A stretch of DNA of 51,244 nucleotides from Candidatus Margulisiibacteriota bacterium (GTDB lineage: Bacteria > Margulisbacteria > WOR-1 > CAVSGV01 > JBHPDX01), in assembly GCA_042577445.1 (NCBI GenBank), contig JBHPDX010000003.1:1-51244 (forward strand), in the 5' to 3' direction. The notes beneath the pieces are model-generated. The model did not search any database, was not told where the DNA came from, and saw nothing but the letters and a program-made list of their open reading frames with translations. Positions 1 through 51,244 of the stretch are shown piece after piece. Numbering within the stretch: position 1 is the stretch's first letter; each line of letters begins with the position of its first letter. A program made the translations under genes and the position numbers.

Positions 1-1034
1 ATCTCTTCAACTTTTATAGCGTCCCACAGCGTTTCCATGATATACCTGCCTAGCTGCCGCAGCCGCATGACCGAAGCCAAAGCCCTGCTGACATCCCGCA
101 GTGTTTTTTCGTAATCGTATCCGGCCTTGAAGAACAGTTTATCAAATATCTTCTGCAAAGCGCCCAATAACGGCTGATAAGCAATGGTGACCACCACCGA
201 GGCAATGAACATGACAAGTAAAGATCCGTAAGCCGGGACCCCTATCGATAATCTTTCTAAAGCAACGATCGCAGAAAAATAGATCCCCATGACCACCATG
301 ATCATGGCCGAATATGCCAGCCCTTTTTGGATCACAGCGGCTATATTCCTCAGCCGGTGCGTAGTAATAGAATAAGCCACGAAAGATGTCATAACAACGA
401 AAGAAAAAGGTCCTAACCTGTAAAGCTCCTTGATGCCAAAAAGCGAAGGAAGTACGAGAGTTGTAGCCATCCAGATGGAGCCGGAAATGGCAGCGCCCAG
501 GAACATATAGCCGATCCGAGCCTTCTTAAGGCCATGGGCCGATCTATATTCCACGGCCAGATTATAGAAAGCATACGTCACATATGACAAAAAATAAACA
601 ATGAAAAGCGAATATAACGGACCGTATACATATTTAACTCCCCAGGACATCAGCTGCACATCAGATACCATCAGGTCCGTGGGAGAGATCAATAAGAAGA
701 CCACTGCGGGAAGGAAAAAGAACACAGAACGGGTAAATGCGGAATACTGGACCTTCTTTAGAAAGACGAACGTAAAGTATAAGAACGTCCCGGGAATGAA
801 AGCCGCGCCTATAAATACTGTCTTACTCCAAAATAATGCGCTATCAACATTAGCGGATACATTGGCGAAGTAGTCACCCAATATCCAGACCGCGACGAAA
901 ACAGTGACAGCGGCAAAAGATCTATTCAGGTCGTTCTTCACGTTCCTTGACAGGACAAAGGATCCAAGAAAAACATTAATGACAAAAGATATGAAAAGAA
1001 CAAGGCTTTTTATATTAAGAAAACTATACTCCAC
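1..1034 (-). CDS. Membrane sensor protein with N-terminal 7TM (HisKA_7TM-like) domain, 3' end runs off the window
   Basis: Not in the ORF track. Hand-translated open frame from GTG at 1034 (overlapping the glmU stop): ..KSLVLFISFVINVFLGSFVLSRNVKNDLNRSFAAVTVFVAVWILGDYF..FWSKTVFIGAAFIPGTFLYFTF.., multiple TM helices, then FDKLFFKAGYDYEKTLRDVSRAL, the linker typical before GAF/kinase output domains. Confidence 0.8.
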   Translation of the reverse strand, partial: MEYSFLNIKSLVLFISFVINVFLGSFVLSRNVKNDLNRSFAAVTVFVAVWILGDYFANVSANVDSALFWSKTVFIGAAFIPGTFLYFTFVFLKKVQYSAFTRSVFFFLPAVVFLLISPTDLMVSDVQLMSWGVKYVYGPLYSLFIVYFLSYVTYAFYNLAVEYRSAHGLKKARIGYMFLGAAISGSIWMATTLVLPSLFGIKELYRLGPFSFVVMTSFVAYSITTHRLRNIAAVIQKGLAYSAMIMVVMGIYFSAIVALERLSIGVPAYGSLLVMFIASVVVTIAYQPLLGALQKIFDKLFFKAGYDYEKTLRDVSRALASVMRLRQLGRYIMETLWDAIKVEE

Positions 1035-1764
1035 GCTTACACAGCTCCTCTAAATGCAAAAGATCCTCTTTGGTATTTACGCCCAAAACCTCTGTCGCGT
1101 CGGCAGCCTTAAAAGCGCAAACAGTCCTGCCCGAAGACTTTAATATACCTATGACATCCGTCAAATAATACTCTTTCTGGGCATTATCGCTTTTCAGCTT
1201 CGGCAAAGCATTAAAAAGATCTTGATTGTTGAAGCAATATGTCCCCGTATTGATCTCTTTGACAGCTAATTCGTCCTTGCCGGCATCTTTTTTCTCTATG
1301 ATCCTGACGAGGCCTCCGCTGCCATCCCGCACGATCCTCCCGTAGGCGCCCGGATCGTCAAGGTCTGCGGTTAAAACCGTGGCGGCTGACCCCATTTTCT
1401 CATGGAAAGCCACCAGATCCTTTATTGTTTTTGGCTTGATCAAAGGAACATCCCCATTCAAGACCACTGTTGTTCCGGTAAGATCTTTAAGCAGGGAGCC
1501 GACCTGCATGACGGCATGCCCTGTTCCAAGCTGTTCCTTCTGCTCTACAAAGTTAACCTGGTATTTTTCGCAGGCTTCCTTCACTAATTCAGCTTTATAT
1601 CCGACCACTACATATACATTCCCGCCGGACCCTGCTTTTTGCACAGCTTCAACGACCCATGCGATCAACGGTTTACCGCATATACTATGGTAAACTTTAG
1701 GCAGGTCCGAGTTCATTCGGATCCCTTTGCCCGCTGCCAGTATTATTGCTGCCGTATCCGACAT
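1024..1764 (-). CDS. glmU: GlmU-type UDP-GlcNAc pyrophosphorylase domain only (no acetyltransferase beta-helix)
   Basis: LAAGKGIRM..SDLPKV, EQLGTGHAV, LNGDVPL, YGRIVR, IIEKKDA, EINTGTY, NAQKEYYLTD, GVNT motifs; ends at 246 aa. Confidence 0.85.
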   Translation of the reverse strand: MSDTAAIILAAGKGIRMNSDLPKVYHSICGKPLIAWVVEAVQKAGSGGNVYVVVGYKAELVKEACEKYQVNFVEQKEQLGTGHAVMQVGSLLKDLTGTTVVLNGDVPLIKPKTIKDLVAFHEKMGSAATVLTADLDDPGAYGRIVRDGSGGLVRIIEKKDAGKDELAVKEINTGTYCFNNQDLFNALPKLKSDNAQKEYYLTDVIGILKSSGRTVCAFKAADATEVLGVNTKEDLLHLEELCKRGV

Positions 1765-1834
1765 TTTTGCCTCTCAAATACCAAATATGAGACGTATTAT
1801 ATAACATTCAAGAAGATTGCACACCCCCTATTCC

Positions 1835-1864
1835 TTGACATGCCCTTTATAGCCGTGATATATT
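1835..1864 (+). promoter_or_regulatory. Putative sigma70 promoter for the RRM-yqeK-LCP-rsfS operon
   Basis: TTGACA (1835), 18-nt spacer, extended -10 TGaTATATT. Confidence 0.5.
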
Positions 1865-1931
1865 GCTTTCACAAAGTTATAAGGGGAATGTTAAAGGCTT
1901 GAAGCATCATGATTCCAGTAAAAAATATCAT

Positions 1932-1972
1932 AAAAGGCCAGAGATCACGTGATTTTTGGTCTTTTTTGTTTT
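1932..1972 (+). terminator. Terminator-like hairpin in the 5' leader of the RRM gene
   Basis: AAAAGGCCAGAGATCA-CG-TGATTTTTGGTCTTTT followed by a T-run. Confidence 0.55.
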
Positions 1973-1995
1973 AAAAGGGTCAAGGAGGTGAATAA

Positions 1996-2295
1996 GTGAC
2001 AAAAACATTATATGTAGGCAACATGCTGTGGACGACCAAAGAAGATGAGATCACTGCATCATTCGAAGCCCACGGCGAGGTAATATCTGCAAGGATCGTA
2101 ACCGACAAAGTAACAGGCAAATCCAAAGGTTTCGGGTTTGTTGAAGTGAACGATGAGGATGCGCCAAAAATGGTAAAGACCATGAACGGCTTTAATCTGG
2201 GCGGACGGGAAATAATCGTTAATGAAGCCAGGCCCAAAAGACAAAGCCCATCAACAGGACGGGGTGCTCCTGGCCAACCGGAAGACAATGCATAG
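1996..2295 (+). CDS. RRM-domain RNA-binding protein
   Basis: RNP2 LYVGNM and RNP1 KGFGFVEV; SD AGGAGG before GTG. Confidence 0.95.
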   Translation: MTKTLYVGNMLWTTKEDEITASFEAHGEVISARIVTDKVTGKSKGFGFVEVNDEDAPKMVKTMNGFNLGGREIIVNEARPKRQSPSTGRGAPGQPEDNA

Positions 2296-2869
2296 CAAAG
2301 ATCGATCCATTACAGAAAAACTTAAAGGGATGCTGGACGCTCCTAGGTTCGAACATTCCCTCCGGGTCCAGCAATTGTCAATAACGCTGGCAAAACACTA
2401 TAAAGCAGACCAGGAAAAAGCGAGCATAGCCGGCCTTCTCCATGATTGCGCGCGTTACCTCTCGCCGAACGAATTCATTATAAAAGCCGAAGAACTGGGC
2501 CTTCATATTGAGCCTATCATGCGGTTCGAGCCGAAGCTGCTTCACGCGCCGCTCTCCGGATGTTTTGCAAAGACGGATTTCGGCATTGATGATGCTGATG
2601 TCATAGCAGCCATTGAAAAGCATACTATCGGCTCCCCTGAAATGACCGTTCTGGAGAAGATAATCTATATTGCCGACCATGTAGAGCCGGAGAGGAACTA
2701 TCCAGGGGTCGACAAAGCAAGGGATCTCATGAATGAAAATATCGATGAAACTGTATCAATAATAGCCTCATGTATGATAAAATATCTGTTAGAAAAAGAG
2801 AAGCCGGTCCATCCGTTGGCTTTGGAAACGAGGAATTACCACTTAAGGAAAGCTAAAAAACTGTGGTGA
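2288..2869 (+). CDS. yqeK: HD-domain Ap4A hydrolase YqeK
   Basis: RFEHSLRV, LLHDCA, LHAPL, HTIG, IYIADHVEP; ATG 2288 overlaps the RRM stop; yqeK-LCP-rsfS synteny. Confidence 0.9.
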   Translation: MHSKDRSITEKLKGMLDAPRFEHSLRVQQLSITLAKHYKADQEKASIAGLLHDCARYLSPNEFIIKAEELGLHIEPIMRFEPKLLHAPLSGCFAKTDFGIDDADVIAAIEKHTIGSPEMTVLEKIIYIADHVEPERNYPGVDKARDLMNENIDETVSIIASCMIKYLLEKEKPVHPLALETRNYHLRKAKKLW

Positions 2870-4008
2870 GTAAAAAATTAAAAAAACAGACAACTGCTCG
2901 AAAGCATAATATTCATATGTTCAGGAAAGTGAAGTTGTCAAAACAGGTTGATCCAGCACCCTCACGAGAAACAGCAAAGCACACCGCCTTAAGAGAAAGA
3001 CCCAGAACGCGCAGAAAAACAGAGAGCATATTACATCAACAACTCAGGTATCGCGACGAAAAACCCAGAAGATCCAGGAAACCTCTATTAATAGCTGCTG
3101 TGCTGATATTTTTGATATTGTTCTCCTCAACTTTAGGGGTCGTTATATCGATATCCGCAAAATTCGCGCTCCTTGAAACATTTTTAACAATGATGTCAGC
3201 TTCCGGATTCTCCAATGAAACTAACATTATGGTCGTGGGGCTTGATTCTGGACGCAGATACCACAGGGCGGATACAATAATGATCTTGAACGTTGATCCG
3301 AACACGCAAAAAGTTTCCGTCGTATCGATCCCAAGAGACACCCTGCTCCGCGTACCCGGCATGGGATTGACCAAAGTGAACCACTCTTTCGTTTACGGCG
3401 GCTCAAAGCTCACAAAAAAAGCGCTGGAAGATTTTCTTGACGTAAGGATACCTTTTACCGTATCGATAGATATGGCCGGACTGGCAAATGTTATAGACGC
3501 TTTGGGCGGGATCACCGTGGACGTGGAAAAAAGGATGTATTATGTGGACTACGCGGGCGGGCTATACATCAACCTTTACCCCGGCAGGCAGGTTTTGAGC
3601 GGAAGAAGGGCGATCGGCTATGTCAGGTTCAGGAATGACGGCAGAGGGGATTTCGGCAGGATATCCCGCCAGCAAAAATTCGTCAAAGCGCTGGCTCAGA
3701 AGATAATAACCCACAAAAGCGTGCTTAAGACCCCCAAGCTGATAATGTCCCTCCTTTCAAATATAGACACGAACCTGTCTTCCAGGCAGATCATGGCGAT
3801 CTCCATGTCCATGAGGCAGGCGCTTGATATAGGGAATATCGAGATGGCCACTATTCCGGGCTCGGGCGTTATGATAGACAAGGTATATTATATGAAACCA
3901 AACATGTATGAAACAAGAAGGATCGTGACCAAGCTTCTTAAACCAGGCAAAAGTGCAGGTTATGTGGAAAGCGGCACACAGCTGGGAATGGGAGGAGCAT
4001 CACAATAA
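2863..4008 (+). CDS. LCP (LytR-CpsA-Psr) family glycopolymer transferase
   Basis: Single TM helix, then VVGLD, RADTIM, SIPRDT, YVRFR, DFGRISRQQ. Confidence 0.92.
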   Translation: MVSKKLKKQTTARKHNIHMFRKVKLSKQVDPAPSRETAKHTALRERPRTRRKTESILHQQLRYRDEKPRRSRKPLLIAAVLIFLILFSSTLGVVISISAKFALLETFLTMMSASGFSNETNIMVVGLDSGRRYHRADTIMILNVDPNTQKVSVVSIPRDTLLRVPGMGLTKVNHSFVYGGSKLTKKALEDFLDVRIPFTVSIDMAGLANVIDALGGITVDVEKRMYYVDYAGGLYINLYPGRQVLSGRRAIGYVRFRNDGRGDFGRISRQQKFVKALAQKIITHKSVLKTPKLIMSLLSNIDTNLSSRQIMAISMSMRQALDIGNIEMATIPGSGVMIDKVYYMKPNMYETRRIVTKLLKPGKSAGYVESGTQLGMGGASQ

Positions 4009-4382
4009 ACAAAGTAAAGAAGAAGAAAAAGACCAAACCTCTTTCACCTCATGACCTGGCGACGCAGATAGCAGAACTTGCCGCAGATAAAAAAGCATTG
4101 AACACGGAGATCCTTGATGTCTCAAAAATGGCCTCATTCACCGAATACCTGGTAATAACCTGCGGTGAATCCCCCCCGCAATTGAGGGCGATAAGCAAGT
4201 CTATTGACGAGGGTCTTTTAAAGACCGGGTTAAAAAAATCTAACTGGGAAGGGAAGCTTGAATCCAACTGGCTGATACTGGACCTGGGTTCTGTTGTGGT
4301 ACATGTCATGTCGCCGGAAGAAAGACAAAAATACGGCCTTGAAGAGATCTGGGGAAAAACGGCCGTCACCTACCATTTATAA
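4005..4382 (+). CDS. rsfS: Ribosome silencing factor RsfS (probable ATA start at 4005; ORF track starts at TTG 4098)
   Basis: AADKKA, YLVITC, QLRAI, WLILDLGSVVVHVM..ERQKYGLEEIW. Confidence 0.9.
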   Translation: MNKVKKKKKTKPLSPHDLATQIAELAADKKALNTEILDVSKMASFTEYLVITCGESPPQLRAISKSIDEGLLKTGLKKSNWEGKLESNWLILDLGSVVVHVMSPEERQKYGLEEIWGKTAVTYHL

Positions 4383-4435
4383 ACTTCATAATTGACCTGT
4401 TTGTGATATAATATTTTCCTCGTTTGGATTTTGAT

Positions 4436-4508
4436 GGGGCCGTAGTTCAGCTGGGAGAACGCCAGACTGGCAGTCTGGAGGTCAGGGGTTCGATCCCCCT
4501 CGGCTCCA
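4436..4508 (+). tRNA. tRNA-Ala(GGC), CCA not encoded
   Basis: Cloverleaf GGGGCCG..CGGCTCC-A with G3:U70; anticodon arm CCAGA-CTGGCAG-TCTGG; TTCGA T-loop; extended -10 TGaTATAAT at 4404-4412. Confidence 0.97.
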
Positions 4509-4542
4509 TTTTCTATTTTTCTTTACCGCGTAGAAGTCAATT

Positions 4543-6081
4543 TTATCCCATGATCTTTTCAACGGTTTTGACGGCGTCAACGGCCGAACTGGTAATGCCG
4601 CCGGCATAGCCGGATCCCTCACCAACCGGATAAAAATTGGGGAAATTAACTGACCGCCGGTCTTGGTCCCGTAATATCCTTACCGGAGAAGAAGTCCTGC
4701 TTTCCGGAGCCATAAGAACAGCTTTTTCACAAATAAATAACGGGAATCTATTTCCCCAATATTTAAAGGCGGCAACAAGGCTTTGAGATATAAATTCGGG
4801 GAATACTTCCTTTATCTCTACTGAGAATGTGTCCATTTTAAATGAATTTGGGTTGATCTTTACCGACCTGGCCGAATTCAAGAAATCTAACAAATTTTGT
4901 GCCGGAGCACGCCAAGAGTCGTAGGCTTTTGATTCGATCATTCTCTGAAATTCTATGCCCGCCAGGGGATGCGACGACCCAAATTTATCCGGAGTAACCG
5001 AAGCAACGATCGCCGCGTTAGAGAACGGGCTGCTGCGCTTTGAGTTGCTCATCCCGTTTAAAGCTAACCTCCCATTTTCCGAAGATGCATTCACTATTTC
5101 CCCTCCCGGGCACATGCAAAACGAAAATACCCCATTATGCGTTAAAGCATAATCAGCCGGACCAAGATTAGGATGATCTTTATACTTTTCACCGTACTGC
5201 ATCAAGTTGATCATTTCTGCCGGATGCTCCACTCTTACCCCGACCGCAAATGGTTTTTGCTCGATCTTAATGCCTTTTTCATTAAGCATTTGGAGCGTAT
5301 CCCGGGCAGAATGTCCGATGGCTAAGACAAGTGTGGACGAAAAACACTTTTGCTGCCCATTGATCTCGACTCCTTTCAAGATACCACTTTCAATTATAAG
5401 ATCGGTTACTTTTGACCGAAAATGCATCTCCCCACCCGAGCGCACAATAAACTCCCGTATATTTTTAATTATCTTACAGAGCTTGTCAGTTCCCAGATGC
5501 GGCCTGTTCGTATAGGCGATTTCGTCCGGCGCCCCGAATTTTATAAATGTATCGAGAATATCCGCCACATAACCCGTTTCTTTGATCCTGGTGGTTAACT
5601 TGCCGTCCGAATATGTTCCTGCCCCACCCTCCCCAAATTGAGCATTTGATTCCGGATCTAAAACCCTGCTTTTCTCAAAGTGACGGATATCTTCCATTCT
5701 CTGGTCTACTTTTTTGCCTCTCTCGAATATTATCGGCTTGATCCCGTATTTCAAAAATGTTAACGCCGCGAATATTCCCGCCGGGCCTAAACCAATGATC
5801 ACCGGGCGATCTTTTAACGTGTTCTTGATCTCTCTTTTGCGGGGCTTTTCAGGCACTTGCGGAAGGTTTCTTTTGTTCTTATATTTTTCGGGAACGGTCA
5901 CAGCCAACAACAAATCATAATAAAACTGCCGTTTATCTCGGGCATCCAGGGACTTTTTTAGGATCTTTAAATTTAAAACATTTGCTTCAGCTATCCCAAG
6001 TTTCTTGGATGCCAATGTTTTGTAGGTAGAAAGATCATCTTCTTCCAGCCGGACTTTGATATTGCGGAGTATTAGGTCCAT
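4543..6081 (-). CDS. Uncharacterised FAD-dependent oxidoreductase (COG2509-like)
   Basis: GLGPAG Rossmann motif, FGEGGAGTYSDGKL, FCMCPGG, GEGSGYAGGITSSAVD. Confidence 0.88.
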   Translation of the reverse strand: MDLILRNIKVRLEEDDLSTYKTLASKKLGIAEANVLNLKILKKSLDARDKRQFYYDLLLAVTVPEKYKNKRNLPQVPEKPRKREIKNTLKDRPVIIGLGPAGIFAALTFLKYGIKPIIFERGKKVDQRMEDIRHFEKSRVLDPESNAQFGEGGAGTYSDGKLTTRIKETGYVADILDTFIKFGAPDEIAYTNRPHLGTDKLCKIIKNIREFIVRSGGEMHFRSKVTDLIIESGILKGVEINGQQKCFSSTLVLAIGHSARDTLQMLNEKGIKIEQKPFAVGVRVEHPAEMINLMQYGEKYKDHPNLGPADYALTHNGVFSFCMCPGGEIVNASSENGRLALNGMSNSKRSSPFSNAAIVASVTPDKFGSSHPLAGIEFQRMIESKAYDSWRAPAQNLLDFLNSARSVKINPNSFKMDTFSVEIKEVFPEFISQSLVAAFKYWGNRFPLFICEKAVLMAPESRTSSPVRILRDQDRRSVNFPNFYPVGEGSGYAGGITSSAVDAVKTVEKIMG

Positions 6082-6242
6082 AAGTTAATAATAACAACAG
6101 GCAAAGGGGGGCGCAACCTGATTATGTCTTATGTAATATTAGTCAACAAAATAGCCGCAAACAGAACTTCCTTCTTGAAAATCACCAGAAAAGTGATATC
6201 ATAGTTGGCTGTTTTGCTTTTAAATAATAGGAGGAACAAAAA

Positions 6243-8933
6243 ATGGCAAAGAAATCAAAGAAACCAGTATCCAAAAAATCGACAGGAAATAAATTCGTTT
6301 ACTTTTTCGGTAACGGAAAGGCGGACGGGAACGGGCAGATGAAAGACCTTCTTGGAGGAAAAGGAGCGAACCTGGCCGAAATGACGAACGCTGGAGTTCC
6401 TGTGCCTCCGGGATTCACGATAACCACATCGGTCTGCAATGAATTCAGCAAGAACAACAACAAGGTCCCCACTGTGGTCGAGACACAAATGAGTGAATAC
6501 GTTAAAAAGCTTGAAAATACGATGGGGGCAAAACTGGGAGAAGTCAGCAATCCTTTACTGGTATCCGTAAGGTCCGGAGCAAAATTCTCCATGCCGGGCA
6601 TGATGGACACGATCCTCAACCTAGGCTTGAACGATGAGACAGTACAAGGCCTTATAACAAAAACAAAGAACGAGAGGTTCGCGCTGGACTGCTACAGGCG
6701 CTTCATACAAATGTTCGGCAACGTGGTCCTTGAAATAGAAAAGAACGAATTCGAGCATCTGATAACCGAAAAAAAAGAAGAAATGAACATTAAACTGGAT
6801 ACAGACCTTACTCCCGGAGCATTAAGAGACCTGATATCAAAGTATAAGAAGGTCGTAAAAGAGCATTCCGGAAAAGATTTCCCGCAGGACCCTAAAAAGC
6901 AGCTTGAAATGGCAAGGGATGCAGTATTTAGATCGTGGAACAATCCCCGCGCTATAACCTACAGAAAACTTAACGATATACCCGGGAGCTTAGGGACCGC
7001 GGTCAACATACAGACCATGGTCTTCGGTAATATGGGAGATGACTCGGCGACCGGAGTAGGCTTTACGAGAAATCCGGCGAACGGCGAAGACGAATTCTAC
7101 GGCGAATACCTGACCAACGCCCAGGGAGAAGACGTTGTTGCCGGCGTGCGCACCCCCAACCCTATCAATGAACTTGAGAAAGAAATGTCCACCGTCTATA
7201 AACAGCTGAGAACTATAACCAGCAAACTGGAAAAACACTACAGGGATGTGCAGGATTTTGAGTTCACCATCCAAAAAGGCAAGCTATTCATGCTCCAGAC
7301 AAGAACAGGAAAGCGTACGACTCATGCGGCGATAAAAATAGCTGTAGATATGGTCAAGGAAAAGCTGATCACAAAAAAGGAAGCGATACTAAGAATAGAT
7401 CCTGCCCAGCTGGATCAACTCCTCCATCCGATCATTGATCCAAAAGCAAAGTTAAAGGTGATCGCAAAGGGGCTTCCGGCATCTCCGGGCGCAGCCTCAG
7501 GGATCGCGATATTTACCGCCGATGAAGCGGCAAAAAGAGGGGAAAAAGAGAAGGTTCTCCTCGTCAGGAATGAAACCTGCCCGGATGACATCCATGGAAT
7601 GAACGCAGCACAGGGAATACTTACCGCCAGAGGCGGGATGACATCCCACGCTGCGGTAGTGGCAAGAGGAATGGGTAAATGCTGCGTCGCAGGCTGCGAA
7701 GAAATAAAAGTGAGTGAAGCTAAAAAACAATTCACGTCCGGCAGCACCGTAGTGAAAGAAGGAGATTGGGTATCCCTGAACGGAACGACCGGCGAGGTCA
7801 TTCTGGGCCAGGTCGCAACGATAGAACCCGAGCTCACCGGGGATTTCAACGAATTTATGAAATGGTCGGATGAATATAGGAAGCTGGGAGTAAGAGCCAA
7901 CGCAGACGTCCCTCATGACGCAGTAGTCGCAAGGAATTTCGGAGCAGAAGGAATAGGCCTCTGCCGTACAGAACATATGTTCTTCGCGGAAGACAGGCTC
8001 CCCTTGATGCAGAAAATGATCCTTGCCAAGAACGAAGCCGACCGCAGGGTTGCTCTGGCAAAACTATTGCCGCTCCAGAAAAGCGACTTTAAGGGCCTCT
8101 TCAAAGAAATGAAAGGCTTCCCGGTAACTATCAGACTGCTGGACCCTCCTCTGCACGAATTCCTTCCAAAAAGAGAAGAATTAATGGTAGAAGTCGCCGT
8201 AATGAAGGCCAAAGGTGAAGAGGAAGAAAAGATCGCGAAGAAGGAAGCGTTGCTTGCGCGCGTTGAAGAGCTTCATGAGTTCAACCCAATGCTCGGGCAC
8301 AGAGGATGCAGGCTCGGTATCGCTTATCCTGAGATAACTGAAATGCAGGCGCAGGCAATAATCGAAGCGGCCTGCGAACTTCAAAAAGAAGGCATGAAAA
8401 TTGTCCCGGAGATAATGATACCGCTTGTCGGCAACGTGAACGAACTTATCTCTCAAAAAGAGATCGTCAACAAGATCGCACATGAAACAATAAAGAGATT
8501 AGGCGTCAAGCTTGATTATCTTGTAGGAACAATGATCGAACTTCCAAGGGCTTGTGTGACGGCGGATGAGATAGCCAAGGAAGCGGATTTCTTTTCGTTC
8601 GGCACGAACGACCTTACGCAAACAACGCTCGGCTTTAGCCGTGACGACGTTGTTAAGTTCCTGAACTCCTATATAGATAAAGGGATCTTCGAAAAAGACC
8701 CATTTACCACAATAGATCAGGATGGCGTAGGTGCATTAGTGGAAATGGGCGTTAAAAAAGGAAGGTCAGTGAATAAAAAGCTTAAAATCGGGATCTGCGG
8801 CGAACACGGAGGAGACCCGGCATCCGTTGAATTCTGCGATAAGCTCGATCTCAACTATGTAAGCTGTTCTCCATACAGGATACCGATCGCAAGACTTGCG
8901 GCGGCACAGGCGGCAATAAAAGACAAGAAATAA
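6243..8933 (+). CDS. ppdK: Pyruvate, phosphate dikinase
   Basis: GGKGANLAEM, SMPGMMDT, TARGGMTSHAAVVARG (phospho-His), GLCRTEHMF, ICGEHGGDP. Confidence 0.98.
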   Translation: MAKKSKKPVSKKSTGNKFVYFFGNGKADGNGQMKDLLGGKGANLAEMTNAGVPVPPGFTITTSVCNEFSKNNNKVPTVVETQMSEYVKKLENTMGAKLGEVSNPLLVSVRSGAKFSMPGMMDTILNLGLNDETVQGLITKTKNERFALDCYRRFIQMFGNVVLEIEKNEFEHLITEKKEEMNIKLDTDLTPGALRDLISKYKKVVKEHSGKDFPQDPKKQLEMARDAVFRSWNNPRAITYRKLNDIPGSLGTAVNIQTMVFGNMGDDSATGVGFTRNPANGEDEFYGEYLTNAQGEDVVAGVRTPNPINELEKEMSTVYKQLRTITSKLEKHYRDVQDFEFTIQKGKLFMLQTRTGKRTTHAAIKIAVDMVKEKLITKKEAILRIDPAQLDQLLHPIIDPKAKLKVIAKGLPASPGAASGIAIFTADEAAKRGEKEKVLLVRNETCPDDIHGMNAAQGILTARGGMTSHAAVVARGMGKCCVAGCEEIKVSEAKKQFTSGSTVVKEGDWVSLNGTTGEVILGQVATIEPELTGDFNEFMKWSDEYRKLGVRANADVPHDAVVARNFGAEGIGLCRTEHMFFAEDRLPLMQKMILAKNEADRRVALAKLLPLQKSDFKGLFKEMKGFPVTIRLLDPPLHEFLPKREELMVEVAVMKAKGEEEEKIAKKEALLARVEELHEFNPMLGHRGCRLGIAYPEITEMQAQAIIEAACELQKEGMKIVPEIMIPLVGNVNELISQKEIVNKIAHETIKRLGVKLDYLVGTMIELPRACVTADEIAKEADFFSFGTNDLTQTTLGFSRDDVVKFLNSYIDKGIFEKDPFTTIDQDGVGALVEMGVKKGRSVNKKLKIGICGEHGGDPASVEFCDKLDLNYVSCSPYRIPIARLAAAQAAIKDKK

Positions 8934-9010
8934 CAGCCTGGGCTTGACAAAAGCATTGACAGATTTTTACTGCTTTAACGGCAAGATTTAAGCTTATAGT
9001 AAAAACCCCC

Positions 9011-9039
9011 TTGACAAGGTTTTATCGCTATTATATACT
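9011..9039 (+). promoter_or_regulatory. sigma70 promoter of dgt-dnaG-rpoD
   Basis: TTGACA-17 nt-TATACT. Confidence 0.65.
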
Positions 9040-9078
9040 GCCTGCTTTGCAGCATTATAAACCGCTTTGGGAGGCCAA

Positions 9079-10092
9079 ATGAACGTCCGCAGGGAAATAG
9101 AAGAAAGAGAAAATAAGTTCCTCTCCCCCTACGCCGCAAAGCCCAAGAACTCTAAAGGGAGAACAAAGCCAGAAAAAGAAGATGAGATAAGGACATGCTT
9201 CCAGATCGACAGGGACAGGATACTGCACTGCAAAACTTTCCGGAGATTAAAACATAAAACTCAGGTCTTTTTGTCGCCGGTCGGGGATCATTTCCGCACC
9301 AGGCTGACACACACAATAGAAGTATCACAGATAGCCCGGACCATTGCCAAGAGCCTCAATCTAAATGAAGATCTAACGGAAGCGATCGCACTGGGGCACG
9401 ATCTCGGGCACACGCCTTTCGGGCATGCCGGAGAGGACGTCCTTGATAACATACTTAAAAGAATAGACGGGGCGCCCAAGAAACACTTTCAGCATAATGA
9501 GCAAAGCATAAGAGTTGCAGAGGTCCTGGAAAGAGGCGGTAAAGGATTAAATCTGACATGGGAAGTAATAGACGGCATACTGCATCACCCCCAAAAGGAT
9601 AATCAGCTTCCGGCAACCCTTGAAGGCCAGATCGTAAGATATTCCGATCACATAGCTTATATAAGGCATGATATCGAGGACGCGATACAAGCCGGCGTGA
9701 TCACCGAAAAAGACCTGCCGGAAAAATACATGAACGTATTGGGGAAGAACATTCTGGATGTAATTATTCCCAGCATCATAAAGAACAGCAAAGAAAAAAT
9801 TAAAATGGACAAGAAAGTGGAAGACGCGATGAACGGCCTTTATAACTTCCTATATAAGAAGGTCTACACGAGCCCGATCGCAAAAAGCGAAGAAGCTAAG
9901 ATACCATATCTATTAACCCAGCTGTTCAAATATTATCAGGATAATCCGGACAAGATCCCTGGATACAAAAAGTCATGGAAAGAGGCCGACATGATCCAGA
10001 ATATCATAGATTTTATCGCGGGCATGACGGACAGATACGCAACGGACAAGTTCACCGAGATATTCGTCCCCAATGAGTGGCATACAAGATAA
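9079..10092 (+). CDS. dgt: Deoxyguanosinetriphosphate triphosphohydrolase-like protein
   Basis: DRDRILH, FRRLKHKTQVF, RTRLTHTIEV, HDLGHTPFGHAGE, IAGMTD; SD GGAGG before ATG 9079. Confidence 0.93.
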   Translation: MNVRREIEERENKFLSPYAAKPKNSKGRTKPEKEDEIRTCFQIDRDRILHCKTFRRLKHKTQVFLSPVGDHFRTRLTHTIEVSQIARTIAKSLNLNEDLTEAIALGHDLGHTPFGHAGEDVLDNILKRIDGAPKKHFQHNEQSIRVAEVLERGGKGLNLTWEVIDGILHHPQKDNQLPATLEGQIVRYSDHIAYIRHDIEDAIQAGVITEKDLPEKYMNVLGKNILDVIIPSIIKNSKEKIKMDKKVEDAMNGLYNFLYKKVYTSPIAKSEEAKIPYLLTQLFKYYQDNPDKIPGYKKSWKEADMIQNIIDFIAGMTDRYATDKFTEIFVPNEWHTR

Positions 10093-10093
10093 T

Positions 10094-11875
10094 ATGATAC
10101 TGAACTCTTCAATAGATGAAATTAGAAGCAAAACCGACATCGTAAAAGTGATATCGGAATATGTTTCGTTAAAAAAAAGGGGCAAGAACTATCTCGGCCT
10201 CTGCCCTTTCCATTCTGAAAAGACCCCGTCTTTCACGGTGAGCCCCGAAAAAGGCATTTGTCACTGCTTCGGATGCGGTGAAGGCGGGAATGTTTTCGCA
10301 TTTCTCATGAAGATAGAGAATATCAGCTTTGCCGAATCGGTAGAAATGCTGGGCGAAAAGCTGGGGATCGCGGTCAAGAAAAATATAGACACCGGCAAGA
10401 CCGCGCTAAAAGATAAATATATGGAGATAATGGACCTTGCCCTTAAGTTTTACAAGAAAAAACTGGATGAAGAGGGGCAGGCCGCATTGGATTACCTGAA
10501 AAAAAGAGGGATATCAAAAGAAACAGCGGACAGGTTCATGCTAGGATATGCCCCTGCCCGCTGGGAAGCTTTATATGAATTCCTTTTTAAAAAAGGCGTT
10601 TCTCAAAAAGATATGCTGACCGTCGGCCTTACCATGGAAAGGAAGGACGGGACCGGTTATTACGACAGGTTCAGAAATCGGCTGCTCTTCCCTATTTTTA
10701 ACATGAGAAGCAAGGCGATCGGCTTCAGCGGAAGGACATTGAGCAGTGAAGAAGGGGCTAAATACATCAACTCTCCTGATTCACCGATATACAATAAAGG
10801 ATATACCCTCTACGGTATCAACCTGGCGAAAGATGCCATAAAAAAAGAGGAATTCGCGATCATGGTAGAGGGCAACGTAGACCTTCTGACCTGCCATCAA
10901 TCCGGCATAAGGAACGCTGTAGCTCCGCTCGGCACGGCATTTACCAGCCATCAGGCAAAAATGCTGAACAGGTTCACCAAGAATGTGATAATAGTTTTCG
11001 ATAAAGACTCGGCGGGTTCCGCAGCCACAGCCAGAAGCGCACATATACTACGGGAGAACGATATCAGCGTGTTCATAGCGTCGCTTTCCGGCGGAAAGGA
11101 CCCTGATGAAGCAATAAGAAAAAGCGGCACCGAAGCATTCATCGAGGACCTGAAGAACGCCAAGCCATGGATGGAATATTACATTGAAATGATACTTCAA
11201 AAACACAACATGAAGCTGGTTGAGGAAAAAACAAAGGCAGTAAAAGAACTGGCAAAAGTGCTCGCCGCCGAAAAAGACCCTTTAACCCAAGAAGAATACA
11301 TAAAACTTATTTCAAAAAAAACACACATGGACCCGGCCACAATAGAGTCGGAAGTAAAAAGGCAGGGCTTCTACTTAAGTAAGCCAAGCTCCGGATCTTC
11401 CACATCAAAGCGTACGGTAGAAAAACCGAGCTCCAAAATGCTCAAGGCAGAGGAAACTCTCATCAGGCTTGCAATGGACGACACATCCCTGCTGGAAAAA
11501 TTCAAAGAACTGATCAATTGGAAGGAGTTCATACTTCCGTCTCACAGACTGGTGGCGGAAATGCTGCAAACCATTGACATGGGATCATCAAAAGAGGCCC
11601 TGTCGCACTCCATAATAGAAAATCTACCCGGAGATGAAGAAAAAAAACTTCTCACCCGCATCCTGGTGCAAGAAATACCTTCCGGCAACCGAGAAAAGAT
11701 GTTGGAGGACTGCGCCAATACCATAAAAGCCCACCACCTCAGGTCGAAGCTGGAGGGCTTAAGAGTTGAAATCGGTAATGCTGAAAAAATAAATGACTTT
11801 GAAAAAGTTACCGAACTGCATAAGCAGTTCAACGAATTCAGTCGGCTTTACAGAGAGCTGGGAAAAGCAATATAA
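10094..11875 (+). CDS. dnaG: DNA primase
   Basis: CPFH..CFGC zinc finger, DRFRNRLLFPI, KYINSPDS, TOPRIM EG..D and FDKD, KDPD. Confidence 0.96.
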   Translation: MILNSSIDEIRSKTDIVKVISEYVSLKKRGKNYLGLCPFHSEKTPSFTVSPEKGICHCFGCGEGGNVFAFLMKIENISFAESVEMLGEKLGIAVKKNIDTGKTALKDKYMEIMDLALKFYKKKLDEEGQAALDYLKKRGISKETADRFMLGYAPARWEALYEFLFKKGVSQKDMLTVGLTMERKDGTGYYDRFRNRLLFPIFNMRSKAIGFSGRTLSSEEGAKYINSPDSPIYNKGYTLYGINLAKDAIKKEEFAIMVEGNVDLLTCHQSGIRNAVAPLGTAFTSHQAKMLNRFTKNVIIVFDKDSAGSAATARSAHILRENDISVFIASLSGGKDPDEAIRKSGTEAFIEDLKNAKPWMEYYIEMILQKHNMKLVEEKTKAVKELAKVLAAEKDPLTQEEYIKLISKKTHMDPATIESEVKRQGFYLSKPSSGSSTSKRTVEKPSSKMLKAEETLIRLAMDDTSLLEKFKELINWKEFILPSHRLVAEMLQTIDMGSSKEALSHSIIENLPGDEEKKLLTRILVQEIPSGNREKMLEDCANTIKAHHLRSKLEGLRVEIGNAEKINDFEKVTELHKQFNEFSRLYRELGKAI

Positions 11876-11933
11876 GATGAAATTATTAAGTATTTAGGTC
11901 GATATATAAACGAATCATAAAGGAGGGATTGTT

Positions 11934-12986
11934 TTGGTAAGTAAACGGCAAGCATATAATAATCTGAAGACAATGGCGGAAAAAAAGGGGTATTTAACGC
12001 CCCAACAGATCCTTTCCATCTATCCGCGGCCGGAAAAGAACATAAACGAAATCGAGGCACTGCTCGCGCGGGGCACAGTGATAACGGAAGAAAAAGAAAA
12101 GAAAGTGAAAGTGTCAAAGCGGGCGGGCGCCAACGGCGCCGAAGAGGTGCGGGGCGCGGGTGTTGATGATACCGTTAGAATGTACCTTCGGGAAATAGGT
12201 AAATATCCCTTGCTGAAACCGAATGAAGAAATTGACTGCGCGAAGAAGATCCGGCAGGGAAGCGCAAAGGCAAAACACAAGCTTGTTAATTCCAACTTAA
12301 GGCTTGTGGTATCTATTGCCAAAAAGTACACCGGACGGGGAATGCTCTTTCTGGACCTTATCCAGGAAGGCAATCTCGGGCTTATCCGTGCAGTTGAAAA
12401 GTTCGATCACAGGAAAGGCTACAAATTCTCGACCTATGCCACATGGTGGGTGCGTCAGGCGATAACCAGGTCAATTGCCGACCAGGCGCGGACGATCCGA
12501 ATACCGGTGCACATGGTCGAAACTATCAACCGCATGCGAAAGATCTCGAGGACCCTCCTTCAAAAGCTCGGCAGAAAGCCGACGGAGGAAGAGATCGCAA
12601 GGAGAGCAAGAACGTCGGTAAGCAAGGTCCGGGAGATCATAAAGGTCTCTCAGATACCGCTGTCGCTTGAGATGCCGGTCGGAGATGAGGATTCATCGCG
12701 CCTTGGCGACTTTGTTGAGGACGGCGGAGTTCAGGCTCCCGATGAAGTGGTCATGCATGGACTGCTTCGCGAAGACCTGGAAGAGGTCATGGAGTCGCTT
12801 ACAGACCGTGAAAAGACGGTGCTCAAGCTGCGATTCGGCCTGGATGACGGTCAGCCGCGAACACTTGAAGAAGTGGGTAAGGTTTACAACGTTACCAGGG
12901 AGCGAATACGACAGATCGAAGCAAAGGCTCTGCGTAAGCTGAAGCATCCTACGAGAAGCAAGAAGCTGAAAGAGTACTTGAAGTAA
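11934..12986 (+). CDS. rpoD: Primary sigma factor RpoD/SigA
   Basis: [67 protein letters not shown]; follows dnaG. Confidence 0.97.
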
Positions 12987-13008
12987 ATAGCGGTTTATTT
13001 GGATCTAA

Positions 13009-13047
13009 AAGCTGGCTTTCCTTTACTGGGAAGCCAGCTTATTTTTT
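13009..13047. terminator. Bidirectional intrinsic terminator between rpoD and the convergent orphan
   Basis: AAGCTGGCTTTCC-TTTACT-GGGAAGCCAGCTT with flanking A and T runs. Confidence 0.75.
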
Positions 13048-14172
13048 ATCTCGGGGGGGGTAATACTGATGTATCTTGATCCTCCAATATTTCCACACCC
13101 ACTCTCTCACACCCCTAAACGTCATAATATCTATATCGCGTATCCTCTTCAAAACTCTTCTGATCTTATTGATATCCTTTATCTTCAAGGATTCGAACGC
13201 CTTTTGGTTATTCCTTTTGTAAAATGAGATCATAATGTCGGACAATTCTTTATAATTGGCTTTATCCGCTACTTCGGCCAATTTCCATGGAGGCAACCCG
13301 TCGATAAGCAATTCGTATCCTGCATTATCAAGCTCCGGAAACATCTCCAAACATCTGCCTGCATTCACGGTAAGCAGGAACTTTGCAATAGAGGCCGGAT
13401 AAGTGCCCCGCGCAGCGCCAAATAATTGAATAGCATCATTCACACTTATCATTCTGAGCAGTTCATAAGTATTGACCATGCTTAATGAGAAGAACAAGTT
13501 AAACCGATTGATAAGTTTCAAGTCTTTAAAGAAATCTCCGCGCTGGTCCATGTTCATGGACTCATAGAAATCGTTGCAGTATCCGTTGTTACCGCTCTTA
13601 AATAAAGCAAGAAAAAGCGCAACATGCCCCCTGCGATCGGAAGTTGTAATTAATACTCTTCGCCCGTCAGCATCCAACGACCTATATAAGGACAAGCGTC
13701 CGCTATGATAAATAGAATGGAACATGTTGTCCCGGCCTGCCTGCGATAACCCAATGAACAAAGCCGCTCTTTCCTTGGTCTTTAATGCCCAAAATACTGC
13801 AAGTCTATCCTTATCGGTCAACCTTCCCCAGGCCCTCTCAAACTCCCACCCTTTTTTTACTGCAATAAAACAGTTAATAGAAGCAATTCTATTATCAGCA
13901 TTAAATAATATTTTCTTGATCCGGAGGGCTATTGGCGCTATTTGTTTACCTGTTAATCCCTTTTCCTCTAAAATGCTAACACTGTTTCTTACAGAAGGGT
14001 TCTCATGATATATGCGTTTAAGCTCTTCAATATCCACTCTTCCCGTAAGAGCGGTGACCACCCTGCGGTCCTTGGCGATATTTGGGCCAAGCACCTCAGC
14101 CACACCTTTATTATGGCCGAAGATCAGCCTGTGCGGAATATTGGCTTTTATTGCTGACATGAAATTACTCAT
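13039..14172 (-). CDS. Orphan protein with ~12-aa helical repeats (MgtE-N-like solenoid)
   Basis: 377-aa ORF with periodic L-x4-R-x2-(L/V/F)-F units (LTDKDRLAVFWA/LKTKERAALFIG/LSQAGRDNMFHS); no signal peptide. Confidence 0.7.
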   Translation of the reverse strand: MSNFMSAIKANIPHRLIFGHNKGVAEVLGPNIAKDRRVVTALTGRVDIEELKRIYHENPSVRNSVSILEEKGLTGKQIAPIALRIKKILFNADNRIASINCFIAVKKGWEFERAWGRLTDKDRLAVFWALKTKERAALFIGLSQAGRDNMFHSIYHSGRLSLYRSLDADGRRVLITTSDRRGHVALFLALFKSGNNGYCNDFYESMNMDQRGDFFKDLKLINRFNLFFSLSMVNTYELLRMISVNDAIQLFGAARGTYPASIAKFLLTVNAGRCLEMFPELDNAGYELLIDGLPPWKLAEVADKANYKELSDIMISFYKRNNQKAFESLKIKDINKIRRVLKRIRDIDIMTFRGVREWVWKYWRIKIHQYYPPRDKK

Positions 14173-14182
14173 AGTTAACTGT

Positions 14183-14210
14183 ATTTCGGCATTTTTGGAT
14201 GATAATTTCA
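14183..14210 (-). promoter_or_regulatory. sigma28/FliA-like promoter motif (copy 1)
   Basis: Minus strand TGAAA-N15-GCCGAAAT, ending 10 nt before ATG 14172. Confidence 0.6.
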
Positions 14211-14233
14211 GTAAATATGAGGCAGAATGAGGG

Positions 14234-15070
14234 TTATTTTCTCAGGTTTCTCTGGGTAAAGATGCTGTCCGGAAGATCCAGGCCGAATTGGACCTCATCT
14301 ATGATCATTTCCGTCAGGGAATCCTTGCGAAGAAGGTTACTCATCGTGAAATAAACAGGGTAATACCTTTTGCCATATAATTTGATATTACTTAGGGTCA
14401 TGAGCTTAAGCTTCTTTCCGGACTTGGCGAAAAGTTCTTCTTTAACCGGCACAAATGTTCCTTTATCGACCCATATCTTTCTTTTATAATATGTGACTTC
14501 TTTTACTTTGGCTACAAGCTCGATCACATAGCAGTCATACTTGGTCTTGACCGTTTTCCTGCCTTCCGGATGGGTCAATGTGATCGTTTCTTCGCCAACC
14601 AGCTTTGCATTATACTTTTTATCAAGTTCAGAGCTTTCCAGGGCATCTTCGTAGCTGAAATCAGAACCCATCATGGACTGGCGCAACATATGGCCTGCAA
14701 TCTTAATGATCTTTTCGACCGAGGGCATGTATATCCACATATTATCGTCGATCTTAAGGTATTTAACTCCTTCATCCCGAGCTGGATATGTGAATTCAGA
14801 ATAAGACTTATCGCGCCCTTTTGAATAAGATATCATCTTTTTTGTCCTTATATCGTCTCTCACATGAATAACCATTCTGCTTTCCATTTTGGCGGAATCA
14901 TACGTCATGTTATCATCGATCTTATCAAGTATCTGCTGGCCCGTCATTGCAAAAGCAAAGTTAAAAAGTAAAAAGTTAAAACCACAGATCAAAAGCAAAA
15001 GACATATGATATATGCGAAGTACGCCTTAGTTTTGACCTTTTCCCTTTGATTTTTGAGTTTCTTGATCAT
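14234..15070 (-). CDS. Outer-membrane lipoprotein-sorting (LolA-like) protein
   Basis: Hydrophobic N-terminal signal, F.YPAR..G.KYL, WIYMPS, SMMGSDFSYED; last gene of the ABC operon. Confidence 0.85.
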   Translation of the reverse strand: MIKKLKNQREKVKTKAYFAYIICLLLLICGFNFLLFNFAFAMTGQQILDKIDDNMTYDSAKMESRMVIHVRDDIRTKKMISYSKGRDKSYSEFTYPARDEGVKYLKIDDNMWIYMPSVEKIIKIAGHMLRQSMMGSDFSYEDALESSELDKKYNAKLVGEETITLTHPEGRKTVKTKYDCYVIELVAKVKEVTYYKRKIWVDKGTFVPVKEELFAKSGKKLKLMTLSNIKLYGKRYYPVYFTMSNLLRKDSLTEMIIDEVQFGLDLPDSIFTQRNLRK

Positions 15071-16302
15071 ATTGTCCTTAATGCATCAGTTGGTTCCATT
15101 TTTGATGCCCTGATCGCCGGCGGGATTGCAGCCACGACCGAAAATAAAATACCCATGCAAAAACCAAAGAAGATTATCCCCCAGCTGAATACGGCACGGT
15201 ATACATAAGATAGTGGCAGATTGATCGTGCCCATCTGCTCGAATGTCGCCGTAAAATCAATACCCTCAACTGCAAGATAATAAGCTACACCTGAGCCCCA
15301 GACCGCGCCGATAAAACTAGCAATGGTCCCGATAAGCAGGGCTTCGAACAGGACCACTCCCATAACCTGACGGTCCTTCATGCCCAATGCTTTCATCATG
15401 CCGATCTCTTTGGTCCGCTCCAGTACCGCCATGTACATTGTGTTCAATATAGTAAAGCTGGCAAGAAAAAGGACCAAGAAATATATGCCGCCATAAACAT
15501 TTTTTGCGATCGTCATATAGAAATACAAGATGCCTTCATCCAGCCAGGCCCTGGCTATATATTGATCCGGATAAGCCTGCTCCAACCCTGTTTGGATCTC
15601 TTTAGCCACTCTCGAGGCCATACTCTTATTCTTAACAAAAACAAATATCTCGGTCACCCTGCCATCCAGATCAAGCAGCTGCTGCGCCTTATCCAAGGGC
15701 ATATAAAAAGTCGTCTTGTCAACGCTCTGAACTCCATAGCTATAGATCCCGACTATTTTCAGGTTCATGGCAGTGATCGAACCATACGCGGTCTGGGTCA
15801 CAACTGTCAGTGTGTCGCCAAGTTTAAGCCCCAGATCCCGGGCCATCTGGACGCCGATATTCATCTCTTCACGTCCCGCTTTTATCATCCTTCCTTCAAC
15901 GATCTTCTGATCAAGGTGGGAGATCTTGCTTTCGCTCTCTGGAACTATACCAACACCGAACACCGGTTTATTATTCCCTTTGTATTCCAGCAGAACGCCG
16001 AATTTTATCCTGCCCACGGTCAGCGTTACGTTCGGATCCTTTGCAGCCACTTTCTCTACATCTTTATAATCCGCAATATTGGCCTCCAGGGGCAGCATTC
16101 TTTCGCGCTTAACATACTCTTTATTGAGAATGCGGACATGACCGTAGTTCAAACGGATCACGTTATCGAACATATCATCCATGACCCCTGTTATAAGGGA
16201 CCAGAGATAGACCGCTATCATTACCGCGACAGCTATCGACAGCCCGGTCAAAACTGAACGGCGCTTATTGCGAAAAATATTCCTTAAAGCGATCTTGAAC
16301 AT
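15067..16302 (-). CDS. LolC/E-FtsX family ABC permease
   Basis: ALRNIFRNKRRS, periplasmic domain, ILNTMYMAVLERTKEIGMMKALG, PTDALR. Confidence 0.92.
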   Translation of the reverse strand: MFKIALRNIFRNKRRSVLTGLSIAVAVMIAVYLWSLITGVMDDMFDNVIRLNYGHVRILNKEYVKRERMLPLEANIADYKDVEKVAAKDPNVTLTVGRIKFGVLLEYKGNNKPVFGVGIVPESESKISHLDQKIVEGRMIKAGREEMNIGVQMARDLGLKLGDTLTVVTQTAYGSITAMNLKIVGIYSYGVQSVDKTTFYMPLDKAQQLLDLDGRVTEIFVFVKNKSMASRVAKEIQTGLEQAYPDQYIARAWLDEGILYFYMTIAKNVYGGIYFLVLFLASFTILNTMYMAVLERTKEIGMMKALGMKDRQVMGVVLFEALLIGTIASFIGAVWGSGVAYYLAVEGIDFTATFEQMGTINLPLSYVYRAVFSWGIIFFGFCMGILFSVVAAIPPAIRASKMEPTDALRTI

Positions 16303-17529
16303 TTATGCTTTCCTCAGTGCCTCGGTCGGCTCCATTTTTGCGGCCACTCGGGCCGGATATATACTGGTCAGGGCGGATATCACGATACCGGCGATAAAAG
16401 CGGTCACGATCATGCCCGGATTCCAGACACCGCGCATTACACCTGTAACTCTGTAACCGATATCGCCTATATCTCTCATCAAATAACCCCAGTTGATCCC
16501 ATATTTAACATAAAATATATTTAATATTATACCGATCAAACAACCTGTGATGCTCCCCAGGACACCGATCATAGCCCCTTCCATCACAAAAAGCTTGATG
16601 ATCTGTCTGCGCCTCATGCCCATTGCCGCCATCATGCCGATCTCCCGCGTCCGCTCGAACGCCGCCAAAAGGATAGTGTTGCTGATGCCGATCAAAGCAA
16701 TAACGAAAATGCTGAACAATATAAATGAAGTCCCTCCGCGTTTTGCCTGGGCAATGGCGATCACGTCCGCTGCAAGGTCCTTCCAGGTGGCAACTTCAAG
16801 ACCGGGAACCTCACCCGCCAGCCTGTCACGGAATGCCTGGACCATGGCAGGATCTTTAAGTTTAATATCTATTTCGGTTACACCCTTACCCATATCCAAT
16901 GACTCCTGCCCAAGTCCTAGCGGTATTACAACTGCGGCCCAATCGATCTTGGGATCTTCGGTCCTGAGTATGCCTTTAATGCGCAGGTCGATAGCCTGAT
17001 ATGTATCATATTTGGTCCGTGTAAGTATGGTCATATAATCCCCCACATCCACCCCAAAATCATCTGCCAGTCCTTCTCCCAGGAGCATGGCCTCTTCATT
17101 GCCTTTTAAGAACTCGCCTTTATGCAGGGCTTGTTGTAAAAGAAAAACAGACTGGTCATCATTTGGATTGACCGCTATCCCCACGGCCGCATATTGGTCA
17201 ATACCATCCGAGAGCATGACGCGGAAATTAATTCGTGAAGTTACGCCGGCAACATCCGGATCCATTGCGACTTTCTTAATGATGGAAGCCGGATCATCGA
17301 TCGATTTGTCCAGAGGGAGATTCTCTTCGTCTTCGCGATAGTCCCGGTCAAATATCTTGATATGGCCTGTCTCGTAATTAATGATCCTATCAAATGAATC
17401 CTGGTCAATGCCGGTAAGCATCGAGTCCACTATAATGAGCAACGCCAGTCCCAGGGCGATCGCCAGGAATGTCAGGAAAGTCCTGGTAAAATGCCTGAAT
17501 ATATTCCTAAATGCCAGCCGAATATACAA
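16303..17529 (-). CDS. LolC/E-FtsX family ABC permease
   Basis: AFRNIFRH..RT, NTILLAAFERTREIGMMAAMG, EPTEALR. Confidence 0.92.
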   Translation of the reverse strand: MYIRLAFRNIFRHFTRTFLTFLAIALGLALLIIVDSMLTGIDQDSFDRIINYETGHIKIFDRDYREDEENLPLDKSIDDPASIIKKVAMDPDVAGVTSRINFRVMLSDGIDQYAAVGIAVNPNDDQSVFLLQQALHKGEFLKGNEEAMLLGEGLADDFGVDVGDYMTILTRTKYDTYQAIDLRIKGILRTEDPKIDWAAVVIPLGLGQESLDMGKGVTEIDIKLKDPAMVQAFRDRLAGEVPGLEVATWKDLAADVIAIAQAKRGGTSFILFSIFVIALIGISNTILLAAFERTREIGMMAAMGMRRRQIIKLFVMEGAMIGVLGSITGCLIGIILNIFYVKYGINWGYLMRDIGDIGYRVTGVMRGVWNPGMIVTAFIAGIVISALTSIYPARVAAKMEPTEALRKA

Positions 17530-17532
17530 TTA

Positions 17533-18219
17533 TTAATCCCTCTCGTCTGATTGTATTTGACCGTCATGTACCTTGACCAAACGACGAGCATAATCCATGA
17601 CCATCGGATCATGGGTTGAGAAAATAAATGTGGTCTTGGTCTTCTTGTTTATCTTCTCCATCAATTTAAGGATATCTTCGCCTGTTTTTGAGTCAAGATT
17701 TGCTGTTGGCTCGTCGGCAAGAACGACTTTTGGACCTTTAACAAGAGCCCTGGCTATTGCGACCCTTTGCTGCTGGCCTCCGCTTATCTCGCCAGGCTTT
17801 CTACCTGCAAGATCATCTATAGCGACATCTTTAAGCGCTTTCATGACAAGCTCTTTTCTTTCTTTTTGATCATGCTTCTTAAGAAGGATCAGGGGAAATT
17901 CAACGTTCTCGAATGCAGTGAAAACCGGGATAAGATTAAAGGTCTGGAAAACAAAGCCAAGATTAAAATTTCTGACATCGGCAAGCTGATTTGGGGACAT
18001 TTTGGAGATATCTGAGTCGCCGACAAATACTCTCCCTGATGTTGGCCTATCCAGACAGCCGAAGAGGTTAAGCATTGTGGTTTTCCCTGAACCGGAAGGG
18101 CCTGCTATTGAGAGGAAATCCCCTTCTTCAACTGAAAGCGTTACACCTCGTAGAGCCGGAACCTCGATCTTTCCAACTTTGTAGATTTTGGTAGCTTTTT
18201 CCATGCGGACAATAGGCAT
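17533..18219 (-). CDS. LolD-like ABC ATP-binding protein
   Basis: GPSGSGKT, ISGGQQQRVAIARAL, LADEPTANLD, STHD. Confidence 0.95.
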   Translation of the reverse strand: MPIVRMEKATKIYKVGKIEVPALRGVTLSVEEGDFLSIAGPSGSGKTTMLNLFGCLDRPTSGRVFVGDSDISKMSPNQLADVRNFNLGFVFQTFNLIPVFTAFENVEFPLILLKKHDQKERKELVMKALKDVAIDDLAGRKPGEISGGQQQRVAIARALVKGPKVVLADEPTANLDSKTGEDILKLMEKINKKTKTTFIFSTHDPMVMDYARRLVKVHDGQIQSDERD

Positions 18220-18254
18220 TATTTATTCCCCCTTTAATCGGTTCACACAGAAGA

Positions 18255-18330
18255 TGGTAGCCCCAACGGGATTCGAACCCGTGCTGCCGGCTTGAAAAGC
18301 CGGTGTCCTAGGCCTCTAGACGATGGGGCC
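18255..18330 (-). tRNA. tRNA-Glu(TTC)
   Basis: GGCCCCATCGTCTAGAGGCCTAGGAC..CCGGC-TTTTCAA-GCCGG..TTCGAAT..ACCA. Confidence 0.96.
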
Positions 18331-18410
18331 ATATCGCATTCAGATTATCAAAATACTGGGTTATTTTCAATAAAAACTTGCCAGCCGTAGTCCTGGTTAT
18401 GGACAAAGGC

Positions 18411-18487
18411 TGGTCGGAGCGGCGGGATTCGAACCCACGGCCTCCTGCTCCCGAAGCAGGCGCTCTACCAAGCTGAGCCACGCTCCG
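18411..18487 (-). tRNA. tRNA-Pro(CGG)
   Basis: CGGAGCG..CCTGC-TTCGGGA-GCAGG..TTCGAAT..CGCTCCGACCA. Confidence 0.96.
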
Positions 18488-18507
18488 CTCTGCACTCCAA
18501 ATAAAAA

Positions 18508-18579
18508 TGGGCCCAGTAGGATTCGAACCTACAACCAATCGGTTATGAGCCGATTGCTCTACCATTGAGCTATGGGCCC
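18508..18579 (-). tRNA. tRNA with CAT anticodon, probably tRNA-Ile2 (lysidine type)
   Basis: GGGCCCATAGCTCAATGGTAGAGC..ATCGG-CTCATAA-CCGAT; paired 1:72 and no GGG/CCC anticodon stem, so not the initiator; Ile2 versus elongator Met is an inference. Confidence 0.85.
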
Positions 18580-18583
18580 TCGC

Positions 18584-18751
18584 TTATTTGTCCTCAGGCC
18601 ACTGTTCCATATCCGGACCGAATTTCTTCTTCTTTTCAAGCAGTTTTGACCGGAACTTACTCACGCTTTCGGAAAGATTGGAAAGCGTACCTGTAAATTC
18701 CTCAACTTTTTTGAGCAAAGTATCAACATCGTTCAGGTTTTCTTCTCCCAT
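18584..18751 (-). CDS. 55-aa small helical hypothetical protein (below the ORF track cutoff)
   Basis: MGEENLNDVDTLLKKVEEFTGTLSNLSESVSKFRSKLLEKKKKFGPDMEQWPEDK; SD-like GGCGGTGA upstream. Confidence 0.7.
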   Translation of the reverse strand: MGEENLNDVDTLLKKVEEFTGTLSNLSESVSKFRSKLLEKKKKFGPDMEQWPEDK

Positions 18752-18877
18752 ATACAATCACCGCCTAAATATGACAGGGCTTGATTATAGCAAAAATACT
18801 TTTTAAATCCAACTTCGAGTTATCCGCTTGAAGAATGGCGATTTTATAGGTAAAATCAGGGAGTTTTTCACTGCAAT

Positions 18878-18952
18878 GGGCGGTTATTTCAGCGGTAGAA
18901 GGCTTCCCTTACAAGGAAGAGGTCACTGGTTCGAATCCAGTACCGCCCACCA
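18878..18952 (+). tRNA. tRNA-Val(TAC)
   Basis: GGGCGGT..CTTCC-CTTACAA-GGAAG..TTCGAAT..ACCGCCCACCA. Confidence 0.95.
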
Positions 18953-18964
18953 TATACCCATCAA

Positions 18965-19171
18965 CTAAGGCCTGTTCTTGAACAATTGGATCCCAAGTTT
19001 AATGCCTATGATCACAAGAACAATTGATATAACTATTATATAGTCTTTTACAAAGTTTGGAAAATAAGCTCCAATTATCACGCCTATAAGAAGGGCTCCT
19101 GTTTTTAAGAATTGCGCGTCCATAAAGTTCATATGCTTTAAATTATTCTCAAGCCATTTGATCAGGTACAT
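18965..19171 (-). CDS. Small two-TM membrane protein
   Basis: 68 aa, two hydrophobic helices, SD GGAGGTG, directly downstream of the Na/Pi gene. Confidence 0.75.
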   Translation of the reverse strand: MYLIKWLENNLKHMNFMDAQFLKTGALLIGVIIGAYFPNFVKDYIIVISIVLVIIGIKLGIQLFKNRP

Positions 19172-19186
19172 ATTTCCACCTCCGAG

Positions 19187-20845
19187 TTAGACCGCTCCCC
19201 TCTCGTTCAACAGCCAATTGGCCATCTTCATGCCGTGGTCGCCGATACGCTCAAGGTTGCTTATGATCTCAACAAATACGATCCCCGCCGCTGAATCACA
19301 TTGTCCGTTCTTAAGCCGCCTTATATGGTCGGCCCTGAATTTCACTTTGTAAACATCAACTTTAGCTTCACTTTCAAGTACCTTTTTGGCCAGATCATAA
19401 TCTCTCTTCTCAAAAGCCTCAACGCTGTTCTTGCACATCGCGCTCACTTCCTCATACATGGTCTTTAATTCTTTCTCGCCTTCTTCAGAAAACTTAACCT
19501 TTTCATCTATTTTTGCCTGGGCAAGCAGGACAATGTTCTCCGCGTAATCGCCTATTTTCTCGATGTCATTAACCAGGTGCATCAAGCTTGAGCTCTTGAT
19601 CGAATCCTCTTTGGTCAGTTCCTTTTCTTCCAGGTTAACAAGGAACTCAATGATCTCTTTTTGCAGCTCATCCAGTACCGATTCCCTGTCCAGGACCCTT
19701 CTTAATTTGAACTTCTTTTTATCAAAAAATCCCGCCATCGAATAATCTATCATCTCGTTCGCGATCCTGGCCATTCGGATCGTCTCCATGCGCGCCTGTT
19801 CAAAAGCAATTGAAGGGACTTCGAGCATCCTTGGGTCTATATGCTTTGCCCCATGCTCAACAACTTCTTCCTCTCCCCTCACGACCATCTTTGAAAGTTT
19901 TGCGACTATCCCTATCAATGGAATGAACAAGAACATGTCGATCACATTGAACAATGTATGTGAATTAGCTACATGACGCTCAATATTCTGTCCTAATGCC
20001 GCATTCCCGGGTGTTATAAAATCCACAAGTTTTAAAAATATAGGAACGCCGTCGATCTGTACGAAAAATAGCGCCATCATATAGCTGGCGCCAATTACTT
20101 TTATTATAGTATGCGCGATAGCGACCCTTCTGGCAGAAAGATTTGTCCCTATGCTGGCAATAACAGCCGTTATAGTAGTCCCAATATTGTCGCCTAAAAT
20201 AATCGGAAAAGCCCCATAGAAATCTATTAACCCTGCACCTGCCAACGCCATAGTTATACCTACCGTGGCGCTGCTGCTTTGAACGACTAACGTGATCAAT
20301 GTGCCGGCTAAAAGGCCGAGGAAAGGATTTTTACTGAACAATACAAAGTAATTTTGGATGGCTTCGCTTTCCTTTAAGAAGGAGAAAGTGCCTTTCATGA
20401 TAGACATTCCATAAAAGAGCAGCCCAAAACCAAGCAAGACCTGGCCTGCTGTTTTCCACTTTTTACCCTTGGCAAAGAGATATAACGGCGTGCCTATGCC
20501 GATAGCAGGGAGGGCATATTTATGTATCTGGAAAGCGATCAATTGTCCGGTTATTGTGGTTCCAACGGCGGTCCCTAATATAACCGATATCGCCTGCTGC
20601 AAATTCATTAACCCCGCGTTTACGAATCCTACAAGCATAACGGTTGTTGTGCTGCTGCTTTGTATGACAGCTGTAACAGTGAGGCCGGCTATTATTCCTT
20701 TAGCGGGATTACTGGTCAATGCCTGGAGAATTTTTCGAAGCCGTCCGCCGGCGTAATTCTGGAGGCCATCGGACATGAACTTCATGCCGATTATGAACAT
20801 TCCAAGTCCGCCGATTATGCCGAAAATAACTGATTGCACGTTCAT
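19187..20845 (-). CDS. Na/Pi cotransporter family protein with C-terminal PhoU domains
   Basis: Repeated QSSS motifs, GTAVGTT/GDNIGTT, two PhoU-like repeats (DIEKIGDYA, NLERIGDH). Confidence 0.93.
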   Translation of the reverse strand: MNVQSVIFGIIGGLGMFIIGMKFMSDGLQNYAGGRLRKILQALTSNPAKGIIAGLTVTAVIQSSSTTTVMLVGFVNAGLMNLQQAISVILGTAVGTTITGQLIAFQIHKYALPAIGIGTPLYLFAKGKKWKTAGQVLLGFGLLFYGMSIMKGTFSFLKESEAIQNYFVLFSKNPFLGLLAGTLITLVVQSSSATVGITMALAGAGLIDFYGAFPIILGDNIGTTITAVIASIGTNLSARRVAIAHTIIKVIGASYMMALFFVQIDGVPIFLKLVDFITPGNAALGQNIERHVANSHTLFNVIDMFLFIPLIGIVAKLSKMVVRGEEEVVEHGAKHIDPRMLEVPSIAFEQARMETIRMARIANEMIDYSMAGFFDKKKFKLRRVLDRESVLDELQKEIIEFLVNLEEKELTKEDSIKSSSLMHLVNDIEKIGDYAENIVLLAQAKIDEKVKFSEEGEKELKTMYEEVSAMCKNSVEAFEKRDYDLAKKVLESEAKVDVYKVKFRADHIRRLKNGQCDSAAGIVFVEIISNLERIGDHGMKMANWLLNERGAV

Positions 20846-20864
20846 CTAAGACCTCTTAAAAAGT

Positions 20865-20905
20865 AAAAAAGCACTTCCCTTATCAAGTAAGGAAAAGTGC
20901 CTTTT
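20865..20905 (-). terminator. Terminator hairpin inside the Na/Pi cotransporter 5' leader
   Basis: Minus strand GCACTTTTCCTTA-CTTGA-TAAGGGAAGTGC-TTTTTT, about 20 nt before the ATG. Confidence 0.7.
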
Positions 20906-20967
20906 GCCAACATTTCGCAACTTCTGCATCTATCTCCGCACAACTGTTTTTAATTCCACCGATTTGA

Positions 20968-20996
20968 ATTCTACTGGATTTTCTGTTAACATTCAA
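20968..20996 (-). promoter_or_regulatory. sigma70 promoter of the Na/Pi cotransporter
   Basis: Minus strand TTGAAT-17 nt-TAGAAT. Confidence 0.55.
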
Positions 20997-21065
20997 TACG
21001 TTTTTGAATATAAGATTGTGTATATTTATTAGCTGGATCAAAAAGATCGCAATTAGTATTTTCAA

Positions 21066-21140
21066 GGGCGCCTAGTTCAGTGGTAGAATGCTTCCCTCAC
21101 ACGGAAGAGGTCGTTGGTTCGATCCCAACGGCGCCCACCA
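21066..21140 (+). tRNA. tRNA-Val(CAC)
   Basis: GGGCGCC..CTTCC-CTCACAC-GGAAG..TTCGAT..GGCGCCCACCA. Confidence 0.96.
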
Positions 21141-21174
21141 TTTAAATAACTTCAGTTATGTTAAGGTTTTAAGT

Positions 21175-21211
21175 AGCCATCCAGACTGAGAAAGGATGGC
21201 TTTTATTTTTT
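21175..21211 (+). terminator. Intrinsic terminator after tRNA-Val(CAC)
   Basis: AGCCATCC..GGATGGCT followed by TTTATTTTTT. Confidence 0.65.
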
Positions 21212-21214
21212 AGC

Positions 21215-22552
21215 ATGAAAGCAACAAAAATAACACCATTATCTATCTACGAATCGATCACGGATAAGGAATATTCATTTCTGCTCGAAAGTCCGAATGC
21301 GGACAATAAGTTGGAAAGATATTCTTTTATCGGCTTTGATCCAGCATGCATCATCGAAAGCCGCGGTCATCAAACAGCGATAAAAGAGAACGGTAAAACA
21401 AGGACAGTCAGCGGAGATCCGTTTGAGATATTAAAAGATATCTTGAATAAACATCAATACCTGAAAAAACACACGAATTTGAGATTCCCCGGCGGTGCTA
21501 TTGGATATGTAAGCTACGATGCCGGCAGATTCATCGAGAAACTTCCTAATATCGCAAAAGATGACCTTGAGCTCCCGGATATGCTGTTCATCATCCCTAA
21601 AGAACTGATAATTTTCGATCATGGATCAGATAAGATAACAGCAACATCAGAAAAAGGAAGGCAGCTGATCGAAGAAGCTCAAACCAAATCAACCCTCTCA
21701 ACCATCCCAACCAAAAAAACCTTTAAACCCAACATATCCAAGAGAGATTTCAAGAAGATCGTAAGTAAGGCAAAAGAATACATCAAGAACGGCGATATTT
21801 ATCAGGTGAACCTTTCACAAAGACTAGAAACTGATGTCAGATCCGATCCTTTTCATATATATAAGACGCTGAGGAATGTTAACCCCTCCCCTTTTGCATC
21901 TTATTTAAATTTCGGAGATCTAAAGCTCATAAGCTGTTCCCCTGAAAGACAGATACTTCTTGAGAACGGCATCGCAGAGACCCGCCCCATCGCAGGGACA
22001 AGACCGAGAGGAAAAAATGAGGATCAGGATGACAAGCTTACAGGTGAATTACTGCTGAATGAAAAGGAAAGAGCCGAGCATATTATGCTGGTTGATCTTG
22101 AACGGAATGATATCGGTCGCGTTTGCGAATACGGCAGCGTTCATGCAGACGAATTAATGGTTGTCGAGAAATATTCCCATGTTATGCATATTGTTTCAAA
22201 TGTAAAAGGGAAAATAAGAAAAGATAAAGACCAATTCGATCTGTTCAAAGCTTGTTTCCCGGGAGGAACGATCACAGGCTGCCCTAAGATAAGATCGATG
22301 GAGATAATTGAGGAGCTGGAACCGGTGAAACGCGGGCCCTATACCGGAACGATCGGATACTTTGGATTTAACGGCAACATGGACATGAGCATCACCATCA
22401 GAACGATAGTTTTGAAGGATAAGAAAGCTTACGTCCAGGTCGGCGCAGGTATAGTGTTTGATTCCCAGCCTGAATTTGAGTATTATGAAACCCTGCATAA
22501 AGCACAGGCGATGTTGAAAGCGATAGAAATAGCTGAAGGAAGCAGTAAATGA
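21215..22552 (+). CDS. Chorismate-binding enzyme component I (PabB/TrpE family), probably ADC synthase PabB
   Basis: FLLES, GDIYQVNLSQ, SPERQ, PIAGTRPRG, EKERAEHIMLVDLERND, FPGGTITGCPK; followed by a class IV PLP enzyme. Confidence 0.9.
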   Translation: MKATKITPLSIYESITDKEYSFLLESPNADNKLERYSFIGFDPACIIESRGHQTAIKENGKTRTVSGDPFEILKDILNKHQYLKKHTNLRFPGGAIGYVSYDAGRFIEKLPNIAKDDLELPDMLFIIPKELIIFDHGSDKITATSEKGRQLIEEAQTKSTLSTIPTKKTFKPNISKRDFKKIVSKAKEYIKNGDIYQVNLSQRLETDVRSDPFHIYKTLRNVNPSPFASYLNFGDLKLISCSPERQILLENGIAETRPIAGTRPRGKNEDQDDKLTGELLLNEKERAEHIMLVDLERNDIGRVCEYGSVHADELMVVEKYSHVMHIVSNVKGKIRKDKDQFDLFKACFPGGTITGCPKIRSMEIIEELEPVKRGPYTGTIGYFGFNGNMDMSITIRTIVLKDKKAYVQVGAGIVFDSQPEFEYYETLHKAQAMLKAIEIAEGSSK

Positions 22553-23400
22553 CCATATACATCAACGGCAAATATGTTCAAAAAGAAAAAGCAAAGATAA
22601 GCGTCTTTGACCGGGGACTCCTCTACGGCGACGGCCTGTTCGAATCGATCAGGACCTATGGGGGCAAGCCTCTTATGCTAGATGAACACCTGGACAGACT
22701 TTATGAAGCGGCTAAGACTATTTATCTGCAGATAGGAATATCAAAGAAAGCTCTTGCGCAAGCCGTACTTAAAACAATAAAGATCAACAGGTTCAAAGAA
22801 AGTTATATAAAGGTAATGGTCACAAGAGGCGTTTCCAGGACCCACGGATTGGACATTAAGAATGTTAAGGGTAAACCGACAATAATAATCATCGTGGACG
22901 AACTAAAAGAATGCCCACCGACCGTTTATTCTAAAGGCTGGAAAGCCATAATAACCAGCATCAAGAGAGAGGATACGCTGGCGAACATAAAATCGCTCAA
23001 CTATATCAACAATATAGAGGCAAAGATCGAGGCAAATAAACGTAAAGCTAATGAAGCATTTATGCTGACAGCTGATGGATATTTAAGCGAGGGCACAACA
23101 AGTAATCTCTTTTTCGTTAAGGGTAAAACTCTTTACACTCCCTCTCTTAGAACAGGTATATTAGAGGGGCTGACAAGAGGCGTCGTTATAAAATCAGCAA
23201 AAAAGCTAAAAATTAAGGTTGTGGAAGGCTTTTTCAAGAAAGAAAAGCTGTATAAGGCGGATGAATGCTTTGTTACATCATCCGGTCCTGGTATCATCCC
23301 CATTGTGAAGGTCGACGGCAGAAAAATAGGGAGAGGAAAGCCGGGCGTAATGACAATAATACTCATGGCGGCATATAAAGATGAAAAAACAAGCTTATAA
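22549..23400 (+). CDS. Class IV PLP enzyme (ADC lyase PabC / IlvE-like)
   Basis: DRGLLYGDGLFE, HLDRL, KSLNY, EGTTSNLF, ILEGLTR. Confidence 0.9.
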   Translation: MTIYINGKYVQKEKAKISVFDRGLLYGDGLFESIRTYGGKPLMLDEHLDRLYEAAKTIYLQIGISKKALAQAVLKTIKINRFKESYIKVMVTRGVSRTHGLDIKNVKGKPTIIIIVDELKECPPTVYSKGWKAIITSIKREDTLANIKSLNYINNIEAKIEANKRKANEAFMLTADGYLSEGTTSNLFFVKGKTLYTPSLRTGILEGLTRGVVIKSAKKLKIKVVEGFFKKEKLYKADECFVTSSGPGIIPIVKVDGRKIGRGKPGVMTIILMAAYKDEKTSL

Positions 23401-23704
23401 GATAATAACATTTATTCCTCAGACCCATCTTGAACAGATAAGGATCGCTATCTGCGATGCTGGAGCAGGAAAGATAGGGAAATATGACTCCTGCACCTTT
23501 ATGAGCTCCGGGATCGGCTCTTACAGACCTTTAAAAGGCAGTAAGCCATACGAGGGAGAAGAAAATAAGCTGCAGCGATCGGGAGAAGCCAAGCTGGAAA
23601 CATTTGTGGATAAGAAAAATCTGGAAAAAGTCATCAAAACAATAAGAAAATTCCATCCATACGAAGAGCCGCTTATCGAAGTATACAATGTAACGTTAAG
23701 GTAG
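23381..23704 (+). CDS. Stand-alone NIF3/YqfO central PII-like domain protein
   Basis: AGAGKIGKYDSCTF..G.GSYRPL.GS.P..HPYEEP. Confidence 0.85.
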   Translation: MKKQAYKIITFIPQTHLEQIRIAICDAGAGKIGKYDSCTFMSSGIGSYRPLKGSKPYEGEENKLQRSGEAKLETFVDKKNLEKVIKTIRKFHPYEEPLIEVYNVTLR

Positions 23705-24460
23705 CTGGATACGAAGCTTGCCTGTCTTAGGATTCTTCCTCACATTAACATTGACCCGATAGACCTTTTTAAGATTCTCATGCGTAAGAATATCTTTAGG
23801 CCAGCCGAAAGCGACGACCTCTCCTTTATTGTTCAAAAGCATTACCTTTCTGCAGAATCTGGAAGCCATGTTCAGATCATGGAAAGTGGCGATGATGCAT
23901 TTATCCTGACGAAGCTTCCGGAGCATGCGCAATATCCTGAGCTTGAAGCGAAGGTCTAAATGCGAGATCGGCTCATCCAGGATCATTACTTTCGAGTTCT
24001 GCGCCAAAGCTCTCGCAATTGCAACCCTTCTAAATTCACCGCCGGAAAGATTTGAGACAGGAATATCTTTTAATTCTCCTATTCTCAATTGCTCAATTGC
24101 TTTATCAACCACCTTGTAATCTTTTCCGCTCTCAAAAGCGAACCTTTTAATATGCGGTATCCTTCCAAGCATGACGGTATCTTCCACCGTGAATCCGTCG
24201 ATCGGCTCCATTAACTGCGGCACAAAAGAAACTTTTTTGGCCAGGTCGCCGCGCCTTATTTTTTGAACATCTTTCCCGCGTATCTTAACGAATCCGCCGT
24301 GAACTGTTATAAGGCCAAGAAGGGCTTTAAGAAGCGTAGTTTTTCCGCATCCGTTAGGCCCTACTATGCCGATAAAATCGCCGACTTCCGCCTCAAACGA
24401 GACATCTTTAACTATTACTTTTTCGTCATATCCCGCGCTTAAGGATTCAACGGTTATCAT
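23696..24460 (-). CDS. Cobalamin/iron-chelate ABC ATP-binding protein (BtuD/FecE-like)
   Basis: GPNGCGKT, LSGGE..RVAIARALAQ, LDEPISHLD, HDLNMA. Confidence 0.92.
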   Translation of the reverse strand: MITVESLSAGYDEKVIVKDVSFEAEVGDFIGIVGPNGCGKTTLLKALLGLITVHGGFVKIRGKDVQKIRRGDLAKKVSFVPQLMEPIDGFTVEDTVMLGRIPHIKRFAFESGKDYKVVDKAIEQLRIGELKDIPVSNLSGGEFRRVAIARALAQNSKVMILDEPISHLDLRFKLRILRMLRKLRQDKCIIATFHDLNMASRFCRKVMLLNNKGEVVAFGWPKDILTHENLKKVYRVNVNVRKNPKTGKLRIQLP

Positions 24461-25458
24461 CTACCGAACCTCCTGCGCCTCAATATATATAGAAAGAACG
24501 GTGCGCCGACAACTGCCATTACCATGCCGATTGGAAGCTCGGCCGGCATGAAAGCGACCTTTGCGACTATGTCAGCAAATAAAAGTATTACCATTCCGGT
24601 CAGAATAGAAACGATCATGAGCACCCTATGGTTCGGCCCCACAATAAGCCTTACAATATGCGGAACTATCAATCCGGCAAAGCCGATTATCCCGCAGATG
24701 GAAACCGCAGCTGCCGTCATGAATGATGCTATCCCAAGGAGAAATACCTTGACCCATTCAACCTCAACTCCCAAAGTCTTCGCCATGTCCTCGCCAAGCA
24801 GGAGTGCATTCAGGTCTTTTGAATAAAAGAAAGCAATAAATACCCCTACTACAACATACGGGATCATCGTATAAACACCTGTCCACGAAGCGTCCGCAAG
24901 ACTTCCAAGCAGCCAGAAATAAAGTGTCTGCATATTCCCTGTCAGAAGCACTACGAACACCAGAACAGCTGTTGCGAATGCGGAAACCGCAACGCCGGCA
25001 AGAATAAGCGCCTCGGGAGAAGCCCTCCCGCCAAAATTAGCAAGGCGGTAGACCACGAGCACTGCAAGTAAAGCAAATAAGAATGAAAGAAGCGGGGTCA
25101 GCTCCATCCCGTAAAACACTATGTTCAATCCAAGGATGATAGCTATGGCCGCACCTACAGCCCCGCCGGCGGAAACCCCCATAATATAAGGATCAGCCAG
25201 AGGATTCCTCAGAAGACCTTGAAGGATAACGCCTGATACAGCAAGCGCTGCTCCGACAAGAAGGGCAAGCAGGGTTCGCGGAAGTCTTATATTCCACACG
25301 ATAGTCGAAGCAGTTGAGCTGTCCGGTTGGATCAAAAGATTTAATACTTTTACGACGCCTATCCTGGCAGGGCCGACAGCAAGAGAAATGGAAACAAGGA
25401 TAACAAGTGAAGCGAGCAAGAGAGAAATTAACGGCAGCTGGTTCCTAACTTTTTTCAT
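24457..25458 (-). CDS. FecCD/BtuC family permease
   Basis: IRLPRTL, QGLLRNPLADP, LLGEDMAKTLG, GIIGFAGLIVPH, ELPIG, GAPFF. Confidence 0.93.
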   Translation of the reverse strand: MKKVRNQLPLISLLLASLVILVSISLAVGPARIGVVKVLNLLIQPDSSTASTIVWNIRLPRTLLALLVGAALAVSGVILQGLLRNPLADPYIMGVSAGGAVGAAIAIILGLNIVFYGMELTPLLSFLFALLAVLVVYRLANFGGRASPEALILAGVAVSAFATAVLVFVVLLTGNMQTLYFWLLGSLADASWTGVYTMIPYVVVGVFIAFFYSKDLNALLLGEDMAKTLGVEVEWVKVFLLGIASFMTAAAVSICGIIGFAGLIVPHIVRLIVGPNHRVLMIVSILTGMVILLFADIVAKVAFMPAELPIGMVMAVVGAPFFLYILRRRRFGR

Positions 25459-26419
25459 CCACTACCTCCGTTGTAGGGATATTATAAACGAAATCATATA
25501 TCTTGTTCAAGGCCGTAACCAGCCTCGGCCCGGGCCTTGATATTACGTCGGGATCAATGATCAGAACTTTTTTTGTGATGCCCGCGGAGGTATGCTTATA
25601 CTTATGGTCCTTATAGACGTCTTCCGGTTTTTTATATATATCTTCGGTGGTGATTATGATATCCGGATTGAACTTGAATATTTGTTCCTTTCCAAGTTTC
25701 GGGTATTTCACTTTTCCTTCTATCACGTTCTTCACGCCGATCGTTCTAAGCATGTCATCAATAAAAGTATTTTTCCCGACGGCAACGACCGGCCTCTTGG
25801 ATATAATGACCAGCGCCGTAGTTAGCTTGAATTTTTCGATCACTTCCTCTGTCCCCACCATAATTGTCCTCTGCGTGAATTTTCTGGACTGGACTTCTTT
25901 CCAGAGGATCTTGCGTTTCATCCACTCTGTCCTGCTGTACGCTGCATGATAGTTCGCTGTGATAATGCCAAGCTTTTCATACGCCTTAAAAAGAGCTTCT
26001 ATAGTAGTGGGATTAATAACAAAAACGGGGAGCTCATGTTTTCTGAATTTCTGTATATCCTTTTTCTGCGCATCGCCATCCATCACAATAAGGTCTGCCT
26101 CAAGGGAAATTATTTTTTCCAGGTTCATCCGCATGCCGCCTATCTTTTCTATCTCTTTTGCGTCATCGGGATAGTCGCAAAACTTTGTTACGCCGATTAT
26201 CTTTTCGCCTAATTTCATCGAGAAGAGCATTTCGGTTATGCCGGGCATAGTTGATATTATCTTTTCCGGTTTCTTTTTCATCTTGAACTGGTATCCGGAA
26301 TCGTCTTCCACTACAACAGGATAGATCACCCTATTGAATCTGGAAGCTATCGCTGATGTTGGGAATATTAACAACAGCGCCAACATTATTGCAAATAGTA
26401 ACAGCCTGTTCCTTAACAT
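25445..26419 (-). CDS. BtuF-like substrate-binding protein
   Basis: Signal peptide, IISTMPGITEMLF, GVTKFCDYP, SRPGPRL. Confidence 0.88.
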   Translation of the reverse strand: MLRNRLLLFAIMLALLLIFPTSAIASRFNRVIYPVVVEDDSGYQFKMKKKPEKIISTMPGITEMLFSMKLGEKIIGVTKFCDYPDDAKEIEKIGGMRMNLEKIISLEADLIVMDGDAQKKDIQKFRKHELPVFVINPTTIEALFKAYEKLGIITANYHAAYSRTEWMKRKILWKEVQSRKFTQRTIMVGTEEVIEKFKLTTALVIISKRPVVAVGKNTFIDDMLRTIGVKNVIEGKVKYPKLGKEQIFKFNPDIIITTEDIYKKPEDVYKDHKYKHTSAGITKKVLIIDPDVISRPGPRLVTALNKIYDFVYNIPTTEVVDEKS

Positions 26420-27309
26420 ACGGGCTCCTTTAAAAAATCGAGGTAATCCTTATTTGAGTTATTCACCAGTATTATAGCACCCTGCGCACATTTAAGTCTT
26501 CTGGATAGATGCATGCACTTGCACTTCAAAAGGAAATAAATATTCTTGCCCTGATCCTCTATCGTCTCAAAATTCCCCTGCCCTTTCGCGATCACCATGT
26601 CGGCTTCCTGATAAACTTTTTTGAATTCATCCGTCGTTTTAGATAGAACTGTCCCCGCCGTATCGGAGCCGCTCTCAATAACATCCGCCATTTTGGTCAT
26701 CTCAACGGATTCAGCATCTTCTAACAATGAATCATTTAAAATGGGCTTACTTTTTACCGCAAAGATCACTTTTTTACCCATCTTCCCTATTTCACTTACC
26801 AGAAGTTTATCAAAAACGATCTCTCCGGCATTATCTCCGATGTAGAGGATCTTCTTTGACCTCGACAGGTCCTTTTTGAACTTTTCATAATCATTTATCA
26901 TGAACTCCTGATCGAAGACCTCATTGATCGTCGCATTTACATCAAAGGTTTGATGCGCACCATAATCTATAACATTCCCCGCTATTGAAAGTTTTATGGC
27001 CGTAAGAAGCGGATCATCCGACTTCCGTACGATTGTCTCAAGTTCAGGGTATATGGACATGGCGAATTTATTGTCCTTCTCCTTGATATCCTTATAAAAA
27101 TCCCTTATGCCGGTTAATTTCGAAACGGCATGATGAACGAGCGTAGTAGCTTCAGGCGGGGTCATGGAGGTCACATCCGCACCCTTCAATATCCTAGAGG
27201 CCTCATCAATAATAGCCTTCTTTTTGCCTTCATCGCGGGCAAAAAGCCTGCTTCCGATCTCCTCCACCTGCCTAAGTATGCAGGGCACGCATTCCTTAAA
27301 ACTTTTCAT
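26413..27309 (-). CDS. DUF89/ARMT1-like damage-control phosphatase
   Basis: CVPC, AGNVIDYG, DNAGEIVFD, KGQGNFE, KC..; ATG 27309 follows TTGCTT-17-TAGTTT. Confidence 0.9.
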   Translation of the reverse strand: MKSFKECVPCILRQVEEIGSRLFARDEGKKKAIIDEASRILKGADVTSMTPPEATTLVHHAVSKLTGIRDFYKDIKEKDNKFAMSIYPELETIVRKSDDPLLTAIKLSIAGNVIDYGAHQTFDVNATINEVFDQEFMINDYEKFKKDLSRSKKILYIGDNAGEIVFDKLLVSEIGKMGKKVIFAVKSKPILNDSLLEDAESVEMTKMADVIESGSDTAGTVLSKTTDEFKKVYQEADMVIAKGQGNFETIEDQGKNIYFLLKCKCMHLSRRLKCAQGAIILVNNSNKDYLDFLKEPVC

Positions 27310-27357
27310 AGCATTCAAAACTAACAAAATAAAGGGATAAAAGCAAGGCAAATTTAC

Positions 27358-27385
27358 TGAAATTAAAGCAAAAATATGACGATTA
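27358..27385 (+). promoter_or_regulatory. sigma28/FliA-like promoter motif (copy 2)
   Basis: TGAAA-N15-GACGATTA. Confidence 0.55.
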
Positions 27386-27404
27386 AATAATATAGGGGGA
27401 TATT

Positions 27405-28259
27405 ATGGGTTTTCAGGGTGTTAGTCAGCTTCAAACTTTATTTTTAACCGCCAGACAGACTGGTGCGCATTTTTCTTTTGGGAATAACGCCCTTCCACGC
27501 TTTAATGACTTTACAAAAGTACAGTCCCTTACTTTTTTAAAAAGTACTCCGCTGGCCTCATCGATTTTTGAAAAAGCATCAATAACCCTAAGTAAGATCC
27601 AGCAGAAAAACCTGGGAGGGCCGTTCCCCGCCTCCTTCAACCTGGATATGGAAAAATTGACCCTGGTATCTTTAGATAAGCAGGAAATACCGCGCGAAAG
27701 GATAAATACTTTTATAAATGATATGGACCACGATAGAGCGGTAAGGTTTCTAAGAAAATTGGGCGCCTTGCAAAAGAATTATAAAAACCCAATAATAAAC
27801 TTTTTAGGCAAGCGCTTCATGAGCTGGATGCCAAGCGATATAGGCAGATTCATGGATAAATATTTCGAGGAGCTTATCTGCAACACAAGAAGGGGCGAAG
27901 TGTCCATACTGTTCAACAGGATAGATATAAAGGGGTCTGCAAGTCTGACAGAAGCGGTTAAAAAACATAAACTGGAAACGGACGGGCGTATATTACACTT
28001 ATTCATGGTGGCATTAGAAGCGGTTGCAGATGTGGCCCCCTATGATCTTGGGGTATCTTACAAGCTTAATCTCGCAAGGCTTACGCCTTTATGGCTGACA
28101 AAGCAGAATATAAATATCGATGAAGTCGACGAAACTATTGAAAGTTCAGATCACGACAGAATGATCAAATTCCTGGAAAAGATCAGGGCGCTGCGAATCA
28201 AATCAATAAGAGAACCTGTCAAAAGAAAGAAACAAATGGAACTCTTCTCGAAAGACTAA
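27405..28259 (+). CDS. Orphan protein with an internal ~47-aa duplication
   Basis: 284-aa ORF, SD AGGGGG; SFNLDMEKLT..DHDRAVRFLRKLGAL versus SYKLNLARLT..DHDRMIKFLEKIRAL. Confidence 0.75.
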   Translation: MGFQGVSQLQTLFLTARQTGAHFSFGNNALPRFNDFTKVQSLTFLKSTPLASSIFEKASITLSKIQQKNLGGPFPASFNLDMEKLTLVSLDKQEIPRERINTFINDMDHDRAVRFLRKLGALQKNYKNPIINFLGKRFMSWMPSDIGRFMDKYFEELICNTRRGEVSILFNRIDIKGSASLTEAVKKHKLETDGRILHLFMVALEAVADVAPYDLGVSYKLNLARLTPLWLTKQNINIDEVDETIESSDHDRMIKFLEKIRALRIKSIREPVKRKKQMELFSKD

Positions 28260-28269
28260 AGAAGGAAGC

Positions 28270-30489
28270 CTACTTTATCCCCAGTGATTTCAGCATATCG
28301 CTGGAAGCTATTATCTTACGGGGCTTATTGTCATTCTCAAGCGCGGAAACGATACCAGCAGCTTCCATCTCATCCATTAATCTCGCGGCGCGGTTATAGC
28401 CTATTCTAAGCCTTCTCTGCAGATGCGATGTTGAAGCCTGTCCGCTGCCGATTATTATCTTTACGGCTTCGGCAAAAAGGTCATCCCTGTTCCCTCCGTC
28501 GCCATTGCCTCCGCCTCCCGCCTCAACCATGGCTTCTAAGTCCATGATCTCTTCTGAATACTCGGGCTGGGCCTGATTTTTTATGAATTCCGTCACTTTT
28601 TCGATCTCGTCATCAGACACGAATGCACCCTGCAACCTTGTAGGCTTCATCGCGCCGACAGGATGATAAAGCATGTCGCCGCGGCCGAGAAGCTTTTCCG
28701 CGCCAGACATATCAAGGATAACGCGGGAGTCAACCTGCGTCGCCACTGCAAAAGCTATCCTTGACGGGATATTCGCCTTGATCAAACCCGTGATTACATC
28801 GACCGAAGGCCTCTGCGTTGCTACAACAAGATGTATCCCGGTAGCTCTTGCCAGCTGCGCTATCCTGCATATGGTCGTTTCAACTTCATTTGCAGCCACC
28901 ATCATAAGGTCCGCAAGTTCGTCTATGATCACGATAATATACGGCATTCTTTCATGGGCATATTCTTCCGTTTCAAACTTTCTCGAAGCGGGCTGAGCTT
29001 TACCCTGGTCGATCTTTTTATTGAACGCCGTAATATTCCTTACTCCTGCGGCATAGAAGGTCTTATACCTTCTGTCCATCTCCTTGATAACCCAGCCCTT
29101 AAGCATTTGCGCTGCTTTTTTGGGATCTGTGACAACAGGAGCAAGTAAATGGGGTATATCGTTATAATGAGTGAACTCAACCATCTTGGGATCGATCATA
29201 AGGAACTTGACCTCATCAGGCCTTGCCCGGAGCAGCAGGCTCATAAGAAGCGAGTTGATACAGACGCTCTTACCGGATCCTGTGGTACCAGCGATAAGAA
29301 GGTGAGGCATTTTTGACAGGTCGCCGAAAACAGGAGATCCGGAAAGGTTCTTTCCCAGACCAATAAATAACTTGGAGGCATTAGTATCGAATTCTTTCGT
29401 ATGGGCGATCTCCCCGAGTTTTACGGCAAGCGTTGCAGGATTGGGAACTTCTATTCCGACGGCCGCCTTGCCCGGAATAGGCGCCTCAATCCTGACCCCC
29501 TGGGAAGCAAGCCCGAGGGAAATATCATCAGCGAGGTTCGCGATCTTGCTGACCTTGACGCCCGGATCAGGCTGGACCTCATACCTGGTCACCGCCGGCC
29601 CCTGGTGCACCGCAACGACCTTTGCCCCAACGCCGAAAGATTTGAGCGTCTCTTCAAGAGCTTTCTTCCTTATTTCCACTGTTTCCTTCAGCTTTTCAGC
29701 TCTCTGCTTTTCACGCTCCGTCGGCTGGTCAAGAAGGTCCAGTGAAGGAAGTTGATATTTGCCTATTCGCTTCGTTGTTCTTGGCCTCGAGATAGGTTTG
29801 GCCTTTGGGGATCTTAATTCGATCTTCTTTTGCGGCTTGTCTTCTTCTTCGAACTCATCCTTTATCGCATTGATCTCCTTGATAATAGGCATCATGGAAG
29901 GAATGGATCTGTGGCCGTCATCGGCTATAGACTTCTTTTTCCGCTTCATCCTTTTCCCGCTGAAAATATAATCCCATAATTTCGACAACATATTCGCTAA
30001 TGTAATATTGAATATAAGGACAATAGATATTATAAAGGCTGAAGAAAGAACGATATAAGCCCCAACGTTGCCGACAGCTCCTTCCAACCCGTTCTTTACA
30101 ATATATCCTATAACTCCCCCCGCTCCTGAAGTGGAGGAGATGATCTTGTTGAAATATTTATCCGAATATAGCTGAGCTTGAGCAACAATAGTAAAGAACA
30201 AGAGAAATATGCCGGCGACCTGATAAGTAAGGAATATGGCCTGCTGGCGGAGCATTATAACGATGCCGAAGAACGCCAGGAAGTAAGGTAAAAGGTAAAC
30301 GCCGACGCCGACGGCCGGCTTCAAGAATTGGTCTACCATATAAAAACCCACGACGCCGGTCGAAGTGGTCACATTGGACATAAAAATAAAGAGGGCTAAC
30401 GATATTAAAGCGATGCCGATAATATCCTGCTTAAACCTGGCGCTGGAAGGTGACTTTTTCTTTTTTTTCTTCTTCTTTTTTTTAGGCAA
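28270..30489 (-). CDS. ftsK: DNA translocase FtsK/SpoIIIE
   Basis: N-terminal 4TM, GPAVTRYE, PHLLIAGTTGSGKS, IDELADLM, ATQRPSVDV, gamma domain LQRRLRIGYNRAARL. Confidence 0.97.
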   Translation of the reverse strand: MPKKKKKKKKKKSPSSARFKQDIIGIALISLALFIFMSNVTTSTGVVGFYMVDQFLKPAVGVGVYLLPYFLAFFGIVIMLRQQAIFLTYQVAGIFLLFFTIVAQAQLYSDKYFNKIISSTSGAGGVIGYIVKNGLEGAVGNVGAYIVLSSAFIISIVLIFNITLANMLSKLWDYIFSGKRMKRKKKSIADDGHRSIPSMMPIIKEINAIKDEFEEEDKPQKKIELRSPKAKPISRPRTTKRIGKYQLPSLDLLDQPTEREKQRAEKLKETVEIRKKALEETLKSFGVGAKVVAVHQGPAVTRYEVQPDPGVKVSKIANLADDISLGLASQGVRIEAPIPGKAAVGIEVPNPATLAVKLGEIAHTKEFDTNASKLFIGLGKNLSGSPVFGDLSKMPHLLIAGTTGSGKSVCINSLLMSLLLRARPDEVKFLMIDPKMVEFTHYNDIPHLLAPVVTDPKKAAQMLKGWVIKEMDRRYKTFYAAGVRNITAFNKKIDQGKAQPASRKFETEEYAHERMPYIIVIIDELADLMMVAANEVETTICRIAQLARATGIHLVVATQRPSVDVITGLIKANIPSRIAFAVATQVDSRVILDMSGAEKLLGRGDMLYHPVGAMKPTRLQGAFVSDDEIEKVTEFIKNQAQPEYSEEIMDLEAMVEAGGGGNGDGGNRDDLFAEAVKIIIGSGQASTSHLQRRLRIGYNRAARLMDEMEAAGIVSALENDNKPRKIIASSDMLKSLGIK

Positions 30490-30574
30490 GTTGCGGCACC
30501 TCTAAGTAAAAAAAGTATAACATAATCGATATATGAGTTCAATTGAAGCGCTTATGGATCAAGCAAAAGAGCTG

Positions 30575-31405
30575 TTAGAAGAAGGATTTCAGGACAACAA
30601 AAGATCCGACAATGAAGCAGTAATACGCAAAGATGGATATCTTTTTCTTTTTTATCAGGCCTATGAAGAATCCGATAGCAAAATATCCCGAGATGAACGC
30701 GGACACAACGCCAAGCAATAAAGGAACGGCTCCTACCCCTTTAAAACTCAATTCCATAATATCCTTCAGCTCATAAATAGTTGCACCGACTATCGCCGGG
30801 ATCGAAAGAAGAAAGGCGAACCTTGCAGCCAGAGGCCTTTTTAATCCTCTTAGAAGGGATGCGGAAACCGTCAGACCGGACCTTGATAAGCCGGGCGCAA
30901 CGGCCATCCCCTGGAACACGCCGATATATATCGCGTCCAGCATGCTCATTTCCTTTTCAGACTTTATGGACCTTGATATCCTCTCAGCGTGCATAATGAT
31001 TATGCCTGTAATTATAAGAAAGCATCCGACCGCAAGAAGTGAATTAAATAACATTTCGAACCAATCCTTGAACGAAAGGGCTATTATAACGGTCGGGATA
31101 GTGCCGACGATTATGAGGGTAGCGATCTTAAAATAAGGGTCGTCATAGGTTTCGCTGATCTTTTTCTTTTTAAGGATCAGTCCGAACAATCCTCCGAAGA
31201 AATTCTTGGTCAACAGGATCATATCTTTAAAGAAATAAACAAGTACTGCAAGTAGCGTCGCAAAGTGCACCACGGTAATGAAAGCGAGGTCCGGTTTAAG
31301 CCCTAAAATATTGGAAGTGATAACAAGATGCCCGGAGCTGGAAACAGGAAGGAATTCTGTAAGCCCCTGAACAATGCCTAAAAGAATACTTTCAAATATG
31401 CTCAA
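30575..31405 (-). CDS. uppP: Undecaprenyl-diphosphatase
   Basis: QGLTEFLPVSSSGH, PGLSRSG, FAFLLSIPA. Confidence 0.96.
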   Translation of the reverse strand: MSIFESILLGIVQGLTEFLPVSSSGHLVITSNILGLKPDLAFITVVHFATLLAVLVYFFKDMILLTKNFFGGLFGLILKKKKISETYDDPYFKIATLIIVGTIPTVIIALSFKDWFEMLFNSLLAVGCFLIITGIIIMHAERISRSIKSEKEMSMLDAIYIGVFQGMAVAPGLSRSGLTVSASLLRGLKRPLAARFAFLLSIPAIVGATIYELKDIMELSFKGVGAVPLLLGVVSAFISGYFAIGFFIGLIKKKKISIFAYYCFIVGSFVVLKSFF

Positions 31406-31407
31406 GA

Positions 31408-32298
31408 TTACCCTTTCTTACCCCATTTGGTAAGAAGAACAAGGACGGGACTGGCAACAAAGATGGAAGAATAAGCGCCTGCGGTGAATCCTATAAAAAG
31501 AGTTAAAGCAAAATTCTTGATCGTCGCGCCGCCAAAAAGAAGAAGAGCGGCATTCATAAAAAGGACCGTCAAAACAGTATTGATCGATCTGGCGAAAGTC
31601 TGGTTCACGCTTTCATTCACGATATCTTTAAGCGGTCTCTTTGCCGAACCTGCTTTCGCGAGGTTCTCCCTGATCCTGTCAAAGATGACTATCGTATCAT
31701 TAATAGAGTAACCAAGTACCGTAAGTATCGCCGCTATAAAAGGCGTATCAACAGGACGCCATAATATCGCGATAAACCCGACCGTTATTATCGCGTCATG
31801 TGAAAGAGCAATGATAGCTGCCACCGCATACTTGAACTCGAACCGGAAGGCTACATATATAAGGATGCCTATCATAGCGACCATAAGCGCCCAGAAAGCC
31901 TGGCGCCTCAGCTCCGCGCCTATGACCGGCCCGATGGTGTCCGCCTCCAGAAGCACCGTCCCCGGGAATTTTTCCTTAATATCATTGACTATGTCTTCTC
32001 TCTCTTTTGTCGGAAGCGGCTCGGTCTTTATGATAAGATCATACCCTCCGCTCCTCTGTATCACGGCGTTCGCCCTATTATACTTACCTAATATCTCTCT
32101 TACTTCCTCAAGAGAGACCAGCTCTTGAAGCCTCAAGTTAAGGGTCGTGCCTCCCGTAAAGTCGATGCCAAAGTTCATCGGGCTGCCCTTGAACATGCCG
32201 TTCGAAATAAGACCGAACAGGCCGATAACAATGAATATCGCCGATATAATGAACCAGAGCCTTGTTTTGCCTATAATATCTATTGCGCCTAGCTTCAT
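31408..32298 (-). CDS. secF: Protein translocase subunit SecF
   Basis: GIDFTGG, IGPVIG.EL, HDAII, GYSINDTIVIFDRIRE. Confidence 0.96.
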   Translation of the reverse strand: MKLGAIDIIGKTRLWFIISAIFIVIGLFGLISNGMFKGSPMNFGIDFTGGTTLNLRLQELVSLEEVREILGKYNRANAVIQRSGGYDLIIKTEPLPTKEREDIVNDIKEKFPGTVLLEADTIGPVIGAELRRQAFWALMVAMIGILIYVAFRFEFKYAVAAIIALSHDAIITVGFIAILWRPVDTPFIAAILTVLGYSINDTIVIFDRIRENLAKAGSAKRPLKDIVNESVNQTFARSINTVLTVLFMNAALLLFGGATIKNFALTLFIGFTAGAYSSIFVASPVLVLLTKWGKKG

Positions 32299-33623
32299 TT
32301 TAATACCATCTTGCTTTCTGTTTTAAGCATTCCGGAGCCGGCTGCCATCTCCATCATCATTCTTGTCACAAGTATCGCCGTTAACATAGAGACAACGATA
32401 CCAATGGAGAGCGTTACCGCAAAACCTTTTATAGTGCCGGTACCCAGCCAGAACAATGTTGCCGCAGCGATAAGTGTCGTGATATTCGCGTCAAGTATCG
32501 TGGTGAGAGCGCGCTTAAAGCTTGTTTCGATCGCAAGCCTTATTGTTTTTCCCAGCCTTAGCTCCTCTTTCAGCCTTTCAAAAATGATGATATTGGCGTC
32601 CACAGCCATGCCTATAGAAAGAAGGAATCCGGCGATCCCGGGAAGCGTAAGCGTTGTATGGATCAGTGCCAGGACCGCAAGAACGACCAAACAATAAATT
32701 GTAAGGGCTATGTCCGCCAGGAGTCCCGGCAACCTATAGTATGCCACCATGAAGAATAAAATGAACGCGAGCCCTATGATGCCCGCAACCTTGCTCTTAT
32801 CTATCGAATCTTTGCCGAGCGTCGGGCCGATTATCTTGTTCTCGACGATCTCAACGGGAACAGGAAGCGCGCCGGCCTTGAGTTTTATCACCAGGTCCTG
32901 CACTTCTTCAATGGTAAAGTCTCCGGAGATCTGGGCTTTTCCGCTTGGTATAGGCTCTCTTACGTTGGGAGCGGAAATTATCTTTTTATCCAGAAGAATG
33001 GCAATGGGCTTGCCGACAGATCTGGTCGTAACGCTTGCGAATCCCTTTGCGCCGTCAGGCGTGAATTCAATGTCCACGACCGGATTGCCGTACTGATCGA
33101 TCCCCGGCCACGAACCCTTAAGGTCTGCACCGGTAAGTATCGTCTTTTTTAAGATGATAGGCCTCTGCCGGATAAGCTTTGTCCCTCGATATTCCTTTAC
33201 TATTTCCAAATAAGCGTCTTTCCCGTAAAACTCTCTCACCTTTTCAGGAGGAAGGACCGATTCGTCTCCGGGCGCCCACTCCGCTTCCTTGAATTCAAGA
33301 AGCGCCGTTTCCCCGATCAGCCTTATAGCTCTTTCGGGATCTTTCACGCCGGGAAGCTCAATGATGATCTGGGACCGGCCCTTTCGGGTAATGAGAGGCT
33401 CTGTAACGCCGAGGGCATCTATCCTGTTCCTTATAACAGCCAGGGCTCCGGCAACCGCGTCCTCGGTCACTTTTACGGACTTTGTCTCTCTGGCTTCAAG
33501 TACAAGCCTGGTACCGCCCTGAAGGTCAAGGCCAAGGGTGATCGGCATCTGGTATATTATGAATACCGATATCCCGATGACCGCCGCTATTATTAAGAAT
33601 CTTAACTGGTTTGTGCTCTTCAT
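32295..33623 (-). CDS. secD: Protein translocase subunit SecD
   Basis: LGLDLQGG, RNRIDALGVTEP, GALP, GPTLG, GMAVDANIIIFER. Confidence 0.96.
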   Translation of the reverse strand: MKSTNQLRFLIIAAVIGISVFIIYQMPITLGLDLQGGTRLVLEARETKSVKVTEDAVAGALAVIRNRIDALGVTEPLITRKGRSQIIIELPGVKDPERAIRLIGETALLEFKEAEWAPGDESVLPPEKVREFYGKDAYLEIVKEYRGTKLIRQRPIILKKTILTGADLKGSWPGIDQYGNPVVDIEFTPDGAKGFASVTTRSVGKPIAILLDKKIISAPNVREPIPSGKAQISGDFTIEEVQDLVIKLKAGALPVPVEIVENKIIGPTLGKDSIDKSKVAGIIGLAFILFFMVAYYRLPGLLADIALTIYCLVVLAVLALIHTTLTLPGIAGFLLSIGMAVDANIIIFERLKEELRLGKTIRLAIETSFKRALTTILDANITTLIAAATLFWLGTGTIKGFAVTLSIGIVVSMLTAILVTRMMMEMAAGSGMLKTESKMVLK

Positions 33624-33655
33624 AAAAAACAGAGGGATTATAACATAAATAACAA

Positions 33656-33722
33656 AGAGATGGGAGATAAGAAATCTGAGATGCGATCATATATCACATC
33701 TCCCATCTCTGATCTCGGATCT
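33656..33722. repeat. Inverted heptamer-repeat hairpin
   Basis: AGAGATG GGAGATA AGAAATC TGAGATG ... CACATCT CCCATCT CTGATCT CGGATCT; perfect 13-bp IR 33656-33668/33698-33710. Confidence 0.7.
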
Positions 33723-34817
33723 CTATATTAGAAGATGTTTATTCCCGACATATACATGCCTCAAGCCGGCTTTCTTGGCTGCCTTTAAGGCAGTCTCGGC
33801 AAGCCTCTTGGACGTAGGCGGAACATCATACATATAGAATTGCGGATAAAAGGCAAGTAAACAATACGGGATATTGGGGTCTATTTTAGCTATGAACTTT
33901 GCGATATGGGATATCTCCTGAACATCTATATATCCCGGGACCAGAAGAGTTGAAGCGACAAGAAGCGGCGGCTGCCTGCGGCTCTTCCCCATTTTGGCCA
34001 CAGCTTTAAAATTGTTGAATGTCCACTTATTCGATACACCAGTCAGCGCATAATGCAGGTGATCATCGTAAGCCTTCAGATCTATCTTGACCGTCCCGCC
34101 GGACATAAGGGCCATTTCCGCGAACTCCTTCATTATATCCTCGTTCATCGCACCGTTGGTCTCAAAGCATACGCGGAAGATCTGCCCTTTTTTCTTCTCA
34201 CGCATTATCTTTGCCGCTTTCAGCGCGTGATATATCTGCGGCGTCGGATCTCCCCCGAAAAAGCACACGCAGGGAGTCCTTTCATCGACCTGAGAAGCAA
34301 GCTCCTCCGGCGTTACCACATGCGGCTGGGTCAGATAATCCCTAAAATGCCAGTTCTGGCAGAAGAGGCAGTCGAACGAACAGGCTCCGTAAAAGACCGC
34401 CAGGCTCTTGAAGCCGGTCTCGGGACCGCTCTTATTCGCGTATTTTGGATAACCGGCGCCGGTACATCCCGCACATACGCCGTCCGCCACGCAGTTCGTA
34501 GGCAGCTTTTCAAAGTAATAATTAAGTGTAGCTCCGCCAAAGTCGACGAGCTTTCCGCCCTCATTTTTCCTTACGCCGCAGTATCCCCTCTTCCCTCTGC
34601 CGATCCTGCATTGATTTATACAGATATCGCACGGGATGCCGGCTTTATCCTTGGGGGGTTTTGCCGGAAGATGATGCTCCAGCCGGCAGCGTTCATGCGT
34701 CGCTTCAATGATCTTCCTTGCTTTATGGAATTTAGTCCTTATGCAGTCCAGGCAAACGCCCAGTTCTTTTGATATTATCTCTTTTTTTTCTCCGCAGACC
34801 TTACAGTTGCTATCCAT
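33723..34817 (-). CDS. Radical SAM enzyme (AmmeMemoRadiSam / PFL-activase-like)
   Basis: CSFDCLFCQN (CxxxCxxC), CDICINQC..GYCGVR, FGGDP, ETNG, IDLKA. Confidence 0.88.
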   Translation of the reverse strand: MDSNCKVCGEKKEIISKELGVCLDCIRTKFHKARKIIEATHERCRLEHHLPAKPPKDKAGIPCDICINQCRIGRGKRGYCGVRKNEGGKLVDFGGATLNYYFEKLPTNCVADGVCAGCTGAGYPKYANKSGPETGFKSLAVFYGACSFDCLFCQNWHFRDYLTQPHVVTPEELASQVDERTPCVCFFGGDPTPQIYHALKAAKIMREKKKGQIFRVCFETNGAMNEDIMKEFAEMALMSGGTVKIDLKAYDDHLHYALTGVSNKWTFNNFKAVAKMGKSRRQPPLLVASTLLVPGYIDVQEISHIAKFIAKIDPNIPYCLLAFYPQFYMYDVPPTSKRLAETALKAAKKAGLRHVYVGNKHLLI

Positions 34818-34844
34818 ATAGAGCGAATATTATCACCTAAAAAG

Positions 34845-34872
34845 TGAAATTTCATTAAGTTTCTGCCGATAA
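34845..34872 (+). promoter_or_regulatory. sigma28/FliA-like promoter motif (copy 3, perfect -10)
   Basis: TGAAA-N15-GCCGATAA. Confidence 0.7.
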
Positions 34873-34911
34873 ACAAGGGTCTGATGATTTTTTTAAAAGG
34901 AGAAAATAATA

Positions 34912-35520
34912 ATGATAAGACCTGCAGGATTACTGGCATCAAAAATAACCGTAAGCAAAATATGCGGTACGATAAGCAGCAAGGTCCCCGGGCCTGTAAA
35001 GGAGTTCCAGGAAGCATATCCGAATCTTGTAGTGCTTGCTTCACAAAAGAGATTGGACAGCCTGAAAAATTCTCATTTCTTAGGTATGCAGGGAACAAAG
35101 CTTCGAAAATATCTAGCTGCTGTGGTCAAGAAGCATGAATGGAGTAATGGAGACGGCGTCTATGAAAAAATGACAAAAGACGGCCTGACATTCGGCCAAT
35201 TCTACATGGCTACAGCGGTCGAAGGGAAACAGGAGCTTGTGACCTTTTTTGCTGAAAGGCATTTAATAGAAACGCTGGAAGCTGAATTCCGAAGGAACAA
35301 ACGCCCGATCATGATCAATGTTATATACCAGGGAAAGCAAAGAATGGTCATATTCAAAAGGTTCAAGACCTCTTATCACGACTGGAGAGAAACATATGAA
35401 GAACAAGCGCTGGCTGCAAAGCCCACTTCTACAAGATGGAAAAGCGAAGCCCCTGGCAGGCGCCATCCTTTTGTTCACCCTGGCATGCAAATAAAGGGTA
35501 CCTCTGTTAAAAAGGGTTAG
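34912..35520 (+). CDS. Orphan protein, paralog A
   Basis: 202 aa, SD AAGGAG; aligns by eye with 35810..36460. Confidence 0.8.
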   Translation: MIRPAGLLASKITVSKICGTISSKVPGPVKEFQEAYPNLVVLASQKRLDSLKNSHFLGMQGTKLRKYLAAVVKKHEWSNGDGVYEKMTKDGLTFGQFYMATAVEGKQELVTFFAERHLIETLEAEFRRNKRPIMINVIYQGKQRMVIFKRFKTSYHDWRETYEEQALAAKPTSTRWKSEAPGRRHPFVHPGMQIKGTSVKKG

Positions 35521-35526
35521 TTCCCG

Positions 35527-35718
35527 TTATTTATGCAGGTTAATGAAATTCCCGATCGAGCGGTCATAAGTTCTTTCAGCTTCCTTGGAAAAATAACAGG
35601 CGGGAAGCTCGTCCCTTTGAAGATGGTACTCGATACAATCGCAGCATTTGTGTTTTCTTGAGCAGGGCTCGTAGGTACAGTTGCACCTCTTTTTGTTGAT
35701 ATTTTGCTGGCATTCCAT
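35527..35718 (-). CDS. Small Cys-rich protein (DUF6485-like)
   Basis: [37 protein letters not shown]. Confidence 0.8.
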
Positions 35719-35742
35719 ACATATAAATATATCACAAAAAAG

Positions 35743-35770
35743 TGAAATTTCACCTGACTTTTGGCGATAA
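35743..35770 (+). promoter_or_regulatory. sigma28/FliA-like promoter motif (copy 4)
   Basis: TGAAA-N15-GGCGATAA. Confidence 0.65.
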
Positions 35771-35809
35771 ATAAACTGAAGTTTGATAATTTTTTAAGGA
35801 GGAATTTTT

Positions 35810-36460
35810 ATGACAGGTGGAGCAGGAATCGGTAAGGTCCCAGGAAGACATATTGGACATAAAAAAATGGCCAGGCAAATCAAGACCGGTCAAATAACAC
35901 AAGGAGGTCCTTTTACCACTAACGGGATGTCGGACGTTAGGTCTTTTCTAAAAGCGCATTCTGATTTTACGGTATTCATGTCGCAAAGGAAACTAGAAGG
36001 CCTCTGCACAAAAGTAGTAGATATCGAAGGACAAAAATCCAGCTTGATATCCTTATATCTTGATGCGGTAGCTGGTTACGATTGGGATAACCAGCAAAAT
36101 CCTATCTATATTGCAATGCACAGGCATAAGCTTCATTTTGGTTTTATGCACGTTGTTATAAGTGCAAAAAGAGGACCTGAAAGAGTCACCTTTCTTGCGG
36201 AAGACCGCCTAATAAACCAATTAAAGCCCGGGCAAGACATTAGGGTCATGAAGGACGGGATAATGAAAAATGCCTCCTTTGTTGAGATCGAGAAGACCGG
36301 ACATGATTGGTGGATCGTTCACCGCGAGACCGTCCAAATGGGCCAAAGCCGTATTTCAATAGAGGTACAAAGACAGCAAGAAGAATTAGACAGAAGAGCA
36401 GCTAGAAGAGAAGAAGAGGAAGAGATTTTCCAGATTAGTATTAAAAAAACAGAAGGTTAA
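35810..36460 (+). CDS. Orphan protein, paralog B
   Basis: 216 aa, SD AAGGAGG; shares SQ.(K/R)L, YL.AV, W.N, L.FG, VTF.AE..LI and HDW with paralog A. Confidence 0.8.
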   Translation: MTGGAGIGKVPGRHIGHKKMARQIKTGQITQGGPFTTNGMSDVRSFLKAHSDFTVFMSQRKLEGLCTKVVDIEGQKSSLISLYLDAVAGYDWDNQQNPIYIAMHRHKLHFGFMHVVISAKRGPERVTFLAEDRLINQLKPGQDIRVMKDGIMKNASFVEIEKTGHDWWIVHRETVQMGQSRISIEVQRQQEELDRRAARREEEEEIFQISIKKTEG

Positions 36461-37062
36461 TCTCTCTTAATAACGCTTGCTTCCAGATATGCTGAGAGTG
36501 CCAGTACCGGCACGCAGACAATAAGATAAGCTTCCAGCTTCAAGAGCAGCAAATTCACTATATATATGTAACGGTAATTTGATGCTACGGATATAGCTAA
36601 TGATATCCCCATCCCCAGCGCAAGAGAAAAAGCAAGGACTTCGAGCACCAGCACAAGCGTGGAAAAAAGCATGATCTTGAAGGCCCTGCCCCCTGACACT
36701 TTTGCGGGAGGCTGAAAATTCTCACTTGTTCGAACCTGAGGAACAAAAACGCTGATACCGATATTCATCCCCGTCAAAAAAGCTATGATGAACGGCAGCA
36801 CCACAAATACCCCCGAAGACATATAAACAGCTATGGATATTGAATTGAACAGGAAGATGAAAAGGAATATCCTGATAAAGCCTGATCCGGGATTCACGAA
36901 TTTTGTTATCGTCTTTATGAACCACGAAGGAAATACCTTAAGGAACTTAATATTAAAATATTCGACCAGGAATGAAGAACAAAAACCTATAAAAAAGAGA
37001 AGCAGCGCGAACCAGCCGAAATAGAAGTTATCCTTAATGATATTGAGGGCATCCATATACAT
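36457..37062 (-). CDS. Polytopic membrane protein, SpoIIM/DUF95-like
   Basis: About 5 TM helices; FIFLFNS, G.N.G, LEVLAF, LSAYLEA pattern. Confidence 0.65.
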   Translation of the reverse strand: MYMDALNIIKDNFYFGWFALLLFFIGFCSSFLVEYFNIKFLKVFPSWFIKTITKFVNPGSGFIRIFLFIFLFNSISIAVYMSSGVFVVLPFIIAFLTGMNIGISVFVPQVRTSENFQPPAKVSGGRAFKIMLFSTLVLVLEVLAFSLALGMGISLAISVASNYRYIYIVNLLLLKLEAYLIVCVPVLALSAYLEASVIKRD

Positions 37063-37063
37063 A

Positions 37064-38170
<1,107 letters not shown>

Positions 38171-38192
38171 TTATACAGGATTAACTCTTATT

Positions 38193-38306
38193 TTTCAGCA
38201 TCAATTAATTTTTGGCGTTATATCAACCAATATTCAGCTTTTCCTCATAAAATAGCGTGCAAGTTTATGCCCTCCTAACACGAAAGATATATATAAGGGG
38301 GGGGAC
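38193..38306 (+). repeat. Diverged duplicated upstream region, copy A (includes motif copy 5, GCAAG-N15-CACGAAAG, 38259-38286)
   Basis: Shares TTTCAGCAT, TTTTTGGCGTTATAT, AATATTC, TGCAAGTT, GCCCTC, CACGA and TATATATAAGGGGG with 41896-42006. Confidence 0.8.
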
Positions 38307-38308
38307 AT

Positions 38309-40525
38309 TTGGTGATAAGTGGTTTTAGAAAATTAGTTGTATTTTTACTGACTGCGGTCATATTCATATTGATCACCAGCAGCAGCTCCCTTGCTATTTA
38401 CACTGTATCTATCCCTTCACCGGCTGCAGGACAAGTACTATATGCCGGAGCAACCGCAACATTTAGGGTCAATCATAATATGCCTGTTCCTGTTTGGACC
38501 GGAAATCCGGAAACACTAAATGTCACTGTTCAAATATCTGATAACAATTTTGCTACGGCTACTAACTTGCGCGCTTATGCACACTCACAGTTTGCAGGTA
38601 TAGAGCAGGGGGCCTACACTTATAATGGTACTGATTACACGTTCACTGTGCCGGTATATAACAGCACTAACGTTAAAATTCGAATATATATAGATGGCAG
38701 AATAGTAACTGTTTATAATCCAACAACAATTCCCCCACAGATCCAATTTTCTGCTTTCACAGAGGTTTATTATAGCGGTATTTTTACGGTTTCTACACAA
38801 GGCCCGGGACAACCGAGTGCGCCTCAATATTCCGCATCAGGGCCAGACTTAACTTGGGTGCCGGCGCCCTACTCAGCAGCTTATATATCATATTATAAGA
38901 TCTATAGAAATAATGTTCATATCGATAACTCAAGCTCCCCGTCATATTCAGATACCAATGTGCCGGAAGGAACTTACATATACAAAGTATCGGCAGTTTA
39001 TACCTCGGGCATCGAAAGCAATCAATCATTAGGCACTCAGGTAATAGTTGACGGGTCAGTTCCTACAGCTCCAAGCCTTTTACCTATTAATGTCTCCGGG
39101 CCAACTCTTAACTGGATCGCGGTAACCGATACCTGCGGGATCGATCACTACAATGTTTACAGAAATGCGGATCCAGCTATAGAAGTAGATCATCCAAATA
39201 CAAGCTACATTGATGCTAATGCCCCGGAAGGAGATAATGTCTATCAGATAACTGCAGTTGATAATTTAGGACGTGAGAGCGGCCTTTCGGAACAAAGAAA
39301 TGTGATTGTTGACCATACACCGCCTACAGTAAACGATTTCAGTGTCGATGGCGGCAATACAGTAACCGACATTAATATAACCTTAAATATTGATATACCT
39401 GAACCCGCATCAGAACTAGCAAATAACATTTATATAAAAGAAGGGGCCGGCGATTGGGTAGCTTATCCAAATAGCACAACTTCAGTGCCATGGATCCTTA
39501 CTAAGAGAGACTATGCTGCGGAACAAGCGGCGGTTGAGTACGCAACTATGAACGTAACTGTTGCGGAGTATAATTATCAAAATGCTTTAACGGCATACGA
39601 TGTTAAAGATTTTATGCGGAATCCTATTTTTGGCACAGATACCGGACCGTTTTCGGCACACGAGATAATGGATCAGAGTATCATAGATCAGTTCTCCCCT
39701 GATGACCAAGGTGTGATAAATAGCCGTTATCAAAGCTGTATGTCAACATACCAAGCTCATCAGGTTGCGCTGTCAGCACTGGCTGCGGCTACAGCCGTGC
39801 TTAATGCCCCAGATACAGAAAGACAGTTGGAAATAAAAGTTGAAGATACTGCGGGCAACATTACATATAAAAGCTTAACCGTGGAGCTTGCTCTCACACC
39901 GACTTTCTCTGATATAGCTGTCAACGGCACCAGCATATCCGCATTATCATTCAGCACCCAGAAATCAGAAATAACAGCAGTGGTCAGGAACGTTTATGAG
40001 ATCACCTCAGAGAACGTAAAGCTTAACATTGACGGCCAGGAAATTGATGTGAACAGCGGCCTCGTTATTACGCCGATAGCAGGAGAAGATGGCGCATACG
40101 ACTTATATTACCAAACCCCGGAGCCGTTAAGTGCCAGCTCACATACGATCGTATTCACAGCAACTGACGTTTATGGCAACGAAGGAACATCGACTGTCAG
40201 CTTAAGCATGGCAGGTGTTCTGGGTGTTACAGGCAAGCCGAAGATCGTTCCTAATCCTTTCGCGCCTAGAACTCAAACTGTGGACATTCAATATACCCTT
40301 TCAGGCAACATGGACATAACACTTATGGTCTATGACGTAACCGGAAGGTCTGTATGGAGAAAATCCTGCCCTACCGGAACGAACGGCGGACAGGCAGGTG
40401 CCAATAATGTGGTCTGGGACGGCAGGGATTCTGCTAACCACTTTGTTGGGAACGGAGCTTACGTTTACTTTATCACAGCAAAAGGAAAGGTACTGTCCAG
40501 AGGAAATCTGGCAGTGCTTGATTAA
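38309..40525 (+). CDS. Secreted Ig/Fn3 multidomain surface protein with a C-terminal T9SS-type-A/FlgD-Ig-like sorting domain
   Basis: Sec signal peptide; two Fn3 repeats (LTW..YKIYRN..Y.D..PEG.Y.Y.VSAV; LNW..YNVYRN..Y.D..PEG...Y.ITAVD); C-terminal PNPF..QYTL..VYDVTGR..WDGRD..NGAYVY..GNLAVLD. Confidence 0.85.
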   Translation: MVISGFRKLVVFLLTAVIFILITSSSSLAIYTVSIPSPAAGQVLYAGATATFRVNHNMPVPVWTGNPETLNVTVQISDNNFATATNLRAYAHSQFAGIEQGAYTYNGTDYTFTVPVYNSTNVKIRIYIDGRIVTVYNPTTIPPQIQFSAFTEVYYSGIFTVSTQGPGQPSAPQYSASGPDLTWVPAPYSAAYISYYKIYRNNVHIDNSSSPSYSDTNVPEGTYIYKVSAVYTSGIESNQSLGTQVIVDGSVPTAPSLLPINVSGPTLNWIAVTDTCGIDHYNVYRNADPAIEVDHPNTSYIDANAPEGDNVYQITAVDNLGRESGLSEQRNVIVDHTPPTVNDFSVDGGNTVTDINITLNIDIPEPASELANNIYIKEGAGDWVAYPNSTTSVPWILTKRDYAAEQAAVEYATMNVTVAEYNYQNALTAYDVKDFMRNPIFGTDTGPFSAHEIMDQSIIDQFSPDDQGVINSRYQSCMSTYQAHQVALSALAAATAVLNAPDTERQLEIKVEDTAGNITYKSLTVELALTPTFSDIAVNGTSISALSFSTQKSEITAVVRNVYEITSENVKLNIDGQEIDVNSGLVITPIAGEDGAYDLYYQTPEPLSASSHTIVFTATDVYGNEGTSTVSLSMAGVLGVTGKPKIVPNPFAPRTQTVDIQYTLSGNMDITLMVYDVTGRSVWRKSCPTGTNGGQAGANNVVWDGRDSANHFVGNGAYVYFITAKGKVLSRGNLAVLD

Positions 40526-40537
40526 TAGGGAGCGCAA

Positions 40538-41863
40538 GTGAGAAATAGTTGGTTTAAAAACTTAATAATCGCGATAGCAGCAGTAAGCATACTGGCGCTG
40601 CCGGCCGTTGCCGAGATCAAATCCACTGTCGATATCACAAGAGTGGGTAAAGGCGCAAGGCCTATAGCGCTTGGCGGAGCATACACAGCTATTGCCGATG
40701 ACGCTTTCGCGATATTCACCAACCCTGCCGGACTTGGACTTCAGGACAAGATAAGCCTTACCAGCATGAACACTCAGATCCTTGGCAGCGTTGATTATAA
40801 AGTTCTCGGCGGAGTATACCCTACTGATTTTGGAACTATAGCGGTTGGCTACGTCAACGCCGCATCACCTGCCGGCAACCGTACTGACGGAGCAGGGGTA
40901 GAATCAGGAGCAATGTACTATTCCAACACTGTTGCCCTCTTTTCATATGGAACTAAACTTTCCGATGCTCTTGCGGTCGGCGCAAGCGTCAAGATCTTCT
41001 CACAGGGATTTTCAGGCGACATTGCAGGATCCCCACAGGCAACCGGAAGCGATATGGACTTTGGATTTATATATAAATTCTCCGACGATATCACTATCGG
41101 TTCAGTTTTCCAGAACTTCATTAAATCATCTGACGGCGAAATGAGCTGGTCAACAGGACAAAAAGAAGAGATCGTCGGAACTAAAAAACTTGGCGTTGCC
41201 TATCAGTTGAACGAAGACGTTAAAACAACAGTTGACCTTGAAATGTTCAACGGCAGCGCTCCTTTAGTGATCCACGGCGGCGCTGAATGGAAGGTCCTGG
41301 ATTACCTGACCGTTAGAGGCGGAATTGACCAGAACTTTGAATCAACTAGCGAGAACGGCAAGAGCGTCACGACCGACCTTTCCGCCGGCTTAGGTATTTC
41401 CTTAAATGAATTCGTATTTGATTATGCTTACTGCAGCGACCATGCTATAGCAGAGAATGCGACCCACTACTTCTCTATTTCATATTACTTCCCGGTACCT
41501 GAAAAGGAAGAAGATGAAGAAACTGTTGCTGATATTGAAGGCGCTAAGATGGCGGCAGCACTTAATAAAGAACTGGAAAATGCCAACGTTTCAGAAAAAG
41601 ATGATACCCAAGTTGCTGAAGAATTGAGTGTAGAACTGGAAAATGCTAATGTTATAGAGGAAGACGACACTAAAGTAGCGGAAGAATTGAACAACGAATT
41701 AGAGACAGCGAAAATATCAAAAGATATCAAAGAATCAAACATTGAAGTAAAAACTGACAATTCATATTCAAAATCTATCAACAAGCAGCTGGAAGATGCG
41801 GATATCTCTTATAACCTTTCAACAGAAGACGATGAGTTCTACAGCAACCTCTTCAACGAATAA
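40538..41863 (+). CDS. PorV/UPF0164-like outer-membrane beta-barrel with an acidic C-terminal tail
   Basis: Signal peptide; GARPIALGGAYTAIADDAFAIFTNPAGL signature; alternating beta-strands; FDYAY..THYFSISY. Confidence 0.85.
   Translation: MRNSWFKNLIIAIAAVSILALPAVAEIKSTVDITRVGKGARPIALGGAYTAIADDAFAIFTNPAGLGLQDKISLTSMNTQILGSVDYKVLGGVYPTDFGTIAVGYVNAASPAGNRTDGAGVESGAMYYSNTVALFSYGTKLSDALAVGASVKIFSQGFSGDIAGSPQATGSDMDFGFIYKFSDDITIGSVFQNFIKSSDGEMSWSTGQKEEIVGTKKLGVAYQLNEDVKTTVDLEMFNGSAPLVIHGGAEWKVLDYLTVRGGIDQNFESTSENGKSVTTDLSAGLGISLNEFVFDYAYCSDHAIAENATHYFSISYYFPVPEKEEDEETVADIEGAKMAAALNKELENANVSEKDDTQVAEELSVELENANVIEEDDTKVAEELNNELETAKISKDIKESNIEVKTDNSYSKSINKQLEDADISYNLSTEDDEFYSNLFNE
41561..41716 (+). 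repeat. 63-bp (21-aa) tandem repeat, ~2.5 copies, in the PorV-like tail
   Basis: LNKELENANVSEKDDTQVAEE / LSVELENANVIEEDDTKVAEE / LNNELETAKI; units start at 41561, 41624 and 41687. Confidence 0.85.
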
Positions 41864-41895
41864 GCTCTAATATCAAAAAATTAGCGTTATGCTCC

Positions 41896-42006
41896 TTTCA
41901 GCATGCTCTATTTTTGGCGTTATATAAGCTAATATTCGGCCTCCCTACACAAAAAAGCATGCAAGTTAGCCCTCTCCCAGCACGATAGGTATATATAAGG
42001 GGGAAC
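41896..42006 (+). repeat. Diverged duplicated upstream region, copy B (includes motif copy 6, GCAAG-N15-CACGATAG, 41961-41988)
   Basis: Colinear similarity to 38193-38306. Confidence 0.8.
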
Positions 42007-42007
42007 G

Positions 42008-42583
42008 ATGGACTATTTTCGCAATAAATCAGATCTTTCAAAATTACTGCTATTAACCGCAGTAATTCTTTTTATATTGACCTCCTTTGCATACGGACAG
42101 GCATTTGAGTCAAATAGTGGAGCTTATATTGGCTATGACCTGCACCCGGAATTTGACAACATCATCACTGTTTCATACGGCACAAAACTAACCAGCATAT
42201 TGCCTATCAGAGCCTCTGTTTTAGATGATGTCCTCGTCGGTAAAAGCGCAAGGCTTTTCACAAAAGATAAGGATTTCCAGGCAATATACGCTACTTATGA
42301 CGGTCTTAAAGAGAATGACTTTAATGTTTTTGCTGCAGACGGGAACTTACTTTCAAAGAACATAAGAACATCATTTGGCATCAACATATTGGATGGCGCT
42401 TCCCTATTAAGCATGAAAGCAGGGGTCGGCGTAGACATAGGAAGAGTAACGTTTAATTATGCCTATCATAACAGTATTTCTGCCCCCGATAATTCAACCC
42501 AGTACTTCTGTATTTCATATTCAATTGACAGCCCGGCAGAGGAATCTAAACTTATAGCAAGCGCCCCGATCTATCCATATTAA
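42008..42583 (+). CDS. Short PorV-like paralog with internal deletions (mini-barrel or decaying copy)
   Basis: Signal LLTAVILFILTS resembles that of 38309; SYGTKL..LVGKSARLFT and GVGVDIGRVTFNYAY..NSTQYFCISY match segments of 40538. Confidence 0.65.
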   Translation: MDYFRNKSDLSKLLLLTAVILFILTSFAYGQAFESNSGAYIGYDLHPEFDNIITVSYGTKLTSILPIRASVLDDVLVGKSARLFTKDKDFQAIYATYDGLKENDFNVFAADGNLLSKNIRTSFGINILDGASLLSMKAGVGVDIGRVTFNYAYHNSISAPDNSTQYFCISYSIDSPAEESKLIASAPIYPY

Positions 42584-43620
42584 AGAATAAGCGTCGCATC
42601 CCCGAAACTAAAAAACCTATACTTCTCTTTCACGGCCTCAGAGTAAGCCTTTTTAACAAATTCGGTGCCGGCAAAAGCGGAAACCAGCATAACGAGTGTT
42701 GATTTAGGCAAATGGAAGTTAGTGATCATCGCATCAACCATCTTGAACTTATATCCGGGAGTAATAAAAAGGTCCGTCTCACCTTTTGTTCGCGGCGCAC
42801 CGTTCATAGACTCCAACAGCCTGACCACCGTCGTTCCAACGGCCACTATCCTCCTGCCATCCCGCTTTGCATGCCCTATCTTCTCAATAACCCCTTTATC
42901 GATCTGAAATTCCTCGCTGTGCATTTTATGGTCTTTTAAATATTCGGTCCTGACAGGCTGGAACGTCCCGAGGCCGGTGTGCAGGGTAACATATTCCACC
43001 TGGACGCCTTTTTTCTTGATCGTTTTTAACAGCCCTTCGGTAAAGTGCAGGCCGGCTGTAGGAGCCGCTGTGGCGCCGCTTTTCTTCGCATATATTGTCT
43101 GGTACCTCTTGGCCAGCTCATCAGATGTTCGATCAGCCTTTACATAGGGCGGAAGAGGGACCTTCCCTACTTTTTGCAGCACCTTATCAAGATCCCCTAT
43201 ACAGGCAAAATGAAGGATGCGCGCACCGTATGAAGTTTGGTCCACAACTTCAGCAAAAAGACCATTTGAGAACTGAACAACGGTATTCATTTTCAGCCTT
43301 TTTGCCGGCCTTGCGATGACTTCCCAGACCTTTTCTTTGATCCTTCGGCTTAGGAGAACCTCTACTTTAGCACCCTTCCCTTCCTCTCCTCCGCCATACT
43401 TAAAGCCGTATAATCTTGCTGGCATTACCTTGGTATCGTTCAGGACAAGAACATCAGAAGGCTTTAAATAGTCTGTGATCTTATTGAAGATAGTATGTTC
43501 GATCTTCCCCGAAGACCTATGCATGACCATAAGACGGGACCTGTCGCGCTTGGACGCCGGCTTTTGAGCGATCAGCTCTTCAGGAAGGTTATAGTCAAAA
43601 TCAGATGTTTTTAAAGGCAT
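42580..43620 (-). CDS. queA: SAM:tRNA ribosyltransferase-isomerase
   Basis: FDYNLPEELIAQ, NDTKVMPARL, PLPPYV, AAPTAGLHF, TNFHLPKSTL, YRFFSFGDA. Confidence 0.97.
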   Translation of the reverse strand: MPLKTSDFDYNLPEELIAQKPASKRDRSRLMVMHRSSGKIEHTIFNKITDYLKPSDVLVLNDTKVMPARLYGFKYGGGEEGKGAKVEVLLSRRIKEKVWEVIARPAKRLKMNTVVQFSNGLFAEVVDQTSYGARILHFACIGDLDKVLQKVGKVPLPPYVKADRTSDELAKRYQTIYAKKSGATAAPTAGLHFTEGLLKTIKKKGVQVEYVTLHTGLGTFQPVRTEYLKDHKMHSEEFQIDKGVIEKIGHAKRDGRRIVAVGTTVVRLLESMNGAPRTKGETDLFITPGYKFKMVDAMITNFHLPKSTLVMLVSAFAGTEFVKKAYSEAVKEKYRFFSFGDATLIL

Positions 43621-43844
43621 TATCGTCTGGCAACAAGATTGAATATTATAGTAAGGACAATGCTGACAAGGACCATGGTCACCAGGGGGAAGTAAACGGT
43701 GAATCCTTCACGCTTAATGATGATGTCTCCCGGAAGCCTCCCGAACCACGGGATCTTCCCGAAAGCAAAGAACAACGCCCCGATAACGATCAGGATGACC
43801 CCAAAGAATATCAATGATCTGCCTATACTCTCAATGCTTAGCAT
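43620..43844 (-). CDS. DUF2905 family membrane protein
   Basis: GRLPGDIII..FTVYFPL.T; usual position upstream of queA. Confidence 0.9.
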   Translation of the reverse strand: MLSIESIGRSLIFFGVILIVIGALFFAFGKIPWFGRLPGDIIIKREGFTVYFPLVTMVLVSIVLTIIFNLVARR

Positions 43845-43846
43845 AA

Positions 43847-44338
43847 TTACCTCAGAACGAACTTAAATGGTATTTCCATCCAGGATTTGACAGAGCCCAT
43901 CCCGCGTTTAGCAGGCGAGAATTTCCAGCTGCCTAAACTCGATATCGCTGCCGCATCAAGGACATTGCTGCCCGAGGATCTTTTCACCTGCGTCCGGATC
44001 AGCTTGCCGTCCTTACCGATCAATGCTTTCACCATAACTACTCCTTCTATCCCCTTTGTTCTTGCAGCGCTTGGATAGAACGGAGCTATGCTGTAAAGCA
44101 CTCTCGGCGGGGCAATAGGAAGCGGCAGAGGAGAGGCCTTCGGCACAACTTTTTCTGCAGCTATTGTTTTTGCCTGAGGGACGGCTCTAACCTCCACAAC
44201 AGATTCCGTAAAAACAAGTGTGGAAGTACTCCTCGTCTCCATAACTCTTGGGAAGATCAATATTGTATATGCAAGGGCCGCAGCCAATATTACAGCTACG
44301 CCGATCTTGGGAAATAAAAAGCTTTGGGTCTTGATCAT
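43847..44338 (-). CDS. tonB: Energy transducer TonB
   Basis: N-terminal TM, Pro-rich linker, YPSAAR..GIEGVV..SSG..LDAAA..WKFSPA. Confidence 0.9.
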   Translation of the reverse strand: MIKTQSFLFPKIGVAVILAAALAYTILIFPRVMETRSTSTLVFTESVVEVRAVPQAKTIAAEKVVPKASPLPLPIAPPRVLYSIAPFYPSAARTKGIEGVVMVKALIGKDGKLIRTQVKRSSGSNVLDAAAISSLGSWKFSPAKRGMGSVKSWMEIPFKFVLR

Positions 44339-44352
44339 GTTGATTCCTCCTT

Positions 44353-46212
44353 CTAATTTAATATCTTTAACTCAAAACCGATATAATAAATCCTTCCGGG
44401 CATCGGGTAATTCAGTGAATCCTCATAATCTTCATTGAACAGGTTTTCTGCTCCTGCATAAAAAGAGTAGCTATCAAATTCTTTCTCAAACCTGGCATCC
44501 CAGACAGCATATGGAAGAGCATCCGCCATATAAAGACTATCATATCTTTTGCCAATCTGCTTGCCCGTTAATGAGGCCCTGTATCCACTTCCATCTTTGT
44601 ATCTAAGTCCAAGATTATACTGGTCTTGAGGCTTATAGGCAAGTTGATTGCCCGTACTCAGGTCAATCGCCTTCTGAAATGTGTAGTTGAAAAACATGGC
44701 TAAATCATCGGTCATATTATAATTTACGTTTAGTTCATATCCCATGATATCAGCCTCGTCTATATTCTGCGCTTCAGCTGTTGAATACCAACCGCTCATC
44801 CAGACTGTCTGCCAACCGATCAAATCCTCAGCTTTTGAAGCGAAATAACCCAGCTCCGCATCAAATCTATCAGAAAATTGATGGGCAATACTTAAGTAAT
44901 AATCAACTGACTTCTCAGGTTTTAAGTTCGGGTTTCCAAGCATTTCAAAGCTCCATCCCGGACCGGAATCATAAGAGTACCAGTAAAGCTCATTCAGCGT
45001 GGGGGCCCTGAATCCCATGCTGTATGTCGCCTTCAAGGCAGTATTGCCTGAAACATTATATATTAAGCCTGCCCGGGGGCTGGTATTTGGGCCGTATACC
45101 GAATGGTTATCATGTCTTGCTCCCACATTAAAGATAAGGTCCCCATATCTGGTCTCATTTAAAAGGAAAACAGCGGAATTGTCATAAGAGCGGCTGCCAA
45201 TGGCATCACTGTCGCAATTATCTCCTTTAAACTCCGCTCCCGTTACAAGGTAATTACTATCTCCTAATTTGAGGTCCGTTTGAAACTCAATTCCCCTAGA
45301 AAAAGAATCATAGTGAGTATACGGTGTAGCGACAGGATTAGAGCTGTCTTTCTGCTTCTTCCCCCTATAAAACACTTTTGTTTTGAGCTTGATATCATCA
45401 TTTATGTCGTTTTTAATAATGAATGAATGCTGGGCATTGTTATCAACTTGCTTTTTATTCGGCGTGGGAGTTGCCTTCGCTCCGGGAACACCTTTGTCAG
45501 CACTATACAGATCTGTATACAACTCCGCTTCTGCCCCTTGTGCTATATCCCAATTAAAGCTTGTGCTCATGCTGTCCGCTTTATAGGCGCTGTTCTCCCG
45601 ATATCCGGGAGATCGGTCTTCAGAAAACGATATCCGATACCCGAGCGCCCCGGATTTGCCGCTGTTAGACAGCGTCAGATCACCCGCACCTCTTTCCATG
45701 AGCTTGCTCCCTATAGACAATTCCATCTTTTCAGTGGGCCTTTTGGTGATAATATTTATAACGCCTCCCATGGCATCCGCCCCATACAATGACGAAGCAG
45801 GTCCCCTGATGATCTCTATCTTCTCTATATCATGGGCCGGAACATCTCCGGCATCCACAACACCTAAAAGCGGATCCCCTATTTTTACACCGTTCACATA
45901 AACCAAAGTTTGCGAAGCCCTTGCTCCCCTTATGGTCGGTGTAGTTGCCGCCCCTAAATAGCCTACTGCTTTGGCATAAACTCCATAAGTATATTTAATG
46001 GCGTCACTCAGGTTTTTAGCGCCCAAAGCCCTTATCTCTTCACTGGAAATGATCGTTACACTCGATGGAGATTCGTTTAAAAATTGAGGGAATCTTGAAG
46101 CACTTATCACGACTTCCTCCCCATAAAAAACAGGGGATTCAATAGAAAGAACAGAAGAAGAAAGTAAGAAGATAAAAATAACAGAAATGAAAACGCTTTT
46201 AATATAAAACAT
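44353..46212 (-). CDS. TonB-dependent receptor, BtuB-like
   Basis: EVVISASR TonB box, plug IRG..IEKIEIIRGPASSLYGADAMGGVINIIT, GFRAPTLNEL, GNPNLKPE, ENLFNEDY..PGR. Confidence 0.9.
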   Translation of the reverse strand: MFYIKSVFISVIFIFLLSSSVLSIESPVFYGEEVVISASRFPQFLNESPSSVTIISSEEIRALGAKNLSDAIKYTYGVYAKAVGYLGAATTPTIRGARASQTLVYVNGVKIGDPLLGVVDAGDVPAHDIEKIEIIRGPASSLYGADAMGGVINIITKRPTEKMELSIGSKLMERGAGDLTLSNSGKSGALGYRISFSEDRSPGYRENSAYKADSMSTSFNWDIAQGAEAELYTDLYSADKGVPGAKATPTPNKKQVDNNAQHSFIIKNDINDDIKLKTKVFYRGKKQKDSSNPVATPYTHYDSFSRGIEFQTDLKLGDSNYLVTGAEFKGDNCDSDAIGSRSYDNSAVFLLNETRYGDLIFNVGARHDNHSVYGPNTSPRAGLIYNVSGNTALKATYSMGFRAPTLNELYWYSYDSGPGWSFEMLGNPNLKPEKSVDYYLSIAHQFSDRFDAELGYFASKAEDLIGWQTVWMSGWYSTAEAQNIDEADIMGYELNVNYNMTDDLAMFFNYTFQKAIDLSTGNQLAYKPQDQYNLGLRYKDGSGYRASLTGKQIGKRYDSLYMADALPYAVWDARFEKEFDSYSFYAGAENLFNEDYEDSLNYPMPGRIYYIGFELKILN

Positions 46213-46331
46213 CCCGAAAACCTCCTAAAGGCTTCCGGGATAGCCTGAAACTATCTAGTTTTTCTACTCTGCAAGGCGGGATTTAAACCCGCTAATTCAC
46301 TAACTCTCTCCCGTTGAGTGACTTGCGCAGA
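46211..46331 (-). promoter_or_regulatory. Structured 5' leader of the btuB-like gene (T-loop junction and SD-sequestering hairpin); riboswitch candidate
   Basis: GCAAG/CTTGC closing stem, TCACT/AGTGA stem, GCGGG-TTTAAAT-CCCGC T-arm; ATCCCGGAAGCCT-TTAGG-AGGTTTTCGGGAT covers the SD and the AT of the ATG. Confidence 0.5.
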
Positions 46332-46335
46332 TATC

Positions 46336-47154
46336 TTACAAATTCAAAGCCAGCTTGTAAAGCTTGTTTTTGGGTATCTTTGTATAGTTAGAAACGATCT
46401 TAACGGTATCTTTTTGAGATATCCCGGCTTTTAATAGTTCCGCCATCAGGATATTGGCATCGCCCGTATCTCTTTTTGGTTCTCCCTGCCCGCCCTCGAC
46501 AACAACAACGAACTCACCCTTCGGCTTTGACTTTGAAAATTTAGATATCTGATCCGATATACTCCCCCTGGAAAACTCTTCAAACTTCTTGGTAAGTTCA
46601 CGGGCGACGCAAATATTCCTGTCACCGATAGCACTTTGCAGGTCGGTCAGGGTTTTGATCAAACGATGAGGGGCTTCATAAAAAACGATCGTCCGCTCTT
46701 CTGTCTTCAACCGCTCCAGCCGCTTTTTTCGATCACCTGTCTTAACCGGCAAGAAGCCTTCAAATACGAACCTGTCGGTGTTAATACCGCTGGCGGATAA
46801 GGCGACCAGAAGTGCCGAAGTATTCGGCACGGGGACTACCTCAACGCCCTTTTTCAGGGCCTCAACGATAAGTTCATACCCCGGGTCCGAGATACCGGGC
46901 ATGCCGGCGTCGGATACCAAAGCTACGCTCTTGCCTGAGCGAACCGTTGATACAAGATGCTCTGTTTTTTCCTTGATGTTGAATTTATGATAAGAGGTAA
47001 GCGGTTTTTTGATCGAATATTTATTAAGAAGTATCCCGGTATGCCTGGTATCTTCCGCGGCTATCAGATCAACTTCCTTTAAAACGCGAAGCGCCCTGAG
47101 TGTTATATCTTCGAGGTTCCCGATCGGAGTGCCTACTATATATAAAGCTGCCAT
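46336..47154 (-). CDS. rsmI: 16S rRNA C1402 2'-O-methyltransferase
   Basis: GTPIGNLEDITLRAL, AAEDTR, SDAGMPGISDPG, YEAPHR, RELTK, KGEF. Confidence 0.97.
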   Translation of the reverse strand: MAALYIVGTPIGNLEDITLRALRVLKEVDLIAAEDTRHTGILLNKYSIKKPLTSYHKFNIKEKTEHLVSTVRSGKSVALVSDAGMPGISDPGYELIVEALKKGVEVVPVPNTSALLVALSASGINTDRFVFEGFLPVKTGDRKKRLERLKTEERTIVFYEAPHRLIKTLTDLQSAIGDRNICVARELTKKFEEFSRGSISDQISKFSKSKPKGEFVVVVEGGQGEPKRDTGDANILMAELLKAGISQKDTVKIVSNYTKIPKNKLYKLALNL

Positions 47155-47167
47155 TTAAAGAGGTTGA

Positions 47168-47539
47168 TCAGTCTTTTTGGACCGACGATTCTAAATTGAC
47201 CTTGCCCTTATAGACCGCGCCCTCGTCAACAACGATCTTGTCGCATGTGATATCGCCGAAAACTTTTCCGGTCCTTGTAACTTCCAGACCGCCGTTGGCT
47301 ATCACGTTGCCGTTAAGGTCGCCGGAAACGATAACTCTGGCGGCTGAAACATTGCCTTCAACCTTACTGCCTTCGCCGACAAGTACATCACCTTGAGCAG
47401 AAAGGGTTCCTTCAAAGTGCCCGCCTATCCTGACGGATCCTTTTGTGTTGATCTCTCCTTTTATAAAAGTGTCCTCTCCGATGATCGAGTTCACCCCAAC
47501 ATAATCGGTTACTTTCTTTTTTGGACCTAAAATTGACAT
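47168..47539 (-). CDS. Bactofilin (polymer-forming cytoskeletal protein)
   Basis: IIGEDTFIKGEI..VRIGGHFEG..VGEGSKVEGNV..GDI..GAVYKG beta-helix repeats; adjacent to M23 gene. Confidence 0.92.
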   Translation of the reverse strand: MSILGPKKKVTDYVGVNSIIGEDTFIKGEINTKGSVRIGGHFEGTLSAQGDVLVGEGSKVEGNVSAARVIVSGDLNGNVIANGGLEVTRTGKVFGDITCDKIVVDEGAVYKGKVNLESSVQKD

Positions 47540-47583
47540 AGTAAAACTCCTCTCCTAAAATTAGAAATGACTCAAGACTGGCT

Positions 47584-48519
47584 CTACCAAACTTTATTCG
47601 CAGTAAAGATATCCAAATTAAGATACTTTACGGGGTTTATAGCATAGCCATTCTTCTTGATCTCATAGTGCACATGCGGCCCTGTAGCAAACCCTGTAGA
47701 ACCTACATGGGCGATTACCTGCCCTTTTACTACGCGGCTTCCTACCCCGACAAGAAGCTTGGAGCAGTGGCCGTACATTGACTTAACGCCATAACCATGG
47801 TCAATTATCACTGTCTTGCCGTATCCTCCACGCCACCCGGAATGCGTTACCACTCCATTGGCGCCGGTTCTTATAGGTGTTCCATACCATGCAACAATAT
47901 CAATCCCGCTATGGAAGCCTCTCCATGGATAATAGCGGTATCCGTATCCGGAGATGATCCTTCCATATATAGGCCATATTGACGGAGTCACTGCAAAGCG
48001 GTTCCTCAGGTATTTAACTGTTCGAAGCAGTGATTTTAAGCTGTCTCTCTGCTTCTCTATGTTCTCATTGACATATGTAAGCTCATTAGTGATCTTGTCT
48101 ATTCTAAGTTTTGCGCCTCTGTCAGCGATTATTGTGCTTCTCTTTTTAGGCTTAAGCATAGCCGTAATGGTATTATTATCCTTCATTTTAAGCCCCAGAA
48201 GCTTGCGCAGCTGAGTATCCCTGCTTACCAGCTCTTTCATGGCCTTTTTTAGCTGGTTAGTTTCCGCTGTAAAATAACTTATGACCTGCTTCTGTTCTTC
48301 GCTTGTCTGCACCATTGTATTATAGTGGACAAGCCGGCGCGACAGATTTGCTGAATATAACAATGAAGACGCGATAAAGATGACAGAAACGAGGAAAACA
48401 CCCAAAACCGTGTACAGTACCCAGTTCCTGAGCTTAAAATTCACGATCCCCTTTGAGGAATCATGAGGCACGATCAGGAAGGTCGTATATCTATTCTCTT
48501 TAAGACGCCTCAGCTGCAC
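47584..48519 (-). CDS. M23 family metallopeptidase with TM anchor and coiled coil
   Basis: PSIWP, HSGID, GGYGK, YGHC, GSTG.ATGPHVHYE. Confidence 0.93.
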   Translation of the reverse strand: MQLRRLKENRYTTFLIVPHDSSKGIVNFKLRNWVLYTVLGVFLVSVIFIASSLLYSANLSRRLVHYNTMVQTSEEQKQVISYFTAETNQLKKAMKELVSRDTQLRKLLGLKMKDNNTITAMLKPKKRSTIIADRGAKLRIDKITNELTYVNENIEKQRDSLKSLLRTVKYLRNRFAVTPSIWPIYGRIISGYGYRYYPWRGFHSGIDIVAWYGTPIRTGANGVVTHSGWRGGYGKTVIIDHGYGVKSMYGHCSKLLVGVGSRVVKGQVIAHVGSTGFATGPHVHYEIKKNGYAINPVKYLNLDIFTANKVW

Positions 48520-48611
48520 TTAAACTCTCCTTTAGATTTTTCAAGTGATGATAGAAAATAATAGCAAAAAAATGGCGGTTAGTCAATAAATATACAAGGG
48601 GAAGCTAACGA

Positions 48612-48720
48612 AAGAATCGGGGCGGCCGGATTCGAACCTTTCTCAGAACTTTCGTTTGCTTCGCATTATATATAAAAGGTAAAACAAAAGTTCTTCGCGA
48701 TCTCACCGCCCCAAGGTGAG
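48612..48720 (-). pseudogene. Partial tRNA-Pro(GGG) duplicate interrupted by a ~59-bp hairpin
   Basis: 48612-48638 identical to 48744-48770 (27 bp); 48698-48720 resembles the variable loop and anticodon arm; insert carries IR 48645-48657/48682-48694 (12/13 match). Confidence 0.7.
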
Positions 48721-48748
48721 AGATTTGTGCTTTACATTAAGTGAAGAA

Positions 48749-48824
48749 TCGGGGCGGCCGGATTCGAACCGACGATCTCTACCACCCCAAGGTAGCGCCT
48801 TAGACCAAGCTGGGCCACGCCCCG
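48749..48824 (-). tRNA. tRNA-Pro(GGG), CCA not encoded
   Basis: CGGGGCG..CTACC-TTGGGGT-GGTAG..TTCGAAT..CGCCCCGA. Confidence 0.95.
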
Positions 48825-48895
48825 ATTCTTAAAATAATGCGTCAGCAAGCGCAAATCTCGAATTAGCCCTTAGGCCAAATTGGACCATGTCTTAA

Positions 48896-49528
48896 TTAGA
48901 CTAGCTTTTCTTTTTTGAAGAACTTCTTGATCGAATCCCGGGCCTTCTTTTCCCTGCCCCAGATGATCCTTACTGTATCTTGTCTGTGTGTATATAAGGC
49001 GATCAGAAAATATACTATGCCGAATATGATATATGTCTGTGAAAAATCCCACATATACATCGTTATGGGGACAAGGGCCGTGGAAAGTAAACTGGCTGCG
49101 ACAAAGTAGTTGGTCAAGCCAGTGAATACACACCATCCCACGAATATCCATAACATTAATTGGGCATTGATGGCAAATAAGACCCCTGTAGTAGTAGCTA
49201 TACCTTTACCGCCGGAAAATTTGAGGAATATTGAATAATCATGCCCCAGTATCGCGGCGAGACCTGCAAGTCCCATTGAAAGATCGGTGCCGACAACTTC
49301 TCTGGCTACGAGCACCGGAACAACCCCTTTTAAGACATCGAAGATATAAACAAGGGCGCCGATCGCAGGTCCGGCAACAATCAAAGCATTGGTCGCGCCG
49401 ACATTCCCGGTCCCAGCTTTCCTTATATCCACTCCCTTTTTGAGCCTGCCGGCAATATATGCTGAAGGAATGGAGCCAAGAAGATACGCAAGAACGAACA
49501 GAACGATCAACTTAAGTGTAATGATCAT
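48896..49528 (-). CDS. plsY: Glycerol-3-phosphate acyltransferase PlsY
   Basis: YLLGSIP, DIRKAGTGNVGATN, DVLKG, LGHDYSIF..GGKGIAT, HRQ. Confidence 0.95.
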   Translation of the reverse strand: MIITLKLIVLFVLAYLLGSIPSAYIAGRLKKGVDIRKAGTGNVGATNALIVAGPAIGALVYIFDVLKGVVPVLVAREVVGTDLSMGLAGLAAILGHDYSIFLKFSGGKGIATTTGVLFAINAQLMLWIFVGWCVFTGLTNYFVAASLLSTALVPITMYMWDFSQTYIIFGIVYFLIALYTHRQDTVRIIWGREKKARDSIKKFFKKEKLV

Positions 49529-50007
49529 TTGCTTAAGTTGAACTCTTTATGAAGTATCTCCACGGCCTTTTTGCCCTGATCGGCCTTCACAACACAGGAA
49601 ATCTTTATTTCAGAAGTGCTTATCATCTCAATATTGATCTTGTTTTTGGCAAGAGCGCTGAACATAGTAGCGGCAACACCAGGCTTAGAGATCATCCCCA
49701 CTCCGACAATGGAAACCTTGGCCACATTGTCATCAGAGGTCACTCCTTCGGCCTTGAGCTCCTCGGCTACTTTTTTAGTGACCTGCACAGCTTTTTTCAT
49801 GTCCGGTTTTGAGACAGTAAAAGCCATATCTGCCAAAGAGCCGGCTGAATGCACGCTCTGGATGATCATATCTACATTGACCTTCGCCTCACCCAAGGCA
49901 GTGAACAATTTTGAAGCACTTCCGGGTTTATCCTGTATTTTAAGGATGCCCACCTTTGCGATATTACTATCAACCGCCACACCGGAAACAACATCTTTCT
50001 TTTCCAT
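49525..50007 (-). CDS. lysC: Aspartate kinase beta subunit (in-frame internal start at Met246)
   Basis: AAGGAGGT, 7-nt spacer, then in-frame ATG just before the ACT domains. Confidence 0.7.
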   Translation of the reverse strand: MEKKDVVSGVAVDSNIAKVGILKIQDKPGSASKLFTALGEAKVNVDMIIQSVHSAGSLADMAFTVSKPDMKKAVQVTKKVAEELKAEGVTSDDNVAKVSIVGVGMISKPGVAATMFSALAKNKINIEMISTSEIKISCVVKADQGKKAVEILHKEFNLSK

Positions 50008-50742
50008 TTCTTTTACCTCCTTTATAAGTGTCCCCTGTTTATCCGACGAACTGGAACGCAGATGGATCACCAGGCCGTAATTCTTGGCGCACTCAATTGA
50101 ACGAGGATGCAGGACCTGAGCCCCAAGACTGGCAAGCTCGAGCATTTCCTCATATGAGATCACAGGAAGCTTTTTGGCATCCGGAACGATCCTGGGATCA
50201 GTTGAATAGACACCGTCAACATCAGTATATATCTCGCAAACATCCGCTTTCAAAGCTGCGGCAATAACAACAGCGGAGGTATCAGACCCACCTCGTCCGA
50301 TCGTCGTTATATCACCGTTATGATCAACCCCCTGAAAGCCAGTCACGATGACGATCTTGCCGTCACCCAGTTCTTTTTGGATCCTGCCAAGCTTAATATG
50401 GGTAATTCTCGCTTTAGAAGGGATATCCTCCGTATGCACGCCTGCCTGCCATCCGGTGAGAGACACAGCTTTGTATCCCAGGGCATGAATAGCCATGGTC
50501 AGGAGCGAAGCGGATACCTGCTCCCCGGTTGAGAGCAGCATGTCATATTCCCGGGGGTCCGGGTTATCCGTGATCTTATGCATCAGATCAATGAGCTCAT
50601 CCGTTGAATGCCCCATTGCCGAAACAATAACGACCACATCATTGCCTTTTGCCCTGTCTTTAGCTATTCGGCTGGCAACTTTTTTTATTTTCTCAGGGGT
50701 GCCAACTGATGTTCCCCCATATTTCTGTACGATTATAGCCAT
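49525..50742 (-). CDS. lysC: Aspartate kinase (alpha subunit, two ACT domains)
   Basis: KYGGTSVG, GRGGSDTSA, DVDGVYSTDPR, SEIKIS. Confidence 0.97.
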   Translation of the reverse strand: MAIIVQKYGGTSVGTPEKIKKVASRIAKDRAKGNDVVVIVSAMGHSTDELIDLMHKITDNPDPREYDMLLSTGEQVSASLLTMAIHALGYKAVSLTGWQAGVHTEDIPSKARITHIKLGRIQKELGDGKIVIVTGFQGVDHNGDITTIGRGGSDTSAVVIAAALKADVCEIYTDVDGVYSTDPRIVPDAKKLPVISYEEMLELASLGAQVLHPRSIECAKNYGLVIHLRSSSSDKQGTLIKEVKEMEKKDVVSGVAVDSNIAKVGILKIQDKPGSASKLFTALGEAKVNVDMIIQSVHSAGSLADMAFTVSKPDMKKAVQVTKKVAEELKAEGVTSDDNVAKVSIVGVGMISKPGVAATMFSALAKNKINIEMISTSEIKISCVVKADQGKKAVEILHKEFNLSK

Positions 50743-50805
50743 GATTCCTTCCTTTAAAACAATGGGAAATTATATCATGAATTCCATCTGTTTGCACAAA
50801 CATAA

Positions 50806-50950
50806 CGATGTTCATGAGGTATGGTAAGGGTTGGGATATTGGTTTGATGTAAGAAGCGAGAAGTGTGTGCTGGAAACCGCGTTGCCCCATCTAACATCGA
50901 ACTTCAAGCTCACATCCACGCCCCAACCTCATATCCGACTTCATTCATCG
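50806..50950. repeat. Long imperfect hairpin (G-rich arm / C-rich arm)
   Basis: CGATG/CATCG, ATGAGGT/ACTTCAT, GGTTGGG/CCCAACC and GTTTGATGTAAGA/TCTAACATCGAAC nested pairings. Confidence 0.6.
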
Positions 50951-50977
50951 AATATTTACTGGTATAATAAAATCAAT

Positions 50978-51244
50978 ATGTTCACGATAACAAATCGCCA
51001 ATATGAATTGATCATGCATCAGGCACAGTCTTGCTACCCACAGGAATCAGGGGGCATTCTTGGAGGGAGAGAAGATGTGATCCTGGGTATTCTTCCTATC
51101 CACAATAAATTCCTTTATGACCGGACCGGAACTTTCGGCATGGACACAGATGACATCGACCGCGGGTATCAATTCCTGGCAAAACATAAATTGGATTACT
51201 ACGGAATATACCACAGCCATCCAAAAGGCATCCCCTACCCTTCC
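50978..51244 (+). CDS. JAB/Mov34/MPN metalloprotease, 3' end runs off the window
   Basis: Not in the ORF track. MFTITNRQYELIMHQAQSCYPQESGGILGG..YGIYHSHPKGIPYPS, JAMM motif E..HSHP..S. Confidence 0.88.
   Translation, partial: MFTITNRQYELIMHQAQSCYPQESGGILGGREDVILGILPIHNKFLYDRTGTFGMDTDDIDRGYQFLAKHKLDYYGIYHSHPKGIPYPS

Follow-up and report, generated by a model that had tools for sequence, protein, structure and literature searches.

Two classes of sigma-28-type promoters and a candidate flagellar-style regulatory cascade in Candidatus Margulisiibacteriota

The window analysed here is a stretch of 51,244 nt (positions 1-51,244 of contig JBHPDX010000003.1, assembly GCA_042577445.1) from a Candidatus Margulisiibacteriota bacterium (WOR-1). 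An initial annotation had listed six copies of one bipartite motif in it and interpreted them as a sigma28-like regulon. This observation is partly confirmed: all six strings were found at their positions and the motif is real, but the sites split into two related promoter classes, A and B. The classes have a common sigma-28-type -10 core (CGATA) and identical spacing, and differ in the -35 word. The reading of the motif as a sigma-28-type promoter is supported, the regulon interpretation in part. The pattern TGAAA-N15-NNCGAWWW has five matches in the window against 0.54 expected, a number attained in none of 100 shuffles, and GCAAG-N15-CACGAWAG has two against 0.00 expected.

The class B consensus, TGAAATTT-N12-CGATA[AT], fits four of the six sites and one that had been missed. 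The latter, TGAAATTATTAAGTATTTAGGTCGATAT (11878..11905, plus strand, PWM score 30.7), lies 28 nt upstream of the housekeeping sigma gene rpoD (11934..12986, plus strand, 350 aa), which directly follows dnaG (10073-11875). The motif had been said to be absent before housekeeping genes; because of this site, the claim is wrong for rpoD. The product is a conventional RpoD with Pfam regions 1.2, 2, 3 and 4 (NCBIfam RpoD_Cterm 385 bits, cut-off 354). Class B sites also precede rpoD in three relatives (G001, G012, G020), and none was found upstream of this gene in G015 or G011. On the minus strand, the site TGAAATTATCATCCAAAAATGCCGAAAT (14183..14210, score 27.2) precedes a gene (13039..14172) encoding 377 aa, or 351 aa if the start is at 14094. 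Its product has a weak MgtE_N-like domain (Pfam, 30.9 bits, E 4.3e-7), no NCBIfam match, PDB matches with E of 0.3 or worse, and no usable Atlas match.

The other class B sites of the window, all on the plus strand, precede orphan genes with no Pfam family. The site TGAAATTAAAGCAAAAATATGACGATTA (27358..27385, score 27.4), followed by TATAGGGGG with a leader element at offset 5, stands before a 284-aa gene (27405..28259) whose homologues, tandem paralogues with 24-33% identity, occur in only two of 40 relatives (G003, G005). The sites TGAAATTTCATTAAGTTTCTGCCGATAA (34845..34872, score 33.7) and TGAAATTTCACCTGACTTTTGGCGATAA (35743..35770, score 40.3, the second-best in the genome) precede genes for proteins of 202 aa (34912..35520) and 216 aa (35810..36460). 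These two sites had been taken for duplicates, and indeed the proteins are distant paralogues (23% identity, E 0.008; in a second comparison 27%, E 1.9e-7). The 216-aa protein has no homologue with E <= 1e-3 among the 40 relatives and no usable Atlas match.

The remaining two sites fit the class A consensus CATGCAAGTTT-N-CGATA. They had been listed as weaker matches. Their class B PWM scores are poor indeed (-9.0 at 38259 and -14.0 at 41961), but they represent a real second class with the same -10 core and spacing; the corresponding class A scores, 33.4 and 25.4, come from an iterated PWM that had partly drifted into class B. The first site, GCAAGTTTATGCCCTCCTAACACGAAAG (38259..38286, plus strand), lies within an upstream element of which the genome has three copies, and precedes a unit (38309..41863, plus strand) encoding proteins of 738 and 441 aa. 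The 738-aa protein has a hydrophobic N-terminus, an FlgD_ig match of 25.3 bits, below the cut-off of 27, and weak matches to the Ig-like families Big_13 and CHU_C; no family was found for the 441-aa protein. The second site, GCAAGTTAGCCCTCTCCCAGCACGATAG (41961..41988, plus strand), is an exact match to ATGCAAGT-N16-CGATA and precedes a gene (42008..42583, plus strand) for a 191-aa protein with a hydrophobic N-terminal segment and no Pfam family. The proposed duplication of these sites holds as well: the regions upstream of 38309 and 42008 can be aligned over 184 columns with mean column identity of 80%, and the third copy of the element is on contig C26. The TATA(A)GGGGG leader is seen, as had been noted, at three sites (27358, 38259, 41961). 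In the whole genome, TA(N)RRGGG occurs 5-6 nt past the -10 box in 14 of 84 class B sites, regardless of the distance to the start codon.

Scanning the genome with the class B PWM yields 106 sites at threshold 14, 94 at 16 and 87 at 18, against 5, 3 and 0, respectively, in a Markov control. Among the 84 sites scoring at least 19, 74 are outside called ORFs, in sequence that makes up 21.8% of the genome, 78 have a start codon at most 100 nt downstream (median 32 nt), and 70 have a ribosome-binding site. The exact class B pattern was found in all 98 genomes of the phylum. Each of the 52 same-class genomes searched has it in abundance, with 7-183 copies compared with 0-3 for the reversed control, either strand. 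With the clean class A PWM, 12-16 sites are obtained here and none in the reversed sequence; 51 of 52 same-class genomes contain an exact match to the class A pattern, and the control has no match in any of the 98. Both classes also emerge when 7-mers are counted where the -35 box of each CGATAW would lie, the top three being TGAAATT (37), TGAAATC (9) and GCAAGTT (6).

The motif could be a housekeeping sigma-70 promoter in a lineage-specific form, with GTGAAA and GATAAT separated by 18 nt, at which RpoD would initiate. GTGAAA agrees with TTGACA at four of six positions and GATAAT with TATAAT at five of six, and the motif is very frequent, being present in 63 of 711 upstream regions. However, the housekeeping promoters of this genome are of a distinct type, as had been suggested by the sigma70 boxes seen before other genes. 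In the 648 upstream regions with no class B site, canonical TATAAT is the most enriched hexamer apart from ribosome-binding words (2.59-fold), and TTGACA/TATAAT pairs are found in 215 of them compared to 110 in shuffles. Moreover, RpoD itself is conventional, the best-conserved letters of the -10 box are CGA, the hallmark of sigma-28, and A predominates where TATAAT has its invariant final T. We consider this reading highly improbable. The conserved words are just as improbably the operator of a dimeric transcription factor, a reading based on TGAAATTTCA being a palindrome, perfect in several of the best sites (34845, 35743, C30:6295, C27:15882). Conservation is weak in the final two letters of the palindrome. 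The element consists strictly of two parts: its spacing to CGATA is constant, and so are its orientation and position relative to the gene. The second class differs in the -35 word only.

The two classes precede different genes. Class A sites stand before operons of a flagellar-type apparatus (FliK-like, FlgD-like, short FlgE-like, FliM/N, FliOPQR, FlhBA, FlgF/G) and before a few large or unknown proteins, including the two class A units of the window. Class B sites precede rpoD, an operon encoding a 126-aa protein and a short sigma factor of 193 aa, and roughly 85-105 other genes. The suggestion that the motif does not serve flagellar assembly therefore stands for class B, as no classical flagellar family is among the 25 Pfam families listed for its regulon, but not for class A, which drives the apparatus genes.

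The apparatus is of the flagellar type by NCBIfam scores and retains export gate, rod, P-ring and hook-like genes. Thus the search for export genes gave a flagellar-type system, for which no flagellin was found with Pfam models in six frames; by the same models, the torque domain FliG_C is absent from five near-complete relatives and from this genome. Such models might miss a flagellin or FliG C-domain that has diverged strongly. In the phylum as a whole, flagellin is present in 12 of 98 genomes, and in only one of 52 genomes of the same class. Although the genomes are small, 96 of 98 in the phylum have kept the apparatus, which speaks for a function rather than a relic. The FlhA proteins linked to the sigma genes are 63-66% identical across classes, whereas the extra FlhA of flagellin-bearing genomes is just 44-45% identical. 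Judging by these sequences, the sigma-linked apparatus appears to be a system separate from the ordinary flagellum of the flagellin-bearing members.

A FliA-family sigma had been anticipated, and the lineage has two conserved FliA-like sigmas. The short one lacks region 3, is encoded after flhA and is present in 97 of 98 phylum genomes; among specific NCBIfam families it scores best against FliA_WhiG, and the top PDB matches are FliA, WhiG (7lq4) and sigma-28. The other sigma, of 245 aa, heads the flgB operon of relatives, beside FlgI and FlgB, aligns end to end with FliA_WhiG and has orthologues in 49 of 51 other same-class genomes. The FliA_WhiG scores of both, 71.2 and 135.1 bits, are below the cut-off of 189.6. 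The assembly of this genome, 68.8% complete, yielded neither the 245-aa sigma nor FliF. Since near-complete relatives have 4-7 Sigma70_r4 matches, further small sigma-like proteins could take part.

The gene of the 126-aa protein, which has no detectable family, adjoins the short-sigma gene in all 11 loci of relatives. This conserved neighbour is predicted to bind the short sigma: the modelled complex scores 0.80 (0.79-0.82 between runs), and the best of three controls 0.01. Such a score is attained by 58 of 80 solved complexes and two of 110 mismatched pairs, a calibration that holds only roughly, because the proteins were folded from custom alignments. The partner has pLDDT of at least 67, and the contacts agree in at least 54%. 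No member of the FlgM family was found in the five genomes searched.

These data make it fairly probable, in our opinion, that a large late regulon, possibly of type III cargo, has come under a repurposed two-tier flagellar-style cascade with FliA-family sigmas. Firstly, the 245-aa sigma, whose gene would share a transcript with the early flgB-fliJ operon, would read class A. Secondly, the short sigma, produced from the end of the class A flhA operon, would read class B and therefore amplify itself, with the 126-aa protein as its putative anti-sigma partner in the role of FlgM. Finally, many class B products may be late cargo of the type III machine, since the flagellum-like export machine that this bacterium carries appears to lack a filament. 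A small uncultured bacterium would then have about 100 fast-evolving genes of unknown function under promoters that normally control flagella.

The roles of the sigmas could be opposite, with the 245-aa sigma reading class B (TGAAATTT), including the short-sigma promoter, and the short sigma reading class A. The distribution cannot discriminate between the assignments, as both sigmas and both motifs are near-universal in the class. The 245-aa protein is nearer to FliA/WhiG (135 vs 71 bits) and keeps region 3; class B is nearest to the sigma-28 consensus TAAA-N15-GCCGATAA; and the 245-aa sigma gene, with no class A or B site within 1.5 kb in ten loci, could head the cascade. On the other hand, the export gate, rod and hook genes of class A would then follow about 100 class B genes, and to our knowledge apparatus genes coming last is the reverse of every known flagellar hierarchy. 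A class B site stands directly before the operon of the partner and the short sigma in seven of 12 loci, and operons of a sigma and its binding partner are usually read by that same sigma. The resemblance to sigma-28 promoters is not decisive either, since both classes match the E. coli -35 string TAAAGTTT equally, at six of eight positions. Hence we regard the opposite assignment as unlikely.

The link to export is a separate matter. Most class B genes are lineage-specific, fast-evolving orphans of no known family; among the ORFs of a relative, this genome has homologues for 10 of 31 in the regulon and for 211 of 301 outside it (p = 7e-5), in line with the expected enrichment of the motif before orphans. 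The products had been supposed to be exported. For the classical route this finds little support, as hydrophobic, signal-peptide-like N-termini were seen in only seven of 78 class B proteins vs 249 of 1045 others; therefore any export would need another route. The N-termini are enriched in G/S/T/N/P/Q (0.37 vs 0.28 in other proteins, p = 6e-11) and depleted in acidic residues (0.064 vs 0.094, p = 4e-5), a bias that could simply come from orphan status or from start-call errors of a rough gene caller.

One possibility is that the class B genes form a real alternative-sigma regulon unrelated to export, that is, a general life-stage or stress programme (surface remodelling, attachment, stationary phase) with cytoplasmic or Sec-exported products, the flagellar-type genes being an unrelated relic or a periplasmic structure. 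The seven of 78 proteins that do have classical hydrophobic N-termini fit this, as do the regulon members with a presumably cytoplasmic location (RpoD, a sigma-54 activator, methyltransferases, nucleotidyltransferases, PdxA, an RRM protein) and others such as a GGDEF protein, sugar nucleotidyltransferases, subtilases and SLH or outer-membrane proteins. Precedents are WhiG of Streptomyces and sigma-28 of Chlamydia, FliA-family sigmas that govern development with no flagellum. However, the sigma genes are embedded within flagellar-type operons, class A with the identical -10 box drives the apparatus genes, the apparatus is retained across these small genomes, and the N-terminal composition of class B proteins is strongly unlike that of other proteins. 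Thus we find a regulon unrelated to export conceivable, if doubtful.

The proposed cascade resembles the FliA (sigma-28)/SigD systems of E. coli, Salmonella and B. subtilis. As in class 3 promoters, two boxes are separated by a 15-nt spacer, the -10 core being CGATAA; flagellar operons contain the sigma genes, a late promoter precedes the sigma's own operon, a small sigma-binding partner is predicted as in the FlgM checkpoint, and apparatus genes are ahead of the late regulon in a tiered hierarchy. The differences are that the -35 box is GAAATTT or GCAAGTT rather than TAAA(GTTT), and GC before CGA is weakly kept; that there are two FliA-like sigmas, the short one with no region 3, and two promoter classes; that no FlgM family member was found in five genomes; that flagellin, the motor torque domain and late genes of the chemotaxis type were not seen; and that orphans make up most of the late regulon, whose size is several-fold greater.

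Chlamydia sigma-28 (RpsD) is likewise a FliA-family sigma in bacteria with no flagellar filament, and the genes that it controls are stage-specific; these bacteria also have type III secretion and remnant flagellar-type genes. However, the chlamydial regulon is small and the machine is an injectisome, whereas here the machine is of the flagellar type and there are about 100 promoters. In Streptomyces, WhiG is reused for development in a non-motile organism and is held by the anti-sigma factor RsiG, similar to the dedicated partner predicted here, but it has no link to a type III apparatus, and the present partner could not be assigned to a family. In Buchnera, flagellar basal bodies lacking the filament keep the export gate, rod and rings with no flagellin and have been proposed to be protein exporters; the same parts are kept here. 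Unlike these bodies and the flagellum-derived injectisome, the apparatus described here has its own sigma cascade, as proposed, and a large co-regulated gene set, and the few phylum members with flagellin have a separate, ordinary FlhA copy in addition to it.

Two conserved classes of sigma-28-type promoters are found in this genome and its relatives, together with two conserved FliA-like sigmas encoded inside flagellar-type operons. Class A promoters precede apparatus genes, and class B promoters precede the operon of the shorter sigma, rpoD and a large set of orphan genes. All six motif strings of the initial annotation, at 14210(-), 27358, 34845, 35743, 38259 and 41961, are present in the window. 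They had been taken as copies of one motif, and they do share the -10 core and the spacing; however, the sites 38259 and 41961 belong to the second class. The pattern TGAAA-N15-NNCGAWWW (class B) occurs five times against 0.54 expected, a count reached by no shuffle, and GCAAG-N15-CACGAWAG (class A) occurs twice against 0.00 expected. The fifth class B copy, at 11878, had been overlooked. It is situated 28 nt before the gene 11934-12986, which follows dnaG and matches the RpoD C-terminal model with 385 bits (cut-off 354), and thus the motif does precede one housekeeping gene, rpoD, although the initial annotation had seen it before none.

A positional weight matrix (PWM) seeded with TGAAA-N15-NNCGA[TA]A and then iterated has the class B consensus aaaaa.TGAAATTT(N12)CGATAAA. 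It scores the five class B sites of the window at 27.2-40.3 and the two GCAAG sites at -9.0 and -14.0. The latter are good members of class A, as they have their own -35 word with the same -10 core and spacing. The 7-mers at the -35 position of every CGATA[AT] were tabulated. The commonest in this genome are TGAAATT (37 cases), TGAAATC (9) and GCAAGTT (6). In 400 kb sampled from a relative of the same order, TGAAATT (18) and GCAAGTT (4) lead, and TGGGATT is found 3 times. The TGGGATT variant, with the same spacing and the CGATA -10 box, precedes genes at C9:3590, C32:6702 and C42:1012 of this genome, and occurs at 227038, 237741 and 238679 in the sample of the relative G001. It may define another sub-class, or else be a variant that is tolerated.

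The genome-wide scan proposed in the initial annotation yielded 106, 94 and 87 class B sites at score thresholds of at least 14, 16 and 18, respectively, as compared to 5, 3 and 0 in a first-order Markov copy of the genome. A set of 84 sites scores at least 19 and has a downstream ORF, the ORFs being called by a rough greedy procedure and not by a trained gene finder. Of these, 74 are outside called ORFs, while such DNA constitutes only 21.8% of the genome. A start codon is found within 100 nt downstream in the sense orientation in 78 cases (median distance 32 nt), and a ribosome-binding word in 70. In total, 63 of 711 upstream regions (about 9%) contain a class B site. The exact pattern TGAAAT-N16-CGATAW has 50 copies in this genome.

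A TAGAGGGG-like word starts 5-6 nt past the -10 box in 14 of the 84 sites; one of these words is at 27386-27400 of the window. It is not simply a ribosome-binding site, since the offset stays the same with start codons at distances as different as 18 and 123 nt. A leader bound by CsrA was considered as an account of this word and rejected, CsrA being found in none of five genomes.

Both classes are very probably alternative-sigma promoters of the FliA family. They are bipartite, with an invariant spacer of about 15 nt and a CGATAA -10 box. In the -10 core CGATA[AT]A, T occupies the fourth position in 0.85 and A the seventh position in 0.72 of sites; the GC ahead of CGA is weakly conserved. The E. 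coli sigma-28 -35 word is TAAA(GTTT), and TGAAATTT and GCAAGTTT, the -35 words of class B and class A, each match it at 6 of 8 positions. Class B sites lie upstream of genes, in the sense orientation and at promoter distance. One alternative is that these are variants of sigma-70 promoters. It is rejected on the enrichment of the canonical elements before other genes, where the initial annotation had indeed noted sigma-70 boxes. Among the 648 upstream regions that lack a class B site, the most enriched hexamer apart from ribosome-binding words is TATAAT (2.59-fold), and TTGACA-N16-18-TATAAT with at most three mismatches occurs in 215 regions as compared to 110 in shuffles. A second alternative, a repeat or mobile element, is rejected because the spacers vary between sites, and only the two boxes and the distance between them are kept.

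Iteration of the class A matrix drifted into class B sites, and it was therefore rebuilt from 22 GCAAG seed sites, giving the consensus CATGCAAGTTT..cC....ta.c.CGATA. With the rebuilt matrix, this genome has 12-16 sites, and the reversed sequence has none. The loose pattern GCAAG-N15-NNCGA alone is too noisy, with 124 hits as compared to 61, 44 and 44 in controls. Class A sites precede the operon running from a FliK-like gene to FlhA (G001, site 276086) and the operon FliK-like-FlgF-FlgG in both genomes (C20:3679 and G001:81870). They are also found before the genes of an SLH outer-membrane protein, of a 2071-aa protein whose core is transglutaminase-like and of several unknowns, and in the window before the units 38309-41863 and 42008-42583.

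The sites 38259 and 41961 are within a longer upstream element, whose two window copies have 80% mean column identity in an alignment of 184 columns; a third copy is on contig C26. A second conserved block, ATTTTTGGCGTTATAT(C/A)A, is seen about 35-50 nt upstream of these three -35 boxes, at 38195-38230 and 41897-41932 of the window and at about 17010-17033 (-) of C26. The class A spacer has a C-rich run (CCCTCC) complementary to the downstream G-rich ribosome-binding word. The block and the run might represent an additional promoter, an operator or a hairpin in the leader. On contig C21 (12434-21075), two adjoining class A genes encode the 2071-aa protein and another one, at least 743 aa long, which runs off the contig end; both begin with MSEPIINP..., and the transglutaminase-like core is in the first. 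Six class A promoters are packed into 16 kb of G001 (contig C1, approximately 169,900-186,000, loci L034-L035), before genes of small proteins of about 100 aa, a 2620-aa and a 997-aa protein. This cluster looks like a dedicated class A gene island.

Both patterns are conserved in the class and beyond it. The exact class B pattern is present in all 52 genomes of the same class (7 to 183 copies) and in the rest of the phylum (1 to 75 copies), with 0-3 control hits on either strand. The exact class A pattern ATGCAAGT-N16-CGATA is present in 51 of the 52 genomes, with 2-17 copies where present, and in three further families (4-14 copies), and its control has no hits in all 98 genomes.

A FliA/WhiG-type sigma was sought, and two FliA-like sigmas were found, both below the curated cut-off of the FliA_WhiG family (TIGR02479, 189.6 bits). 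Only two proteins of this genome match Sigma70_r2, RpoD and a 193-aa protein on contig C16, here called the short sigma. FliA_WhiG is its best specific family (71.2 bits). Of its seven PDB matches, six carry the names FliA, WhiG or sigma-28, and one is labelled simply as RNA polymerase sigma factor. It consists of regions 2 and 4 only, as some 55 residues corresponding to FliA 121-193 (region 3) are missing. The short sigma is found in 97 of 98 genomes of the phylum, usually with one match per genome; within the class, the matches over the full length are 55-72% identical. The second sigma, of 245 aa, scores 135.1 in G001, aligns with the FliA_WhiG profile from end to end (positions 3-224 of 224) and has regions 2, 3 and 4. 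Its orthologues are present in 49 of the 51 other genomes of the class. Neither this sigma nor FliF was found in the present assembly, which is 68.8% complete, and we attribute this to its incompleteness. Near-complete relatives have 4-7 region 4 matches, of which RpoD and the two FliA-like sigmas make three; among the others are small frames resembling sigmas, as well as some matches that are weak or not to sigmas.

Both sigma genes are linked to flagellar genes, the short sigma gene following flhA and the gene of the 245-aa sigma preceding flgB. In G001 the latter is situated between FlgI and FlgB, at the head of the operon flgB-flgC-fliE-fliF-(short fliG)-fliH-fliI-fliJ. No class A or class B site lies within 1.5 kb of it in 10 loci. 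The phyletic pattern cannot assign the sigmas to the promoter classes, as nearly every genome of the class has both sigmas and both motifs. We slightly favor the assignment of the 245-aa sigma to class A and of the short sigma to class B.

The gene of a 126-aa protein adjoins the short sigma gene in all 11 relatives' loci considered, and the C-terminal core of this protein is conserved. It matches no Pfam or NCBIfam family, and no homolog of FlgM (Pfam FlgM) was found in five genomes. The predicted complex of the 126-aa protein and the short sigma has a score of 0.80 (0.79-0.82 in three runs), the best of three controls being 0.01. Among solved complexes, 58 of 80 attain this score, and among mismatched pairs, 2 of 110; these counts hold here only roughly, as custom alignments were used. 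The pLDDT of the 126-aa protein in the complex is at least 67, and the runs agree on at least 54% of contacts. On the sigma side, the predicted interface includes residues 97 and 103-119, a conserved stub found in place of region 3. These models support a putative binding of the 126-aa protein to the short sigma.

Flagellar or type III export genes, also sought on the suggestion of the initial annotation, are present as a flagellar-type set, in this genome FliN/O/P/Q/R, FlhB, FlhA, FlgF and FlgG. The gene order on C16 is fliN/Y, fliO, fliP, fliQ, fliR, flhB, flhA, the 126-aa gene and the short sigma gene. The matching operon of G001 starts with genes encoding a FliK-like protein, a FlgD-like protein, a FlgE-like (FlgE/F/G-like) protein of 279 aa, FliM and FliN, and the same genome encodes FlgB/C and FliE/F/H/I/J. 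Contig C20 carries a second FliK-like gene followed by FlgF and FlgG, and FlgI is present in all five near-complete relatives. Thus this genome and its relatives encode the export gate, ATPase complex, MS-ring, rod, P-ring and hook proteins of a flagellum. The apparatus is not identified as an injectisome, as every core protein scores higher with the flagellar equivalog than with the Sct one (e.g. FlhA 768.7 vs. SctV 674.5; FlhB 391.6 vs. SctU 324).

No match to Flagellin_N was found in this genome at its 68.8% completeness, and such matches occur in 1 of 52 genomes of the class and 12 of 98 genomes of the phylum. The torque domain FliG_C was found neither in this genome nor in five relatives that are 95-100% complete; G001 encodes only a FliG-like fragment of 154 aa. 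The flagellin-bearing families have two FHIPEP genes. In three flagellin-bearing genomes, the FlhA encoded beside the short sigma (in G059, the FlhA of the same type) is 63-66% identical to the FlhA of this genome, and the extra copy 44-45%. The two FlhA types imply a conserved system distinct from the ordinary flagellum of a few members. In the flagellin-bearing genome G063, a canonical sigma-28-like sequence TAAAGTTT-N12-TCCGATAT is found about 350 nt upstream of a flagellin gene (locus L022, around 2294, minus strand). This hints that the ordinary flagellum of G063 uses the classical -35 word.

The genes downstream of class B sites form the candidate class B regulon. The rpoD gene has a class B site upstream in this genome, G001, G012 and G020, and has none in G015 and G011. 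Such sites also precede the operon of the 126-aa protein and the short sigma in 7 of 12 loci (score at least 14). Among 79 downstream proteins there are only four paralogous pairs (E < 1e-4). A Pfam search with 73 regulon proteins yielded, among the best 25 of 65 families, methyltransferases (4), subtilases (2), nucleotidyltransferases (2) and singletons, with no flagellar family among these 25. The expected enrichment of orphans was observed. The 400-kb sample of G001 contains 36 class B sites (score at least 14), and among its ORFs of at least 100 aa, 10 of 31 regulon members and 211 of 301 others have a tblastn match in this genome (Fisher p = 7e-5), the median identity being 32% and 52%, respectively.

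The window provides examples. The protein 35810-36457 has no match in 40 relatives, its sole match being the neighboring paralog 34912-35520, and 27405-28256 has matches in two of the 40, which are tandem paralogs; in G003 both matches to it have the class B pattern upstream. No usable match was found in the ESM Atlas for 35810-36457 or 13042-14094, and a PDB search with the MgtE_N-like protein produced only matches with E of at least 0.3.

The N-termini (residues 2-31) of 78 regulon proteins were compared with those of 1045 other called proteins. They are richer in G, S, T, N, P and Q (0.37 vs. 0.28, p = 6e-11), have fewer acidic residues (0.064 vs. 0.094, p = 4e-5), and are hydrophobic in 7 of 78 cases, compared to 249 of 1045. 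Such bias is expected of type III signals. The observed one fits this direction; it is not specific, being confounded by orphan status and start-codon errors.

The two promoter classes probably form a hierarchy tied to the apparatus. Such a hierarchy could work as follows. RpoD would transcribe the early operon carrying the 245-aa sigma, which would read class A promoters and produce the gate, the rod and the hook-like part. Class A transcription would run on into the operon of the short sigma, and the latter would read class B promoters and amplify itself. The 126-aa partner would hold the short sigma until its release by some signal, by analogy with export of FlgM, and many class B products might then be exported through the machine. 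Export of class B products is doubtful. A similarly tentative suggestion is that the apparatus is a non-rotating, filament-less, flagellum-derived secretion system of the effector type, with at least 100 fast-evolving late cargo proteins per genome, switched on by a short FliA-derived sigma that a secretable partner would keep in check. The observation of the initial annotation is largely right, and its proposal, an alternative sigma co-activating scattered genes of lineage-specific exported proteins, is right in outline, with three corrections: there are two promoter classes, rpoD is among the targets, and the proteins are only putatively exported.

The control of flagellar late genes by FliA-type sigmas and their promoters is textbook knowledge, and the proposed mechanism would work similarly to the FliA/FlgM switch. 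However, here both sigmas score under the FliA_WhiG cut-off, the short one lacks region 3, and no FlgM family member, flagellin or FliG_C was found. WhiG and chlamydial sigma-28 are FliA-type sigmas reused without motility, which is the likeness to the present case; likewise, Buchnera keeps a filament-less basal body.

The FliA logic is thus kept in all 52 genomes of the class that were searched, divided between two promoter classes and accompanied by a pair of FliA-like sigmas. Class B stands mostly before genes without detectable relatives even in the same order, and its 28-nt motif groups hundreds of unknown genes of an uncultured phylum into one candidate co-regulated set. The products of these orphans may be exported as cargo by a machine derived from the flagellum, and this would bear on the evolution of type III secretion from flagella and on the lifestyle of Margulisbacteria. 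If so, a flagellum would have been converted to protein delivery for a second time, independently of the injectisome, in a phylum whose members have small genomes and possibly depend on hosts or partners. We found no description of the system in PMC9324843, PMC8542988, PMC8382752, 10.1101/568287, PMC6784892 and PMC11607428, nor in searches of the literature on flagella, type III secretion and sigmas of Margulisbacteria; supplementary gene tables may bear on this point.

The assembly has 1.22 Mb in 71 contigs with about 45% G+C; the window is contig C3. One of the proteins has homologs with 62-65% identity that bear the NCBI names Candidatus Margulisbacteria, Margulisiibacteriota or candidate division WOR-1, which makes this the probable phylum. 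Most genes of the window are ordinary, encoding pyruvate phosphate dikinase, DnaG, the RpoD-type sigma, LolA-like and MacB/FtsX proteins, a Na/Pi transporter, FtsK and tRNA-guanine transglycosylase. The window also has seven tRNA genes, including a tight cluster of three, at 4436-4508 (+), 18258-18579 (-), 18878-18949 (+), 21066-21137 (+) and 48749-48824 (-). The interval between the paralogous pair of class B orphans contains a 78-aa ORF of no known family that runs in the opposite direction (35517-35753, minus strand). Finally, contig C40 contains identical inverted sequences at 3991-4018(-) and 7073-7100(+), and at 2075(-) and 9016(+), pointing either to a long inverted repeat or to an artefact of the assembly.

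Follow-up and report, generated by a model that had tools for sequence, protein, structure and literature searches.

The window (the whole stretch of DNA that was analysed, 51,244 nt from a Candidatus Margulisiibacteriota bacterium; GCA_042577445.1, contig JBHPDX010000003.1, positions 1-51,244) contains four open reading frames, P0001 to P0004, at 13039, 27405, 34912, and 35810, exactly where a first-pass annotation had placed them. That annotation had called all four motif driven, and each does lie behind a copy of TGAAAT-N14-GNCGAxA, a promoter predicted from sequence only. A fifth copy stands ahead of an rpoD-like gene, and the promoter is thus not confined to orphans. The features are as follows.

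11878..11905, plus strand: fifth motif copy, 5' of the rpoD-like gene (11934-12986); position weight matrix (PWM) score 29
13039..14172, minus strand: P0001, 377 aa; predicted all-helical, with an MgtE_N/FliG-like domain; leader (residues 1-25) without D or E
14183..14210, minus strand: motif 5' of P0001, TGAAAT-N14-GCCGAAAT; PWM score 26
27358..27385, plus strand: motif 5' of P0002, TGAAAT-N14-GACGATTA; PWM score 27
27405..28259, plus strand: P0002, 284 aa; leader (residues 1-34) without D or E; internal duplication
34845..34872, plus strand: motif 5' of P0003, TGAAAT-N14-GCCGATAA; PWM score 33
34912..35520, plus strand: P0003, 202 aa; paralog of P0004; leader (residues 1-30) without D or E; Shine-Dalgarno sequence AAGGAG upstream
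35743..35770, plus strand: motif 5' of P0004, TGAAAT-N14-GGCGATAA; PWM score 40
35810..36460, plus strand: P0004, 216 aa; first D or E at residue 42

Four lineage-restricted genes

A Pfam MgtE_N match covers residues 263 to 342 of P0001 (30.9 bits against a cut-off of 25.9; E = 4.3e-7), and its ESM-Atlas model resembles MgtE_N-domain proteins over residues 53 to 376 (TM 0.56); the AlphaFold2 model was unusable (pLDDT 39.8). An MgtE magnesium transporter was considered and rejected, as Pfam found neither a CBS pair nor the MgtE membrane domain and the protein has no transmembrane-like segment. No homolog was detectable, with none in 30 relatives, and P0001 thus counts neither as the conserved FliG nor as a Mg2+ transporter. 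To judge from the profile match and the predicted structure, it is a helical MgtE_N/FliG-like repeat protein, and the likeness to such proteins is seen in P0001 only. P0002 is internally duplicated (residues ~76-130 against ~217-272; 36% identity, E = 8e-11) and has a fast-evolving syntenic homolog beside ftsK in the relative G003 (phmmer 2.2e-11, 25% identity), with an alignment that starts at residue 54; its Atlas model was poor.

P0003 and P0004 are diverged paralogs, with 23% identity by BLASTP (E = 0.008) and reciprocal phmmer E values of 9e-8 and 5e-8 in searches against all 5,344 open reading frames of the genome, which yielded no further relatives. The family comprises eight members, six of them elsewhere, and the motif also lies upstream of one outside member, which is encoded on a metagenome contig. 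Its architecture is an unalignable acid-free leader followed by a conserved core: all six outside homologs carry an acid-free leader of at least 22 residues, and in five of the six the profile match begins at positions 33 to 43, which bears out the earlier observation that colinear similarity is restricted to the region past the leader. In the AlphaFold2 model of P0004, residues 1 to 34 have pLDDT values below 50 (about 35), and precede a core modelled at 80 to 89; this core is of alpha/beta type (residues 38-161), and a long helix follows at the C-terminus (residues 167-214). A structure search with the core matched no solved fold, and the same unassigned architecture is ascribed to P0003. 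The leader is probably disordered, a prediction that applies to P0004 only. The N-termini are not parts of known enzyme folds, given the low pLDDT of P0004 residues 1 to 34 and an MgtE_N-like fold in P0001 that starts at about residue 53, so the objection that they might be such parts fails.

A sigma-28-type regulon

Written in sigma-28 terms, the motif ahead of all four genes is GAAA-N15-GNCGATAA, and the published sigma-28 consensus is TAAA-N15-GCCGATAA. An xAAA -35 element and a GCCGATAA-like -10 element separated by 15 nt assign the motif to the sigma-28/FliA class; the geometry and the -10 core are those of class-3 promoters, whereas the -35 element here is TGAAAT, not TAAAG. The PWM consensus, GTGAAATTTT..TTTGTCGATAAAT, has information peaks at TGAAAT and CGATA, the latter being the higher. 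A PWM scan of the genome, which is 68.8% complete, returned 84 to 86 sites against 1 to 3 in a reversed-sequence control, and nearly all of them lie 10 to 80 nt ahead of an open reading frame with a Shine-Dalgarno sequence. Matches to the exact pattern number 28 to 98 per genome in all 31 members of the class, compared with 0 to 2 in controls. The tRNA genes of the genome, none of which has the motif, are preceded by canonical TTGACA-N17-TATAAT-like promoters, and the motif thus marks an alternative sigma regulon. The E. coli sigma-28 regulon has a few dozen sites; that described here is several-fold larger, even in an incomplete genome.

Candidate sigma factors are a 193-aa protein with regions 2 and 4, which adjoins flhA in the same genome and has FliA/WhiG as its best specific NCBIfam match (71 bits), and a 245-aa FliA/WhiG-like protein within the flagellar cluster of the closed relative G001 (135 bits), both of which score below the NCBIfam cut-off of 189.6 bits. 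As in sigma-28 class-3 systems, such genes lie beside flagellar genes and the motif is missing from the early structural genes: the rod/FliF cluster of G001 (80-100 kb) contains no exact match to it. Unlike those systems, neither a flagellin nor an FlgM target was detected here, and most targets are orphans. The link to sigma-28 drawn in the first-pass annotation is supported by promoter geometry, by the FliA-like sigma genes, and by the separate canonical tRNA promoters, and the membership of P0001 to P0004 in a sigma-28-type regulon is well supported.

A Pfam family was absent from 43 of 71 regulon targets. The motif also precedes genes for three proteins that are plainly cytoplasmic (RpoD, a sigma-54 activator, and a protein with an RRM), together with enzymes (SAM-methyltransferases, nucleotidyltransferases, and GGDEF and HD-GYP proteins) whose families are not specific to secretion. 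Hydrophobic N-termini of Sec type occur in 7 of 76 motif-preceded proteins. Further products of the regulon are an S-layer protein of SLH type, a pair of subtilases, and large beta-helix/fn3 proteins with Sec signals, and N-terminal extensions are present on two others, a DOT1-like methyltransferase and a patatin-like phospholipase. The presence of cytoplasmic and Sec-type proteins behind the motif means that membership in the regulon does not imply type III export.

Acid-free leaders

The first acidic residue of P0001, P0002, P0003, and P0004 is at position 26, 35, 31, and 42, respectively, so that, where few or no acidic residues had been noted, all four N-termini are free of D and E over the first 25 to 41 residues; only 10.7% of 647 background proteins lack D and E in their first 20 residues. 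The property extends to the regulon at large when 69 of its proteins are compared with the 647 background proteins. D and E account for 3.6% of residues 2 to 11 and 5.4% of residues 12 to 21 in the regulon, against 11 to 12% in the background; the median position of the first acidic residue is 23 rather than 7 (p = 7e-13), and 72% rather than 29% of proteins are devoid of D and E in their first 12 residues. Beyond the N-terminus the two sets are alike. The leaders of the regulon are enriched in G, P, N, and A. Richness in S, G, T, K, and I, ascribed earlier to the four leaders, holds for two of the four proteins (leader fractions of 0.36, 0.26, 0.57, and 0.59 against a background of 0.379) and does not extend to the regulon, which shows no enrichment (0.369 against 0.379; p = 0.24).

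The acid-free rule is replicated weakly in G001: its first 27 motif-driven open reading frames fail to show the late first acidic residue (median position 6; 26% lack D and E in the first 12 residues), and what remains is a weaker trend in D and E content, 7.1% against 11.6% (p = 0.001, with the background taken from G000). Nine of the 11 flagellar axial proteins (rod and hook) listed for G001 have D or E at positions 2 to 8, and the export gate therefore does not require an acid-free N-terminus in its known substrates.

An annotation artefact in some of these open reading frames or at their 5' ends, with leaders that would be translated 5' untranslated regions, is very improbable. Suspicion falls on P0001, for which no homolog was found, which lacks a Shine-Dalgarno sequence, and whose public gene call starts at M5 (373 aa); the -10 element of its motif ends 10 nt ahead of the ATG at 14172, and its mRNA would therefore be leaderless or nearly so. 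P0002 has a distant homolog in G003 only, although one that is syntenic. Across the regulon, however, an SD-like 4-mer precedes 63 of 69 starts and ATG is the start codon in 60 of 69. The depletion of D and E sits at codon position 2 and is not a matter of base composition. In-frame leaders contain 4.5% D and E, compared with 8.5% after shuffling and 7.8 to 7.9% in off-frame translations. The P0004 leader, moreover, is kept in an ortholog with 74% identity, and the P0003/P0004 family numbers eight proteins. P0001 to P0004 are real, lineage-restricted genes.

The leaders also lack the features of a classical signal. The maximum 19-residue Kyte-Doolittle means of P0001 to P0004 (1.14, 1.38, 0.96, and 0.74) agree with the earlier statement that they have no Sec signal or transmembrane helix, and the maximum 15-residue hydropathies within the first 45 residues (0.73, 0.64, 1.23, and 0.07) reveal no h-region of Sec or Tat type. 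On reading the four leaders, neither a hydrophobic core nor a twin-arginine motif plus h-region was apparent. These properties speak against leader-dependent export or targeting by a non-flagellar route, such as an unrecognised leader-dependent system or vesicle loading, with a promoter that merely co-regulates a cell-surface programme. We consider that explanation unlikely, although the SLH, subtilase, and beta-helix/fn3 proteins of the regulon suggest an envelope and secretome programme served by several routes, and the rod and hook proteins do not follow the acid-free rule.

A probably filament-less flagellar export apparatus and its possible cargo

The genome encodes FliN, FliP, FliQ, FliR, FlhB, and FlhA on contig C16, so the objection that it lacks any type III export apparatus fails; FliH, FliI, and FliJ were seen in the relative G001 only, the present assembly being incomplete. 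G001 has genes for FlgB, FlgC, FlgF, FlgG, FliE, FliF, FliH, FliI, FliJ, FlgI, FlgA, and FlgD, an FlgE-like protein, two FliK proteins, FliM, FliN, and FliO, and a FliG of 154 aa that is devoid of the C-domain. FlhA, FliF, and rod proteins are near universal in relatives of the same class. Among the 31 class genomes, flagellin was found in one, FliG_C in three, and MotA_N over cut-off in none. The canonical late targets flagellin and FlgM were sought in the genome itself and not detected; FlgM and FliS were each found in none of five near-complete relatives, and no other export chaperone was found, although small divergent proteins can escape such profiles. While flagellin, FlgM, and FliS are not detectable in it, the lineage retains a hook and FliK along with FlhB and a FliA-like sigma factor, which makes other late cargo plausible.

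We tentatively suggest, with confidence that falls somewhat short of even, that a flagellar type III apparatus devoid of a filament exports P0001 to P0004 as late substrates, the acid-free leaders acting as export signals. A FliA-like sigma factor would read the TGAAAT-N14-GNCGAxA motif, the hook-basal body would be assembled and would then switch to late export, and the four proteins would pass through it, their acid-free N-terminal 25 to 41 residues being the probable export signal. The designation of the four as secreted effectors is plausible, at the same tentative level, as regards secretion and unsupported in its host-injected sense. That an injectisome-like machine injects them into host cells is improbable: orphan status and fast turnover at syntenic slots do resemble effector repertoires, and the extended patatin-like phospholipase and DOT1-like methyltransferase point the same way, but the clusters seen in G001 consist of flagellar rod, hook, and P-ring genes and not of needle or translocon genes.

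A serious competitor, to which we also give less than even credence, is that all four belong to a large FliA-type regulon and stay in the cytoplasm, with acid-free, Gly/Pro/Asn-rich leaders that would serve some purpose other than export, for example regulated proteolysis, partner or nucleic acid binding, or membrane association. All four are basic overall (K+R exceeds D+E), the MgtE_N/FliG-like fold of P0001 is usual among cytoplasmic proteins, and the regulon includes RpoD, the sigma-54 activator, the RRM protein, and the enzymes listed above; the acid-free signature is weak in G001 and absent from its true flagellar substrates. Cytoplasmic residence, however, leaves unexplained why the whole class keeps an export gate, a hook, the FliK/FlhB switch, and a FliA-like sigma factor although no known late substrate is detectable, and why unrelated members of the regulon have a protein-level N-terminal signature in common.

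Flagellar type III secretion of non-flagellar proteins is known from a few cultured species. A large sigma-28 regulon of orphans is not known to us from Buchnera. The flagellar type III system of Campylobacter jejuni exports non-flagellar proteins by means of N-terminal signals (PMC2764114, PMC5223770), to which the N-terminally directed exit through a flagellar gate proposed here would correspond. The flagellum of C. jejuni, in contrast, is complete, rotates, and contains flagellins; in the present class flagellin, FliG_C, and MotA_N are rare or undetected. Lysobacter enzymogenes OH11, a non-flagellated strain, is described as retaining a flagellar type III system without a functional fliC, exporting toxins, and depending on FliI and FlhB to secrete proteins that are not flagellar (PMC7688988). 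That account concerns one strain and is experimental, whereas ours is purely computational, describes a pattern that is class-wide and largely phylum-wide, and ties it to a sigma-28-type regulon that is large and bears an N-terminal signature. The small genome of Buchnera aphidicola contains basal-body and type III export genes and no filament, and a transporter role has been proposed (PMC8109811); the present lineage, as represented by G001, also keeps genes for hook, FlgD, and FliK.

A broader proposition, which we regard as possible but doubtful, is that nearly the whole phylum keeps a hook-basal body without filament or stator as a dedicated secretion machine, that in this class a FliA-type sigma factor drives dozens to more than 100 fast-evolving, leader-tagged substrates per genome, P0001 to P0004 included, and that this exaptation of the flagellum for secretion arose independently of the injectisome, as a parallel to its origin.

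Should the proteins prove cytoplasmic, these bacteria would still possess an unusually large FliA-type regulon uncoupled from motility. If the secretion hypothesis is true, a whole uncultivated lineage retains the machine without filament or stator, and the late-gene sigma factor would be the master switch of a large secretome of fast turnover that is recognisable in sequence by its promoter and leader. Such a system would be a natural analogue of the step from flagellum to injectisome; the candidate secreted proteins of these genomes could be listed from sequence, and dozens of "hypothetical" genes per genome would acquire a functional handle.

The four orphans and the sigma-28-type regulon

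Four orphan open reading frames (ORFs), P0001 to P0004, lie among the mostly housekeeping genes of the window (dnaG-rpoD, secDF, ftsK, tgt, queA, ABC transporters, and TonB parts), which is contig C3 of an assembly of 1.22 Mb in 71 contigs, rated 68.8% complete.

13039-14172, minus strand: P0001, 377 aa
27405-28259, plus strand: P0002, 284 aa
34912-35520, plus strand: P0003, 202 aa
35810-36460, plus strand: P0004, 216 aa

Their existence and positions agree with the first-pass annotation, as does the lack of any Sec-like or TM-like stretch (19-residue hydropathy maximum, ≤1.38). All four are preceded by the motif TGAAAT-N14-GNCGAxA, and a position-weight matrix (PWM) of the motif built from the genome converges (GTGAAATTTT...TTTGTCGATAAAT) and identifies 84 to 86 sites, against 1 to 3 in a reversed-sequence control, nearly all of them located 10 to 80 nt upstream of an ORF with a Shine-Dalgarno (SD) sequence. 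Read as GAAA-N15-GNCGATAA, the motif agrees with sigma-28/FliA promoters in both its geometry and its -10 core. A housekeeping promoter was rejected, since tRNA genes carry TTGACA-N17-TATAAT-like promoters and the motif is found at none of them. The scan shows the genes for P0001 to P0004 to be predicted members of a large regulon of a sigma-28-type alternative sigma factor. Among the tRNA genes, two for tRNA-Met on contig C40 (4965-5038, plus; 6053-6126, minus) are inverted relative to each other and do not differ over the 90 nt upstream, the product of either a recent inverted duplication or the assembly.

After the removal of ORFs of <60 aa and of sites with PWM scores of <19, the scan returned 71 motif-driven ORFs outside the window, 43 of which matched no Pfam family at an E value of ≤1e-4. 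Among the members with a Pfam family are GGDEF proteins, HD-GYP proteins, a patatin-like phospholipase, a DOT1-like domain, an HPr fusion, a sigma-54 activator, an RRM protein, and several SAM-methyltransferases and nucleotidyltransferases, many of which have N-terminal extensions, together with proteins bearing Sec-type signals (two subtilases, an SLH S-layer protein, and large beta-helix/fn3 proteins). The extensions are long in motif-driven enzymes at four loci (L010, L030, L060, and L064), where the patatin domain starts at residue 110, HPr at 125, the DOT1-like domain at 88, and the methyltransferase at 112. Within the window, the rpoD-like gene (11934-12986), encoding a primary-type sigma factor downstream of dnaG, has a motif at 11878-11905 (PWM score, 29), which may constitute a feed-forward link between the alternative sigma factor and the housekeeping one. 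The variety of these targets, the rpoD-like gene included, indicates that the promoter marks a broad program that extends beyond candidate type III cargo.

Each of the 31 genomes of the same order or class contains 28 to 98 occurrences of the exact pattern TGAAAT-N16-CGATA, compared with 0 to 2 in a backwards control. In an even sample of 81 genomes across the phylum, the exact motif had 29 to 107 sites in each of the 28 genomes of the window's class and was usually rare in the 53 from other classes (median, 9; eight genomes with at least 32). Thus, expansion of the regulon characterizes this class, along with a few families outside it.

An N-terminal signature and the families that carry it

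The first-pass annotation had noted few or no acidic residues in the N termini of P0001 to P0004; these are in fact acid free, the first Asp or Glu being residue 26, 35, 31, and 42, respectively. The richness in S, G, T, K, and I that it also ascribed to them is a property of P0003 (0.57) and P0004 (0.59) and not of P0001 (0.36) or P0002 (0.26), the background being 0.38. A protein-level N-terminal signature is shared across the regulon, as shown by the following comparison.

N-terminal acidity in regulon proteins (69 of 76, those with a hydrophobic N terminus being left out) and background proteins (647 of 824); background gene starts were assigned by a simple SD heuristic, a caveat on these statistics
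Measure; regulon; background
D+E, residues 2-11; 3.6%; 11-12%
D+E, residues 12-21; 5.4%; 11-12%
First acidic residue, median position; 23; 7 (p=7e-13)
No D/E within first 12 residues; 72%; 29%
No D/E within first 20 residues; 57%; 11%

The regulon N termini are enriched in Gly, Pro, Asn, and Ala and depleted of Lys and Ile; beyond residue 40, the D+E content does not differ (12.5% in the regulon versus 12.1% in the background). A signal at the level of the nucleotide sequence or mRNA was rejected because regulon and background genes do not differ in base composition over their first 60 nt, whereas each of the four D/E codons is depleted in the regulon (2- to 3.4-fold), with the difference residing at codon position 2. 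Translation of 5' untranslated sequence as the origin of the leaders, the acid-free N-terminal 25 to 41 residues, was likewise rejected, and it is highly improbable that P0001 to P0004 are an artifact of annotation: an SD-like 4-mer is present at 63 of 69 regulon starts, and D/E make up 4.5% of the leaders in frame, compared with 8.5% after shuffling and 7.8 to 7.9% in off-frame translations. Together, the codon-position, shuffling, off-frame, and SD results locate the signature at the protein level. Its first-acid metric was not reproduced in the closed genome of a relative, G001, where the first 27 motif-driven ORFs had a median first acidic residue at position 6 and 26% lacked D/E in the first 12 residues; a weaker trend, measured against the background of the window's own genome, was evident in D+E (7.1% versus 11.6%; p=0.001) and polar residues (37.5% versus 30%; p=0.003).

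The four proteins are nearly orphan. P0001 and P0002 returned only self-matches from 5.8 billion proteins, P0001 and P0004 were not found in 30 relatives, and a further query, P0010, found no relative among genome contigs; P0004 has one 74%-identical homolog, with the source label "Candidatus Margulisiibacteriota bacterium." The paralogy of P0003 and P0004 proposed in the first-pass annotation stands, but is weak (BLASTP E=0.008; phmmer, ~1e-7 in both directions), and a phmmer search of 5,344 genome ORFs with the pair gave no match besides each other. A profile of P0003, P0004, and P0005 recovered six further proteins of 167 to 223 aa from 1.84 billion representatives (E values, 2e-25 to 1e-8), with matches beginning at profile positions 33 to 43 in five of the six. 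In all members of the family, a conserved core follows an unalignable leader in which Gly, Ser, Thr, Pro, Lys, and Arg are abundant and at least residues 1 to 22 are acid free, and one member, on a metagenome contig, is preceded by the motif TGAAATTTCCCCGCATTTATGACGAAA, with one mismatch, about 40 nt before the ATG. An AlphaFold2 model of P0004 from a three-sequence alignment (mean pLDDT, 67.9) has residues 1 to 34 at a pLDDT of ~35, an alpha/beta core at residues 38 to 161 (10-residue-block pLDDT mostly 80 to 89, with dips to 67 to 72), and a long helix at residues 167 to 214. The model resembles no solved fold: Foldseek searches of the PDB gave no match at an E value of ≤0.001, the best being a double Tudor domain (E, ~0.2), and the highest Z in a wide VIA-align search was 3.4 (Tudor, 51 residues), its helix-only rows being uninformative.

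P0001 matches Pfam MgtE_N above threshold, and its Atlas model aligns with MgtE_N-domain proteins from residue 53 on (TM, 0.56); its single-sequence AlphaFold2 model (pLDDT, 39.8) was unusable and was kept out of the fold search. Residues 18 to 56 of P0001 (window 14005-14121; VLG...VVTALTGRVDIE) resemble residues ~27 to 64 of a 1,289-aa open frame in G015, a genome from another family of the class (L081, 1393-1692, minus; 53% identity; E=0.004), a likeness that may reflect a short shared N-proximal module or chance. Part of P0002 is duplicated within the protein (36% identity; E=8e-11), and its Atlas model (pLDDT, 0.49) gave no usable match. A distant homolog adjoins ftsK in the relative G003, in the same position as in the window (phmmer, 2e-11); the alignment begins at P0002 residue 54, so the P0002 leader is lineage specific.

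G001 and G003 share with the window the order tgt, a conserved 201/209-aa membrane protein, motif-driven orphans, secDF, orphans, and ftsK, but their orphans are different ones, which indicates rapid turnover in place. Comparison of L117 (G003) and L116 (G001) with window positions 27405-37062 revealed no detectable similarity among the orphans of the tgt/orf209-secDF and secF-ftsK slots of the three genera except in the P0002 family, and the slots appear to be hot spots where orphans are replaced. Between tgt and queA, three plus-strand ORFs without a Pfam family (738, 441, and 191 aa) occupy window positions 38309-42583, where the PWM found no site; as tgt and queA are adjacent in G001 and G003, this stretch is a lineage-specific insertion.

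The flagellar system of the genome, class, and phylum

The window's own genome has a flagellar export gate. A search for FlhA, proposed in the first-pass annotation, located it on contig C16, in the order FliN, a FliO-sized ORF, FliP, FliQ, FliR, FlhB, FlhA, a 126-aa ORF, and a 193-aa sigma factor with regions 2 and 4, the best specific NCBIfam match of which is FliA/WhiG. Two rod proteins are encoded at a contig edge (C20:184-315 and C20:1011-1145). No match to flagellin, FlgM, FliF, or FliG_C was detected in this assembly, whose 68.8% completeness gives such absences little weight; those of FliF and FliG_C are uninformative, as the contig bearing FliN also starts at a contig edge.

Flagellar families in 31 genomes of the class, own genome included
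FlhA: 29/31
FliF: 29/31
Flg_bbr_C rod domains: 31/31, mostly three each
Flagellin_N: 1/31 (1/24 high-quality genomes)
FliG_C: 3/31, in ~500-aa frames
MotA_N: 0/31 over the cutoff

The FlgM and FliS families were each found in none of five near-complete relatives. In G001, one flagellar cluster encodes a FliK-like protein, FlgF, FlgG, FlgA, FlgI, a 245-aa FliA/WhiG-like sigma factor (135 bits, below the cutoff), FlgB, FlgC, FliE, FliF, a 154-aa FliG, FliH, FliI, and FliJ, and a second encodes FliK, FlgD, a 279-aa FlgE-like protein, FliM, FliN, FliO, FliP, FliQ, FliR, FlhB, FlhA, and a 126-aa ORF. These clusters and the class counts indicate that the class keeps the hook-basal body, export gate, ATPase complex, length-control and switch proteins, and a FliA-like sigma factor; neither a filament nor a stator nor a torque domain is detectable in it. 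With flagellin in only 1 of the 31 genomes, this is a lineage shown to have no recognizable late flagellar substrate.

The FliG of G001 (L084, 11722-12186) comprises the middle domain only. In G026, a single FliG_C frame lies beside a weak MotA_N match and may belong to a different system. The 126-aa ORF, which has no family, is conserved directly 3' of flhA in both the window's own genome (contig C16, L006, 6011-7169), where the 193-aa FliA-like sigma factor follows it, and G001 (L085, 10508-10888), with its own sigma-28-type motif in each; it is a candidate for an unrecognized regulator or chaperone, such as a FlgM-like factor.

Across the phylum sample, FlhA was present in 77 of 81 genomes and flagellin in 14. 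Two FlhA loci occurred in 13 of the 14 flagellin-positive genomes and one in flagellin-negative genomes, the apparent double FlhA of G026, G035, and G036 being split fragments of one gene. This distribution suggests two distinct flagellar-type systems, a near-universal flagellin-less system and an optional canonical flagellum. Co-occurrence of the motif with FlhA was uninformative as a test because FlhA is near universal.

Possible export through the flagellar gate

We tentatively favor the view, drawn from the leaders, promoters, and gene content, that P0001 to P0004 may be exported through the flagellar gate, in which case the retained FliK/FlhB switch and the FliA-like sigma factor would serve their expression and export. 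Counted against gate export were the presence of plainly cytoplasmic and Sec-dependent proteins in the same regulon, the failure of the first-acid metric in G001, and the early acidic residues of the flagellar-cluster proteins of that genome (mostly axial rod and hook proteins), 9 of the 11 listed having D/E by position 8. A cytoplasmic role for the four proteins is a serious possibility. Their export by some other leader-dependent route appears unlikely, and we regard as similarly doubtful their injection into a host as effectors, the first-pass annotation having presented them as secreted effectors and type III or flagellar-export substrates.

Gate export would have precedents. Nonflagellar proteins of C. 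jejuni are reported to leave via the flagellar gate by N-terminal signals (PMC2764114 and PMC5223770), toxin secretion by flagellin-less Lysobacter enzymogenes OH11 is described as FliI and FlhB dependent (PMC7688988), and Buchnera is reported to retain basal bodies without a filament (PMC8109811). Flagellar secretion of nonflagellar proteins and filament-less basal bodies are therefore already known. Among the listed papers on Margulisbacteria and flagella, none was on this topic by title; no paper was found for Termititenax and flagella, the main text of PMC6349859 nowhere mentions flagella, type III, or motility, and nothing relevant was among the papers listed for uncultivated taxa with flagellin-less systems. 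Within this literature, covered mostly as titles and abstracts, we found no published description of the combination seen here. What is possibly new is that combination of four features: a filament-less and stator-less system conserved throughout the class and largely throughout the phylum; a FliA-type regulon with dozens to more than 100 promoters per genome; a set of targets made up mostly of fast-evolving orphans; and, in this genome, a common leader signature.
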